A DNA stretch of 63,888 nt, the filler included, from Reclinomonas americana ATCC 50394 (Eukaryota), in the NCBI GenBank assembly GCA_048213135.1. It is 6 parts of 3 records of this genome, joined end to end, with 100 filler letters (N's around TTAATTAATTAA, not from the genome) between each part and the next. Parts side by side here need not be neighbours in the genome. Positions count along the whole stretch, not along the records: positions 1 to 8,033 come from PS015067.1; positions 8,134 to 21,602 come from PS015067.1; positions 21,703 to 35,678 come from PS015068.1; positions 35,779 to 39,991 come from PS015068.1; positions 40,092 to 48,560 come from PS015068.1; positions 48,661 to 63,888 come from PS015069.1. One strand, 5' to 3'. The position numbers and the translations under genes are program-made. Each line of letters begins with the position of its first letter. Positions within the stretch are counted from its first letter, which is position 1. This document shows, one piece after another, positions 1 to 63,888 of the stretch. The notes beneath the pieces were generated by a model that saw only the letters and a list, made by a program, of their open reading frames with translations, searched no databases and was not told where the DNA came from.

Positions 1-188
1 ACTACTAACACTGCACCGTCCACCTCCACAACAGTAGGATTGTCGTGTTTGTATGTTGACTGTGTGTGTTCATGGTGTTTGTGTGTATTTTTTGAGCAAG
101 TGCACCTCCTGCCTGGCTGTCGTAAACGGAGAGCTGACAACCGTGACTATCAGGATTCATGACTTGCTCCCCTTGCAGAAGACATTTA

Positions 189-2291
189 CTACTTTTGAGC
201 TCTTCTCAGCATGGCCACGGCGTCGTTCATGGCGTCTCTGTGTGCAGACAGCCAAAAAATGAGAAACTTGTGGGTCACCAGAGAGAGGGTGGCTCAACGC
301 ACCTGACGTGCGGCGTACTGGTCGCCGATATGATTCGCACGTGGACCTCTCGCTCCGGATTCTTGTTCAGATGCATGAACTGGTTCTCCAGGTACTGACA
401 CGCTTGTTGTGTCGCATCCGTGCCATCCGCCAGTGCTGCTCACAAATCAGCCATTGAACGCAAAGAATAAAGTCAACGAGGATCGCACAGGCAGACGCAC
501 GTCTGAATTCGGGAAACGCTCGGCCAAAAGCCTCCGGCTCCTGCTCGAGACGCTCACGAAACCTGTCGTACTTGACTAGCAGCAGTAGAACCGGCCTGCA
601 GCAGCCAGAGAGTGAGTCACTTTGGCACGACAAGTCAGGTGTGTGGCGAGAACAAACCGTGCAAACGAGAGATCCTGGTTCACCCACTCGTCGAAGAGTC
701 GCATGCTGTCATCCATGTACGAAGGTCGATCGAACCTATATATGCACACGCCAGTCAGCATGCATCGCACACACACTGATTGTTTTTGTGGCACAGTGCA
801 CGCAACTCGCTCATGGCCACGAGAAACAGAATAACAGTGTCTGCTCGGGCCAGCGTGCTCGACAACTTTGTCCATGAATCGTGCTCCATCCGACTCCCTC
901 CGCTCTCGAGTAATCTGCACACAAGCACAGTCAGTGTGCAGTACCTCACATTTTTTTGGCCTCGCTTCACCAACCTCAACGGCGATCTCCCGCTCAACAA
1001 CGTGGTCTGGCCGGTGCAGCGGTAACATCTCACCATGTCTGCGGAGGTCGGGGCAAACAGTGGATTCGCAATCTTTGCCGCCTGTTGTACGAAGCTGCAG
1101 ATCGAGAAGACAAGGTTGGCGGGGGAAGAGCGGGGTAGCACGAGCAAGGCAGAGGTGGCGCAACTACAGAGTGCCATCGTCGATGCCATATTCGTCGCGT
1201 TGTGCGCGCACCAGCCGCATGGCTGTAACAGACACATGAGAGGGGAACCAAGCATCGCTCTTTGACAGCCACTCGACACGCAACAGCTGTCGGCAAGGAG
1301 TTGCTCGATACCCGTAGCCAGCTCCGTCGAGAGCGGCTCATTCTCGTACACCGCCTGCAGCACTTGTCGTGCTTGCGCCTGGAGGCATCGACGGGTGGCT
1401 GAGCATGAGAGACGCGCAGTCAGGAGCACGGACGCGCAAACACGCACCTCATTGGCGGGGTTGTCAAAGGAGAGCTGCAGCTCTTCATGTGCCTCCAGCA
1501 TTCTCGCGATGCCATGCCTGCAGGCAGAGAGGGTGAGTACAGCTTCTTGAACACAAGTCTCCACTCCAACAACGCACGTCGCTGTACTCCGAATTCTGCA
1601 CAGCGCCAAGACGGGGAGTGAGAAGAGGGCGGGAGGAGAGGTGGGAGAGCAGAAGCGCGAGTCACGAAACAGTTCCACCAACAGCTCCGCCTCCACCGGC
1701 AGCAGACCACCGCCCCACAGCATCTTGGCGTGACTGCACAACGTCGACACTCCGGAGCCAGCAGCGCCTGCATGCAAACGAAAAAATGAGTCGTCACAGG
1801 CGCACGAAGCGCACGGAAACGGGCAAGGGAGGCACACGCACCAAACGCCACCAGGGTTCCCAGCGGCGACTCCCCCTTGCCGTATTCGAACTGTGACGAG
1901 GTCACTCTCCACTCGGTCAGCGCCACCAGCCACCCGCGCCACTCGCTCTCCGACTCAAAGGTCAACCAGTACTCCCGTGGACCTTCATGCAGCACGTCAG
2001 CTCGCGTGAGACCCCCAGCAATCTCTTTCCAACCCACCTTTGTCGAGCCGTTCAGTGTGTATGCACACGGCCCACGGCCGCCCTTTCCGACTGTCTTCGC
2101 ACGTGACTGCGCGGACGGATGACGACGGAATGCAGCCGCGCGTGTCGCCACTCTCCGCCTTGGCAGCGTACCGCAGGTCGGTGAGACGGAGGGTAAAGTA
2201 GCGTCTCCTCCACTAAACCATCATCAGAGTGAGGCGAGCAAGCGAGTGACGACGATGACGACGACAACGACGCGACGCAACCGCTGTCCAT
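189..2291 (-). CDS. PH-like domain fused to a degenerate heterotrimeric G-protein alpha subunit (multi-exon; 5' end uncertain)
   Basis: Spliced translation reads ...REYWLTFESESEWRGWLVAL (PH C-terminal strand/helix), then LVAFGAAGSGVSTLCSHAKMLWGGG, HGIARMLEAHEELQLSFDNPANE, QRDEYGIDDGTLYFVQQAAKIANPLFAPTSADMVRCYRCTG, RLLESGGSRMEHDSW..VILFLVAMSEFD, MDDSMRLFDEWVN, PVLLLLVKYDRF..FPEF, YLENQFMHLNKNPEREVHVRIISATST. This is colinear with the whole G-alpha fold. Stop TAG at 189-191. Confidence 0.85.
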
Positions 2292-2549
2292 TTCTCGCCC
2301 TCCTTGAAGCCCCACCCGGACCGCAGCACTGGATTGCTATCACATAGAGGCGGTGACAGCCCGCTGTGTAGTCACGNNNNNNNNNNNNNNNNNNNNNNNN
2401 NNNNNNNNNNNNNNNNNNNNNNNNNNNNNNNNNNNNNNNNNNNNNNNNNNNNNNNNNNNNNNNNNNNNNNNNNNNNNNNNNNNNNNNNNNNNNNNNNNNN
2501 NNNNNNNNNNNNNNNNNNNNNNNNNNNNNNNNNNNNNNNNNNNNNNNNN

Positions 2550-2879
2550 GGTGTTGGCGATGCCCGCTTTGTCTCCGCGGTGAGTCGTCTTTTCTCTCCC
2601 TCTCTCCATGCGTGTGAGCGTGTCACTGAATCAGTCGCCCCGCAGTCTCGTGATCGTCAGCGCGCTCTGGATGTGCTGCGCGGCGGCTACTTTGCTCTGC
2701 AGTGCCACGAGCCAACCAGGTTTGACAAGTGGATGCGCACACACAGAGGCGAAAGAGCACTCACACTGCTGCGACCACAGGTTATCGCTGTGTCGGCTCA
2801 CAACTTTTGTGCATCGCCACCTGTTGCGTTCTTTGTCTGTCTGCTTGTACGCCGATGACGACGACGACTCACTGGCATG
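2550..2879 (+). other. Unassigned spliced coding fragment between gaps
   Basis: GTGAGT..CAG intron at about 2580-2634 and a second GT..CAG intron at about 2720-2780; reading frame and family not resolved. Confidence 0.3.
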
Positions 2880-3774
2880 NNNNNNNNNNNNNNNNNNNNN
2901 NNNNNNNNNNNNNNNNNNNNNNNNNNNNNNNNNNNNNNNNNNNNNNNNNNNNNNNNNNNNNNNNNNNNNNNNNNNNNNNNNNNNNNNNNNNNNNNNNNNN
3001 NNNNNNNNNNNNNNNNNNNNNNNNNNNNNNNNNNNNNNNNNNNNNNNNNNNNNNNNNNNNNNNNNNNNNNNNNNNNNNNNNNNNNNNNNNNNNNNNNNNN
3101 NNNNNNNNNNNNNNNNNNNNNNNNNNNNNNNNNNNNNNNNNNNNNNNNNNNNNNNNNNNNNNNNNNNNNNNNNNNNNNNNNNNNNNNNNNNNNNNNNNNN
3201 NNNNNNNNNNNNNNNNNNNNNNNNNNNNNNNNNNNNNNNNNNNNNNNNNNNNNNNNNNNNNNNNNNNNNNNNNNNNNNNNNNNNNNNNNNNNNNNNNNNN
3301 NNNNNNNNNNNNNNNNNNNNNNNNNNNNNNNNNNNNNNNNNNNNNNNNNNNNNNNNNNNNNNNNNNNNNNNNNNNNNNNNNNNNNNNNNNNNNNNNNNNN
3401 NNNNNNNNNNNNNNNNNNNNNNNNNNNNNNNNNNNNNNNNNNNNNNNNNNNNNNNNNNNNNNNNNNNNNNNNNNNNNNNNNNNNNNNNNNNNNNNNNNNN
3501 NNNNNNNNNNNNNNNNNNNNNNNNNNNNNNNNNNNNNNNNNNNNNNNNNNNNNNNNNNNNNNNNNNNNNNNNNNNNNNNNNNNNNNNNNNNNNNNNNNNN
3601 NNNNNNNNNNNNNNNNNNNNNNNNNNNNNNNNNNNNNNNNNNNNNNNNNNNNNNNNNNNNNNNNNNNNNNNNNNNNNNNNNNNNNNNNNNNNNNNNNNNN
3701 NNNNNNNNNNNNNNNNNNNNNNNNNNNNNNNNNNNNNNNNNNNNNNNNNNNNNNNNNNNNNNNNNNNNNNNNNA

Positions 3775-4932
3775 GGGTACCGCCACACTGTGCAGTCGGG
3801 CACCGACGAGGTGGCCAGCAGGGTCTCGAATTCGTCCACCGCGCGCACATCGGTGGTCTCGTCGTCGTTGCCAAAGTGCCCCTGGATGCCATCGACAGTC
3901 AACTCGGTGGCGCTCCACATGCTACGCGGTGGAATACCGCCAATGGTGGCACACGCCACAATCGTCGTCGCGGCAGGCGCTGCTGCCTCGTGAAACGACG
4001 ACGACGGACTGAGCACCGGCACTGGCCGGCTGGCCGCCAACACAGCCAGTGCCCCGCCGAGCCCAAACCCGACAATGGCAACACGCTGGCACCGCACGCC
4101 ATGAATCACCGCATACACGTCGTCCATGGCCGCCTCCCAGTCAAAGTTGCGCATGCGAAGAGCGATCTGTGGTGCAAGCGCGCGAGGTGAGCTCGTGCAC
4201 TGTCGCGGTAAAGGCAAACACACGCACCTGCGCATCTGTCAGCACCTCGCCACGAAACAGATCCGGCACCACCACTCGACACTGCAAGGCGGTGTGGAAA
4301 AACAGCGCCAACGACGCCACATGATCGTCGGAACCACGAGCACTGCCACGACAACGAAGAAACAATTAAAGGCCTGCTGCATGCATCTAGGGAAAAAAGG
4401 TGTCGTGCAACTCATGCAACACAATGAGCGCACAGTCGCCAACACAGTCGTCGGCGACCTCGGCACCAAACATTTGCCCCGGCACCACACCCGTCAGCAC
4501 CTCGCGATCACGACCGGCCAGAGACCCGCTCGAAGCAGATCCTTTTTAAAAAAAAAACACAAGAAAGCAAGGAAACAGTGAGTAATGAGGGGGAGGGAGC
4601 GTCATATGCACAGAAAGAACGAGACAACGAGGCGAGGGAAGAGCAGTCAGGCATTTGTTCGGAAACTTAAAAGCCTCACCTCGCATGCCATACGACGACA
4701 ATGACGAGCCCACCGACGACGACGGAGTGAGCGAGGACAGTCGCGGTGAGTCACGCATGGGCAGCACTGTCGCCGGCGACGACAACTCCTTTTCTTCCAC
4801 TGGTGCAGCAGCTGAAGCAGGCACAGAAGGAGTGCGCAGACGCAGTGGTGCAGATGAGCGCACTCGCCACTGCATGCGGTGCGCGGCTGCGGGCATTGCG
4901 TGGGACGAGGGTGGCGAGGATGACGACGCCAT
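3775..4932 (-). CDS. Dienelactone hydrolase family (alpha/beta hydrolase) protein; 3' end lost in gap
   Basis: VVVPDLFRGE, DWEAAMDDVYAVI, RVAIVGFGLGGALA, IQGHFGNDD and TVWRYP motifs occur in DLH order, after a Ser/Pro-rich N-terminal extension. Confidence 0.8.
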
Positions 4933-5147
4933 TCTCCGTCTCTCAAACAAGCGCGCGCGTCTGAAAAAAAGAGAACGTCGAACGTCGATAACTCTTTTTG
5001 CGCGCGACAACAACAACAAAGCAGCGTGTCGTGTGTAAGCTGAGGCAAGCGATAGTACCACTATAGGTGGCATGAAGAGAAAAAGGAGGTGAATGGTGGA
5101 TGTCCTGTGCAGTCTCATTGTGCTTGTTTAGTTGACAAAGAGGGGGA

Positions 5148-8033
5148 ATGTCTGCTGGTCTCGTTCCTGGTGGCAAGGACAAGGTGAAAGTNNNNNNNNN
5201 NNNNNNNNNNNGAGAGAGAGGGAGAGAGAGGGGGGGAGGATGGAATGCGCGTATGCCTCTCTCTTACTCTTTGCTTCTCTCTGTGTGTATGTGTGTGTGC
5301 CTCTCACGTCATCTGCCTTGCACACTCTTCTTCTTCTCTGTCTCCCCCCGTCGTGTGTGTGTCTCTCTCTGTCTCTCTCTCTTCATCTCTCTCTCACTGT
5401 CTCTCTCTCTCTTTTCTTCTCCCGCTCTCTGTCTCTCTGCCTCTCTGTCTCTCTCCCTCTCTCACTGTGCATTTCTCACACACACAGAGGATGAGGACGA
5501 GCAGCAGTCGTCATTTGCGTCGTCGCGCGAGAGGAGAATGGCGGGAGGAGTGATTATCAGCACGGGATCGTCTGCGACAACGACCTCCGCCACATTGTCT
5601 TCTTCGTCGACACAGCCGACGATTCAACGCAAGTTGTGTGAGAAAGAGAGAGACTGAGACTCAACCTTGTCCCTCCTCTCTCTCGCCCCTCACTCGCCCT
5701 GCAATCCCCCCTGTTGCTCACTAACTTACTGACACTGCACCAAGCATTCATTCTCCCTCGCCTGCAATCCCCCTGTCGTCCTCCGCTCTCCCCTTTTCTC
5801 TCTTTCTCTCTTCACCCTCTCTCTCTCTCTCTCTCTCTCTCTNNNNNNNNNNNNNNNNNNNNNNNNNNNNNNNNNNNNNNNNNNNNNNNNNNNNNNNNNN
5901 NNNNNNNNNNNNNNNNNNNNNNNNNNNNNNNNNNNNNNNNNNNNNNNNNNNNNNNNNNNNNNNNNNNNNNNNNNNNNNNNNNNNNNNNNNNNNNNNNNNN
6001 NNNNNNNNNNNNNNNNNNNNNNNNNNNNNNNNNNNNNNNNNNNNNNNNNNNNNNNNNNNNNNNNNNNNNNNNNNNNNNNNNNNNNNNNNNNNNNNNNNNN
6101 NNNNNNNNNNNNNNNNNNNNNNNNNNNNNNNNNNNNNNNNNNNNNNNNNNNNNNNNNNNNNNNNNNNNNNNNNNNNNNNNNNNNNNNNNNNNNNNNNNNN
6201 NNNNNNNNNNNNNNNNNNNNNNNNNNNNNNNNNNNNNNNNNNNNNNNNNNNNNNNNNNNNNNNNNNNNNNNNNNNNNNNNNNNNNNNNNNNNNNNNNNNN
6301 NNNNNNNNNNNNNNNNNNNNNNNNNNNNNNNNNNNNNNNNNNNNNNNNNNNNNNNNNNNNNNNNNNNNNNNNNNNNNNNNNNNNNNNNNNNNNNNNNNNN
6401 NNNNNNNNNNNNNNNCTCCTAACCTTAACCTTACGTACGACTACGTCGCCAACGACGACTACTACTATTCCTCCTCCTCGTCATACCCTCCTCGTCTCCT
6501 CCTCTCCTTCCTTCTCTTCTTCTCTTCTCCTACCTCTCTCTCTCTCTCTCTCTCTCTCGCCGCCTCACTCGCCCCTCTTTCGTCCCTGCAATCACCCCTG
6601 TTGCTCACTAACTTACTGACCGTGCACACGCAAACATTCATTCTCCCTCGCCTGCAGTCCCCCTGTCGTCCTCCGCTCTCTCCACCCTCTCTCTCTCTCC
6701 ACCCTCCCCTCTCACGCCCCTCTCACGCCCCTACAGTCCCCCCCTGTCACACTCTCACTTGCTTACCTGCACACACAAGCATTCATTCTCCCTCGCCTGC
6801 ATTTCTCCCCACCCTCCCCCTTCTCTCTTTCTCTCTCCACCCTCCCCTCTCTCTGTCTTACCCCTGACTCTCCCTGTAATCCCCCCTGTTGCTCACTAAC
6901 CTGCTGACCCTTCACCTAAGCATTCATTCTCCCTCACCTGCAATCCTCCTGTCGTTCTCCAGTGAACTCACCTTCTCTCTTTCTCTCTCCACCTTCCCCT
7001 CTCTCTGTCTCACCCCCTCACACACTCTCTCACTCTCTCTTTCGCCCTCTCACGTCCCCCTTCTCCCTTCCCCCCTTCTCCCCCTTCCCTCTTTTCCCCT
7101 CACCCTCTCACCCTCCCTTCTCCCCCATGCAGAGAGGACCCACGTCTTGCGCGTCTTCGCGATGTGCACGTGGATGCCGACAAGGCAGCGCAGTCGCATC
7201 GCCGACGCATTCATGAGGCGGAGATTGTCAGTGCTGCCTCTGCGGCGGCGGCGGCAGCGGAGAGCAAGAAAGCCGCGGCGGAGGATGAGGCGCAGCCAAT
7301 GGCCATGTCGGATGAGGAGGAGGGCGGTGGCGCGCGAGTGTTGCGTTTCTTTTTTTTTTTTTTTGGAGAAGCAGGTGTTGTCAGGTGAGGCAACTCACAC
7401 GAATGATTCGGTGTGTAGCGTGGCCAGACACGAGGTATCGTCCGAGGACGAAGAGGAGATTCAAGATCGTCGCCGTCGTGCGCTCGCCAAGTTGCGCCGT
7501 CCCTCCTCTCCCGGCTACCCCCTTTTTCCCTTCCCCCTCTCACCTTCTCCGCCACCCGCTGCAGACGACAGGCCATGGTGGCGAAGGAGGAGGAGGAGCT
7601 CATGGCGCGTGAGGAGGAAGAGGAGGAGGAGACCGACGAGGGTGACGATGAATCGAGCGAGTACGAGACGGAGACTGACGAGGAGGAGGAGACGGGATTC
7701 GGTCTGGCGCGCATGATGAAGCCACAGTTTGTGTCCAAGTCGGAGCGCGACACCATTCTCGAGCGTGAGCGACGTGAGGAGGAGGACAAGAAGCTGGAGG
7801 AGGAGCGTCTGAAGCGGCTAGAGGAGCGCAAGAAGGAGACGCACCAGATGCTGGTGCAGGAGATTCGGAAAGAGGAGGTTTGTCTCGCCACCTCCCCTCC
7901 TCCAATGCGCACAACTCATCACTTCATCACACGTGCTCAGGAGGCCGCCAAGAAGGGTGAATTCAGCTCCGACGAGGACATGCCCGACACGTCGGATGAC
8001 GAGAACAACGAGGAGGAGTTCAATGCGTGGAAG
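5148..8033 (+). CDS. MFAP1: Microfibrillar-associated protein 1 (spliceosomal B-complex factor, Spp381-like), partial
   Basis: EDPRLARL, RRRIHEAEIV, acidic tract SSEYETETDEEEE, MMKPQFVSKSERDTI, DMPDTSDDENNEEEFNAWK; truncated at the linker. Confidence 0.9.
5690..6960 (+). repeat. Intronic minisatellite plus CT microsatellite inside MFAP1
   Basis: The unit CTGCAATCCCCCTGTTGCTCACTAAC...AAGCATTCATTCTCCCTCGCCTGCA recurs at about 5699, 6586 and 6874, with a partial copy at about 6745. Confidence 0.8.
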
Positions 8034-8133
8034 NNNNNNNNNNNNNNNNNNNNNNNNNNNNNNNNNNNNNNNNNNNNTTAATTAATTAANNNNNNNNNNN
8101 NNNNNNNNNNNNNNNNNNNNNNNNNNNNNNNNN
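8034..8133. other. Artificial scaffold linker N44-TTAATTAATTAA-N44 (also at 21603-21702, 35679-35778, 39992-40091, 48561-48660)
   Basis: An identical 12-mer with stops in all six frames sits at the centre of exactly 100-nt N blocks, five times. Confidence 0.95.
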
Positions 8134-8311
8134 TACCTCGGTGTTTGTCGAGGCCTCGAAAATGCGTCGGGGCAAGACGGGCGCACGTGGTGGGCGGCCG
8201 CATGATGACGACCGACGGTGACACAGAATGCATGTGGAGAATGACCGTGGTGTGAGACAAAGAGTATATACAAATATAAAGCACCGTGGTGTGAACTATT
8301 ATTTCGTTGTT

Positions 8312-9532
8312 TCACACGGTGATGATCTGACCGTCGACAGGTGGTCTCGCTGGCTCGTTGGCACAGTGAGGATTGAGACATTGCACGGCGCCGTCGGCCA
8401 CATGCACACTCTCCCACTCGCCCTGCACGTCGTTGTCGGTCTTGGTGAGCGCGCCACCGCCAAAAACGTTCCACAGTGCCCGCGGCAACGGCAGCATGAC
8501 GATGCTCAGGTTGGCCAGCAGCGATAGTGGACTGCGCTGAATGAGCACGGCTGCGGCGGCCGCCACCAACTGCGTCCACGTCAACAAGTGGAACCAGTGG
8601 AAGAGACCCTGCCGCCGGAAGCCGACATCGCCCGACAGCAAGTGCGACCATGCGTAGCCGGGTACCAGCACAGCGTTCTCGGGATTCGCCACATCGTAGT
8701 GCACCGGCACTTTCGAGCCAGGTGCGAGTCTGCAGCATGCAAGGGGGGAGGAATTGAGGTTGCAAACGACACCAGTCGCGAAGGCAGCAGCGTTACGAAC
8801 CCGTTGAGCAACACCTCATTGGCGTCGTCGATGGAGCGAATGAGGTACGAGTGCCGGCGTCCCTGAATGATATCATCGTCGTGTGTGCGGAAATCGTAGC
8901 GCACATGCAGCCGCTTGACTGCACATGCAACTACGATGATGAGCGATCCCTGTACTGTACTCGTACGTAGAAAACCAACAGCACAGCTGACCGATTTCGC
9001 CATCCGAGTGAAACTGGCACACATGCGCCTCGGTGATGGTGGCCGTCGATGCCTTCTTCCACGTCGTCGACACCACACTGCCCACAACACAACGCGCAAA
9101 CGATCACCTTGTGTCCGCTGCGCATCTGCATCTGCAAGGATCCGGACGCGCGCAGACTCACTCACCCTCGCAGCATGGTCTCCCAACAATCGACGCCCGG
9201 CTCATACACAAACAAACTGGCGGCGGCAAACAGCAGAACCGCACTGAATCCGCGCAAGTGCGACGGGAGACCGTAGAACGACGACCACGAAGACGACCAC
9301 CAGTGACCACGAGATGATTTCTCCTCTTCTCCACCATTGCCACTGCCACCAGCTGCAGACAACAACAATCAGCTTTTGTACACATGCACAATGAGAAGCT
9401 GCACATGCCTTCCTCTTTCTTCTCTGAGGAGGTCGAGTGGAATCTCATCAGTGGTATCGCGACGCATGCTGGTGATCGCGACAGCAGCAGTGGTGCTTGT
9501 GTGGCACGCAGTGTGCGCCACAGCAGCAGCAT
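8312..9532 (-). CDS. DUF3592-like membrane protein with putative mitochondrial presequence
   Basis: Arg/Leu-rich N-terminus (MLLLWRTLRATQAPLLLSRS..MRFHST), TM helix, STTWKKASTATITEAHV, LHVRYDF..IIQGRR, VPVHYDVANPENAVL, then further hydrophobic helices. Confidence 0.6.
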
Positions 9533-9632
9533 CTGTGCTCTCACACCAACGACGACGAGCGAATCTATGTGTCCTGTAGTGTCCCTCCCTCTGTCAAGCT
9601 CGTCTCTGTCTCTCTGTCTGTGTGCGCGTTCT

Positions 9633-12600
9633 ATGGACGATCCTGTGCTCGAACAAGCCTATGAGCACGTCAGCCGTGACTGGCTGTGTGCGCCTGCATA
9701 GTTGCGACAACACGTCACTCTCTCTGCTCTCTCTCTGTTCTCTCTTTGCTCACACTCACACACTGCTCACTGTGCAGCTGGGAACCAGTGCTGGCAGAGC
9801 TCGTGTCATTCATCGAACGTCGTCAGGAGTTGCGTGAGTTGTCTTTTCTGATTGCGCGTGTGTCAAGTTTTTCGCGCCATCGCCCTCTCTCTTCTCAACT
9901 TGCCCCTCCTCCACACACACAGAGGCGAAGTGATTGATTACATTCCGATTCTGCGTGCACTGGATCGTGTCGCGGATGCGTTCAAGAGCGGCGTGGATGT
10001 CAGTGGTGTGTGGCATCGTGCGGTGCCACTGCTCATGCGTCTCTTTGGGTACCAGCAGTGGGTGTTCAAGCAGTTTGGCGCCTTTGCCATGATGCACGTC
10101 TTCAAGAGTTTCGACTGTAGACACATACACATGTTCTTATTTACCTCTTGCGCTCATCGGTGGTGCAGCATGCGATCGTGAGACCACTGTGGAGATCTTG
10201 CATCAGCGGTTCCCCGAGATGGAGCACAACTTTCTCGAGTTGCTGCTCAGTGGCGTGTCGTCGCCCAAGCGCGAAGTGCGTGATGCTGTCGGGCAGGTGA
10301 GGATGCCAAGGACTGGGAGTCGTCGCTTCTAGGTTGTTGTTGTTGTTCATGGATCGATGCAGTGCTTTGGGACGCTGGCTGCGGTGTTGGATATGGAGTT
10401 ACTCGACGAGATCTGGCAGCAACTGGAACGTGGTGCGCGTGTGCGTGGCGACGATGTGGAGGATGCACTGGAGGGACACATGATTAGCATCGGGTACTTG
10501 TTGGCCAAGTGCCGAGGAGTGACGCCCGAGGTGTTCAGGTCGGTTTGCGGCTCCCGCATTCATCATGCCTTCATCACTTGCTTATCGTGCGTGGCAGCGC
10601 TCTGCTCTCTGCGGTCATTGACTGCACATCGTACAAGGGCAATCCCACCCTCTCGTACTACGTGCGACAGTACGCCGTGCGTGCTTTGGTGCGCATCCTG
10701 CAGACGCGCGGATCAGTCGAGCCGGCTCTGTGGACGGATGCGTTGCGAACGGCGGTGGCCGTCGACATTGTCAGCGAGCGCGTGAACGACGACAACATTG
10801 ACGTGCGCAAGCACAACGCTCGTCTTTTGTGCGCCTTCACCAAGGCGTCGGGTGATGCGCCGGACGCGGTCGCGCGTCGCATGGTGGCCGAGCGTGCCAA
10901 GTCCGAGCGATGGGAGCACGACCACGGTATTGCGTATGCACTCTTGCTGTTGGTGCAAGATCGGCAACTGGCACGTACCGCTCCGTCTGCGTCAGTTTTG
11001 AGCGCTCCAGCCACGCTGATCTCACGCCACGTGTGTGCAGGCCAGTCAGCTGTCTCGCCCGGTGGTCGTTGAAATCTTCGCCGCCATGCTGGGCGATGTG
11101 ATCGATGGCTTCAAGCGGTATGTGGACGCCACTGTGCACAATCTGCGGCGCCACCACCGATTCACATCTTCTTCGTGCGCAGGCAAGGCGGTACAGCAGC
11201 GGCCTCGGCCGTCCTGGCGGCAGTCAACTTGTTCATCTCACAGTGTGCGGCGCCGGCACCATCCTCGTCGTCGTCTGGATCGTCGGTGGACGCACTGGTC
11301 GGCGCCATGCAATCACTCTCCGTCAAGGTACCTTCGCTTTGTGTGTGTCTGCATGCGCGCGCGCTCGTCAGTTGAGTCAGTCAATCCTCGGCGCAGGACG
11401 ATGTCCGTGAGCTGTTCGACACGTATGTCATGCCGCTGTTGATGTGCGCGCTGACAAGCACGGACCCGTCCCTGCTGGATGCCGGTGGTTCCGGCCTGTA
11501 TCTGCTGCAAACACAACTGCCGGCATTTATTCAGGTGCCTGGCCGTGAACTTGCAAAGCAGTCCTGCCAGACGTCGTTAACCGCGCCTGCTGTCTCGTTG
11601 CCAGGCATACCTGACGCCGCTGCTGAGCCGCCTGCACAAGAACGCGTTCCACGCCTCGCTGCCGATTCGTGACAGTGCTCTGCGCAACTGGCGCCAGGCT
11701 GCCAAGCTCGCCGGGTTCGTGTCATGCGCCTGCAGGCACAGGGAGAGAGAGAATGGTTGACGGTGCTAACCGACCGGATACGCACGCAGTGTGTCTGAGC
11801 AGGAGCTGTTGCAGTCGCTGTCCTTGGAGATTCTCGGATTCCTGCTCAGCGAGGGCAACAAGGACAATGTTGAATTCCGTGAAATGGTCTACAAGGGTGA
11901 GTGTTGGCGCGCGTGTCACTCGCTCAATGTTTCGCCGCTCTCATCCCATCCATTCGTCGCGCGTCAGATGCGGCCGCGCTCTTCTCGCAGTCCTCTCCTC
12001 CCGCCGAGTTCACCTCTGAAGAATCGGCGCAGCCACACATTCTGCTCATGCTGCAGGCAGGCATCACCGATACGTTGCGTCGCTCACCCGCACTCCACAT
12101 TTGCCCAATGTGTGTGCCTCTCACACTAACTTCCGTGAGCAGGCGTGGTGGTGCCTCAGCCGAGTACGTGCAGGCTGCGGCCACCACGGCCTTTGCCAAG
12201 TATCTCCGGCTGTTGTCTCGTGTGCATTCGAGTGACTGGAGGCACTCGTCTGTTGCGTTTCTCTGCAAAAGGTGGCGATGTGAGTGCCATTTCATTTCCT
12301 CCTCACCGCTAGTGTCCGCCCACCCACAGCAACAAGTCGCCGTCGATCTCTTCACCAACCTTGCGCTCTCCACGTGGGACATGGTGTCTGTTGCCAGTCT
12401 GGAGGTGCGTGTGCACACGTTTGTGCGACGAGGGAGTCTTCCGACTCACTCTATCGGAAAACTCAGATTGCCGAGGCACTGTGTGCGGGCTTTTGGGACA
12501 CTCTGATTGCACAAAACCTGCTGGGCTCCATTCTTGTTCCGCTGGCTCGACTGGCATTCCACGACTTGGACGCTGTGCGATACCCGGCCATGAGTGTGTA

Positions 12601-15160
12601 CGCGTCAGTGGTGGGTCGTCTGGTCGAGGGCCAGCTCTTTGATGTGCTCATCTCGGCCACTCGCCTTACCCGCGGCAAATTCGGTGTCGTCGAGGAGGGG
12701 CAGAAGGAGGAGAGTGTCCGCACGGTGGGTTCACGAACGAGCAGAGCGACTCTGTTTGTCTCGCATCCGTTGCTCACTTGTTATCGCGCGCACAGAGCAT
12801 GACGCAAGCGGTGGAGAGTCTAGCTCTGTTGGTGGCCAGCAAGGACTCTGCACCGCCGCCGGAGCTGGTCGTGAATCTGTTCACGCTCTTGGTACAAGCA
12901 GTCGCCGACGAGGAGAATGCGGATTCTGAGGCGCTGCAGATTGCCGCACTGTGGGGTCTGCAAGCACTCTCCCGGTCGCCGTCACTGAAGGGTCTCAAGG
13001 CGCAACGAGTGGCTGCGTGCACTCTGCCGGTGCTCGCCGCCAAGTTTGTGGGTCTCATCGACGCCGGCGGCTACTCAAAACCCGAGATCGATGATGAGGA
13101 CGCCATTCTTGTCGTTCGGTGAGTGATATTGTTGTTGTTGCTGCTGCTGCTGTCGCGCAAGGCTCACTGCAGGTGTGATGACAGTCGACCCAATGGCGGT
13201 GACGACGATGACGATGACTCGGACGATGAGAGCTCGATCACGGTCGACATGAGCGGCGTCAGTTGCGCGTTGGTGGTATGAGTGAGAGTGTGCGGATATA
13301 TTTTTTGCTGACGCTGTGGGTGCAGAGCCACCAAGTCAACCGGCCGTGCCTTCGTCCATCGATTTTGTGACGGCGCAGGTGGCCAGCATGGCCAACATCG
13401 CCGCCGCTCTGCTTCGTCTCTTGCCCGAGTCGGCCGCCGCGACCTTCTTGCCGACGTTTGCCAGTCTTGCCATGTGCGTCCGAGCATGCACCCAATCCGT
13501 AGTTCTCCGCTCACACCGCTGCTGCGCCTTCTGCCAGGTCATTTGCCGGCATGCACCCAGCTGCAGCTGCGCTGTTCCACGCCTTGTGTCACGACACTTT
13601 GCACTCGTTCCTTCCCGCCGCTCCAATGTTGGCAGGTGTGCTTGAATTCGAGCGCCTGTGTGTTTTGTCGGTGTTGTCATCGTTGCTCAACCGTACAATA
13701 ATTGCCAGCTGGCCTGGCCACTGTGGCTCCGCCGTCGGAGGAGTTGCTGGAGAACTTGACGGAATCGCTGCCGAACTTGCCGGCGAAGGATCCGAGCTCG
13801 GCGTACATTGTGGATGCCACGGTGGCTGCCATTGCCGACTCGAAGGGCATTCTTGACGTTGAGTGCCAGTGTACTATGCCGTGCATTCACCACTCCTCCA
13901 CCCCTCACCTGTCGATTTCGTGCAGGAGACGAATGGCGAGGCCCTTGTGGAGGCCGCGTTGGAGTGGATCGAGTCGAACGCTTCGCAGTGGAAGACTTGC
14001 GACTGTGGTCACGCGCTGGCGTACATTGCTTCTGCTGTCGGTCGAGTTGCTGCGGCTGGGTTTGCACTCGACGAGGATGCATCGCCCGTGGATCTCGTGT
14101 TCCGCCTGGCGTCGCTGCTGGAGGTCGACGACGACGAGTTTGAGGAGGACGCCGAGGGTGTGGTGCTGATTAGCCGACGCGAAACCGCTGCCGCCTCCCT
14201 GGGCCTAATGTCACCGTCGGTGGCGAGATCGGCCATGGTCACTGCCGCGCGTGCTCTCATGCAAAAGGTGTGTGTTGTGCGCACTCAATCAAATCACGGT
14301 CGCTTATGCTCTGAACAATTGACGCTCGCGATCGGTGCAGTCTGGCGCGGTCGAGCGCGTGCTTGAAGCACTGCTGGCGGCCATCGCTCACGGCGAGGAG
14401 TGCAAGGGCGCTTCGGTGGAGCAGTCGGCCCTGATGTTGCACTTGCTTCTGCAGCAGGATGCCTCGTTGTTGCCGCACGAGAACGATGCGATCAAGCAGA
14501 ATGTCGGTGCGTGCAGCGTCAATATGATCAGCGGCGCGCGCCTTCACTGCTCACTTACTACTTTGTGTTGTGAACCGCGGTAGAGCGCCTGGCTCGTCGT
14601 CTCCTGTCGACCACGGAGCAATCGGAGGCCAGCGCTGCGCTGTCACTGTCGGCGAGTTGTCTGGCCGACACGGCGACTCTGCTGTCGACCGATTTCGCCA
14701 CTCCGTTGATCTCGCTGGCCGCCACCAAGTGGCTCCGCTCGTGGCACCTGGGCTGGCCATCGACGCAGTTGGCCCTGGCCGCGTACACGGCTCTGCGGCT
14801 GGCGCCCCATGCACCCCTGCCTGTCGGTTCGCGTTTTGTTTCTTGAAACGGTATTCCTTTTGTCCTCAGTACTGACACACACGCGCACGTGAGTGCAGCA
14901 TTCGCGCAAGCCTTGGCCGACATCCTGGCCGACGAAGACTGTGGCGACTCCAAAGCTCCACTGCTGTCGATTGTGCACCGCATGCAACCGGTGGATGGTT
15001 GCGTCCGTGTTTTTTTCTTGCACGGCTTCCCCACACACTGTCGTGTTTTCTCCCTATTAACTCGCGTATAACAGCGTCCGCACCACCGCGGTTCCTGCCC
15101 TCGCCGACCCCCGTGTCGGCACAAAGCAATGAGACGTTTGCCAAGGTCGCCGCGCAATGA
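9633..15160 (+). CDS. Large HEAT/ARM-repeat (karyopherin-like) protein, many short exons
   Basis: Continuous amphipathic helical repeats (e.g. YVRQYAVRALVRIL, DVRKHNARLLCAF, RRETAAASLGLM) with acidic loops (DDDDDSDDE, EVDDDEFEED); stop TGA at 15158-15160. Confidence 0.65.
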
Positions 15161-15242
15161 GAAGAATGTGACAAAAATGAACAACAAACATTAGAAGGTC
15201 AATCAATCAACAAACACTTTGTGGAACCAGCGAGCGACGACG

Positions 15243-15982
15243 ATGTACGACTACGCTCTGGCCCTGCGCACACTTGGCCTGTGCACCTTCTTCCTCTTCT
15301 TCAAGGTCACTCTCATCTCTGTGTGCGTTGTGCGTTGTGCATCAACACGCATCTGACAAGAATACACTCACACACACACAGATGTGGGCCACTGGCTTCT
15401 ACACCGCTTACCACCGACGCAAGGAAGGCCGCCCAGCTGCACCTGAAGTTGCGTGCACATGCTCTGTGTACGTGTCGATGATGATCACAACACTCAGTGC
15501 ATGCATTCTTGCAGGACCGACGCCGTGATGCACAGCTGCTGGCGGCCGAGGGTGGTGCCGCCACGACATATGCCACTGGGGGTGCAGGTGCGCCCGCAGC
15601 CGGCGGCGCAGACATGTCATATGTGGAGCGCGGAGTGGCGATGTACAGGTCAGAGAAGAGAGAGAGAGAGTTTTTCCGATGCAGGAGGTGCTCATTGTGC
15701 ATGCTCCTCAGAAACGATCTGGAGAACATCCCCATCTTCCTCATCATTGCCGTGTTGCTGGTGCTGAGCAGCCTGGTGGGCTTGGATTTCCGGGAGGATT
15801 CGAACCCGGCACCGGCGCAAGTCGCCTACTTTATCATCTTTACAGTGGCGCGGTATGCGCACTCGGTGTGCTACCACTTTGCCTTGCAGCCGTGGCGCAC
15901 TGTGGCCTTTGCGGCGGGTGTTGGCATGTCGTTTGCAGCTGCCATTCAGCTCTGCGTGCAAGTGTTCAACATTGTCTCGTGA
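15243..15982 (+). CDS. MAPEG family (MGST1/PTGES-like) membrane protein, copy 1
   Basis: LFFK|MW..RPAAPE|D..VERGVAMYR|NDLENIPIF..FTVARYAHS..LQPWR; three introns restore the frame. Confidence 0.92.
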
Positions 15983-16174
15983 ACTTTGTCTCTCTCTCTC
16001 CACGTGCACGTGCACGTGGCCTTCTCAGTCACCTTCCTCGCGAGTTAATATCATAAACCTCTCGATTCTACGACCTTGGTCAGTCTCCGCAGTCAGCGCG
16101 AGACAAGTTCCGACATCGAACTCCGAGAAACAACAACAATCAATAAACACCAAGTGAGAGCGCACGCACCACAC

Positions 16175-16846
16175 ATGACATTCGACATCCAACTCGACAT
16201 CCGCACGCTCACCGTGTGCACCTTCTTGCTCTTCGTAAAGGTACTGTGCCTCGCAGCGTGCATGTGACGCGCCTCTCTGTCTGCCTGACAAAGTTCGTGT
16301 GCAGATGTTTGGCGTCGGCATCTACACGGGCGTCGCTCGTCGCTCTGAGGGACGACCAGCGGCACCGGAGGTGAGTCTGCGCTCTTTCGTTGCCTTGCAC
16401 TCCTCTGCAGTCTGCTCACCGAGAATGCACTGGCGAAGGACGCACGCAATGCATCGACGGCCACTCGCAACGAGGCTCTCGTTTCCGGTGGAGGCGACTC
16501 GAACCCGGCGACCGCGTACGGTCGCGTGGGCAGTGGAGCGGCGCCCGCTGCCAGCATCTCGTCAAAGGTGGACCGCGCTCAAGCCATGCATCGGAACGAT
16601 CTGGAGAACATCCCCATCTTCCTCCTCATCGCAATCCTGCTGTACATCACCAGCAACGCCGACTCATCGGCTTCGGCGCACGTGGCCTACTACATCATCT
16701 TCACTGTCGCGCGTTTTGCACACTCGTTCGCTTTTGCGCTGCAGTTGCAACCGTGGCGGAGCATCTCGTATGTCATGGGCTTGTCCGTGACGTTTGCCGC
16801 CGGCATCCACGCCATGGTGCAAGCGTTCAACGTCTCCGCTCTCTGA
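16175..16846 (+). CDS. MAPEG family (MGST1/PTGES-like) membrane protein, copy 2
   Basis: LFVK|MF..RPAAPE|D..VDRAQAMHRNDLENIPIF..FTVARFAHS..LQPWR. Confidence 0.92.
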
Positions 16847-16943
16847 CAGAGTACGATGTTGTGGAGATGATAATTCTTCCATGAAACAATTAGTTGCTGT
16901 CGTCTTTACACACTTTTTACATCGTGGTTGCATGCCGATCTTG

Positions 16944-19900
16944 TTAAACCAAGCCAGCGGCGACCTCGAGAGATCGACCCGCCGCGCCCTGAGTGTACAG
17001 GCACGACACCTCAGCCGCCGTCAGCGGCCGAGCCCACACCGCAAAGTCGTCAACGTCGGCCGAGGCGCTGTACACACCACGACCATCGGCACCGATAAAA
17101 GTCGAATAGTTGTTGGTGCTGTCCAGCCACTCGGTGCCGGTGTTGCCGATTGCACCAGTGCCCACATTCACGCCGTCGCGGTACGCTGTCACGCGATTCG
17201 CCGCACGGTCGAATGTCGCCACAACATAGTGCCACTGTCCGTCGCGAACCTCGGCACCAATGTCGATACGAGGCATGCCAGAGGCACGCGAGTTGAGGAA
17301 TGTGGCGTACGATGTGCTGAAGATCCAGCCAGTATTCGCACCAGAATACCAGTCCTTGTTGGAGAACAGCGCCGAATCAATGGTGGACGTGGTTCGAATC
17401 CAGGCGCCCACGGTGAAGCCGGCCACTTCGGTGCGGAACACCGGGGCCAAGCTGGTGCCGAATGTCACTGCCCAGTCGTTGGCGTAATTCGAATAGCTGG
17501 CAGTGTTGCGGAACGAGGCGGCTTGACCGAACCGACCAGCGATGTATCGCGCGGAACCAGTGCCGTTGGGAGCGATAGTGCCCGCCAGGGTGGTGGCGGG
17601 GCCGGCGGCCAGGTTGCCGTCGAACTTGAGGTATGCACGCAAGCCGGTGCCTGCGCTCGGGCACGTGATGGCCGACACCGTGTCGCATCGGGCACCGGTG
17701 AAGCCGGCCTTGCACACGCACTGACCAGTGCTGGAACACGAGGTCGTGTTGGCGGTGACACAGTTGCAAGCCACACAAGTCACAGTGCTCGCGCTGCAGT
17801 ACGTGTTGGCGGGGCATGTGATGCCCGAGCAGGTTGGCGCTGCAAGGCCAGCAGCAACTGGAGGACACAAGAAGAAGATGAAACGACATTGATGTTAGTC
17901 ACCAACAATTCGGCGAAGCAGGCATCGGCAAAACATGCAATGCTACGAAACTCTCCAGCGACCGACCCGCCGCGCCCTGAGTGTACAGGCACGACACCTC
18001 AGCCGCCGTCAGCGGCCGAGCCCACACCGCAAAGTCGTCCACGTCGGCCATGGCGCCGTACACACCACGACCATCGGCACCGATAAAGGTCGAGTAGTTG
18101 TTGGTGCTGTCCAGCCATTCGGTGCCGGTGTTGCCGATCGCACCAGTGCCCACATTCACGCCGTCGCGGTACGCTGTCACGCGATTCGCCGCACGGTCGA
18201 AAGTCGCCACAATGTAGTGCCACTGTCCGTCGCGAACCTCGGCACCAATGTCGATACGCGACATGCCAGAGGCACGCGAGTTGAGGAATGTGGCGTACGA
18301 TGTGCTGAACACCCAGCCGGTATTCGCGCCCGAGTACCAGTCCTTGTTGGAGAAAAATGTGGAGTCGTTGGTGGACGTGGTGCGAACCCACGCGCCCACT
18401 GTGAAGCCGGCCACTTCGGTGCGGTACACCGAGGCCAAGCTGGTGCCGAATGTCACTGCCCAGTCGTTGGCATAATACGAGGAGCTGGCAGTATTGCGGA
18501 ACGAGGCGGCCTNNNNNNNNNNNNNNNNNNNNNNNNNNNNNNNNNNNNNNNNNNNNNNNNNNNNNNNNNNNNNNNNNNNNNNNNNNNNNNNNNNNNNNNN
18601 NNNNNNNNNNNNNNNNNNNNNNNNNNNNNNNNNNNNNNNNNNNNNNNNNNNNNNNNNNNNNNNNNNNNNNNNNNNNNNNNNNNNNNNNNNNNNNNNNNNN
18701 NNNNNNNNNNNNNNNNNNNNNNNNNNNNNNNNNNNNNNNNNNNNNNNNNNNNNNNNNNNNNNNNNNNNNNNNNNNNNNNNNNNNNNNNNNNNNNNNNNNN
18801 NNNNNNNNNNNNNNNNNNNNNNNNNNNNNNNNNNNNNNNNNNNNNNNNNNNNNNNNNNNNNNNNNNNNNNNNNNNNNNNNNNNNNNNNNNNNNNNNNNNN
18901 NNNNNNNNNNNNNNNNNNNNNNNNNNNNNNNNNNNNNNNNNNNNNNNNNNNNNNNNNNNNNNNNNNNNNNNNNNNNNNNNNNNNNNNNNNNNNNNNNNNN
19001 NNNNNNNNNNNNNNNNNNNNNNNNNNNNNNNNNNNNNNNNNNNNNNNNNNNNNNNNNNNNNNNNNNNNNNNNNNNNNNNNNNNNNNNNNNNNNNNNNNNN
19101 NNNNNNNNNNNNNNNNNNNNNNNNNNNNNNNNNNNNNNNNNNNNNNNNNNNNNNNNNTTGGCCGTTGCTCGAGCATGAAGCCGTGTTTGCCAACGTGCAC
19201 TGGCAGGGAACACTGAAAGTGGCACAGTCGACAGTCAGCTGCAGTGGCGGCCAAGTGCGACGCATGCATCGATCACACGTACCAAGTTACGGTGTTGGCG
19301 TTGCAGTACGAGTTCGTCGGGCAAGACAAATTGGCACACGTGTTGGCTGCGCAACGCTGCAAATGTTGAGAAACAAACGAACGTATGAACAAGGCTCACA
19401 ACTTGGCACGCAACTGCCACCAGTCAGCCCAGCAGCGGCTGTGAAGTGACGTGGAAGAAGGCGATGTGTGAGCGAATGAGTGGATGGACATCGACAAGCA
19501 AATTCATGCACAAACCTTCCAACGACTTGCCAAGCGCTCCTTGCTGCGCCAGACACGAGACCTCAGAAGCCGAAAGCGGACGTGACCACACGGCAAAGTC
19601 GTCGACGTCGGCGTTGGTTCCCCAGTATCCGCGACCGTCGGCGCCAAGGAATGTTGAGTAGTTGCTGGTGCTGTCAAGCCACTCGGTACCGACAGTTCCG
19701 ATCGCACCAGTGCCGACACTCACGCCATCGCGGTATGCCGTCACGAGATTAGCCGCACGGTCAGCAGTCAGCACCAAGTGATGCCACTGGCCGTCGCGTG
19801 ACTCGGTACCAAGGTCGACACGGGTCATGCCAGAGGCACGAGCGTTGGCAAAGGCGACATTCTTGGAGTTGAACGCCCAACCAGTGTTGGAACCAGAGTC

Positions 19901-21602
19901 CCAGCTCTTGTTGGAGATAATGGCCGAGTCTACCGTCAGCGTGGTGCGCACCCACGCCGATACGGTGAACCCGCCACCGAGCCGGTACGCGTCGGCGAGA
20001 TTTGTGCCGAGCGTGATGGCCCAGTCGGCCGTGGCTGCCGACGATGCCTTGGCGTTGCGGAACGCAGCAGCCTGGCCAAAGCGACCAGCCGTGTAGCGCG
20101 CCGTGGCGGTGCCGAGTGCAGCAACTGATCCCGACACCGTGGTCGTGCCCGCCGCTGTCAGATCGCCATCGAGCTTGAGGTACGCCTGCAACCCACTGGC
20201 GGTGCTCTTGCAGAACGCCGTCGTCACCGTGCCGCAGTCGATACCCTCCCATCCGAACTTGCACTGACACTCTCCAGTGGCGCTACATTGCACCGTGTTG
20301 TTCTTGATGCATTGGCAAGGCAAGCTGATGGGACAAGAGAAACCATCAACACAAAGAAACACCACCAATCACGCCCTCTTTGTGCACGCACCATGTGCCC
20401 GTGTCGGGATTGCAGTAGTTATCCGTGGCGCACGTCACACCGACACAGTGATTGACTGCGATGCAAACCGCACTGCAGTGAGCACAGAAGAATCTGTAGA
20501 GTGCAACACAGACTGCGTACGCAACTGTTGGACAGTGTCAGCGACAGCGTGTACATCTGAATGTCGGAGGCCACAGTGGGATCCGTGAACACACGAATGT
20601 AGTACGGTCCACCACCGCCAGGCAGCAAAAACTCAGNNNNNNNNNNNNNNNNNNNNNNNNNNNNNNNNNNNNNNNNNNNNNNNNNNNNNNNNNNNNNNNN
20701 NNNNNNNNNNNNNNNNNNNNNNNNNNNNNNNNNNNNNNNNNNNNNNNNNNNNNNNNNNNNNNNNNNNNNNNNNNNNNNNNNNNNNNNNNNNNNNNNNNNN
20801 NNNNNNNNNNNNNNNNNNNNNNNNNNNNNNNNNNNNNNNNNNNNNNNNNNNNNNNNNNNNNNNNNNNNNNNNNNNNNNNNNNNNNNNNNNNNNNNNNNNN
20901 NNNNNNNNNNNNNNNNNNNNNNNNNNNNNNNNNNNNNNNNNNNNNNNNNNNNNNNNNNNNNNNNNNNNNNNNNNNNNNNNNNNNNNNNNNNNNNNNNNNN
21001 NNNNNNNNNNNNNNNNNNNNNNNNNNNNNNNNNNNNNNNNNNNNNNNNNNNNNNNNNNNNNNNNNNNNNNNNNNNNNNNNNNNNNNNNNNNNNNNNNNNN
21101 NNNNNNNNNNNNNNNNNTCAGCAACTCGGCAGTGCCGGCAGGGTTGCCGTTGACCAGCGCCAGCTGCGTGACACCATCGGGTCCGAGCACGCTGAAACCG
21201 AGGTTCAGATGATTGTTGGGGTCGTATGGCGATCCAGACGGGCACGAGCCGCTCTGCACCGCGAACAGATACGGCGCGACACCCGGCGGCGAGAGGCGGA
21301 TGGTGGCCAGCTCCGCAAACGTGGTGAACTTGAAGTAGTCCACGTCGGCAGGCACATCAATGCTGCCGGTAATGACAGTCGGTGTTGTGCTGCGCACCAA
21401 CGCACCGAGCGAGGTGGCCGTGGCGGGCGTGTCGTTGTCCTCTGCAGCCAGAGAGCAAGTGAGTGTGACGTGCAGCGCAGTGCGTGCGTGGAGACGCAGC
21501 GGTTACGTGACGCACCATTCGGGTCACCGTACTGCCGCTGCGCGCCAAGTGTGTCGTCCAACTGAGGACCGTCAAACGCCGTGGAAATGTACGGCTGGAC
21601 GG
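16944..21602 (-). CDS. Secreted multidomain protein: matrixin-like C-terminal segment, PPC domain, EGF-like repeats, three LamG/ConA-like domains (5' end missing)
   Basis: PYISTAFDGPQLDDTLGAQRQYGD; EDNDTPATATSL..GSIDVPADVDYFKFT..PYYIRV; CSSTGQCVCKAGFTGARC; AYLKFDG..FTVGAWIRT..DGQWHYVVATFD..YRDG..VDDFAVWARPLTAAEV. Confidence 0.85.
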
Positions 21603-21702
21603 NNNNNNNNNNNNNNNNNNNNNNNNNNNNNNNNNNNNNNNNNNNNTTAATTAATTAANNNNNNNNNNNNNNNNNNNNNNNNNNNNNNNNNNNNNNNNNN
21701 NN

Positions 21703-24130
21703 GGTCTTGCACACGCACTGACCGGTGCTGGAGCATGAGGTCGTGTTGGCCGCCACGCAGTTGCATGTTGTGCAGGCGAAGGTAGTCGGGTTGCAGTACG
21801 AGTTGGTCGGGCACGTCACCACAGAGCACGACGTCGGCTGGCTGCAGTCGCTACCGCCATAACCAGTCTTGCACACACATTGGCCGGTACTGGAGCATGA
21901 GGCCGTGTTGGTCGAGTTGCACTGGCACGGGACGCTGCGCCATTGTCAGCAACGTCAACGAGGTGATTGGCACACGAAGCACAGCACCACAAATACAACG
22001 CACCAAGTAATCGTGCTCGAGTTGCAGTACGAGTTGGCGGGACATGTCACCACAGAGCACGACGTCGGCTGGCTGCAGTCGATGCCGCCGTAACCAGCCT
22101 TGCACACACACTGGCCGGTGCTCGAGCACGAAGCCGTGTTTGCCAACGTGCACTGGCAGGGAACACTGAAAGTGGCACAGTCGACAGTCAGCTGCAGTGG
22201 CGGCCAAGCGCGACGCATGCATCGATCACACGTACCAAGTTACGGTGTTGGCGTTGCAGTACGAGTTCGTCGGGCAAGACAAATTGGCACACGTGTTGGC
22301 TGCGCAACGCTGCAAATGTGAGACACAAACGAACGCCCAAGGCTCACAATTATGCACGCAACTGATACTTGGAAGTCCAGCAGCGGCTGTGAGGTGACGT
22401 GGAAGAAGGCAATGTGTGAGCGAATGAGTGGATGAACGCCAGCAAGCAGGTGTATGCACAAACCTTCCAACGACTTGCCAAGCGCTCCTTGCTGCGCCAG
22501 ACACGAGACCTCAGAAGCCGAAAGCGGACGTGACCACACGGCAAAGTCGTCGACGTCGGCGTTGGTTCCCCAGTATCCGCGACCGTCGGCGCCAAGGAAC
22601 GTCGAGTAGTTGCTGGTGCTGTCAAGCCACTCGGTACCGACAGTTCCGATCGCACCAGTGCCGACACTCACGCCATCGCGGTATGCCGTCACGAGATTAG
22701 CCGCACGGTCTGCAGTCAGCACCAAGTGATGCCACTGGCCGTCGCGTGACTCGGTACCAAGGTCGACACGGGTCATGCCAGAGGCACGAGCGTTGGCAAA
22801 GGCGACATTCTTGGAGTTGAACGCCCAACCAGTGTTGGAACCAGAGTCCCAATTCTTGTTGGAGATGATGGCCGAGTCTACCGTCAGCGTGGTGCGCACC
22901 CACGCCGATACGGTGAACCCGCCACCGAGCCGGTACGCGTCGGCGAGATTTGTGCCGAGCGTGATGGCCCAGTCGGCCGTGGCTGCCGACGATGCCTTGG
23001 CGTTGCGGAACGCAGCAGCCTGGCCAAAGCGACCAGCCGTGTAGCGCGCCGTGGCGGTGCCGAGTGCAGCAACTGATCCCGACACCGTGGTCGTGCCCGC
23101 CGCTGTCAGATCGCCATCGAGCTTGAGGTACGCCTGCAACCCACTGGCGGTGCTCTTGCAGAACGCCGTCGTCACCGTGCCGCAGTCGATACCCTCCCAT
23201 CCGAACTTGCACTGACACTCTCCAGTGGCGCTACATTGCACCGTGTTGTTCTTGATGCATTGGCAAGGCAAGCTGATGGGATACAAGAGAAACCATCAAC
23301 ACAAAGAAACAGCTATCACACTCTGTGTGTGTGTGCACGCACCACATGCCCGTGTCGGGATTGCAATAGTTATCCGTGGCGCACGTCACACCGACACAGT
23401 GATTGACTGCGATGCAAACCGCACTGCAGTGAGCACAGAAGAATCTGTAGAGTGCAACACAGACTGCGTACGCAACTGTTGGACAGTGTCAGCGACAGCG
23501 TGTACATCTGAATGTCGGAGGCCACAGTGGGATCCGTGAACACACGAATGTAGTACGGTCCACCACCGCCAGGCAGCAAAAACTCGGNNNNNNNNNNNNN
23601 NNNNNNNNNNNNNNNNNNNNNNNNNNNNNNNNNNNNNNNNNNNNNNNNNNNNNNNNNNNNNNNNNNNNNNNNNNNNNNNNNNNNNNNNNNNNNNNNNNNN
23701 NNNNNNNNNNNNNNNNNNNNNNNNNNNNNNNNNNNNNNNNNNNNNNNNNNNNNNNNNNNNNNNNNNNNNNNNNNNNNNNNNNNNNNNNNNNNNNNNNNNN
23801 NNNNNNNNNNNNNNNNNNNNNNNNNNNNNNNNNNNNNNNNNNNNNNNNNNNNNNNNNNNNNNNNNNNNNNNNNNNNNNNNNNNNNNNNNNNNNNNNNNNN
23901 NNNNNNNNNNNNNNNGAGAGAGAGAGAGAGAGAGAGCAAGGCGTACCGAGTTGCGCATGGGCGTTACTGGTATGTGTTCTTTGCGTGGGGCGGGACATGG
24001 AAGCAATCTCTCACCTTCGTACCCGCGACCGCTGGCTGTGCACAGCAGTAGTACCAGCGCGACTGCCACGACAATAAGCGATGGCGCAGTGAAGCGGGTG
24101 TTGTGTCGAGTTGTTGCAGAGGGGCTCATG
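21703..24130 (-). CDS. Second copy of the PPC/EGF/LamG secreted protein, with signal-peptide exon (partial)
   Basis: MSPSATTRHNTRFTAPSLIVVAVALVLLLCTASGRG signal-like exon; 22112-23587 closely matches 19159-20636; extra EGF repeats at 21703-22110. Confidence 0.75.
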
Positions 24131-25350
24131 AGCGTCGCGCGCGTCGCCGTTCGAATTCGTAAAAATGTCTGCAGAACTTTCTGCGCACAGCAGCATGCAT
24201 GAGATGCACGCCGTGGGAGCGAAAAAAGTGCATAGATGTCAGACCTGTGTGAGTGTGGGTAGTGTGCCACCGCTCGCAAGGGAGATTAAAAACAAAGTTA
24301 CCGCTCACCCGACCCGGACTTCGTTTTATGTGTGGCCGAGATCAAATTGAAGCGCATCACCGCCTCCAACCGAGTGCCGAGATGCAACACCCCTCTGTGA
24401 TGTGCGCGTGTTCATCTGCACGCGGAAGAAAGCGAGCGCAACGGAGAGAGTGAGAGGGAAAGATCGAAGGATAAAATTTTGGTACACGTACCATGCATTG
24501 CGCACGCCAGCACGCAAAATGTTGCCTTTTCCGGATGCTGGTTTTCAAATCAAGTGTGTGTGTCAGGAGCGGTCGGTTGGGAGGAGGTTGTTGGAGGGAG
24601 CCGGTAGACTTGCGGGTGCAGGGGTGGAAGCGGACATGTGCGTGCACGCGAACCGAAAGCGAATCGTGCGAGATTGAAGGCCTGCGAATTCGAATTGACA
24701 AGCATATTACTGTACGCTGCACGATCGATCGATACACTGTGGAACCGCACGCTGCGGTCATGCGCGAGCTGAAAGTCAATTAATGAGAACAACAACAAAT
24801 TCACCAACAAACAAGCAACAGCTGTCTTGATGACCAAGTTCAACCGTGTCCAAAACATCAACTCAGACACCAATCTTGACGGATCCAGATCCACAACCCG
24901 GCTTTGCACTTGCTTGCAATAGCGATCATCATGCAGCTTTGTTGCTGTTTGGATTAGTAAAGTTGTTGTTGTCTCGGTATTTTCCGGAAGATTCGATGTG
25001 CCGTAGTGCAACTGCGATTCTATCTGCAATCGCGGCAAGCTGAAGGCTGTTTAGCTACGCAGCGCTTCTCTGCGTGCGCATGCGCTGCGGTGAATTCGAA
25101 ATTCGAATTCCGGATCCGATCGCGATCGCGAGAGCGGACGCAAGCAAACCTCCCTCTGCCCTCAAGTCGTGTTTGTGTCGATCAATACTCTGGACATCGT
25201 TGGACTCCATCAGCAAGACAGCTGTTGCTTGTCGGTGCTGTCATTCTCGCGAAGTGCAATGCTGGCGTAAATTTCATCGTCCGAAGTGTTGGACCAACGC
25301 CCATCGCTCACCCATCACATCACCCTCGCTGTCTCGCGCACATCGCCTTC

Positions 25351-25699
25351 ATGAGCTTCATAGAGCGACAGGAGCGCACTGCGCAACTGGTGGCCGACTC
25401 AAAACACGTGTTTGCCTCGCTCGTGAGAGAGTTCTGTCACAAACTCGCCCGTCTTGTATCTGTCTCTCTCACTCTCTCACACTCACACACCCCGCCACAG
25501 ACGTGAAACACACGACTTTCTCCAACAAGTGCGCGCTCGCAAAATCTACACAAACATCAATCATGGCGATACCTCCTCGTCGGGGTACGCACACTGAGTG
25601 TGACTCTCATCTCACTCTTACCTCGCCTCACTATCGCACTCTCCACAGCATTGTGGCATCACCACTGCCCATTCTCCCACTGCGAGCACCACTGGTGAG

Positions 25700-25767
<68 letters not shown>

Positions 25768-26319
25768 CTCGTCTCTCGTCGTCGCGTACCGTCGTCCCGT
25801 CGTCCGTACCGTCCGTCCCGTACCGTACCGTACCGTTACCGTACCGTACCGTNNNNNNNNNNNNNNNNNNNNNNNNNNNNNNNNNNNNNNNNNNNNNNNN
25901 NNNNNNNNNNNNNNNNNNNNNNNNNNNNNNNNNNNNNNNNNNNNNNNNNNNNNNNNNNNNNNNNNNNNNNNNNNNNNNNNNNNNNNNNNNNNNNNNNNNN
26001 NNNNNNNNNNNNNNNNNNNNNNNNNNNNNNNNNNNNNNNNNNNNNNNNNNNNNNNNNNNNNNNNNNNNNNNNNNNNNNNNNNNNNNNNNNNNNNNNNNNN
26101 NNNNNNNNNNNNNNNNNNNNNNNNNNNNNNNNNNNNNNNNNNNNNNNNNNNNNNNNNNNNNNNNNNNNNNNNNNNNNNNNNNNNNNNNNNNNNNNNNNNN
26201 CTCCTTACCTTACCTCCCGTCCTACCTACTACGTCACCTCTCCTACCACGACACTTAGTTGGTCGACTCACCACCTACGTCCCACCTTCTTCCCTACCTC
26301 GCGACGCGACCACTCGTGT

Positions 26320-26368
<49 letters not shown>

Positions 26369-29298
26369 AACTCTCTCACTCATCGATGTCTCGCAGACCG
26401 CGCGCCGCGACTCACCTCCTCGCGACTCATCGCCCCCAAGTTTCGCACCTGCGCCAGCCTCCGCACGACCCTCTTCTCCGCCCGCACTCTCCGAGACACA
26501 GGCGCTGACTGGTCGTGTGCTCGACGGCATCATGGTGCGTCCGCAATCAACTCTCTCTCTCTCTCTCCCTCGATGTGCCCTTCTTCTCCTCACGCTCACC
26601 TCTCCGCAGGCGCATCGTGTGCTAGTCAAGATGAAGCGCGGCATGGGTGCCAATGTCACGAGTCCACAGAAGCAGACCAAGTTACTCGCCACACTCGACT
26701 GTCAGTGTCGCTACGAGTGTGTTGACTCCTTCTCTCTCCGTCTCTCTCTCTCTCACTGTGCCAGGTCATGGGGCTACCGCGATCGTCGAGCGTCGGCCTC
26801 GACAGTGCTCGACAAGAAACCGGTGCAGGCCTCGGCTGCGTCGCTCTCCGGCCTGCCCTCGTATGGACCCATTTCCATTGTGCCGACGGCCCCAGTTGCG
26901 CTGGCACGCCCGTTCGCCAGTCATTCTCTCACTCACTCACTGACACACACACACTCTCCCACCCCAGCCGCTTCCAACTCTTGCTGCTACACCATCGCCA
27001 CCGCCGCCGGCCTCGCCACCACCGCGCCAAATGCGAGCTGCTCTGTCTGTTACGCTCCCGGCGCCAGCCGCGTTGGTCGACGGGCAGACGGCATCTCCGC
27101 CGAAGCGCGACGCGTCCAAGTCGCCATCAAAGCGCGATGCACCAGTAGCTCCAGCACCACCAACTGGCGCATTCCAGCAGGCTGTGCAGAAGCAGCGACA
27201 GGAGCTGCTGCAGGATCGGAGGACAGTGCTGGAGAGCATGCGCCATCACACTCCGTCGCCATGTGCCTCGCCTCCGCACATGGCCACGTCGCAGATATGG
27301 GAGATCTTACAGCAGCAACCCGACGAGGCCCTGCGTGAGTGGCGCGACTCGTCATCTCCGCCGCACAGCTCGGGCGTGTCGATGCGACCAGCGCAGCCAC
27401 CGCAACCACCGCAACCATCGCATCGGCACCCAACAGACACCACCTCTCCAGTTCTCGTCATGTCCACCATGTCGAGGCCACATCCACCAGCTGGCGCCCG
27501 TGGCGCGCAGCGAACACCTGCGCGTCGTCTCACACCACGCCGTCGCCGCTCAGTGCCCGACGACCCTGCTGCTGTGGCGCTCATGGAGGTCGCAGAAGAA
27601 AGTGGCGCACCATCGGCAGCCTCACTGTCGCCCACGTACCATGACTCGGTGGACCCGTCGGCTGCACAGTCACCATTTGGTGTTCACCCAGCAGTTCTCA
27701 TGACCGAGGTGTCGTTCCCTGTCGGCGTTGTTGCGCCATCGGCTGCTGCCACCGCCGCAGATTGTTGCGTTGCTCTCTCTCTCCCTCCCTCACCCTCTCC
27801 CTCCTTTCAGCATACTCACGTCTCCAATTGCATGTGCAGTCGACGAGAGCCACTCAGACGCCGCGGACGAAGAGGACCGCCAACGCGTGTTATCGACCGG
27901 CAACTATAATTTCCGACTGGCCGGCGGTCACGAGCGGATATTACGAATGCAACGACACACCTACGATGTGGCCACGGGGAAGCGCGCCAAGGCAGTTGAC
28001 TTTGCTTTCCTGGCCGAGCGCACGAGTTGCGTCGGTGTTTCTCTGCTTCGTCCCCTCAAAACTGTCGACTCAACATTGGAGTCCGTTTCATTCACAGCGT
28101 CGCCGCCAGCGCATCGGGAGGAACCCGAGCGACTGGAGGGCATTGCTGTGCGTTGTCCAGTCTGCTGCGCGCATTCAGTCGCCTCTTGTCTCATTCACTT
28201 CATGCGTGTACCAGGTGCCATCCGCTCTGCACATGCCCGACAAGCAGGTCATGCCGCGAGTCGCTGTTGAACTGGCCAAGGCCAGCGTCGCCGATGACTC
28301 GGCTCGATGGAACAGTATTGGCGTATCTGGCGAGTGGCTTGTGAACAACCGATATCGACAGGTGGTGGTGCATCATCGTGCTCACCTCAGCGTCGCCCTG
28401 TGCGCAGATGCATTCCCTTACAAGTCGGCTCGCGGTCGTTCTCAGTTGGCGCCCACAAAGCAGCCGATTGACAATGGGTGCGTCGCGCATGTGTGTACGA
28501 CGCGCACACACACGCGCGCGCAGTCGACCTGACGCAAGTGCTCGCAGGTACCGAGCTCCGTCCCTGGCGCAGCTGAGCTCGCGCATGATTGCTGCACTGA
28601 ATGAGGAGCTCGCCGAGGCCGGCATGGCATCCGTGGCTGCGGCGACGGCGGCTGCGGCGGGCGGCCAATCTCCCACCTCATCGCCGTCGCAGTATAATGC
28701 GCTGTCGATTTTGCGCTCGCCACAGCATCCGCGCAAGACAATGCAGCAAGTCATGGAGGAGGAAGAGCAGGACCGATCGCCGAGGGTGAGTGTTCGAACT
28801 GCCGCTGCAAAAGCGCCGCATTGTGTGACTGACTGTTCTTCTCACGCAGGCGCCGGTGACCGTTGCCGACATGTCGCCCACACTGCAGGCGGCACCGCGA
28901 GCCAGAGTTTCGTCCTCCCGCAACTCTCATTCTGTTGTTCTACTGCTCACTCGGTGTGTTGTGTGCGTTACACAGCGAGCCAGCTTCGCCCTGCCACCAC
29001 TACCTCCGCAGCGTGTGGAACTGCCACCTCCGCTGCAGTGTGCTCTTGCAAATCCACTCAGTCCCGAAGAAATCATGCGCCTGCCAGTGGAGGGTGCGGC
29101 TCTCTCTCTTCTTGCATTCGCACAGGAAACCGAGTTTCTCATGATCGCTCGCTCGCAGACTTGGTGAAGAATCTGACCAGCGGACGCGAGACGCTGCTTA
29201 GTCCGTTGTCGGCGGGCTTTCGCACACTGGACGCCGAAGTCGCAGTTGCGTATGCAGGGTTCTTACGCTTGCTCAGCACCGTCCCTCACCCACAATGC
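25351..29298 (+). CDS. Hypothetical Pro/Ser-rich low-complexity protein (multi-exon); last exon probably 30086-30211 in the inverted contig
   Basis: Frame-consistent GT-AG introns from MSFIERQERTAQ.. onward and a long exon at about 26970-27767; no family recognised. Confidence 0.5.
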
Positions 29299-29464
29299 AN
29301 NNNNNNNNNNNNNNNNNNNNNNNNNNNNNNNNNNNNNNNNNNNNNNNNNNNNNNNNNNNNNNNNNNNNNNNNNNNNNNNNNNNNNNNNNNNNNNNNNNNN
29401 NNNNNNNNNNNNNNNNNNNNNNNNNNNNNNNNNNNNNNNNNNNNNNNNNNNNNNNNNNNNNNNN

Positions 29465-30001
29465 GAGTACCTGCCATTGGAGCCAGACGAGCTGCACATT
29501 GAGGAGAACGAGATTGTGGAGGTGATCAAGATCGAGGACGGCTGGTGCTACGGCCGTGTGCACGACTCGGAGCGAGTGTTGCGTCGCTCTCCGCGTGCCG
29601 TTCGTGTCGGAGTGGTGTGTGTTTTTTGTCTTGTTCACTTGTGTGTCCGTCTGCAGTGGCTGGTTCCCGGGCAACTTTATCGTGTACTTGGACCAAATCA
29701 CGCAGCTGGAGGAGGGCAGATTCCGCCACTACGGTCGCCCCAACTGGGACGAGATCTTCTCGTCCATTTCCACTGAAATCGCCGCGGAGAATGCGCAGAC
29801 AAGTGGCGATCTCCGTTGCGTGACACGTTGACGAGTTCCACATTGGCTTTTTGCGTATGGGTACTGACAAACACGACAAATGCAGGCGCTGGCGTGTTCT
29901 TCTGCGGTCCGTACGTGATGAGCCAGGGCATTTACAAGGCCGTCGCCAAGGCCACCGGCAGGGGCCGCGTGGTGTTCAAGTACCATAAGGAGAGCTTCTG
30001 A
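29465..30001 (+). CDS. NADPH oxidase C-terminus containing an SH3 domain (contig probably inverted in the scaffold)
   Basis: EYLPLEPDELHIEENEIVEVIKIEDGWCYGR..GWFPGNFI (SH3) runs directly into LDQITQL..HYGRPNWDEIF..GVFFCGP..FKYHKESF* (NOX terminus). Confidence 0.92.
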
Positions 30002-30752
30002 GCTGCTCGCGGAACTTATCAAATTTTTGTGTGCATGGTGCGGCAGTAAAAAGCATTACTTGACACGCTTCTTCAATCCACCGCATCACCTGATACCACG
30101 CGACACATCAATGGATCGGTAGTACTCGCCGAGAGTGCTGCCACTACGTCCGCTGCCGTGACTCATGCCGCTGACGAGCGACATGCGACGCGGTGCTTGT
30201 GTGATGCTCTGNNNNNNNNNNNNNNNNNNNNNNNNNNNNNNNNNNNNNNNNNNNNNNNNNNNNNNNNNNNNNNNNNNNNNNNNNNNNNNNNNNNNNNNNN
30301 NNNNNNNNNNNNNNNNNNNNNNNNNNNNNNNNNNNNNNNNNNNNNNNNNNNNNNNNNNNNNNNNNNNNNNNNNNNNNNNNNNNNNNNNNNNNNNNNNNNN
30401 NNNNNNNNNNNNNNNNNNNNNNNNNNNNNNNNNNNNNNNNNNNNNNNNNNNNNNNNNNNNNNNNNNNNNNNNNNNNNNNNNNNNNNNNNNNNNNNNNNNN
30501 NNNNNNNNNNNNNNNNNNNNNNNNNNNNNNNNNNNNNNNNNNNNNNNNNNNNNNNNNNNNNNNNNNNNNNNNNNNNNNNNNNNNNNNNNNNNNNNNNNNN
30601 NNNNNNNNNNNNNNNNNNNNNNNNNNNNNNNNNNNNNNNNNNNNNNNNNNNNNNNNNNNNNNNNNNNNNNNNNNNNNNNNNNNNNNNNNNNGAGGAGAAC
30701 AAAGATTGGGTGAGTACACACACATTGAGCTCGGTGCACGCATCTCCACTCA

Positions 30753-32836
30753 CCGGCACCAATCAACACGAGGTAGTCGTACGCCCAGAAATGCTCGGCC
30801 GGCGCTCCAAACGGTCCATCAATCATCATGAGCGGCGATTTTTCCTGACACCCATCAACGTGAGCTGACACGAGCGACGCACACAGCGAGTGGAGCGACG
30901 GAGCGACGGAACTGGCGTAAAGTGGACGACCTGCTTGCGATCGGGGTTCATGTGCTCCGCAAGCGCTCGGGTCCAGTCACCGACGCAGCGAATGTGGAAC
31001 TCGAGGTACTGATCGTCGGGGCACGAGGTGATGGTAAACGGATGCCACTCGTGGTAGCTAATGGCGTTGCAGTTGATAAAGGCGTACTGGCCAGACTTGG
31101 ACTTGAAGCCCTCCTTTTGCAGAATGACGTGGATCACATTGGAGGGGAGATAGCGGACCTGCGGCAGGATATTTGGATCAGTCGACGAGAAACAACAGGA
31201 GGAAAAACTAACACAGTCGAACCTCCACCACTGACGTCTTGACGTGACCGCGGAAGATGCGCAGGATGCGCTCAATGACGTACAGCGTGCCGGGGCCAAT
31301 GAACCAGTGCCAAAAGTTGCGGCCTGTGCGAGCGGAGGGCACAAGTGAGCAACGCGAATAGCGAGAGAGACACACACACAGATACTTCTCAATCAGCACG
31401 CACCATGCACCAACAGCAGCACATAAAAGGCGATAAACAGGTGATGCACGACCCAGAAGACGCTGAAATTGTGCGTCTGGCGGTATCCCGAGTGCGCGGC
31501 GGCGTACATTGGCACCATGACAATCACCAGCAGTTCGCCCGTCACACCAAAACGATTGGTCCACGACGCATCGGCGGGGCTATAAATCGGACCTGGCGAC
31601 ACAACAGAAAAAACAGTGAGTGAGTCGAGTCAGGTCGTGAACGACAGCGGAGCACAGCAGCTGAACTTGCGGGGTTGTACAGCGGTGAGCAGCACGACTG
31701 CATAAAAAACAAACAACAACAACAAAAGTCAGTCGCGAGTGTGTGCGCGATTGAGATGGTGGCCACCGTCACGCAACATAGTTAAAATAGTGCGCCATGC
31801 TGTATCGTCAAGAAGGAGAGACCATAATTAGCAGGGGGAAACGGAAGGAGAGAAAGAGACAGCACGCAACCCGTGAGCCGCGCCACAAATGGCGATCCAG
31901 TACGCGACCTTGATGTGGAACTCGATATTCACATCCAGGTCAATAAACGACGAAATGCGAATCGTGCGTAGCCTGCGCGCACACCACACATCAGCCACAC
32001 ACACAAAACACACACGGAATAGAAAAATGCATGGGGGAATATACCATGACAAGAAGGTTCGCATGACACCGAACAGAATCGCTGCGCAGTTGAGATTCAA
32101 CATGCCTCCAAAGAAACTGCACAACACGTGAGCACAGAAGCAACAACAACAACAACAAAAAGCACCGGGTCGCACTCACCGAGCAACCTTGATCCACGGA
32201 GGCGCAGCCCAGTAATCTGCACAAACACAACAAAACACACGAGAAACGTACCATACAAGCACCAAAAGTACACCAAAAGCACCATATACACAATGCATTC
32301 ACAAGCGTGAGTTGGCTCAACTGCATGTTCGCGCATGAGCGTTCACACAAACAGACGCAACAGTACAACCACACTGCGCCACTGTGAGACATACACACAG
32401 AGAGAGAGTGAGTGTGAGAGTGAGAGAGGAGAATCTTATTGTCCGCGCGATCATGATGCGGACGGTAACGACGCTCGATGCATGCATGTTGTGTTGTGAG
32501 TGAGAGAGTGTGTGTGTAAGAGAGAGAACAGAGTGAAGAAGAGAGTGCGTGCGTGTGTGCAAGTGCGCGTGTGTGTGTGAGAGAGAACGCAACACAGCCA
32601 TGTTGCCGGCGACATAGAGCAAGATGAAGATGATGCGGTGGCCCTCAATCGCCTGCACACATACGCACACACACACAAGCAACAACAACAAAGGAGATGA
32701 GCATCACACTCTCTCACTCTCTCTCATTGTGTGCGCGTGTGTGTTGTTACGGAACCCAATACTCGCGACGCGTCTCTGGCTCACAGAAGCGCTTGCGCCA
32801 CGTGGCCCAGAAGCGACCAGTGAAGATCGACCACAT
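30753..32836 (-). CDS. NADPH oxidase (NOX2/NoxA type, no EF hands): transmembrane and FAD-binding part
   Basis: EYWAIEGHRIIFILLY; VARFFGGMLNLNCAAIL; EFHIKVAY..AAHG..AHYFNY; FWVVHHLF..LLVHG; GQYAFINC..EWHPFTITS; HIRCVGDWT; IDGPFGAP; LVLIGAG. Confidence 0.95.
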
Positions 32837-33267
32837 AGAAACTCTCACACAAAACACACACAAAAGGCGAGAGAGCAAGTGACTTCCGACGAATCAACCA
32901 AGACCATCTAATCGAGTTCGAAAAAGGTGTGATTACGTGTGTGCATCTCTCTGTGTGTCTCTCTCTCTGTCACAGTTGCGCGTTGTTATCAGTCGTGTGT
33001 TACGTTTCCAACTCACACACACCTTTTTTTCTTCTTGTGTGTTTTATCTTCTTCTCACACACTTGCGCGCACTCTTGTCTTGCACACTCATTGCACATGA
33101 GCAGCATGTATCCATTCATCTTTGTTTTCCATCACTGTGTTCTTTCTCTCTCTTTTTTTTTCGCTCTTTCTTTCTTTTTCTCTTTCCTCTCTCTCTGATG
33201 ATGTGTGCATTGTGTGATTGATCGCATATCGCTTTTTCTGATGCAGCGAACATTTTTCTCTTTTAGA

Positions 33268-35678
33268 ATGCGAATCGCTGTGCTGGTGTCGTCTTATGAA
33301 GGCTCTGTGTCGCCTTGCAATGGACTTGATCCCGGTTTGTCTCTCTTTCTCTCTCTATTATGTCTCCTCTGTCTCTCACTGACCGTTGCGTAGATGTCAA
33401 ACCCGAGATTTGGCTCGAGCGAATGGGGCACACTGTTGGTGAGTCGGCTTTGCTGTCTGTGTGTATGTGCGTTGTGCGAGCGACATGTGATGAAAGGTAA
33501 AAGGGATGACAGCGGTGTGATTATGAGAAAGCGAGGGAGGGAGTGCGAGTGCGAGGATGAGCGGAGAGAGAGAGATGCGAAGTGGATGGCTGCTGTGTCG
33601 CTGCTGCCCGGTTTTTTGCTGTGTGCGCGCGCGCCGGCGTGTGTCCACTGCTGTTGCTGCGATCCACGCGCTCTCTCTCTCTTTTGCTGTTCCCTCTTGC
33701 GCTTCACTCGCTCTCTCGCTCTCTCCTCTGCCGCCGCTGCATGATCTCGCACTTGATCTCTGATATGCGATTCCACATTCCCGACTGCGTCACACACCGC
33801 GCTGCCACCACCAGAACCACACACGACTGACCGCTCCTCTCTCTCTCTCTCTCTCTTTGTGCGCAGACACATACGCAGTGAAAAAGGCGTCGGCGGTGAG
33901 GGAAATCACACAGATCGCCAAGAAGCAGTACGACTGCTACCTCAACTTGTGCGACGGCGCGTGGGACGAGGACCGTGCTGGTGCCGAGGTGGTCGATGCA
34001 CTCGAGCGCCTGAATGTGCCGTTCACGGGTGCCGACACCAACTTTTACGATCCGTCACGCGAGGCCATGAAGCGTGTCGTCGTGTCACATGGTCTGCGGA
34101 CGCCGGCATGGCGCTTTTGCTACGATGCGGCGGTACGTGTGTCTACTTTTTTTCAGTGTCATGGTACTTGTGCGCTCACCTCATTGCTCTGCACAGGCCG
34201 TGGAAGAGGTGGTGCAGCTGGCGGCGATCGGCACCGATCTGCGTTACCCACTACTGTGCAAGCACCCGTGTGGCTACAATTCGGTGGGCATGACGAGGAA
34301 TTCGCGTGTCACGGACGCGGACTCACTACGTGCCGAGGCGCTGCGGTTTATCGATGCTTTTGGTGGCACTCTGATTGAGGAATTCATTGACGGACGCGAA
34401 TTCACGGTGCTGGTCAGCGAGAGTGCCGACGACAAGAGCAATCCAATCACGTACCAGCCGGTATCTCTCTTTTTCTCTCTCTGCTTGTTTCCCTCTCCCA
34501 AAGGGCTGACCCTCTTTCTTTCCCCGTCAACAAGGTGGAGTGCCGCTTCCCGGAGGGCGAAACGTTCAAGCACTTCGAGCTCAAGTTTGTGGACTACGAG
34601 GGCATTGAGTGGTTCCCGGTGACGGAGCCAGGCATCGATCGTCGTCTGCGCGAAATGGCCAAGGTGGTCTTCTCGGGTCTGAACGGCCGTGGCTACGGTC
34701 GCCTGGACGTGCGTCTGAGCCAGCACGATGGGGAGTTGTACTTTTTGGAGATCAACCCGCAGTGCGGAGTCTTTGTTGCGTCGGTGGCAGGGTAATTGAA
34801 TGTGTGTGTGTGTCGCCGCGACTGACGCGGATGCGTCGCAGTATCCACCGGGTCTGTTTGGCAGCGCTGATTTCATTCTGGATCGCGATCCGGAGGCGAG
34901 CCACGAGTCGTTCCTGGCCGCCATTATCGGCTCGGCCATGCGCCGGCACACCGAAAAGATGCGTCGCGACGTGGTCGAAGTGCGGCATATGCGGCAATCG
35001 GGGTTCGGCCTGTACGCCAAGCGCGACATTGATGTTGGCGAGGTGGTCGATCACCTGGAGGTATGCTTGCTCAGCGCTTTTGTCATCCCTCCTCTACTCT
35101 CTCTAATACTCGTTGCGTGCCAGGAAACCACTCCGCATTACCTCGTCTCCAAGCGTCGTGTGGACGAGGAGTGGGGCCCACTGTACCAGCAGTGGTTCCG
35201 CGCATATGCGTATCCACTAAACGACGACGTGTGGGCCATGTGGTCGCCCAATCCCATGGACTGGAAGCCGATTAATCACTCGTGCGAGCCGAATGTGTGG
35301 TTGGACGGACTGAACACGGTGGCCTGCCGTGCCATTCGCCGTGGTGAGCAACTGACCATCGATTACGCGACATTTGTGATCAACTGCGAGCCGTTCGACT
35401 GCACGTGCGGCACCAAGACATGCCGCAAGCGCATCACCGGCAAGGAGTGGACCGATCCGGCCATTCTCGATCGCTACGGCGCCACCCACGTGTCGGGTTA
35501 CATTCGGTACAAGATGCGCACCACGCAGGCCATTGCCGACGCCTACGCCGGTGCCTCGACGGCCTCCTCCTCGGAGGACGAGCTGGCCTGGCCGCCAGCC
35601 GACGAGCCAAAACGCGGTGTCGGACACGGGCGCCGCAGCTGCGACGGCGGCGACCGGCAACCGCGTGTGCTGGTGGGT
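33268..35678 (+). CDS. D-Ala-D-Ala ligase-like ATP-grasp domain fused to SET/post-SET domain
   Basis: NLCDGAWDEDRAG..LNVPFTG; YPLLCKHP; LIEEFIDGREFTV; YGRLDVR..YFLEINPQCG; then GFGLYAKRDI, INHSCEPN, GEQLTIDY, FDCTCGTKTCRKRI. Confidence 0.92.
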
Positions 35679-35778
35679 NNNNNNNNNNNNNNNNNNNNNN
35701 NNNNNNNNNNNNNNNNNNNNNNTTAATTAATTAANNNNNNNNNNNNNNNNNNNNNNNNNNNNNNNNNNNNNNNNNNNN

Positions 35779-38700
35779 CCTCGTGGTGCTCATCAACCAG
35801 ATGCTGCGGCAGCACATCGCCCGGTTGACGCGGCGGCAAAAGCAGCGGTCCCGTTTTCAGCGCCTCATTTGAGCGCAGCACCTCCTCCTCGATCATGTAC
35901 TGCTGATCAAAGTCCAGCGAGTACACCTCCACTGGCACATTGCTGTGGTTCTGCAGCTGGAAGAAGAAGTCCTCGCCCTTGAACGGCATGGTCGGTGGGA
36001 AGGAGATCTGCGGCGGCTCGATTGCCATGTGCAGTTCCTCGCCGACACCACGGCATTGAATCGCGTGGCTGGCGGAGCTCTGGTTGCACTTGATGGTGAG
36101 CTTGGCCTGGAAGGTGCGCTCCTTGTTCGGCACGAAAGTGACTGCCACATTGATGCGCTCGTCGGGCATTAGCGTGCCCTCCGACGGCACGCACTGGAAG
36201 CGTGACTCGTCGCTGCGCGCCTCGGTGCTCGGCTTGAAGGCCCACTCGCACGGCAACTTCTTGGCATTGTGCAACTGCACCACCATGGTCTTTGACTGGC
36301 CACACAGAACGCTGCATTCGTAGGCAAGGGAAACCAAACATCCATCCTCGTAAGCAACAGACATCGAACAACAATAGCAACAGCAGACGCAACGTGTCAA
36401 AGTCCAGTCGACTGGTGGACAGGTTCACGTCGGGAATCACAATGTTGGCGCGCAGCAGCAGATTCACATTCGGCGAGCCCTTGATGTGCACTGGCACCAC
36501 GCGCTCCAGTGGACCCTCGGGAATGCTCTGTGCGCAGCGTGTGCGCCGTGTGAGTCTCACTGTACCCGTCGTCGCACAATCATACGCGCAGCAGTACCTT
36601 GGACTGGAACGTCAGCGCCACCTCCACGGCTTCGTTGTTCGGGGCACCGGGAATGCGGCCAAACTTATCGGGCTCCATGGAGAAGCCAGTGTTCAGCATG
36701 GCGCGCTTGTCAAAGTTGAGCGACACTTGCGAGTAGCCCGTGTTGACGATGCGGAATGCCTTGCGCTTCACCGAGCCGCGGACCACATGGCCAAAGTCGC
36801 AAACGTAAGTGCTCAGCGACAGGCGCTCCGTCGACAGTTGAATCACTGCACGAGTCAATGAGTGGTGTGAGAAACACAGACAAAAAGAGGGAGAGACGCG
36901 AATCACACACGCACATCCAGTGGCCGTGTTCGGACGGTTCGTGCCCGCAGCAGTCGCGGTGGCGACGGCCGTTGTCCGTCGTGACGCGGCTGCTGTCGCG
37001 CCCATGGTGGTGGACGACACCGGGGTGTTCATGAGGAGGTCGACAAGCGCAAGGCGCTCTGTGGCGTGACACAGCACAGACAGGAGGGTGAGGAGACAGA
37101 CACGCACGCACGCACGCGCACATTGCTTTCTTTGTCAGCCTGCATACCTGCTTCGGCCTCAATCTCCACTTGCTGCGGGGTCTTCATCATCATGGAGCCA
37201 GCGCCGAGTGCAGACGGGCTGAACGGCAGGCGCAGGAAGATAAGTAATGGTGACGAATGAGGGAAACACTCACGTGTCGCACGCACCTCTGAGCACGCTG
37301 GACTCCCACCACACTCTGCGTTGGAGTCGGTCCCGTGGAAGTGGCCTGGCGCGACGGTGGGTTCTGCGTACGACGCACAAGGTGCGCCAGAGCCGCGTCG
37401 GCCACTGGCAGCGGAGTTTCGCCACGCGACACCAGATCAGCGGCACGCTGCAAGAAGCCGCTCATTTCATCCGACTTGAGCGGCAGCGTAATCATCACAC
37501 GCGGGAAGGTGCCGATGCAGCGAATCGTGATGGGCACCGGATCAAAGTGCGCCACCTGGATGTAGAAGCGCTCGACCACCACGTCGGGGATGTATGGCAC
37601 GAACTTGACAGACAGACGGCGCGAAGCGTTGGCATCGACACGCGCTGCACACGAGATATGAGTGAGGGCGCGCACACTTTCTGGCCCACACACACGCACA
37701 GCAGAGAGACACACACCATTGTCGGGGCGCACTGTGATCCGTCCCGGGACAGAGATGCCACTGAGATCGACAGTGTAGGTGAACGGGACGGCGCTGGTGT
37801 TGACCAGTACGACCTCGGCGTCGGTGGGGCGGTCGAACTGGATCTCTCCAAAATCGAGTTCCTGGTTCTCCACACGGAACGACATGGCCGCCGTCGAGCC
37901 CGACAGAGAGACCACGTACGAGGGGCCGCCGTCCACCTCGCACACGGCCTTGACGGTCTGCTTGCTGTTGGGACGACCGCTGAACAGAATCTCCGTTTGT
38001 TCTGATTGGCCCGGCTGCAGCACGTTGTGCAGGGGGAGAATGTCGAAATAGTTGCTGATGCCGTCGAGCATGGCAGCTGAAAGGACGCAAAACATGAGTC
38101 GCCAGAGGAAGAGAACAAAGCCATCACATTAAGGTTCGTGACTCACCATCAACTTGGCGACCCTCGGGAATGTCGCGCTGCAGCACCCAGCGGTAGGAGA
38201 CCGGCAGACGGCTGACATTCGTCATGTTGAGCACGGCCGACTTCTCGCCCTGATTGACAATGCAACCAAAGTCGACGACATCGGTCTCCAGCTGCAAGTT
38301 GGGGAAGTTGATGTCGGCCGTCAGTGTCACGCCATCGCGCTGCGGGTGGTCCGCGTAGGTGATGAGCAGCTTGTTGCGAATCTTGTGGGACACACGATCG
38401 CCTCGGTAGGTCGGATCCATCTCCACACTGACACTGGCCGACTGCTGCGGCTGCAGCGACAGGTGCGTCTGGTCCACAATAAACGGTGCAGGCGGTCGCA
38501 ATGTGAACGTCAGCGGCAGCGCAGACACGTTCTTCAGCGTCAGCGGCTGCGCCAGAGTGTTCTCCTCCTGGTCGGGTGCATACGAGAAGGAGAACGGCAC
38601 CTCCGTGTGCGAGAACTCCAACAGCGGCACACCAACGTCGGCCGACACGGTCAGCTCGTAGGCCACAAAGGTGGTCTTGCCGAGAGTGATCTTGCACTGG

Positions 38701-41700
38701 AAGCGCTCCTCCAGCAGGCCCGTGCGCTCCGGACTGATACCCTCCAGCACGTAGTCACAGCTACTCTTTGGCGGGATCGTGATCTTGGCTGGCGTCAAGT
38801 TGAAAATCGGCTCCGAGTCGCCGCCGTCAGCCGCCGCCGATGACCCCACTGCCTTCTGTGATCACGCCATGATTGAGATGAGAGGGAGGAGAGAGTGAGC
38901 TGAAGGCAAATGGTGAATGTACCTTGGGGCGGACCTTGGACCAGATGAGTTGACGAGGCTTGCGGCCGTGATTCTCAATGGTGAATCGGTGCACAATCGG
39001 ACGAGCCGTAAAGTGGTTGCCGAGGTACAGCTGCGACAAATCGCACGACGGTGCCAGAGGACTGCCGGTGCCGGAGGCCATCAGACGGACCACTGCAAGA
39101 GAGAGGGAAACGCAAGATTGATTTTTTAAAGTTCCACTCCATCAAGAACATGAATTCGATGGAAGGAGACAGACGGACGTACCACACTCGGTGCCATACA
39201 TGACTTGCACGATAAGGGCGTCGTTGAACTTAGTCGACTCGTCGCAGCAGGCCTGCATTCGCGTGAGTGAGCGCGGGGGAGCGTGACAGAAAAAAAGAGC
39301 AAAAGAGAGGTCGACCACGCACCACCAGCACCAGATCCAGAGTGCCATTGGCCGGAATCGTACCATTCTCCGGCAGCACCGTGAACCCAGTGTCGTCGCC
39401 GCGCTCAACGCAAGCCGAGAACTGCGCATCAACATCCGAGTGGTTGATCAGCGTAACAGAACGCTCCACGCGCTCCAGCACCGGAATCTGTCACGCAGCA
39501 TGAGCGCAAAACAACCAAGCGTGCAGAATCGTTGAATGGTGATGGATGGCTACAAACCTTGCCCCAGTTGACCTCTTCGACATTGACCGTGACTTTCGGG
39601 CCAATGGCATCGACACGCGTGCCCAAACACACGGGATCGACCATTGAGCCAATGACCTTGACGTAAATGGGATAAAAATGGGTGCCCAGGTGCAGTGCCG
39701 TGGCCGTGATCCACAGCACCGATTCGCAGTTGCCGTGCAGGATGCCACGCTCGGCGCTCAGCTCGAATCGCACAGCCTCCGATGTCGGCACTTGCAGTTC
39801 GTACCGCAGCGGCAACGGCGAGGGATTGGTCAAAATAATGGACTGCTGGTGCGGTTTGCCAATCAGGCACGACTCAAAGATGATCTCCGGCGACGACAGG
39901 CGGATCGACGGTACAGTGCACTGCGCGCGAATGGGGATCACCAGGAAGCCTGTGCGAACAAATGTACAAAGTTAGTCGTCACGGCGACACGNNNNNNNNN
40001 NNNNNNNNNNNNNNNNNNNNNNNNNNNNNNNNNNNTTAATTAATTAANNNNNNNNNNNNNNNNNNNNNNNNNNNNNNNNNNNNNNNNNNNNCGCTATCGA
40101 CGGCGGTGCTTGTCGACACGCACCATCACCCACGTCGGCAATATCCACATGCAGCTTGACGCTGTACTTTTTGATGGCCGACGGCATAAAGTCGACCTGC
40201 ACGCGATGCCGACTGCTGGCCGGGATGGTGCCGAACGACGGCACAACATCNNNNNNNNNNNNNNNNNNNNNNNNNNNNNNNNNNNNNNNNNNNNNNNNNN
40301 NNNNNNNNNNNNNNNNNNNNNNNNNNNNNNNNNNNNNNNNNNNNNNNNNNNNGAATTCACGGCGCAGCATGCGGCCGTCTTCCGGAATGTGCAGCTTGTA
40401 GCTGATGGGAATGTCGGACTCGTTGACCAAGTAGAACGCCTCGGTCGCCATGAAACCGTTCGACACGTCGCCAAAATCGAGCGAGTGGCGATCGACCGAG
40501 ATGCGCGGTCCAATGACGGTACCTCGCATGCGCAGGAACAGACTCTCCGGTCGACCCTCCACTCGCCACTCAAACTCCTCGTCCACCGTGCCCAGAATGT
40601 CCGAGCAGAACGACACCACAATCAGCTGCTGGTCGCCAGCGGCCAGTACACCACAGTCGGGTGTGAACTGGAAACGCCGACTCATGTCGGTGTCGGACGG
40701 CTGGTACCTGTACTGTGCGTCGATCTGGCCGCGATTCTCCAGCACGAACTCATACGAATGCTGCGAGTGGATAAACACTTCGCCGAGATCCACCGACGTG
40801 TAACTGAAGCACACGTCCGGCGCAATGCCTTCGCCAGAGAGCTCCAGTGGCAAGCGCATCTCACGACCACTCACATCACAGTAGGCCACGCGATCGTACA
40901 CCGCAGCCATCTGCCACACACAATTGTACACCAAATGAGGGAGACGAGAGTGGGAAGGAGATGAGCACCAAACATGGACACGCACCACGGGATGGAAAGT
41001 CACGGTAAAGGTGTGCTCGCCGCCGGGATGAATTTCACCGGCAATGGGCTCAATCAGGAACACCTCGTCGTCAAAGAGGAATCGATCGCTGTCCAACTCA
41101 CGTCGCAGTTGCTGCCGTGCAGGAGGGATGAGTGTGAGGAGAGGGGTAAACGGACGGACGGGAACGGCGCGTGCGTGCGACTCAACATCGTACTTGCGGG
41201 AAATGAGTGACAAGTCTCGCGCGGCGTTGCCACTGCGCGACTCTTCTGCGTTCTCCTGCACCGTCAACAAGAGGTTCTTGCGCACACGCGCCTGGTCCTC
41301 CTCCATTTCCGTGGCGAATCGCTTCCACTCGTAGACCACCTTCTTGCGACTGCGGTTGTGCAGCTTGAAAGTGCGCCGAGTGGTCAAGCCCAGGAACGAC
41401 GCCTCCATGCGCAGCGAACTCGTCGACAGCGTCACAAACAGATCTTCGGCGGTGCCCGTCAAACGAACCACCACATTCTCGCCCGTGTCGTAGGTCACTG
41501 TCAGCTCGCCCGTGTGCGTCTCATTGCTTGTCTGCGAAGCGAGCTGCGTCAGTGAAAGGGGATAGAGGGGAAGAGAAGGGGGAGAGAGAGAGAGAGAGAC
41601 TTACCAGTGGTGCAAAGGTGAGGATAAGTTGCATAAACTCGCCAACTTCCAGCGAAGCGTGTGCCGGCGACACGGTGAACATGTCGGAGGTGGCGAGGGT

Positions 41701-42856
41701 GATTCGAGCGGCGGCTGTGCCGCGATTCGACACCGCAATGCGCTTCTCGGTGCGGTACTTGACGGGGCATGCGCCAAAGTCGATCTCGTCAGGCAACTCC
41801 ACCATGGCTGCGCACGAAAAAAAAAACACACGTCAGTCAGCTGCCGTCATCTCACCTCCCTCTGAGAAGGGGCACGCACGGCACACTAACCTCGACCGCC
41901 CACGGCCACCACCGGCACGACAAACTTTTCGCGCTCCGTGATGCACTCAATGTCGATCGACACATCACGACGCGACTCGGGGGTGAACGACACCGCAAAA
42001 CGCACTTCCATGCCGGGCGCCACTCGGCCACCGGCAAATCCACCAATCGGGACCATGCGCAAAAACGGCACTCGTGGCGGCAGCACCGTCAACGAGCGGG
42101 CCACTGTGTCAATGTTGCGGAACGACAACTGCACCGTGTGCGTCTCAAACTCGCCCACCGACTGGAACACAATGCACGGTGGCGACGTCTGGAAGAGTGG
42201 CACGTCGAGTGGCACACTCGATTGCGGATGCGTGGGCGCACGGTCGGCCAGATTGTACAGCTCCACAATACGAACGCCCTTGTGCAAGTGACGAATTGAG
42301 GACAGAGAGAGAGTGAGCGAGGCAACAGCAAGGTGCATGTACCTGTTGCTGTGGTGTGCCAGCGGCGACTGTGGACAAGACCGATGCCATGGCCCGCGGA
42401 TCGCGAACGACATCAACCGTCGTTCGTGACACGGTCGCAGCATGCTCCGATGGCAGCAACTGCACACAGACACACGTGAGCAAGAGATGGAGGGAGAGAG
42501 AGAGAGAGTGAGTCGTGCACACCGTTGCAGAGGCTCCACCAGCAGCAGTGGCAGTCAGGGCGTCCTCATTGGCCAGTGGCAAGCGCGCGTATCGCAAATG
42601 CGCAGGTGGACGCGCCTTGGCAATGGAGAAGCTGTGCTTGCTGCCAATGCCCAGACGACCCGTCGCACCAGGACCAACAATGCCTGCGCGCGAGAGAGAG
42701 AGTCAGAGAGAGTCAGAAAAAGAGCGCGAACTGCCCACTCAAAAGTGTGTGTGTGGAAGAGTGAGTATGATTGTGAGTGGAGAACGCACCACCTGGTCTC
42801 TTGATGCCACTTGTGCTGCCGTTAGTGGTATCAGCGGCGCCTGCTGCGCTCGCCAT
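35779..42856 (-). CDS. HYDIN: Hydin (axonemal central-pair protein), N-terminal portion
   Basis: RVAPGMEVRF..CITEREKFVVPV, LPDEIDFGACPVKY and tandem ASH/PapD-like domains (DFG..N), FPNLQLE, VEVYSLDFDQQYMIEEEVLR, LLLPPRQPG; continues across the linker at 40036. Confidence 0.93.
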
Positions 42857-43124
42857 CCTTCACACACAGAAAGAGATAACAAAGACGAAGAAAAACAACT
42901 CCTCTCTCACTTACACGCGCACACACACACACACAAAGAAAGGAGAGAGTGTGAGAGACACGCACGCACACACACACGGTCTGCTGCTCACAGAGAACGA
43001 GAGAGAGTGTGTGTCTGTGTGAACGCGCGCAGTGAATGCAATTGCGAAACGGCTGCGTCGGTTGGCCGGATCGGACGGTGGAATGCGAGTGTGTAAAAAC
43101 TGTGTGTGTGTGTGTGTGTGAGAG

Positions 43125-46100
43125 ATGAGTGACGTGTGGCAGCCCGGCGACGATGTTGCGAGAGGGAGTGTATGTGAGAGAGTGTGTGTGTGTGCACTGA
43201 ATGCGTGATTGTTATTGCAGGCGGAAGAGGACGAATTCGGCGAAGACATTGACAAGGAGGTGTGCAAGGCAGAGAGAGACACACACACACACACACGAGA
43301 CTCTCTCTCTCTTCTCTCTTCTCTCGTGTGCACTCACGGATTTCCTATTGTTTTTCCCGCGCATTCGGTCGACATCGACTTGTCTGTGGATAGTTTCGCG
43401 AAAGCACTCGCGACTGCCTGCTCTTCCTCATTGATTGCGGCCCGAAGATGTTTGAGGTGGACGAGCATGGATCGGTGAGTAAGAGAGAAGAGAGAGAGAA
43501 GAGAGAGTGGGAAAGAAGAGACATTGAATGATTGATTGCATGTACAGTGTGGATTCTCCGTGGCCACTCGTCTCGCCGCCCTCTTCCACAAGAACAAGAT
43601 TGTGACCAGTGACAAGGATCTGCTGGGCGTAGTCTATTATGCAACGGTATGTGCCTCTCTCTCTCTCTCTGTTGCATTCTCGAGCTCACTCCGCGAGTGC
43701 CAGCGCGAGAGTCGGTCTCCGTACGACTTCAAGCACAGCTTTGTGCACATGCCGTTTGAGGAGCCGAGTGTCGGGCGCATCCGCACACTGCTTGAGTTCT
43801 CGGAGAATGCGCATGCCGTGGCCGCCGACTCGTTTGAGGCCACGATTGGCAAGTACACGGCCCGCACGCCGTATCCGCTGCATCAGGCGCTGTGGACGGC
43901 GTCGTATCTCTTCAATGAGCAGTTGTGTTGTTGTTGTGGTTGGATGGATGGAGGCTGCCGGTTGTGTGTCGCTCATTCGCGGTGCTTTGCAGAACGGCCA
44001 AGATCGGCACGCGACGCATTTTTGTGTGCACCAACGAGGAGGAGCCGGGCGATGCCAGTGTGCTGACGCTGACGCTAGAGCGTGTGCAGGTCTGCTGAGA
44101 GATAACAAAGGGGGAAGGGGAGAGAGCATGAGAATGCACAAGAGAGACAGACTTGAGCGTGTGTTCCTCGTGCTCTGTCTGAGGCTATCTCTTCTCTTCC
44201 TGGCCCTCGTCCACCTCACCCTCTTCCTCTCTGCGTCTCTCCTTCTCTCTCTCTCAGCCTCCCTTTCTCTCTCTCTCTCTCTGCTTCTCTCCTGCACTTC
44301 CTCCCTCTCCCCGTGTCTCTCACTCTCTCTTCCTCTCTGCGTCTCTCCTTCTCTCTTTCAGTCTCCCTTTCTCTCTCCCTCTCTCTCTCCCACTTCCTCT
44401 CTTCCCCTCTTCCCCTCTCCCTCTCTCCCTCTCCCTGTCTCCCTCTCTCCCTCCGTCTCTCTCTCTCCCCCCTGTCTCCCTCTCTCCCTCTCGGCCCTTG
44501 TTGACTGTTGCCTCTGCAGAACCTGGCCGACAGCCGCGTCACCATTGACGTGTTGGCGGTGCGGCATCGGGGCGTCAAGATCGATCGCTCGACGTTTTGG
44601 CAGGTGCGTTTTTTACGCACTCGTCGTCGTGATTGATTGCTGCTGCTGACAACTACGCGCGTTTGCATAATAGGCGGTGGTGAACAAGGCCAATGCATCG
44701 TCCATGTTCCTCGGCGATGTGTGTGGCATTCGTGATGTGGGCGACACGGTGTGTGTGGCTGTGAGTGTCTTGATGAAGAGAAGCGTCGTCTCACGTGTTC
44801 TGTCTTGTCTTGCAGCTGGAGGAAGAGGAGAGTGTGGTGCGCTATCGAGCCGGCAAGAAGCGGACGAGTGGCAGAGTGAGCTTGGCCATTGGCGAGGAGG
44901 GCTTCCAGCTTGGCCTGCGAGTGTTGCGTGCTGTGCGTGTCGCTCTTGTGCAGTAAGTTTGTGACACAACGTGCCTCTGCCTGCGTGCGCAGTTACCACA
45001 TGGTGATGCCGGCCAAGAAGCCGACGCCCATGTGGATCCAGAAGGGCACCAACAAGTCGGTTCGATTGGAGCGCACGTACACCGACGTTGGTGTGTGAAG
45101 AAGTAGGGGGAGGAGGAGTGTCTGCAGATGCTTGACTGTCTCCTTTTTTTGCGTGCACAGAAACCACATCCTACGTGCTGCCGAGCGATTTTTCGTATGC
45201 ACACGAGTTTGGAAGCGACGAGGTGTACTTTGCAAAGCAGGAACTCGACAGCATCAAGCTGGGCGATGTGCCGCACGGTGCGCTCGCCGAGTCGCGCTTT
45301 CGCAGTGTCGTTTGCACGTGTCTCTCACGCGGCCGTGGATGTGTGCGCAGGATTCAAGCTGATGGGCTTCAAGCCACTGTCCACACTCAAGCCGTGGCAC
45401 AATCTCAAGCCACCGACATTTCTCTATCCGGATGAGGAGGTATTCTGTGTACTCTTTTTCGTCCACCACTTCTTTTTCCTTTGCCTGCCTGACATGTGTG
45501 ACTGCTCGTGCAACAGTGGATTCATGGCAGCACGACGACACTGGTGGCCCTGCATCGTGAAATGATCGAGCAGCAAAGGGTTTGTTTTCTTGTTGTCACG
45601 CGGTGACGTGACAACTCGTTGACCACCCACCACCGCAGGTTGCCATTTGCCGTGCAGTGCCGCGACACGGTGCACAGCCGCGCTTTGTGGCGCTGATGGC
45701 ACAGGCCGAGGTCACCGACCGCGATGGCTTGGTGGTGGTGCCGAATGGCTTCCACTGCATTCCGCTGCCGTACCGCGACGACATTCGCGATCTCACCTTT
45801 GATGGGGTTCGCGCAGTGGGGAGATGGCGTTCTCTCGGACGACAGTGACAGCTCACACGCCTCGCCGTGCACAGGAGGAGCGTCCGCGCTGTGATCCGGC
45901 TGTGGTGCCGTACGCGAAACGCGTAATCACGAAACTCTGCGCCGATTACATGTCGGTCAGCATCCCCAACCCAGGTCTCGCAAGCTTGTATCCATCGTGA
46001 ACAACCAGTGGCGGGCGACTCATCATCATTCGCGCAGCTCTGACCAAGTTCTGCAATCACTTGGAGGCGCTGGCACTGGAGAGCAAGGATGAGCCGCCGT

Positions 46101-46670
46101 TCGAGGACAAGGCCCTGCCGGACCCCGGTCTCTTTGATGTTTCGTGTTTCACCCTCGCTGCGCATTCAGCTGGGAGCTCACTCTCCCTCACTCTACCCGC
46201 AACAGGCCGAGGTTCGCCGACGCATCGACGACTTCAAGGTGAACATCATGGGTCCCGGCTACGATCCGCAGCGCACCATGGGTGCCAAGAAGGCGGCACC
46301 AAAGCGCGGCGCCGACGAAGTTTCGTTTTGTTAAAGAGGGAGAAACAAGGAGAAACACGTTGCTGAAACACTCCTCCACAGGACGCCGATGGCGCCAGCG
46401 GTTCCAAGCGAGCCAAGGCCGCCGCCGGCTACGACGACATCAACTGGGCCAACATGGTGGCGACCGGCACAGTTACACTCCCTCGATATCGATATTCCGA
46501 GAAGGGAAGAAGAATATTCAACACTTCTCCCTTTCCTTGCTGCTCAGATAACCAAGCTGACCATCGACCAGCTAAAGGTCTACTTGGCGCACCACAAACT
46601 GCCACGTGGAGGCAAGAAGGCCGAGCTGGTGGAGCGCGTGGTCGAGCATGTGCAAGGCGGTGGACAATAA
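43125..46670 (+). CDS. XRCC6: Ku70 (vWA, Ku core and SAP domains)
   Basis: RDCLLFLIDC, KIVTSDKDLLGVVYYAT, RRIFVCTN, GFKLMGFKP..HNLKPPTFLYPDE, PRFVAL, GFHCIPLPYRDDIR, IPNPAL..LEALAL, KLTIDQLKVYL..KKAELVERV. Confidence 0.96.
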
Positions 46671-46677
46671 ATCTGCG

Positions 46678-48560
46678 ATGACGTCACACCCGGACGTTGT
46701 GCTTGTGAGAGATATGACGAGCACAGCAGAGCTCGTGGCCCGTGTGGTGGCCACTGCCAAGCAACGCGGTCGCGATGATGTGGATGACTTTGCGGCCAGT
46801 TGTGTCACTGACAGAGAGAGAAAGAGAGAGAGAGAGAGAGAGTTGCTGACAAGTGCCCACCGCACGCAGGCATTGTGTTGCGCATTGTTTCGCTGCAGTT
46901 CTCCTCGGGCGCACAGGTACCAAGCACCGCAGTCGATGACATGGTGGAGGTAAGGAGAGAGAGAACAGGACTCTGTGCACGCACGCACAACACAGAAAGA
47001 GAGACAGTCACTCCTTCACTCACACACTCACTCACTTACTCACTCCCTCCCTCCCTCCCTCCCTCCCTCCTTCACTCACTCACTCACTCCCTCACGCATT
47101 CACTCCCTCCCTCCCCCCTCTCTCCCTCTCACACAGTACGCCGTTCGTTGCCTGGTGGAAGCACCCGTGGCCACCACTCTGCGCATGCAACACGTGTTTG
47201 CGCGCTCCCGCACAGTGTACGAGGCCACAGACATTCGCGTGCAGCGGGCCGACGAGCGAGCAGCACTGGCACACCGCCTGGCCTCCTCCTCCTCGTCCTC
47301 CACTCCAAGTGTGGCCGAGGTGAAGAGTGTGGCCTCGGAGTACCTGCAGAGCATCACGCCTGCGCTGAGTCGCGATGTGATTGAGTCGACGGTGGAGGCG
47401 GCGGAGGAGTGGTTGAGTGAGGAGTCGATTGGGAGTGTGTTTGCCGAGGGCGATGTGGAGTATCGACAGCAGGTGTTGCAGCATTGGTTTGAGGCGTACA
47501 CGGCGAGAGCGATCATGGCGTGTGACTTGGAGTGGTGGGAGGAGAGCGGACGGTTGTCGATTCAAGTCCGTGAGGTGTGTGTGTGCGCGCGCAGAAGTCG
47601 CGTGGTGTCGAGCGGAACTCGTGTCGTGACTCTGTGTGTGCAGAGCATGGATTCGGAGTTGTCGGCACTGGCCGATGCCGATCACAAGATGGGACTGGTG
47701 CTCACGTACGCTGCGCCACCGGTGAGAGTTTCTTGTTGTGTGAGAAACAATCGCACTCGTTGCTGTTGCTTACGGTCGCGAATGCAGGCGGACTCGGCGT
47801 CTCCGCTGGCGTCCGAGTACAACAAATTGCGCCAGTATCTGGCCTACTTTATCGAACTGAAGACCGAGGCTGATAACCGCATGGCCGCCATCAGTGAGCA
47901 CCAGAGTGCATGCAAGGCGGCGTTGGACGGTGCCAGTTCGCTGGTTCGTCGACCCTGCGTTATCATCATTCCTGCAATGTGCTCATGCCCGTGGTGCTGC
48001 GCAGGAGGAGCTCGCCAATGTGGGTGCCGAGTGGTGTGTGAGTACCGATCTGACGGAGGATTTGCGGCTGTTTGTGAGCACACGTATCACGCCGCTGCGT
48101 CCGTTTGGACTGGAGGGTGGCCACGCCGGTGAGTGTGTGTCCATCATTTCGACACGATGATGAAATGGTTTTGCTGACTTTGGGTGCCAGCTGGTGAGGG
48201 CTTCTTGCTACCGGCTAGCCTCACGGCCGAACTGCTGGCGGCTGCGGAGGAGGCCAAGTCGCAAGCGCCTCCACTCGATGCTGTGTTGCCTGAGATGCCG
48301 GCCTCGCTGTCGTTTATTCCGCCAGACGATCCCAGCTTTTCTCAAATCGTGCCCGAGTTGGCGGTGAGGCGCACAACTCTGCTCTTCGTCCCTTTCCCTC
48401 TTTCTCTCTCTCTCTCTCTCTCTCCTCATCGCCGCCACCTCACAGGGAGTGTCACCAGTGGAGGTGGACAGTACGTTGGAGCACGCCGTGGCCCGGCGAC
48501 CCCGTATCGTCGGTTACGTGGTGTGTGAGTCGGACGAGCGTACGCTGTCGTCGTCGCCCG
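46678..48560 (+). CDS. Divergent CFAP206 (C6orf165)-like flagellar protein, partial
   Basis: LVARVVATAKQRG, TTLRMQHVF, EYNKLRQYLAYF and FSQIVPELAGVSP resemble, in order, CFAP206 motifs recalled from memory (TIKMQVYF, LYNxRQY, LxYxGFC); similarity is weak. Confidence 0.5.
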
Positions 48561-48660
48561 NNNNNNNNNNNNNNNNNNNNNNNNNNNNNNNNNNNNNNNN
48601 NNNNTTAATTAATTAANNNNNNNNNNNNNNNNNNNNNNNNNNNNNNNNNNNNNNNNNNNN

Positions 48661-49092
48661 GTCCGAGGGACTCGTACGCTGTGCCCACTCGCGAGTAGCC
48701 CTTGGCGTAGTCCGGTCGCAACGACACACTGGTCTCGCTGTCGTCGAGCGCCTGCTGGAACAAGTTCTTGTGCTGGTACGCGGCGGCGCGGTTCGAGTAG
48801 TAAATGTGGTTCTGCGGGTTCAGCGCAATGGCCTCCGAGTACAACCGAATGGCCTCGTCGTAGTCGCCGGCCGTCAGCTTCCGATTGCCCTCGTTCTTCA
48901 GCGCGTCAGCAGCCTCGGCGTCGGCCGCCGATGGTGCAGCCGCGCGCGGCGCAGCAGCAGCGGCAGCTGAGCGTGAAGGCTGTGACGCTGCTGGTGATGA
49001 GGGTGCACCACCAGCCGCAGCACGAGCACGCTCCTCCCACTTGGTCTTGGCCATGACGAAGCGATCTGCATACGCTGGTGGTGCAGAGAAAA
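48661..49092 (-). CDS. SGT/SGTA-like TPR co-chaperone, TPR1-2 segment (inverted contig)
   Basis: ADALKNEGN..YDEAIRLYSEAIALNPQNHIYYSNRAAAY..PDYAKGYSRVGTAYESLG. Confidence 0.9.
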
Positions 49093-49529
49093 NNNNNNNN
49101 NNNNNNNNNNNNNNNNNNNNNNNNNNNNNNNNNNNNNNNNNNNNNNNNNNNNNNNNNNNNNNNNNNNNNNNNNNNNNNNNNNNNNNNNNNNNNNNNNNNN
49201 NNNNNNNNNNNNNNNNNNNNNNNNNNNNNNNNNNNNNNNNNNNNNNNNNNNNNNNNNNNNNNNNNNNNNNNNNNNNNNNNNNNNNNNNNNNNNNNNNNNN
49301 NNNNNNNNNNNNNNNNNNNNNNNNNNNNNNNNNNNNNNNNNNNNNNNNNNNNNNNNNNNNNNNNNNNNNNNNNNNNNNNNNNNNNNNNNNNNNNNNNNNN
49401 NNNNNNNNNNNNNNNNNNNNNNNNNNNNNNNNNNNNNNNNNNNNNNNNNNNNNNNNNNNNNNNNNNNNNNNNNNNNNNNNNNNNNNNNNNNNNNNNNNNN
49501 NNNNNNNNNNNNNNNNNNNNNNNNNNNNN

Positions 49530-50655
49530 GGCTGGACGAGGCCATTGAGAAGGGCTACCGCCGTGCTGCCGAGTTGGAACCTGCAAATGACGAGTACAGG
49601 AAGCGATTGGACGAGGCGCTGGCTCGGCGAGATGCACAGCGAGCGGTGAGTGTGGCACACCCTGCCTGTCATCATCATCCTCTTTCTTTTCTTTCTTGTC
49701 TTCATCTCTCTCTCCGCACGCGCCGATATACCTATTACCCCACGACTGTTTACATTTACCCGTCAGCTGTGGTGGCAAGAATTCTGCGCCAAATTGAATC
49801 ACATGTCACTGTGTGCAGTCCTCGTGCACCGTTTACTCGGTGTGCAGGCCGCTTGTATCCTTATTCTACATGATCGTAGCGTGGTGCACAGTTGACACAC
49901 ATGTTTTCCGCTCCTCCCTTCTCCCGCTCACCCCTGCACTCTTCATGTCGTGAGGGCATTCGATGCGTTGCTGACTGCGCGTGTCTATCGATTGTTGCAG
50001 GCACCACCGCCACGTCAAGCGCCGGGTGCCGGTGGCATGCCTGGTGGTCTGGACCTGGGTGCCATGATGGGTCAGCTGTTGCGTCGAAGTGTTGGGAAGT
50101 CCTCATCGACTGGTGTTGTCCATCTTCGCTTACCACTGCTGTGTTGCAGTTCCGGCATGTTTGGTGGTGCTCGAGGTGGCGCGGCTCCACCGGGTGGCGC
50201 CCCGCCAGCTGCCGGTGCCGGTGGACTTGGCGGTCTGGAGGGCCTTGTACCTCCGTCGCTGATGGAGTCGATGGCGAACGACCCAGAGTTGCAGTCGCTG
50301 ATGACCGACCCGCGTTTTGTGGCCATTATGGAGCAGGTGCAGTCGGGCGGCCCCATGGCCATCATGTCGTTGATGCAGTTGCGTCTCGCTCGTATTTTTG
50401 TTCATATGAAGGTTGGGTTTGTCTGCTCATCCCCGCCCGCGTGGCAGATCACCGGATCCATTCGTGCGTGACGTTGTCAATCGCATCGCCTCGCGTGTCA
50501 TGGGCAGCATGGGTGGTCTTGGCGGCCTCGGTGGCTTGCTCAGCAGCCTCGGTGGTATGGGTGGCTTTGGTGGTGGTGGTGGTGGCGGCGGTGGCCCACC
50601 TCCCTCGGCCGGTGGTGGCGGTGCCGGAACTGGTGGATCAACAATGTATTCGTGA
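49530..50655 (+). CDS. SGT/SGTA-like co-chaperone, TPR3 plus Gly/Met-rich STI1(DP)-like C-terminus
   Basis: LDEAIEKGYRRAAELEPANDEY, MANDPELQSLMTDPRF, Gly-rich tail; joins in frame to the reverse complement of 48661-49092. Confidence 0.85.
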
Positions 50656-50687
50656 GCGTGAGTTTGTTCATTATGTCGCGTGCGTGA

Positions 50688-52983
50688 CTACGTTCCAATG
50701 CCCTTGACGACAACCTTGTCGAAAATGTCGACAAAGCGCTCTGTTGCATGATAGCGACACCGCAGCTCCTCGTATCTCTCCAAGTCGTAGGCCTGCGCAA
50801 ACTCCTCTCTGCGTTCTCTTCGTGTTAGAGAGAGACTATATGCATCGGTGGTGTTGTCGTGTTGCAAGCACCGCACCTGGTGTAGTACGAGTGGCTGTAC
50901 AGTGCCTTGTGGCCACCGACCTCGGTACACAGGGCCTCCATCTGCCGGTTCACCAGGCGGAAGTCGGTGACACGGGCTGCCGGACCAAAATTGCCGTAGA
51001 TGCCAATGTTGACGTGGAAGTCCTCGTTGCGGGGACCCATGGAGAAGATTTTTCTGCTGCTCTCCATACGGCGTGCGGGACACAGCCACAGTGGATAGAT
51101 GTCGAGATCGGCGTGGCAAAAGAGGAGGCACTTGCGCAGTGCGCTCATTGGCACACACATGTCTTGCACCATCTGTGGGCGCCGCACCCGATGAGATGCG
51201 CAGTAGAAGCATTGTTGGCAGTGTAGATTGTCACCGACCGCAGTCTTTTCGCGTTCCTCGTCACTCCAGTGCATACCAATCTTGAACTGCGCGACCGGCA
51301 CATGTCAGTACACGCGAGAGTGCCAACAACGCAGTGACAACACACCATGGTTCGCGATTCGAGCATCCAACCCCATAGAGCGCGCATCGCCAACGACTCG
51401 GCCGACTGCAGCATGAAGAAGCAGCCGCGATCGTAGCGGAACAAATAGTCCATGAGCGACGTGCTGAGAGTGAAGCGACAGAGAACGTGACCCAGCAGGC
51501 TGTCGGGTGACGGCGGTGGTGAACCCCACTCGATTTCATCCTCATCGCTATCTTCCTCGTCATCGTGTCGTCGTCGCGAACACTTGTCGTCAATCATGCG
51601 CTCCAGTTCCTCAAAGAAGAGCCGATCGCGCCACCGCAGCAAGCGAACATATGGACCACCTGCACGGGTGTGAGGCAGGCTGCGAATGCATACAAATGAG
51701 GGTGCCGACGCAACTCGCATGCTCGGACATGATCGCTTCCACCACTGCCGATCGATCGGGATCAAAGACCACCGCGTCGATAAAGTCGAGCACTGGTGGA
51801 TCGCGACCGTCATTAAGCGTGGCGTTGCATACTCGATCGAGGTGCGAGACGCAGTCGGCGCGGTGCGAGTACACGGTCACTTGCATGACCACGTGTCTGC
51901 AAGCGCCATGAACAAGTATGCCGAGTGGAAGCACACACACAGACAACGACGCAACGGCAACACTCGCATGCACTGCAGCTTGGCCGACACCACCAGCGCC
52001 AAACTGCCAAACGAGCCAAACAGTCCGTAGAACAGATCGGCGTGCTGCTGTCGCGAGGCCGTCACCACCGTGCCATCGCCGAGCACCAACTCCATCTCCA
52101 GCACAACGTCCTCAAACAAACCTGCACGTTCACAGACACATGTCAGCTGTGAGTTGTTCCTCGAAAAAGCAGCAGTGCTTTTCGCACCATGTCGGAACGA
52201 TGAGCTCTCAATGCCCAGTCCCTGAATCGCGCCGCCCACTGTGCGCGTGCGTCAGTGAGAACTGCACCAGCAGCACCAACAGCAGACAAACACAGCACCG
52301 GTGATATTCTGGAACTCGGGCACCACCGCCGGCACCATACCGTACTCATCAGCCAGTGCCTCGCACAGATCGCGCATGGTGACTGCGGCCTCCACTACCA
52401 CCGTGCAGTCTGCTCGTAACCACTGTGAGTGCCACGACTGCTTCACAGCGCCCTCACACACAAACAACACACCGTCGACATTGACATTGCGAATGCGCGA
52501 CAGCGACGACAAGTCGATTGGCACCGTGCCGGCCTTGTATGTGTGCGTGCGTGTCGAGTGTGCATCGCCCACTTTGCGCAGCACCGAGATTCTCTTGTGC
52601 TGCTCGGCGGCCAGCAGCACGCGCTGGCGAATCCTGTCACTGACAACATGCGTCTCCGCCTCGGAGAGGTCCACCACTGGCGGCACTCTCCTCCGCTGCC
52701 ACCACGCAATGCCGCACAACACACAGAACCAGACGAGTGCCACCACAAGCACCGTGGTGACCGGCAGCAGCGCCAGCGTGCACAGGAACACTGTGGAGGT
52801 GGTGGGCGGGTCAAACACTCGGCCTCAAACACGCTATTTGCGGCCGCAACACACACCTGTCACTGGTGTGGCACACACGCGGCTCGCCGTGTACCATGCG
52901 GCAGCAATGGGAGCGGCGGCCGCTGCACAGGTCAGGGCCAGCCACTTGGGGTTGTGCCGGATCATGAGCCACACGTACTCCAT
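50688..52983 (-). CDS. Delta(24)-sterol reductase (DHCR24/DWF1)-like FAD oxidoreductase
   Basis: VVVEAAVTM, PAVVPEFQNITVGGAIQGLGIESSSFRHGLF, DLFYGLFGSFGSL, DYLFRYDRG, VQDMCVP, IYPLWLCP, GHKALYSHSY. Confidence 0.9.
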
Positions 52984-53170
52984 GTCTCCCAAATTCGAAC
53001 AACAAAAAAGTTGTCGAAACGCGTCACGGGACGGACGCAAACACGCCGAGTTGTTTATGAGAAAAAGGGCGCGCGATTACACACAAGCATAAGGGGAAAC
53101 CAGGGACTGACAACTGAAACACAAAGAGGAGAGGAGAACTGTGGTATTGTGGTCGATATCGTTGCGGCGC

Positions 53171-55350
53171 TCATGAGCGCACCACATGACGACGCGCCGG
53201 CAGCGTCGTCGATGTCGACCGCGCATTGTCCTCGTCAACGACAACATCGTCGTCGTCGTCAATGGCAAACGAGCTTTCCGCATGCGNNNNNNNNNNNNNN
53301 NNNNNNNNNNNNNNNNNNNNNNNNNNNNNNNNNNNNNNNNNNNNNNNNNNNNNNNNNNNNNNNNNNNNNNNNNNNNNNNNNNNNNNNNNNNNNNNNNNNN
53401 NNNNNNNNNNNNNNNNNNNNNNNNNNNNNNNNNNNNNNNNNNNNNNNNNNNNNNNNNNNNNNNNNNNNNNNNNNNNNNNNNNNNNNNNNNNNNNNNNNNN
53501 NNNNNNNNNNNNNNNNNNNNNNNNNNNNNNNNNNNNNNNNNNNNNNNNNNNNNNNNNNNNNNNNNNNNNNNNNNNNNNNNNNNNNNNNNNNNNNNNNNNN
53601 NNNNNNNACAGGCGGCGCTTGCTCGACAGCAGAGTGCCACCGCAGCCGGCCGACGCCGCTGCCGCCGATCCACCAGCCACACTGCCCTGTGACATGGGCG
53701 TGGGCACGGGCGACGCCCGCGGATCCTCCGAGTCCGATGTTGACGGCTCGCCGTCAATCTCCTCCTCGGCGTCCAGGTCGTCGAGGTCCATCCGTTGTTG
53801 CCTTCTCGCCTCGTCGGCTGCCTCCACGGCATCCACTGAGGCGGTGACGGAACCAGCGGCCGCCGAGGCCGCTGCTGAGGCCGCGCTGCCGGCAGGTGAG
53901 GCGCGCATGCCCTTGGCCAGTACGTCGTCGGGATCATCGCCGTCGATGAGTGGCAGGGCGAGATCGGCCACCAAGTCTTCGCGGAACTCCATGTCCAGCG
54001 GAGCGTCGTCGACGCAGTAGAGAATGTCGCGGATGCGATCTTCGTCGTTCAAGCTGCACCAGCATTGGGTAAGCACGGAGCNNNNNNNNNNNNNNNNNNN
54101 NNNNNNNNNNNNNNNNNNNNNNNNNNNNNNNNNNNNNNNNNNNNNNNNNNNNNNNNNNNNNNNNNNNNNNNNNNNNNNNNNNNNNNNNNNNNNNNNNNNN
54201 NNNNNNNNNNNNNNNNNNNNNNNNNNNNNNNNNNNNNNNNNNNNNNNNNNNNNNNNNNNNNNNNNNNNNNNNNNNNNNNNNNNNNNNNNNNNNNNNNNNN
54301 NNNNNNNNNNNNNNNNNNNNNNNNNNNNNNNNNNNNNNNNNNNNNNNNNNNNNNNNNNNNNNNNNNNNNNNNNNNNNNNNNNNNNNNNNNNNNNNNNNNN
54401 NNNNNNNNNNNNNNNNNNNNNNNNNNNNNNNNNNNNNNNNNNNNAGAAGGCGGTTGGAACAAGTGCGCGCAGGCACGCAACAAGTCGACAACATCCTGCA
54501 GGCAGCGGCTCCACTCCTCCGCAATGCCCTGAGCCGACACGCGCTGCAACGTCGACAACACGTCGCGCACATTGCCAAACTCCTCCCACTGTCACAAAAA
54601 ATAGTCAGTGACGCATCACAAAAGAAAAGAACGCCATCGACACACACCTGCAGACGAATGACGCGCGAGCCGCCAGTGCCCATCATGTCGAGGAACGACT
54701 GGTAGCAGCGGTGGAGGCCGGAGAGGTAATCGAGCGGAATGCCGCTCTCGCACTCGCGGCCTCGCACACGGTGCACACGATCAAAGCACTCCTCCGGTGT
54801 CACGTCGAGGTACAGCACCATGTGCGGCATCGGCAGCCGCTCCAGCATGCGTGCCCGCAGGCGCAAGTAGAATTCGTACTGCAGCGCATCAATCTGGCCA
54901 TCGTCAAAGTTCTTTTGCGCAAACACAATGTCGCTGTAGACGGAGCGGTCGAGAATCACACCGTGGCCGGTGGTCAGGTTGTGCCGCAGCGCCTGTACAC
55001 GCAATCAATGAGCCACTTCGGGAGGGGGGTGGGGGATGGGTGGGAAGGAAATGTACCTTGATGAATGTGAAGAAGCGCTGTCGCAGCAGCCAGATCTGCA
55101 TACGTAGAGCGTACTTGCGCGGCTCGGCATAGAAGCGGTCGAGGAAGGGGTTCTGCACAGTGGGCTCGAGGTACACACGGAGGCTCTCGCCACCTGCGCG
55201 GCACAGCTCCTCCAGGTCGCGCGAGAGGGTGCTCTTGCCGGCGGAGATGTTGCCCTCGAGACACACAATGGCGCCGCGACGAGCGAGGCCATTGAGAACA
55301 GCCGAGGAAGGCGTGGTTGTGGTCGTGGTCACTGTGGTTGTCGTGCTCAT
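53171..55350 (-). CDS. Deoxynucleoside kinase family protein with acidic C-terminal extension (start may lie further upstream, up to about 55590)
   Basis: CLEGNISAGKST, YLEP, MQIWLLRQRF, ILDRSVYSDIVF, VLYLDVTPEEC..RGRECESGIPLDYL. Confidence 0.9.
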
Positions 55351-55649
55351 GATGATGGACGATGCTTTATGCTTGAGAAGAGGAGCAAGTGGTGCGGAGA
55401 GACGGCACACGGGCGGAGTGTGAGTGGTGGTGGAGGTGGAGAAGCGCGCGATTGAAGACCCTGCGCGCATGAAGTGAGTAAGTCGCATGACATAGCAAAC
55501 CTGTGTGCATAAAACGTGTCGTGACACACACACACTCTCTCTCACGCACGCACGCACACTCACCCAAGAGTGGAAGCAAACTAAATCGCATAAACAACAA
55601 CAAAGAGAGCGAGAGGGGGGGGGGAGCGCACAAAAAAAAGGGCGCTAAT

Positions 55650-55765
55650 CACTTGGCGCGCGCACGAAAGTGGGCAAGAAAATGAATCGGGCGCGAAATT
55701 AGAGGTTTGCCCACCCGCGCGCGGGATTGTTGTTTTACGCGCCAAGTGCTCGCGTCGCGGGAACT
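55650..55765. promoter_or_regulatory. Cluster of E2F-like GCGC elements in the bidirectional promoter of dNK and POLA2
   Basis: GCGCGAAA at 55691-55698 (= TTTCGCGC), plus TTGGCGCG, GCGCGGGA, CGCGCCAA and CGCGGGAA within about 110 nt. Confidence 0.55.
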
Positions 55766-55805
55766 GTCCCGGGGTTTGCCTTGCGACGAATTGAAGTGTG
55801 GTGGG

Positions 55806-58196
55806 ATGGCGTCGAGTGCGTTGCGGGAGGCGTTTGCGCGGCGTGCGCTGGAGGTGTCGGGCGCGACCAGTGAGCGCCTGTGTGACATGATGCGCGAGTT
55901 TGATGTGCAGTCGACTGAGGACATGGCAACAAAGTTTGAGGTGAGTGAGTGTGTGTGCTTGTCTCTCTCTGTCTCACAGTCTGCTCACCACGTCCTCGCA
56001 CAGGCATTCGTCATGAACGCCGGCTGCTCTGAGATCACCGACGATGTCATTGACCGCTTCAACAAATTCATGATCAAGCAGGCAAAGAAGCCGGCGAGAA
56101 AGAGCGCACCCGCACGCAAGCCCGTCTCGGCCACCCTCGGCGGTACCTTCACCAAGGAGACCATTCAGTCGTTGCGTCACTCTCCCACCGCACACAGCAC
56201 AGACACAGACAGATGAACTGACACTTGCTGAGCAATGCAGAATGCCATCGCGCATTGGGTCCTCGGTTGGCGAGGTGAGAGTGTGTGTGTGGCTCTTTCT
56301 CTTTCTCTGTCTCTCTGCGCATTGACACCCCTCTGCTCGCGCGTGTGTGCGGCCAGGCCATGGAGATTGACAGTTCGCCGCAACAGGGCCGCTCGTCGCG
56401 TCGCGCCTCGTCGCCGTTTCGTGGTGCGTCGACGCCCAAGCCGATGAAGTTGCACACGCCACTGCGGTCGCCTATCAACCAGAATCGTGGCAAGGTGCGG
56501 GGATTCGCGCGCGTGGCTCGTGCCTCCCGCGTCTGCGTTGCCTCCTCTTATTGTTGTTGTTGCGCAGGTGCATCTGGTGCACAACGAGGGACTGCAGGGG
56601 TCGCCGGGGGAGCACGGTCGGTCGTCGTCGCTGGTGATTCGCGTGCTGAATGCACTGCCGAGGGTACGCTTCTACACACCCGCGTGCGCTTCTGCGTGTG
56701 TTGTCCTCATCGCTGTGTGGATTAGGAGTTCCGCTACATGCGTGAACCGCTGACGCGGCGTGCGGACCACCTCAAGCACCGTCTCGCTTCGCTGTCGTCG
56801 CTGATTCTCGCGCACAATGCCCTCGCCGAGGAGCGTGCGCCGATTCGTTGCATCCGGCAAGAGGCGGTGGTGTTTTGCGGTCGACTGCTGCCAGACACGG
56901 AGGACGGCAAGTGGAATGCCGAGTCGATTCTGATTGAGGGCGATCTGGAGGACTCGGATGTTTCGTGACACAGAGGTTGCGCGTGCCTCCTCCTCTGTGT
57001 TCTCACTGCTCGACAAAACGCAGGGCGAGCGAGCGCGCCTGATTGTGCGCGACTTGCCGTGGTTTGTCTTCTTCCCGGGCCAAGTGGTGGCCGTGCGCGG
57101 CATGAACATTGACGGGCAGACGATTCGTGCGAGCCAGCTGTTCCTGGTGCGCCATGTCGCGCTTCTTTTATCACTCTGCTTGCGTGCGTCTCACTCACTT
57201 TTTCACTTCTCAGCCACCACCGCCAGAACCCATGTCCAATCCCGCCTTGGTGCCCGAAGCACCAGTGTCGTTCCTGGTGGCCGCCGGTCCGTTCCCCAGC
57301 GAGGACGATTTGCGCGACGTGGTCGACGCGGCCATTACACAGCGCGTCGACTTTTTGCTGCTGTTGGGTCCGTTTGTCGACATTGACAAGGACTCGCTGG
57401 ACGACGATGTGCTGTTCGAGGAGCGCTTCGAGTGGCTCGTCAAGGAATTCTGCGTGGAGCGACTGGAGCGGGCGGCGGCGGCCGAGGACGCCGTTGTTCC
57501 GCCACCGAAGCTGGTGCTGATGCCGTCGCTCAAGGACGCACACCACGATTTTGTGTACCCGCAGCCGCCATTCGCCACCAATTTCCGTGTCACGGCCGAT
57601 GTGGTGAGTGTGCACTCATCCATGTACACTGCGGCAAACAAAGAAGAACTCACGAGCTCACGCCCCCCTTTTGTGTTGCCCAGTCGTCGGTGACCTGCGT
57701 GCCGAATCCGTCGGTCCTCGAGGTGCGAGGCCTGACGGTGGCGGCCACGTCGGTGGACGTGCTGATGAACTTGAGTGCGGAGGGCATCTCGTTCGGCTCC
57801 GACCCAGCCTCGCTCATGGACGCGGCCGGCGATCGCATCTCGTCGCTGCTGCGTCACGGCCTGCTGCGTCAGCGCTCACTCTACCCGCTCTTCCCACCAT
57901 CGGTGCAAGTGCCACTCGACTTTACGTACGCGCAGCACGTGGAGATGCCGCGGCGGCCCGACATTCTGGTGACGCCCTCCCGTCTGACCCAGTTTGTTAA
58001 GGTCGTCGACGGCTGCGTGTGCGTCAATCCACGCTACGTGTCCACCGGCCGCTCGGTGGCTCGTGTCGACGCCTTCCCACCAGCACCACCGTCGCTGTCA
58101 CAGGCGGAGTCATCGTCGCCGGCGGCTGGGCCGTCAAGAGGGCCGCGTGTGTCGCCAGTGGCCGACCGCGTGCGCGTGGAAATCATTCAATTATAA
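55806..58196 (+). CDS. POLA2: DNA polymerase alpha subunit B
   Basis: FRYMRE, CGRL..DGKWNAESILIEG, FFPGQVVAVRGMN, VAAGPF, LLLGPFVD, LMPSLKDAHHDFVYPQPPF, RQRSLYPLFPP, PDILVTPS..CVNP. Confidence 0.96.
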
Positions 58197-58357
58197 ACAA
58201 ACATGAACATGTGCACAAGCCGCGCGTGTCCTTGACACTTCATTCTTCAACAAGAAAACAAGCACGCCAGACTGCTGGCATGTGCAGAGGGTGAAAAACG
58301 GAATGACAGAAACCTCACATCAAAAAAAGGCAATGTGTAGGTCCGCGACGCCGCGTT

Positions 58358-59986
58358 TTAGTTGGTGATGGTGAAGGTGGTGGTCTTCTCGTCGAAGATG
58401 CGGCTGTGCGGGTGCTGTGTGTAGGGAAGGGAAAAGTGAGCGGTCATATACTCCACGGGGAGAAAATGAAGCGTGACGCAACGCCAGAACCGCACTCGCC
58501 CTCGCAGATGGCGCAGTCGACTGCATAGAGAATGGAGGGAGTGAGAAGACAAGGAGGAGGTGAGAAGCGCTCTGCACACACGCACCCTTGTACACGCCGG
58601 GGACGAACGGAGTGTCCTCCGTCGGCTCGGTCGACAGGGTGAAGGTGGCAGTGTAGTTGCCGGGCTTGAACTCGGGGACGAGGTCGCCGCCGCCGACCGG
58701 GAAGCCGACCGGGGGAATCACTGCGAGAAGGGGAGAACACACGAAATCAGAAACGTGCTGATGGGCATGCCGCCTTGCACACGCCAAACAACTCACCCTC
58801 GCAGTCGATCTCGCCAGTGCCAGCCGGGTTGAAGCTGTGATGACAATTCATGAAGTCGAGTGAGGAACACTTCTTCCGACAATGTGCGACGAGCGGGGGA
58901 ATGAAGAGACGCAACACGCCGAAGAGGAGGTTAATGTCGAACTTCTGACCGGTGCGGCCAGACGGCGGCTGCACACTCAGGCTGCTGATCTGAGCGCACT
59001 GGCCAGTGCAGTCATTGTCCGGGCACACGTGGATCAGCTGGCAGTAGTAGATCGGGTCGAGGTCGGCCTTCTCAATCGCCTTGATGAACTCGGTAATGCC
59101 CACGTAGTCGCACTGCATGACAACAGAGATCAGCAAACACACTGTCCGGCTATGCCTGAGGGAGAGGGGGCAAGAGACGCACCAGCAGGTTGCAGACGAC
59201 CTGCTCGAGCTCCTTTGGAAGCTGGCCGCAGAGGTCAGAGCACTGCACACCGAAAACAAAACAAGAAAAATGAGTGTCAAGAAAAGCGGGGAGCTCGATC
59301 CAACTCGCAGCACAAGAACGCAACTCCACCGACGACACCTAGAGACGGCAAAGAGAACGAGAGACAAGAGTAAGTGTATCGGCCCTCATGCGGACATGGA
59401 GAAATCAGACATGATGCCGCGCACCAGCATTCTGTAAAGCAGGCAGAGAGCAAGAGGTGAGACTCTGCTGGCCACACGAGACGGCACACACACAAGAGAG
59501 AGGAACTCACCAGGATGATGTTCAACAGCTCATTGATGCTCTCGCTGTTAAGAAAAGAACACACAATGAGCGAGGAGTGGAGAGGAGAGAGGGGCAACAG
59601 TGGGCAGTTCAACTCACCCCATGAAGTTGACGCAGAGCGGGCACATGTCACTGGAGAGCGCGACGGAGGGAAAAGCGGAACAATAAGTTATGCGGCCTTG
59701 CACAAAAACACTCTCTTTCTCTCACTTGACGCAACATGCCCACGGGGCTGCGAGCCGGCGCAGAGGCCGACACCGACGACGCCTGCTCACACACACACAC
59801 ACGCAAGTGAGCAACACAAGAGGAGAGAGAGAGAGTGGTAAAAGTGTGTCATGGCCATGACATTTCTCACCCCCACACGACCCCCCCCACCCCACACACA
59901 CACATCACAACACGAGAAAACACAGCGCGACTCACCACCAGCAGAGCGCACACAAGCGCGACAGTCAGCAGGACCAACTTGTTCAT
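58358..59986 (-). CDS. Countin-like secreted saposin-B domain protein
   Basis: Signal peptide MNKLVLLTVALVCALLV; CPLCVNFM..SINELLNIIL..CSDLCGQLP..VCNLLCDYVGITEFIKAIEKADLDPIYYCQLIHVC; GTGE; AICEGECGS..HPHS. Confidence 0.9.
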
Positions 59987-60080
59987 TCTCGCAAAGGTTG
60001 TGCGGAAAAAATGGGGTGTGTTGTTCCGTTGCATGGATGCATGGAAGGCCACGGAAATCACTTCGATTACCTCTGCACCA

Positions 60081-62533
60081 ATGCCGGCGCTGGCGTTCCG
60101 CCTCGCGCACCGCCTGGGCGTGAGCCTAACCTTTCTCAAGCTCACCAGTCTCATCTTCGGCTGCCTCGTCATGGCCGTCGCCGGTGAGATTGCGCCAAAA
60201 AAGGCAACGGAGCCCCGACGAACTCATTGCTCTCTTCCCTCTCTTCCCCCAGGCAATCTCTACTGCTACTCGGTGTATGCACCACAGCTGAAGGAGCACT
60301 TGCACTACGATCAGACAGAGGCGGCGTTGGTTTCGTCAGTCGGCGACTGGGGGTGAGTGGAGATCAGGCGCGCATCTCCTCTGCGGAAGTGCAGCAGTCG
60401 CCTCATTGATTTGACAACAACGCACAGGCTGTACTTGGCCATCACCACTGGCACTCTGTATCACCACCTTGGCCCGCATCTCACGCACTTTGTGGGCGGA
60501 ACATGCGCGTTTCTTGGGTACGCCGACGCGAAAAGTTCTCACATCTCTCTCTGACTCTCTGACTCTCTGTCTCAAAGGTACTTTCTGATGTACTGTGTGA
60601 CGCAAGGATGGTTCTCGGCTCCGCCACTGGTGCTGGGCATCTTCATGGCGATTGCCGGGCAGGGATGCTCGTGCGCGTTTGTGGCCGCCTTGCTCGGCAA
60701 CGAGTGCAATTTTGATCAGAAGCATCGCGGAAAGGTGATCTCTCCCTCTCTCTCCTCCCCCTTCTCGCTCTGTGTGTGGGCACCTCATGCAGATCGCGCA
60801 GATCACCGGTCTGCTGGTGTCGTTCTTTGGGCTCAGCGCCGCCATCATGACCACGTTTCACTCGATGGATGTGTTCAACGAGGTCACACCGGGATCGTTG
60901 CGCTCTTGCTCGCTCGCTTCTGCTTGTAGTGTGTGTGCACACTGTGCTCATGATCGTCGTGGTGTGAGGCAGCCTCTCCAACTTTTTGTTGTTCCTTGCC
61001 GTGTTTCCCGGCGTCACCATCCTCCTCGGCGGCATCATGGTGAATCGGCTGTCTGATATTCCGCCTCGCGCTCCGGAGGCCAACAGCGACGATGAGGGCG
61101 AGGGCGAGCGGCGAAAACTGCTCACCAATGCGGAACGTGCGTGCACCTTTTGTTTCTTGCACGTACGCACACTCTTCTGACACCTGCTGCAGCGGCCGAT
61201 GTGGAGTCGGGTGCGACAGCACCGGCCATCAAGTCCCACGGCGCCACAATGAGCGGTGCGTCTTTTCGTTGTTTCTCTTTCCCCTAGTGGCGCGTGCGCG
61301 TGGATCTCACAAGCCACTGTCGTGCAGCCGATGATTTCAAAAAGGGAGCAGACGGCCAGGCGCCGTCGGCACTTGGCATCACCGAGTCACTGCCAGAGAT
61401 CGACATTGGCGGCTGGGCCATTTTCCGCGACATTCGCATGTACCTGCTGTTCTTCTCTGTGTTGTTGATCGCGTCGGTGCGTGCACTCGTTTCGATACAC
61501 GGTGCTCTGTGTGTGTGGCGGTGCTTGACTTGTGCGCTTGTGCAGCCGGGTTTGTGCTGGATCAACAACCTTGGCTTTGTGGTACGTGTGCGTGCGCTCT
61601 TTCTGAGTTGTGCTCCGTGTGCTGACTCTTTCCTGCCATCTGTCTGCATGCTCCAGACTGCGAGTCAGTACATGAGCTCGGTGAGTGAGGTCGGTTGGCA
61701 AAAAGGGGCGATGGAGCACGATGCTCACCAAACAGGTGCTGGCAGGAATTCAAGGACCAGCTGGTGATTGTCTTGTCCATCAGCAACGCCGCTGGCCGAC
61801 TGCTGTGGGGCTTCCTCAGCGACGTCATGTTGCGTTGCTGCCCTTTCATGTGCGCGCAGTGGTCGATTTTGACGCCTCGCGCAGCGTCCACCGCGTTCCA
61901 CGCTTGTACTTTTTGGCGCTGTCGGGCGCCGGCATGTTCATCGGCTACCTCACCGTGTACTTTGTGGTCAACTCGGCCTCGGTCGTGGCCGTCACCATTC
62001 TTGTTGGCCTCTGCTACGGTGGTGCGTGTTCACCCCAAAGAGAGAGACAGAGATGTAATTGAGTGCCTCACACTCGTACCGACAGGCACCTTTGCCATCT
62101 TCCCGTGCGTGACCCGTGAGATGTTTGGCAAGCGCCAGTATGGCATCAACTTTGGTCTGATGGCCACCGCACCCGGCTTCGGCATCACCGTTCTCGGCGT
62201 GATGACCGGCAAAATCTACGACGAGCATGTTGCGCTTCGACGTCGTCGTCCTCACTGCTGCAGACTGCTGCTATTAAACTGCGCATACAGATTGTCGACA
62301 ATGACGAAACATGCTTCGGCACTGACTGCTTCCAGCTGTCGTTCCTGGTCCTGCTGTTCGTGGCGCTGGCCGGCGTCGGCGTGGCGCTCATTTTGCACTG
62401 GCGCAACAAGATCTGGATGCGGAAGCGCAGTCAACAGGCGGCCTTTGAGGCGCCGGCCGTAATCACCTCGGTGCCAGCCGCGGTAAAAACAGGCAGCACA
62501 GCCGCCGAGGGCGATTATGTAGCCGTGAAGTAG
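60081..62533 (+). CDS. Nodulin-like/NFD4/Mch1-type MFS transporter (alternative start at 60033)
   Basis: GNLYCYSVYAPQLK, NFDQKHRGKITGLLVSFFGLSAAI, SISNAAGRLLWGFLSD, GLCYGGTFA..EMFGKRQYGINFG, GKIYD..CFGTDCF. Confidence 0.9.
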
Positions 62534-62574
62534 TAAAAAAGTCCCGAAGAGAATAGTGTCACCGACACTCGCGA

Positions 62575-63003
62575 ATGATGATGAGAAGAGCGTCGATTGT
62601 GGGCCTCCTCTTCTTCCTCGTCCTTCTCCTCGTCGCATGCGCCACACCATCGCACAGTGCGCAGGACGAGCTGGAGGAGAGACGCGCCGTGGACGACGCT
62701 GATCTTGAGGAGTTTGTCGCCGCACTCGCCGCACTCCACACACCACCCGTGTCGGGCTTTGAGACGAGCACACACCAGGAGAAGCAGGAGAACGAGGAGA
62801 AGCAGGAGGTGGCAGCGTCGACCGATTCGCAAGAAGAGGAAGCGCTGAGTGACTCATCGTGGGGCTGGTACGGTCACGGCCACGTGCGTCGCACCGATGA
62901 CATTACGGTGGAGCAGCAGCGTGAGTTGCGGAGGCGCAAGAGGCATCGCAAGCAGCGAAAGGAGAAGAAGATGAGGGAGAAGATGGAGAAGAAGCCGCGA
63001 TGA
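62575..63003 (+). CDS. Small intronless secreted protein (signal peptide, acidic region, basic tail)
   Basis: 142-aa ORF with hydrophobic N-terminus SIVGLLFFLVLLLVACA, Glu-rich middle and Arg/Lys-rich end. Confidence 0.65.
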   Translation: MMMRRASIVGLLFFLVLLLVACATPSHSAQDELEERRAVDDADLEEFVAALAALHTPPVSGFETSTHQEKQENEEKQEVAASTDSQEEEALSDSSWGWYGHGHVRRTDDITVEQQRELRRRKRHRKQRKEKKMREKMEKKPR

Positions 63004-63448
63004 GAATGAACAATGTGTGAAGTGTTGTGTTGTGTTGCGTGTAGAGGTGGATGCTTGGGGCAGCGCGCTTATAGCTGTGTGTCTCTGAGGGCTGCGGGCG
63101 GTTGCAACCGTTGCATGTGCATTTTTTTTGACTTCCGAGTGCGGCGTGTCTCCCGCTCGTAATCTTGCTGCTTTATAACGTACTTGCTGCGACTAATTGT
63201 AACGCGCGCGCTTGGCCTTGCACGAGCGCGACGAGCACGCATTGACCTCGACGTCGACGACTTCCAACCCGTGCAAGCTAGGAAAAATCGCCTGCTTGAT
63301 GCTCGAAGCATGTACGTGCACTCTTGCTCCCGTCTGCTGTGTTTTTGCGCTTGAGGAAGGCGACTCGCCACATGCGACGTTACGATGAAGGACGCGGATG
63401 CATTGACATTGACCCCCGCCCGGTCTTATCACATTTTTTATCATCGCC

Positions 63449-63853
63449 ATGAGCCGTGCGATCCTCCTCGTCGCCGTGTTGTGCGCCCTCATCGTTGCGT
63501 TCTCGTTCTCATACTCTCTTTACCTCCTCTACTTCTGTTTTTGAGAGGAAGGGTTGTTCCGACTGTGCGTGTGTGTGCGTGTTCTTGTCCAGTAAATGCG
63601 CGTGCCCTCTTTTTCTCCTCTTCTGCCACTCACCGCATGTGCCCCACAACCACACAGGTGGCCTCCCAGGCCTTCTCGATCACCAAGGTCAGCGCGACCC
63701 CCATCCGCAACCTCGACATGTTGCGCCATGTTGTGATGTTCAGCAAGCGACTCTCTCTTTTTTTCCTCACCTCTCTCTCCCTCTCTCGCTCTCTCCTCAC
63801 AGCGACCTGTGCCCGACCTGCGTGTCGTTCGCCTCGAGCTCGATCAATGAGTG
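63449..63853 (+). CDS. Second countin-like saposin protein, N-terminal exons (runs off the window)
   Basis: MSRAILLVAVLCALI|VASQAFSITK..NLDI|DLCPTCVSFASSSINE parallels CPLCVNFM..SINE of the 58358-59986 gene. Confidence 0.75.
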
Positions 63854-63888
63854 GTGAGTGGAATGGCGTGTGTGTGTGCATTAAAAAG

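Follow-up and report, generated by a model that had tools for sequence, protein, structure and literature searches.

A second class of predicted 5' splice sites in nuclear DNA of Reclinomonas americana, with the donor motif displaced by one nucleotide

The window analyzed (the whole stretch of 63,888 nucleotides, filler included) is eukaryotic nuclear DNA rich in short introns (GT-AG, about 70 nt), and its predicted genes include two paralogous MAPEG genes, NADPH-oxidase genes, Ku70 and DNA polymerase alpha subunit B. Introns were predicted with a home-made Viterbi gene finder, trained on the same window, in which codon usage, acceptor, branch and length were scored, and donors entered as bare GT alone (donor-blind). 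This gave 193 predicted introns with a tight length mode at 60-80 nt. A second version, whose donor model was derived solely from intron bases, gave 200 donors: 108 GTNNG (canonical), 58 GTTNNG (shifted) and 34/200 in neither class. Shifted-class introns are given below with one canonical intron for comparison; two pairs among them are recent paralogous copies. The slash marks the predicted cut. ‘Listed’ sites were named in an earlier sequence-only reading, ‘donor-blind’ sites were found without a donor model, and ‘model-only’ sites needed the intron-bases-only donor model. For the homology test, alternative junctions (any dinucleotide) that outscored the predicted one against homolog HMMs were counted (‘alternatives better’).

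736..806, minus, shifted-class intron, donor ga/GTTGCGT; listed; donor-blind
915..998, minus, shifted-class intron, donor tt/GTTGAGC; donor-blind
1095..1164, minus, shifted-class intron, donor ta/GTTGCGC; listed; donor-blind
1223..1284, minus, shifted-class intron, donor ct/GTTGCGT; listed; donor-blind
1596..1670, minus, shifted-class intron, donor ct/GTTTCGT; listed; model-only
7340..7418, plus, shifted-class intron, donor gt/GTTGCGT; donor-blind
7491..7564, plus, shifted-class intron, donor aa/GTTGCGC; listed; donor-blind
9701..9777, plus, shifted-class intron, donor ta/GTTGCGA; model-only
9829..9922, plus, shifted-class intron, donor ga/GTTGCGT; model-only
10108..10168, plus, shifted-class intron, donor ga/GTTTCGA; donor-blind
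12074..12142, plus, shifted-class intron, donor ac/GTTGCGT; listed; donor-blind
12252..12329, plus, shifted-class intron, donor ct/GTTGCGT; model-only
13262..13325, plus, shifted-class intron, donor ca/GTTGCGC; donor-blind
13858..13925, plus, shifted-class intron, donor ac/GTTGAGT; donor-blind
14833..14898, plus, shifted-class intron, donor gc/GTTTTGT; donor-blind
14998..15074, plus, shifted-class intron, donor tg/GTTGCGT; one of 3 with G at -1; model-only
15448..15514, plus, shifted-class intron, MAPEG gene, donor GAA/GTTGCGT; listed; paralog alignment gapless across junction RPAAPE/D
16371..16438, plus, canonical intron (comparison), same position in paralogous MAPEG gene, donor GAG/GTGAGTC
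17840..17951, minus, shifted-class intron, donor ga/GTTTCGT; model-only
19347..19414, minus, shifted-class intron, donor ca/GTTGCGT; 4-nt and 1-nt indels against paralog, donor kept
20456..20525, minus, shifted-class intron, donor ca/GTTGCGT; identical copy of 23407-23476
22300..22362, minus, shifted-class intron, donor ca/GTTGCGT; paralog of 19347-19414
23407..23476, minus, shifted-class intron, donor ca/GTTGCGT; paralog of 20456-20525
26440..26501, plus, shifted-class intron, donor aa/GTTTCGC; model-only
27764..27839, plus, shifted-class intron, donor tt/GTTGCGT; donor-blind
28026..28097, plus, shifted-class intron, donor ga/GTTGCGT; donor-blind
28907..28975, plus, shifted-class intron, donor ga/GTTTCGT; donor-blind
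29578..29656, plus, shifted-class intron, NADPH-oxidase C-terminal gene, donor gt/GTTGCGT; listed; 9/1235 alternatives better; sole GT-AG solution
29815..29885, plus, shifted-class intron, donor cc/GTTGCGT; 63/946 alternatives better; best of 3 GT-AG solutions
30845..30912, minus, shifted-class intron, donor ca/GTTCCGT; homology test poor, 454/1200 alternatives better
31593..31666, minus, shifted-class intron, donor aa/GTTCAGC; 227/1162 alternatives better; best of 4 GT-AG solutions
31698..31777, minus, shifted-class intron, NADPH-oxidase gene, donor at/GTTGCGT; 0/503 alternatives better
31800..31870, minus, shifted-class intron, donor gg/GTTGCGT (G at -1); 3/568 alternatives better; sole GT-AG solution
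32217..32361, minus, shifted-class intron, uncertain model, donor ct/GTTGCGT; 508/933 alternatives better
32382..32593, minus, shifted-class intron, uncertain model, donor gt/GTTGCGT; 511/950 alternatives better
32653..32755, minus, shifted-class intron, donor gg/GTTCCGT; 2/767 alternatives better
34775..34841, plus, shifted-class intron, donor tt/GTTGCGT; listed; donor-blind
41112..41186, minus, shifted-class intron, donor at/GTTGAGT; donor-blind
42984..43050, minus, shifted-class intron, donor cc/GTTTCGC; model-only
43155..43220, plus, shifted-class intron, donor at/GTTGCGA; listed; donor-blind
43922..43992, plus, shifted-class intron, donor ca/GTTGTGT; donor-blind
44923..44992, plus, shifted-class intron, Ku70 gene, donor gt/GTTGCGT; listed; donor-blind
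46139..46205, plus, shifted-class intron, donor at/GTTTCGT; listed; donor-blind
46320..46381, plus, shifted-class intron, donor aa/GTTTCGT; listed; donor-blind
46799..46869, plus, shifted-class intron, donor ca/GTTGTGT; donor-blind
50078..50149, plus, shifted-class intron, donor ct/GTTGCGT; listed; donor-blind
50378..50447, plus, shifted-class intron, donor ca/GTTGCGT; listed; donor-blind
51660..51714, minus, shifted-class intron, donor ga/GTTGCGT; donor-blind
51897..51955, minus, shifted-class intron, donor cc/GTTGCGT; model-only
56171..56240, plus, shifted-class intron, DNA polymerase alpha subunit B gene, donor tc/GTTGCGT; listed; outside homolog-aligned region
56960..57023, plus, shifted-class intron, donor at/GTTTCGT; listed; 0/319 alternatives better
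58415..58482, minus, shifted-class intron, donor gc/GTTGCGT; donor-blind
58835..58915, minus, shifted-class intron, donor gt/GTTGCGT; donor-blind
59651..59735, minus, shifted-class intron, donor at/GTTGCGT; donor-blind
60897..60972, plus, shifted-class intron, donor tc/GTTGCGC; donor-blind
61829..61884, plus, shifted-class intron, donor at/GTTGCGT; listed; donor-blind
62229..62290, plus, shifted-class intron, donor at/GTTGCGC; listed; donor-blind
63494..63547, plus, shifted-class intron, weak model, ends GAG, donor tc/GTTGCGT; model-only
63720..63802, plus, shifted-class intron, donor at/GTTGCGC; listed; model-only

The 20 donors named in the sequence-only reading (16 GTTGCG and 4 GTTTCG) were all found at their coordinates, each with CAG or TAG 55-85 nt downstream, and the exon-final base was A, C or T in 20/20, as it had stated. 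Donor-blind gene finding recovered 18/20 (plus 63720 and minus 1670 were missed), and the intron-bases-only donor model 20/20. Across both strands 84 copies of GTTGCG were counted, vs. 63.8 ± 6.7 in shuffles, and 0/100 shuffles reached 84. It was the commonest donor hexamer in the donor-blind set (30/193, 15.5%), vs. a share of 84/7952 (1.06%) among all GT sites in the window (binomial P = 1e-25). The plain hexamer GTTTCG was not enriched in the window (24 copies vs. 32.1 ± 5.5 expected from shuffles); 9/24 copies were predicted donors.

An unsupervised two-PWM mixture, fitted to the donor-blind introns, returned g/GTGcGT (weight 0.46) and GTTGCGT preceded by a or t (weight 0.25), and the log-likelihood rose from -3007.6 (one motif) to -2816.7 (two motifs). 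About half of donors are g/GTGcGT, with the general form G/GTNNGT, and about a quarter to 30% are w/GTTGCGT, with the general form H/GTTNNGT; the second donor class, as observed on predicted junctions, is confirmed. The proposal that both carry the same motif displaced by 1 nt was borne out exactly, as 22 donors had the GCGT core beginning at +3 and 24 at +4, with no case at +5; the spacer base was T in 26/26. Among donors with T at +3, where G had been looked for at +6 rather than +5, 58/79 had G at +6 and not +5. The -1 base of the 58 donors with +3 T and +6 G was A23, T22, C10, G3, and 11/13 donors with +3 T and +5 G had G at -1. Canonical donors (n = 108) had C 50, T 30, A 23 and G 5 at +4, and G 79 vs. 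A 10 at +3. C was stricter at shifted +5 (51/58) than at canonical +4 (50/108; P = 6e-8). Canonical +7 G and +8 T were without counterpart at shifted +8 and +9 in the intron-bases-only donor set.

Exon-side bases differed by class. In the donor-blind set G stood at -1 in 68/91 GTNNG vs. 2/45 GTTNNG donors (Fisher P = 7e-16), and with the intron-bases-only donor model in 85/108 canonical vs. 3/58 shifted donors (P = 1.4e-21). Donor-blind GTTGCG sites had T13, A11, C5 and G1 at -1, and GTTTCG sites A3 and T2. G preceded 21/28 GTGCG, 17/18 GTGAG and 5/5 GTTCG donors (donor-blind), and therefore the earlier claim that the other common donors mostly follow G holds. Non-donor GTTGCG copies likewise uncommonly had G at -1 (5/44). 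Compared with a context-matched null (NGTT at the same codon position of coding sequence), G at -1 was seen in 3 shifted donors vs. 14.7 expected (P = 1e-4), and A or T in 45 vs. 26.9 expected (P = 2e-6). The observed/expected profile of shifted -2 (A 1.62, C 1.08, G 0.95, T 0.58) was similar to that of canonical -3 (A 1.81, C 0.88, G 0.95, T 0.56), and A was enriched both at shifted -1 (2.13-fold) and at canonical -2 (2.32-fold). The match was imperfect, with G 0.20 and T 1.37 at shifted -1 vs. G 1.19 and T 0.69 at canonical -2.

These counts bear on the reading that there is no special class, only degenerate donors and an intronic TGCG(T) element floating freely near the 5' end. TGCGT-like strings do recur in some introns (3 donors have the GCGT core at +6 and 2 at +7), but a free-floating element would not be confined to +3 and +4 and absent from +5, with an invariant spacer T and a -1 base that depends on the offset (P = 7e-16); we regard this reading as extremely improbable. 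A chance hexamer indifferent to the -1 base, which the sequence-only reading had set against its own proposal, is contradicted by the offset analysis.

The remainder of the intron was alike in the two classes. Median length was 70 and 69 nt, the CAG acceptor was common to both, and a branch-like CTCAC/CTGAC/CTCAT lay about 19 nt from the 3' end in both. Both classes occurred in 16/27 intron-bearing gene models. Seven shifted donors are supported by homology or paralogy, as judged from sequence comparison. In the paralogous MAPEG genes the intron lies at the same codon boundary, with GAA/GTTGCGT in one and GAG/GTGAGT in the other. In a gene pair with 98% identity, the predicted GTTGCG intron contains frame-breaking indels, and its donor is conserved. 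At intron 56960..57023, Pfam DPOA2_OB positions 2-65 match the upstream exon and 68-107 the downstream exon from its residue 1, so that coordinates are continuous. Several homology tests were poor (donors 32593, 32361 and 30912).

Such failures, the training of the gene finder on the window itself, and an early run whose low intron penalty over-called 820 introns would fit a gene-modelling artefact, in which GTTGCG sites are unused in splicing and frames are restored otherwise. Against it stand the donor-blind enrichment of GTTGCG, the seven homology- or paralogy-backed donors, and the agreement of shifted with canonical introns in length, branch and acceptor, and we consider an artefact very improbable. 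On predicted introns, the data show two donor classes, an exact one-base shift, a class-dependent -1 base and introns otherwise alike.

We lean, by somewhat more than an even chance, to the reading that the same recognition string is read in a +1-shifted register and cut at the upstream GU, presumably by U1. The shifted donor would be the canonical string G-G-U-G-C-G-U with the second G changed to U, which leaves the only GU one base upstream, hence the cut there. The first RNA reader of the donor, presumably the U1 snRNA 5' end, would pair alike with both classes. Relative to the cut, intron G+1 would replace exon G-1, U+2 would be a tolerated mismatch, intron positions +3 to +7 would take the roles of +2 to +6, and the later spliceosome would cut at GU. 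As first proposed from sequence, the shifted register stood in part: the core and the exon preferences are displaced by 1 nt and -1 G is depleted, but predicted pairing with textbook U1 is weak. The stricter C at shifted +5, the imperfect exon-side match, the missing counterparts of canonical +7 G and +8 T, and the scarcity of G before non-donor GTTGCG copies also count against it.

No U1 or U6 gene was found within the window, and pairing was computed with the 5' end of human-type U1 given by Tan 2016. Canonical donors reached a mean duplex MFE of -6.4 kcal/mol, exonic decoy GTs -2.7 and shifted donors -1.4. Shifted donors were predicted to pair very weakly in every register, and in most of their MFE structures +1G was unpaired with C9. 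The alternative of a bulged-U register, in which +1G pairs with C8 and +2U with A7, one U at +2/+3 bulges and GCGU pairs one step on, accommodates the U at both +2 and +3 in 58/58 shifted donors (by class definition) and has marginally more complementary positions to human-type U1 (6.24 vs. 6.12 for the shifted register), a count that does not separate the registers. Such a ‘bulge +2/+3’ register is known and validated in human, at 54-68 of 201,541 sites (Tan 2016). GTTGCGT-type donors are very rare in humans, whereas they make up about a quarter of short introns here. If a U were bulged, -1 would face C9 and G would be favoured there, as in canonical donors; its depletion argues for the shifted over the bulged-U register. 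Nor does a bulge predict that the exon-side preferences move one base, which fits the shifted register better. We consider a bulge quite unlikely, and infer U1 as the reader and a shifted rather than bulged register.

Since shifted donors are predicted to pair worse than exonic decoys with textbook U1, an altered or second U1 may be at work. Either the single U1 would have an altered 5' end, or GUUGCGU would be read contiguously by an additional U1 variant or by a protein. An altered U1, such as one carrying G at position 5 and C at position 6, would fit the canonical orders +4 C>T>A>G and +3 G>>A, which are expected opposite G and C and not opposite two pseudouridines, as well as the C at shifted +5, a mismatch opposite textbook U1, which would favour A. 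When 16 hypothetical 5' ends (positions 5-6 varied) were compared on donors vs. 600 exonic decoys, AUACGCACCUG was best (-3.24 kcal/mol); the human-type end separated donors from decoys by -1.92 kcal/mol, with shifted donors below decoys. Even with the best hypothetical end, shifted donors surpassed decoys by little (-6.2 vs. -5.5), and a non-textbook reader is suggested by donor statistics alone. Among eukaryotes the 5' end of U1 hardly varies, as far as is known, and GTGCG is also preferred by GC-rich algae whose U1 is standard; both count against an altered U1. There was no sign of a separate spliceosome, as genes contain both donor classes and the 3' halves of the introns are identical. 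A reader other than textbook U1 is, in our judgment, unlikely but worth keeping in view. If the shifted-register reading is true, the last exon base would be freed from the need to be G.

Introns were predicted with an own-built Viterbi gene finder, whose donor knowledge was limited to the dinucleotide GT in order to avoid circular reasoning. Pfam-matched stretches supplied the initial codon usage, and the acceptor, branch and length models were trained on the finder's own output. A first pass without signals gave 54 introns, was noisy and was not used; an EM run with an intron penalty of 5 over-called introns (820) and was discarded. A run with a donor mixture that took in exon positions was circular for the -1 base, and was left out of the claim on that base. 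With a calibrated intron penalty, 193 introns were obtained, mostly 60-80 nt in length (the donor-blind set). A second set of 200 introns was predicted with the finder given a donor model that was limited to intron bases (the intron-only set).

The top donor hexamers in the donor-blind set were GTTGCG (30), GTGCGT (22) and GTGAGT (13), and GTTGCG made up 15.5% of the chosen donors vs. 1.06% of the 7952 GT sites in the window (p = 1e-25). Compared with shuffled sequence, GTTGCG was over-represented (84 copies vs. 63.8 ± 6.7) and GTTTCG was not (24 vs. 32.1 ± 5.5). The 84 GTTGCG copies comprised 40 predicted donors and 44 others, of which 9 and 7 were in exons and introns, respectively, on the sense strand, 18 were antisense to genes and 10 fell outside gene models. 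The sequence-only reading had listed 20 such donors (16 GTTGCG, 4 GTTTCG) as following exons that do not end in G. All 20 coordinates hold one of these hexamers, each is preceded by A, C or T, and CAG or TAG lies 55-85 nt downstream; 18/20 were recovered donor-blind and 20/20 with the intron-only donor model.

Two motifs and a noise component were fitted, unlabelled, to positions -4 to +10 of the 193 donor-blind sites. The mixture returned g/GTGcGT (weight 0.46) and a or t/GTTGCGT (weight 0.25; the slash marks the cut), and the log-likelihood on the two-component donor mixture fit rose from -3007.6 to -2816.7. Donors were classed as canonical (GTNNG) or shifted (GTTNNG with +5 not G). The donor-blind set held 91 canonical, 45 shifted and 57 other donors, with G at -1 in 68/91 canonical and 2/45 shifted sites (Fisher p = 7e-16). 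For the intron-only set, the counts were 108, 58 and 34, with G at -1 in 85/108 canonical and 3/58 shifted sites (the remainder A 23, T 22, C 10; Fisher p = 1.4e-21). The shifted class thus accounted for 23% (45/193) to 29% (58/200) of predicted donors.

That the two motifs are one motif displaced by 1 nt, as proposed earlier, was borne out by the placement of GCGT, which started at +3 (22 donors) or +4 (24 donors) but never at +5. A free-floating core was considered as an alternative and was not upheld, the spacer being T in 26/26 cases where GCGT started at +4. T was at +3 in 79 donors. In 58 of these, G stood at +6 and not at +5, mostly with a non-G base at -1, and the 13 with G at +5 were preceded by G in 11 cases. 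The shifted donors GTTGAGT, GTTGTGT and GTTTCGT mirror the canonical GTGAGT, GTGTGT and GTTCGT, respectively. Phase 2 introns were more frequent in the shifted class (23/58 vs. 24/108 canonical, p = 0.04), which fits the view that the class permits exons to end on a non-G base.

The introns of the two classes were otherwise alike. All 58 shifted-class introns were GT...AG, both ends being imposed by the finder, and ended in CAG (55), TAG (2) or GAG (1). Median lengths were 70 nt (shifted) and 69 nt (canonical), and the acceptor profiles were identical. A branch-like YTNAY was present in 47/58 shifted and 98/108 canonical introns, at a median of 19 nt from the 3' end in both, with CTCAC, CTGAC and CTCAT as top motifs common to both classes. 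The branch-like motif was mostly CTCAC or CTCAT, with C and not a purine before the presumed branch A (55/98 canonical, 25/47 shifted). Both donor classes were present in 16 of the 27 intron-bearing gene models. An introner-like origin was weighed by eye, and intron sequences were without similarity beyond the donor.

U12-type introns have donors and branch sites with a long consensus of their own. As in the present case, they give a genome a second donor class of distinct sequence; here, however, the two classes did not differ in branch-like motif, acceptor or length, and the donor varies from the major one by one base. A U12-type identity was therefore rejected, given the GTTGCGT donor and a branch-like motif and acceptor as in the major class.

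The G+C content of the window was 0.43-0.59, and 5,770 of its 63,888 bases were N. Linkers composed of 44 N, TTAATTAATTAA and 44 N were located at 8034-8133, 21603-21702, 35679-35778, 39992-40091 and 48561-48660. As these five linkers carry stops in six frames and are of a type used for stringing contigs, at least six contigs are chained together in the window, and adjacency across linkers is artificial. In Pfam scans, which took in 145 predicted exons and 250 open frames with a minimum length of 110 residues, the following genes were identified:

189-2291, minus strand: divergent G-alpha-like protein (weak G-alpha matches)
15243-15982 and 16175-16846, plus strand: two MAPEG genes
19273-20634 and 22221-23585, minus strand: tandem Laminin_G_3 genes
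30749-32836, minus strand, and 29465-30001, plus strand: two NADPH-oxidase genes
MFAP1
ATP-grasp/SET gene
CFAP65/hydin-like ciliary protein
Ku70
TPR/STI1 protein
Deoxynucleoside kinase
DNA polymerase alpha subunit B

The DNA is nuclear and comes from a flagellated, intron-rich eukaryote. The G-alpha-like gene has about 13 introns and a predicted P-loop GAAGSGVST; its largest exon, used as query, found no homolog, and the protein is divergent. The NADPH-oxidase genes are of the SH3-domain type and lie on opposite strands with masked stretches between them; the plus-strand piece (29465-30001) matches the C-terminal 130 residues of homologs only. The closest NADPH-oxidase relatives found were 42-47% identical over the full length. 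In a metagenome scan, an NADPH-oxidase exon matched 13 loci (top identity 56%), of which the two best were genes without introns from AT-richer organisms. The gene model at 43125-48616 (plus strand) links Ku70 (Ku_N, Ku core and SAP, to about 46658) with downstream exons, and is probably two genes fused by the gene finder. A search of 1.84 billion representative proteins with exon 51346-51657 (minus strand, 104 residues) of a FAD_binding_4 gene found no relatives at E ≤ 0.001, and the model there may be wrong or lineage-specific. Searches of solved structures with the two exons flanking the donor at 44923 gave 0 matches and 1 chance match.

For the homology test, donor and acceptor were each moved by up to 30 nt (up to 18 nt for DNA polymerase alpha B) with any dinucleotide allowed. 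Frame-preserving, stop-free variants were kept, and the spliced products were scored against an HMM of homologs. For five shifted donors, the alternative junctions outscoring the predicted one were:

Donor 31777: 0/503
Donor 31870: 3/568
Donor 29578: 9/1235
Donor 29815: 63/946
Donor 56960: 0/319

Across the junction at 56960, the Pfam match ran from positions 2-65 and continued at 68-107. This was the one clean junction check among the 145 exons at the level of Pfam, along with a few approximate ones, most exons being too short. At the shifted donors 32593, 32361 and 30912, about half or more than one third of the alternatives outscored the prediction, and the gene models there are doubtful. 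Donor 56171 lies outside the part of DNA polymerase alpha subunit B that homologs covered. Protein continuity on intron removal was thus seen for five shifted donors by homology and for a sixth by paralog alignment, and the shifted introns beyond the homology- or paralog-checked ones were backed by coding potential.

The two MAPEG paralogs (47% identical) share an intron at a common position, RPAAPE/D, with the donor GAA/GTTGCGT in one and GAG/GTGAGT in the other, so that a synonymous codon change accompanies the change of donor class. The comparison of the two sequences suggests that coding constraints co-evolve with donor class. Between the Laminin_G_3 copies (98% identical), substitutions and frame-breaking indels were concentrated in predicted introns; at 19414/22362, the two copies of a GTTGCG intron differed by 4-nt and 1-nt indels with the donor kept. 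The 25-nt exon immediately upstream of this donor was strongly diverged between the copies too. As these genes are paralogs, two pairs among the 58 shifted introns are not independent. At the level of sequence, statistics and homology, the shifted class and its -1 rule are real in the window.

Two modes of U1 pairing were compared for the shifted donors. In the shifted register, intron G+1 takes the role of exon G-1 and faces C9 of the U1 5' end; in the bulged register, one U at +2/+3 bulges out. With a human-type U1, simple counts of complementary positions came to 4.05 in the canonical, 6.12 in the shifted and 6.24 in the bulged register. The -1 base was set against a null of coding-sequence NGTT matched for codon position, and showed 3 G where 14.7 were expected (p = 1e-4) and 45 A or T where 26.9 were expected (p = 2e-6). 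The human bulge +2/+3 register, counted at 54-68 among 201,541 sites (Tan et al., 2016, PMC4856993, Table 3), has GUU and then a displaced core, as do the donors here. It keeps -1 opposite C9, a pairing that favors G; here G is depleted at the shifted -1, which argues against a bulge at +2/+3.

The shifted register had been expected to free the exon -1 base from the need for G and to have the exon read one step along. Both held, with G at 3/58 shifted -1 positions and the shifted -2 (observed/expected A 1.62, C 1.08, G 0.95, T 0.58) matching the canonical -3 (A 1.81, C 0.88, G 0.95, T 0.56). Enrichment of A was 2.13-fold at the shifted -1 and 2.32-fold at the canonical -2, an imperfect match for the other bases (G 0.20 vs. 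1.19, T 1.37 vs. 0.69). The donor strings are G-G-U-G-C-G-U and G-U-U-G-C-G-U, with the cut preceding GU in both. A reader pairing with the shared string would see both donors alike save for one mismatch, and its register relative to the cut would be displaced by one base in the G-U-U-G-C-G-U class. The shifted register, as put forward in the sequence-only reading, is the best fit to the donor data; the reader would presumably be the 5' end of U1 snRNA. Rfam gave no gathering-score match and no snRNA gene in the window, with two sub-threshold miRNA-like matches at E ≤ 1.

Duplex energies were calculated with nearest-neighbor parameters and the 11-base human U1 5' end (Tan et al., 2016). Mean MFE was -6.4 kcal/mol for canonical donors, -1.4 kcal/mol for shifted donors and -2.7 kcal/mol for 600 exonic decoy GTs, so that predicted pairing of shifted donors with human-type U1 was poorer than that of decoys, and the U1 of this organism may differ. 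With human-type U1, +1G was paired with C9 in only 9/58 shifted MFE structures. The base just before the conserved G was C in 51/58 shifted vs. 50/108 canonical donors (p = 6e-8), where textbook U1 would favor A. Canonical donors preferred C>T>A>G at +4 (50, 30, 23 and 5 of 108) and G over A at +3 (79 vs. 10 of 108). This base order at +3/+4 is the one expected with G and C opposite, not with the two pseudouridines of textbook U1. When 16 hypothetical U1 5' ends with positions 5 and 6 varied were compared, G-C gave the best donor-decoy separation (-3.24 vs. -1.92 kcal/mol for the human type); on donor statistics, the U1 5' end may carry G-C at these positions.

It is possible, if on balance doubtful, that a U1 with G and C in place of the two pseudouridines, or an additional U1 variant, reads G-(G or U)-U-G-C-G-U in one register, and that the place of GU rather than the U1 register sets the cut. 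If so, register would be uncoupled from cleavage site in more than a quarter of introns, exons could finish on any base, and this lineage would be the first with a noncanonical U1 register as a major, selected splice-site class.

Human shifted-register sites (described by Roca and Krainer, 2009, and summarized in Tan et al., 2016, PMC4856993) are, as presented there, similar to the predicted donors here in several respects: the consensus is displaced by one base, both +2 and +3 are U, the conserved G has moved from +5 to +6, -1 is not G, and the cut is still at GU. They differ in that their core is AAGU and not GCGU, and in that only a very weak pairing with textbook U1 is predicted for the donors here. 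Human shifted-register sites are also rare, all validated noncanonical registers together making up 1.5% of 201,541 human sites according to the same source, whereas the shifted class comprises 23-29% of predicted donors here. This frequency is far above any described for noncanonical registers. A second comparison is with the two major human 5' splice-site classes, distinguished by U5 loop 1 vs. the U6 ACAGA box (Open Biol, 2025, PMC11732430). As set out in that work, a single consensus conceals two classes, and the exon-end G trades off with intron positions, as it does here; those classes, however, share one register, while here the intron motif is displaced by one base and a conserved intron G is present in both classes. 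In text searches of the literature that combined GTTGCG or GUUGCG with splicing terms, no donor class of this kind came up, motifs shown in figures only escaping such searches, and searches on shifted registers and on two splice-site classes found mammalian work only.

Going by PMC4856993, shifted or bulged U1 registers have been described only as rare mammalian exceptions (about 1.5% of sites, all together). In gene prediction, many exon ends of this genome will be placed wrongly by any finder that relies on one donor matrix, and the donor statistics give a specific prediction on the U1 5' end of the organism. A genome with at least a quarter of its donors displaced, and with an either/or rule for the final base of the exon, would serve as a natural experiment and would bear on how U1, U6 and U5 share the finding and cutting of the 5' splice site.

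Follow-up and report, generated by a model that had tools for sequence, protein, structure and literature searches.

A gene of Reclinomonas americana that joins a PH domain to a divergent G-alpha-type domain with altered nucleotide motifs

The window analysed here is a stretch of 63,888 nt assembled from six parts of three records of the Reclinomonas americana ATCC 50394 genome (GCA_048213135.1), and the gene that we describe lies in the first part (PS015067.1), on the minus strand from 189 to at least 2336. The source is a GC-rich eukaryote, and the unspliced region carries 13–15 stops in each frame, whereas the spliced model is one open frame of 428 codons distributed over 14 exons, with no in-frame stop (Table 1). 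All 13 introns are of the GT-AG type and measure 55–75 nt, 12 of them have a CTNAY motif 11–27 nt ahead of the acceptor, and the GC content of the model at third codon positions (GC3) is 0.716 vs 0.473 at second positions (GC2). A tblastn search of the model against the whole window found no paralogue. The neighbouring genes are of the Laminin_G_3/EGF, MFAP1 and MAPEG types and give no hint of a plant.

Table 1. Features of the PH–G-alpha gene and its upstream gap, in window coordinates, listed in the direction of transcription
Feature	Position	Strand	Content and remarks
Assembly gap, 173 N	2377..2549	.	41 nt upstream of first visible exon
Exon 1 as visible, 5′ partial	2282..2336	-	Putative first PH strand (GWGFKEG...), by direct reading alone
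Exon 2	2038..2212	-	PH core, begins WRRRYFTL; PF00169 profile match
Exon 3, bridging	1842..1982	-	PH C-terminal helix with Trp (ESEWRGW), linker of ~20 aa, hydrophobic strand before P-loop; one open frame
Exon 4	1671..1767	-	P-loop GAAGSGVST and next helix; donor ambiguous, 1670 or 1682
Exon 5, micro-exon	1578..1595	-	18 nt, TGCAG acceptor and GTGCGT donor; least certain part of model
Exon 6	1448..1517	-	Helical-domain helix; Pfam G-alpha alignment begins at its first residue
Exon 7	1285..1378	-	Helical domain
Exon 8	1168..1222	-	Helical domain; frame unlike its neighbours'
Exon 9	975..1094	-	End of helical domain and switch I; alternative donors place exon end at 981 or 945
Exon 10	807..914	-	G3 and switch II; within PF00503 profile 144-217
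Exon 11	658..735	-	Helix 3 region
Exon 12	501..595	-	Strand and G4; PF00503 profile 252-279
Exon 13	303..435	-	G5 region (SAT); PF00503 profile 284-319
Exon 14	189..237	-	Short last helix and stop TAG at 191-189

Several exon boundaries were chosen among competing splice sites. Reading straight through from exon 9 into exon 10 gives 95 aa for only 74 profile positions covered in the Pfam alignment, and we therefore favour an intron of 60 or 66 nt after exon 9, the latter using the remaining alternative donor at 980; a 30-nt intron at 944–915 was rejected because it falls outside the 55–75 nt range and leaves a read-through that exceeds the profile span by 21 residues. Treating the micro-exon region as straight coding sequence was likewise rejected, since the Pfam alignment begins only at exon 6, whose first residue (residue 147 of the read-through ORF) falls on G-alpha profile position 67, and since a GTGCGT donor, a CTCAC motif and a TGCAG acceptor are all present. 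A 23-nt intron at 1540–1518 was discarded as too short, and for exon 4 donors at 1682 or 1665 remain as alternatives.

The 5′ end of the gene lies in or beyond the upstream assembly gap. The first-pass annotation had started the gene at the ATG at 2291, which proves to be in a different frame from the PH exon and to fall within codons of the first PH strand, so this start was abandoned. Exon 1 instead opens at an acceptor AG (2338–2337), and the frame of the PH strand is without an ATG as far as its upstream stop at 2374–2372, which means that an upstream exon is needed, in or beyond the 173-N gap. A candidate for the true first exon is an ATG-led open frame at ~2550–2606 that enters this gap. 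Further upstream, a second gap (2880–3773) is followed by a fragment of a DLH-type hydrolase at 3774–4238, encoded on the same strand.

Pfam searches were run on contiguous translated pieces rather than on the spliced protein, and are read here against gathering scores of 48.8 bits for the G-alpha family (PF00503) and 25.1 bits for the PH family (PF00169); no single contiguous piece attained the score of either family. Exon 2 matched PF00169 over profile positions 18–75 of 105 (E 1.2e-4, 23 bits), and its read-through scored 23.6 bits, with the remainder of the domain on two other exons. The PH domain is thus spread over three exons in two frames; exon 2 is its Pfam-supported part, and its first and last elements were identified by direct reading. 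In exon 3, where Pfam found no match to the exon alone, this reading gives a C-terminal helix with the conserved Trp, following a strand YWLTF. At the other end, Pfam returned no match for the 30-aa piece of exon 1, and reading through the in-frame intron, with an X at its stop, did not lengthen the PH match toward the first strand. The first two PH strands carry a basic pattern, K...RRR. As a lead only, the PH exon also matched PH clusters of the ESM Atlas at 0.84–0.86.

That the PH domain and the G-alpha-type domain belong to one gene, as the first-pass annotation had proposed, follows from exon 3, a single open stretch that encodes the PH C-terminal helix, the linker and the strand that precedes the P-loop. 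Only this short linker separates the PH helix from the first core strand, and it contains no amphipathic, lipidated N-terminal helix. The further proposal that the PH domain replaces that helix therefore holds for the stretch adjoining the GTPase core, and does not extend to the protein's true N-terminus, which lies beyond the 173-N gap.

Likeness to the G-alpha family is distributed along the rest of the gene. The best contiguous match to PF00503 covers profile positions 67–227 (E 7.9e-7, 29 bits) and was one of three among seven ORF translations. At the level of exons, three of 13 pieces matched, over profile positions 144–217, 252–279 (exon 12; 14.3 bits, E 0.022) and 284–319 (exon 13; 16.1 bits, E 0.0066). 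The non-overlapping matches of 29, 14.3 and 16.1 bits are collinear, with the profile order equal to the order in the DNA, and their rough sum is ~59 bits, the best single value being 29 against the gathering score of 48.8. The check suggested by the first-pass annotation, a HMMER comparison with PF00503 and PH families, gave sub-threshold matches to both when run on contiguous pieces, with none at gathering score. Among the matches listed by the ESM Atlas for the G-alpha part there were solely G-alpha clusters (best 0.90, 179/256 features), and all 36 of the PDB sequences listed for exon 13 were G-alpha chains (E 0.17–1.7), the best being G-alpha-i/o/t/z. The helical insert is present, as its region is covered by the 67–227 match and ~116 residues separate the P-loop helix from the DMVR of switch I. 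In phmmer searches against the PDB, no G-alpha was found for six of the seven pieces (the ORF; 809–1093; exons 4, 9, 10 and 12), and the P-loop exon alone was not recognised as G-alpha by either the Pfam or the PDB search. Its PDB matches were to a potassium channel and, with an E of 1e-4 reached by summing over repeats, to designed WD40 repeats; we read both as chance. Judged from these profile and structure-database matches, the likeness to G-alpha is more than chance.

Direct reading of the minus strand recovered each of the motif strings that the first-pass annotation had reported and, where it had given coordinates, at those places. The G1 string GAAGSGVST (1767–1742, with the codon of its first Gly split by an intron) departs from GxxxxGK[ST] by a Val at the position of the P-loop Lys and keeps the Ser-Thr. 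At G3, within the 144–217 profile match, ESGGS (907–893) stands in place of DVGGQ, so that Asp is replaced by Glu and the catalytic Gln of DxxGQ by Ser; in the following switch II, encoded by exon 10, Arg, Glu and Trp are kept. VKYD at G4 (576–565, within the 252–279 match) has Val for the Asn of NKxD and retains the Lys and Asp. At G5, ISAT aligned with the TCAT of G-alpha-o in a PDB match of exon 13, a conservative Cys-to-Ser change that leaves a recognisable G5. The view that every motif is altered thus stands for the Lys of the P-loop, for Asp and Gln at G3 and for the Asn of G4, and needs tempering for G5, for the G4 Lys and Asp and for the P-loop Ser-Thr.

Switch I reads DMVRCYRCTG at 1039–1010, which we take to lack one residue relative to the canonical string, and it is covered by no tool alignment in PDB searches with 809–1093 and exon 9. 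The first-pass annotation had placed a Tyr at the arginine-finger position. The string itself is as reported, but an Arg directly follows the Tyr, and because of this adjacency and the length difference the assignment is ambiguous between the two residues. The P-loop Lys is required for phosphate binding in P-loop GTPases, and its loss points toward a class-i pseudo-GTPase, a class reportedly defined by Stiegler and Boggon in 2020 as having no nucleotide binding.

Searches for relatives returned blanks of limited meaning. For the 399-aa read-through ORF (755–1954) we found no homologue at near or longer lengths, and a full HMMER scan of 1.84 billion representatives with this ORF gave 0 matches at E ≤ 0.001, the query being a weak one that includes intron-coded stretches and one exon in the wrong frame. 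Neither the PH exon nor exon 9 had a relative in scans of metagenomes. The neighbouring MAPEG gene had no self-match, its best hits among 76 reaching 48–51% identity, which indicates that the proteins of this genome are absent from the searched collection, so that blank searches are uninformative on annotation. No PH–G-alpha protein was described in the literature that we searched; this did not cover Anantharaman et al. 2011, the main survey of G-alpha architectures, nor the supplements to de Mendoza et al. 2014, on domain architectures, and to Lokits et al. 2018, on exon borders, which may bear on novelty and on intron positions.

Taken together, we consider it somewhat probable that this is a real multi-exon gene, incomplete at its 5′ end, whose product combines a PH domain, a short linker and a complete, very divergent G-alpha-type domain and acts as a nucleotide-independent membrane adaptor. 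The G-alpha-like domain would no longer cycle GTP, being nucleotide-free or at best a weak, non-hydrolysing binder. The usual lipid anchor would give way to the PH domain, which would recruit the protein to membranes or phosphoinositides, and the protein, which we infer to be expressed, would hold G-alpha partners at the membrane, whether G-beta-gamma, RGS-/GoLoco-type proteins or an effector.

A different history could leave much the same motifs, namely that of a pseudogene, recently silenced or never expressed at all. It would have arisen as a duplicate of a G-alpha gene, shed the catalytic residues and the 5′ end, and not yet acquired stops. The catalytic residues are indeed all gone, the assembled sequence lacks a start codon, and neither the protein collection nor the metagenomes yielded a relative. 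Against this, the 428 open codons over 14 exons, the 13 intact GT-AG introns and the clear third-position GC bias persist despite a divergence that puts six of seven pieces beyond the reach of phmmer, a combination that we would not expect of a neutrally drifting copy; moreover, the helical domain and the overall length fit a full G-alpha domain, and the missing start is explained by the assembly gap so close to the first visible exon. A pseudogene is therefore unlikely in our estimation, and the earlier description of the gene as intact and not decayed agrees with its splice sites, its open frame and its GC3 of 0.72 vs GC2 of 0.47; from these features the gene looks intact.

If the gene is real, its product might still be an unconventional G-alpha that binds nucleotide, a slow or non-hydrolysing GTP/GDP binder that serves as some kind of switch. 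The P-loop Ser-Thr, the Lys and Asp of G4, the SAT of G5, the switch II Arg, Glu and Trp and the Arg beside the switch I Tyr would all suit such a protein, but the P-loop Lys has become Val, the Mg-linked G3 Asp Glu, the catalytic Gln Ser and the G4 Asn Val, and plant XLGs with similar losses bind GTP-gamma-S far more weakly (PMC8584482). We regard retained nucleotide binding as quite unlikely. The visible exons could also encode just the C-terminal end of a longer protein, one with further N-terminal domains in or beyond the gaps at 2377–2549 and 2880–3773, in which case 'PH–G-alpha' would be an incomplete description. An opening at an acceptor without an ATG, two gaps in the upstream sequence and the same-strand DLH-type fragment speak for this; yet the ATG-led frame next to the nearer gap could supply the first exon, and nothing ties the DLH fragment to the PH–G-alpha gene. 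DLH enzymes are normally stand-alone proteins. A larger protein of this kind seems very improbable.

The nucleotide-independent membrane adaptor can be extended, with only a slim chance of being right, to a G-alpha that works without receptor or nucleotide, taking phosphoinositides as its input through the PH domain while the permanently empty G-alpha domain captures or releases G-beta-gamma or RGS-/GoLoco-type partners. G-alpha subunits are the textbook nucleotide switch. If the extended scheme were true, lipid signalling, rather than GTP exchange driven by GPCRs, would feed directly into the heterotrimeric G-protein module, and the four to five intron positions presumably common with animal GNAI/GNAQ-type genes would trace the gene back to a canonical G-alpha from that lineage. 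Plant XLGs have shown that signalling from a G-alpha scaffold does not require nucleotide. A second independent case, in which a PH domain takes the place of the lipid anchor and N-terminal helix and the P-loop Lys is lost, would widen that lesson and suggest how phosphoinositide signals could reach G-beta-gamma or other partners of G-alpha with no receptor involved. As a single orphan locus in a gapped assembly, the PH–G-alpha gene is a well-defined lead rather than a result.

Compared with canonical G-alpha (PF00503), the protein shares the Ras-like core, a helical insert of normal length (~116 aa), the switch II Arg, Glu and Trp and the Ala of G5. It differs by Val for the P-loop Lys, ESGGS for DVGGQ, VKYD for NKxD and a switch I that is altered and one residue shorter, as well as by a PH domain at the position of the N-terminal helix and a shorter C-terminal helix. 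By what we take to be the canonical length, ~6 fewer residues follow G5, and with the C-terminal helix shortened in this way receptor coupling would be unlikely. Four introns presumably coincide in position and phase with human GNAI introns 1, 3, 4 and 5, and a fifth lies near intron 7, a comparison based on exon sizes that we assume to be 118/43/142/158/129/130/154 nt. A PH domain and a GTPase-type domain occur in one chain in dynamin and in AGAP/centaurin-gamma, where the PH domain serves phosphoinositide-dependent membrane recruitment. These proteins belong to other GTPase families (dynamin and the Ras-like GLD), have another domain order and are active GTPases, so that they offer an analogy with no homology implied.

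Further parallels are found among degenerate G-alpha proteins. Plant XLG1–3 share a G-alpha-like domain whose nucleotide motifs are lost or poorly conserved and which follows a non-G-alpha N-terminal region; they act independently of nucleotide and keep G-beta-gamma binding, and where the losses are similar to those seen here, the affinity of XLGs for GTP-gamma-S falls below that of the canonical subunit by as much as two orders of magnitude (PMC8584482). Their N-terminal region is long and Cys-rich with an NLS and an NES, whereas here it is a PH domain that sets the protein apart from an XLG. XLGs are described there as plant-only, and the relation to this gene that we can show is the shared G-alpha domain alone. 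In Entamoeba histolytica, EHI_186910 is a G-alpha-like fold without conserved nucleotide-binding motifs fused to PP2C (PMC3641396), and thus also a degenerate G-alpha-like domain of a protist joined to another signalling module. Its partner is a C-terminal phosphatase and not an N-terminal PH domain, and the two proteins are likened by description rather than by sequence. Fusions of a degenerate G-alpha domain to another module are therefore already on record, from plant XLGs and from the Entamoeba G-alpha-like/PP2C protein, and the Reclinomonas gene joins such a domain to a PH domain.

The gene occupies the minus strand of positions 1–2376 of the window, which is 58.2% GC outside N runs and has numerous N gaps, and it reads as a eukaryotic gene with many short introns. 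Our model was assembled from coordinates, with GT-AG at all junctions and all codon phases compatible; spliced, it comprises 428 codons with zero stops, and the unspliced stretch carries 13–15 stops per frame. The 13 introns are 55–75 nt long, T-rich and A-poor, with a CTNAY motif 11–27 nt upstream of the acceptor in 12 of them, and the exons have the periodicity of coding sequence (GC3 0.716 vs GC2 0.473). The donor of exon 4 is ambiguous between 1670 and 1682, with an effect of four residues, and exon 5 is a putative 18-nt micro-exon between introns of 75 and 60 nt, with good splice signals on either side, which we included because the frame requires it. Exon 9 has three candidate ends, 975, 981 and 945, and probably ends at 975, or else at 981, because the read-through at 809–1093 yields 95 residues for 74 profile positions and because an end at 945 would leave a 30-nt intron, outside the tight length range.

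Exons, G-alpha profile matches and other features, in positions of the window
Feature	Position	Strand	Detail
Exon 1	2336-2282	minus	5′ partial
Exon 2	2212-2038	minus	
Exon 3	1982-1842	minus	
Exon 4	1767-1671	minus	
Exon 5	1595-1578	minus	
Exon 6	1517-1448	minus	
Exon 7	1378-1285	minus	
Exon 8	1222-1168	minus	
Exon 9	1094-975	minus	
Exon 10	914-807	minus	
Exon 11	735-658	minus	
Exon 12	595-501	minus	
Exon 13	435-303	minus	
Exon 14	237-189	minus	ends in stop TAG 191-189
399-aa frame	755-1954		PF00503 profile 67-227, E 7.9e-7, 29 bits
Frame	367-708		PF00503 profile 252-293, E 0.025
Frame	275-439		PF00503 profile 284-325, E 0.0023
DLH-type (dienelactone-hydrolase) fragment	3774-4238	minus	upstream, same strand as gene; PF01738, E 9.2e-6
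MFAP1/pre-mRNA-processing-type ORF	7419-8033	plus	PF06991, E 2.5e-12; enters contig linker
Tandem MAPEG genes (two)	15485-15982, 16349-16846	plus	PF01124, E 3.8e-11, 4.2e-16
Secreted-type tandem array	16944-17894, ~17899-18512, 19424-20368	minus	Laminin_G_3/concanavalin-A-like PF13385, E 6.5e-18, 3.7e-16
Linkers	8034-8133, 21603-21702, 35679-35778, 39992-40091, 48561-48660		

Three of seven ORF translations match the Pfam G-alpha family, PF00503, the longest being a 399-aa read-through frame that contains intron-coded stretches and one wrong-frame exon. So do three of 13 exon-level pieces (profile 144–217, 252–279 and 284–319), in a scan that also returned three unrelated families at chance level (E 0.06–0.2). 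The matches are collinear, with profile order following DNA order, and the residue with which the Pfam alignment starts is precisely the first of exon 6. The gathering score is 48.8 bits, which no single piece attains; by rough addition, three pieces that do not overlap total ~59 bits. Residues 61–392 of the long frame neighbour G-alpha clusters only, among the ESM Atlas matches listed (best 0.90, 179 of 256 features), and when exon 13 alone was compared with the PDB, all 36 listed sequences were G-alpha chains (Go, Gt3, Gz and Gi chimeras; E 0.17–1.7), with ISAT opposite TCAT. Phmmer searches of the PDB with the long frame and other pieces (809–1093, exons 9, 10 and 12) gave no G-alpha match. 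The P-loop exon (1673–1765, minus) matches designed WD40 repeats through ...TL.GH...VWG..F.P, a likeness whose E of 1e-4 arises only by summing seven repeats and which we take as chance; the exon's PDB match to a channel protein is also taken as chance. Since this exon has no G-alpha match, the G1 call rests on its position, on a G-x4-G-x-S-T pattern after a hydrophobic strand and on an intron splitting the first Gly codon.

Exon 2 matches the Pfam PH family, PF00169, at E 1.2e-4 and 23 bits (cut-off 25.1) over profile positions 18–75 of 105; its ESM Atlas PH clusters (0.84–0.86), ranked below an unnamed top match (0.90), are a lead only. By direct reading, exon 1 encodes a strand, GWGFKEG, just upstream of the PH core, and exon 3 a strand and helix, YWLTF...ESEWRGW, that reads as the PH C-terminal end; neither putative end scores alone in Pfam, and a read-through with X at the intron stop did not lengthen the PH match (23.6 bits). 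A basic pattern in the early strands is typical of phosphoinositide-binding PH domains, and the K...RRR present in the first two strands appears to fit it. Exon 3 is a single open stretch encoding the PH helix, a linker of ~20 residues and the hydrophobic strand before the P-loop, and the PH core exon lies 55 nt upstream in matching phase. The first-pass annotation had placed PH and G-alpha in one gene, and we agree: exon 3 carries parts of both, and the fusion is real because two separate genes would not share one exon.

The start that it proposed, an ATG at 2291, fails, since its frame is not that of the PH exon and it sits within codons translated as ...EKW... in the PH frame. That frame is open upstream to a stop at 2374–2372 with no ATG in the stretch, so an acceptor is needed, which we placed at 2338–2337. 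On the predicted frame, one or more additional exons must be located inside the 173-N gap (2377–2549) or past it, and an ATG-led open frame at ~2606–2550, which enters this gap, may at a guess be the first exon; the model is thus 5′-incomplete.

Five identical linkers (44 N, TTAATTAATTAA, 44 N; stops in all six frames) join the separate contigs of which the window is made, so gene order across them is not real, and only 1–8033 is physically linked to the gene. There, the DLH fragment is cut by an 894-N gap and has GFGLGG at the expected nucleophile elbow, and long CT/CA-rich low-complexity stretches at 5200–7100 (LSLSLS or SPSP in translation) surround a 573-N gap. Elsewhere, genes of the Laminin_G_3 array contain a Cys-rich EGF-like stretch, and the middle copy is interrupted by a gap.

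If human GNAI coding exons are taken, as a yardstick, to be 118, 43, 142, 158, 129, 130 and 154 nt, introns 3, 6, 8 and 9 of the gene presumably share the positions of GNAI introns 1, 3, 4 and 5, respectively in the first P-loop Gly codon (phase 1), in phase 0, in phase 2 at 19 residues ahead of the DMVR Asp, and in phase 2 at three residues ahead of the ESGGS Glu; the position of intron 12 (phase 1) presumably differs from that of GNAI intron 7 by no more than a four-residue indel. The relevant sections of Lokits et al. 2018 (PMC5896119) give GNAI eight coding exons, with six borders and four split codons common to GNAI, GNAQ and GNAV; border coordinates do not appear in its text. If true, the match would lend weight to the gene model and also to an origin in a canonical G-alpha gene; it would connect this orphan with canonical G-alpha genes of the animal type and hint at the organism's affinities.

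All GTPase motifs had been described as altered, which overstates the case, although key phosphate-binding and hydrolysis residues are indeed lost. Read directly, G1 (canonically GxxxxGK[ST]) is GAAGSGVST, with Lys replaced by Val and Ser-Thr kept, and G3 (DVGGQ) is ESGGS, with Asp to Glu and Gln to Ser, followed by the switch II Arg, Glu and Trp. G4 (NKxD) reads VKYD, with Asn lost and Lys and Asp kept, and G5 reads SAT, only a conservative change from CAT. Switch I reads DMVRCYRCTG as reported, but the arginine finger, assigned there to Tyr, is ambiguous between Tyr and the next Arg because the stretch is one residue shorter than the canonical one. The helical domain, described as intact, is an insert of normal length; no N-terminal helix adjoins the G-alpha core, and the last helix is ~six residues shorter than usual, measured against a canonical G-alpha.

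We lean slightly towards a nucleotide-independent adaptor, in which the G-alpha-like domain would act without regard to nucleotide and the PH domain would bring it to membranes. A non-canonical nucleotide binder, for which the residues kept in G1 and G4 speak and against which those lost do, seems distinctly unlikely. The gene might instead be a silent pseudogene, which we think unlikely. No relatives were found in the protein collection, in metagenome scans or in the window (tblastn of the model), and the first MAPEG gene, whose best database relatives are 48–51% identical (organism-named ones bacterial), lacks a self-match in that collection, so this genome's proteins are absent from it. The introns are intact and not visibly decayed, as first described, with none of 26 splice-site dinucleotides lost and the frame kept; at such divergence this argues, indirectly, for function, because neutral drift this far should have broken the frame or some splice sites. 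That the model is the tail of a larger protein, its head hidden in gaps, is very unlikely, and would be compatible with the adaptor reading. This single, 5′-incomplete orphan locus is best regarded as a clean, testable lead.

We found no description of a PH–G-alpha protein in the literature searched, which did not include Anantharaman et al. 2011, the main survey of such architectures, and the portions covered of de Mendoza et al. 2014 (PMC3971589) and of a 2025 choanoflagellate survey (PMC12716839) mention none; PMC11788884 contains both Pfam accessions, but in unrelated table rows. Degenerate G-alpha domains fused to other modules are already known. Excerpts of PMC8584482 describe plant XLGs with nucleotide motifs weakly conserved or lost, very low GTP-gamma-S binding, retained G-beta-gamma binding and action without nucleotide, and mention that catalytic motifs deviate in Dictyostelium and Naegleria. 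An excerpt of PMC3641396 describes Entamoeba EHI_186910, in which a G-alpha-like fold that lacks the nucleotide motifs is joined to PP2C. This gene resembles the plant XLGs in the weakened or lost nucleotide motifs of its G-alpha domain, and EHI_186910 in joining a G-alpha-like domain to another module, although the partner there is PP2C and here is a PH domain.
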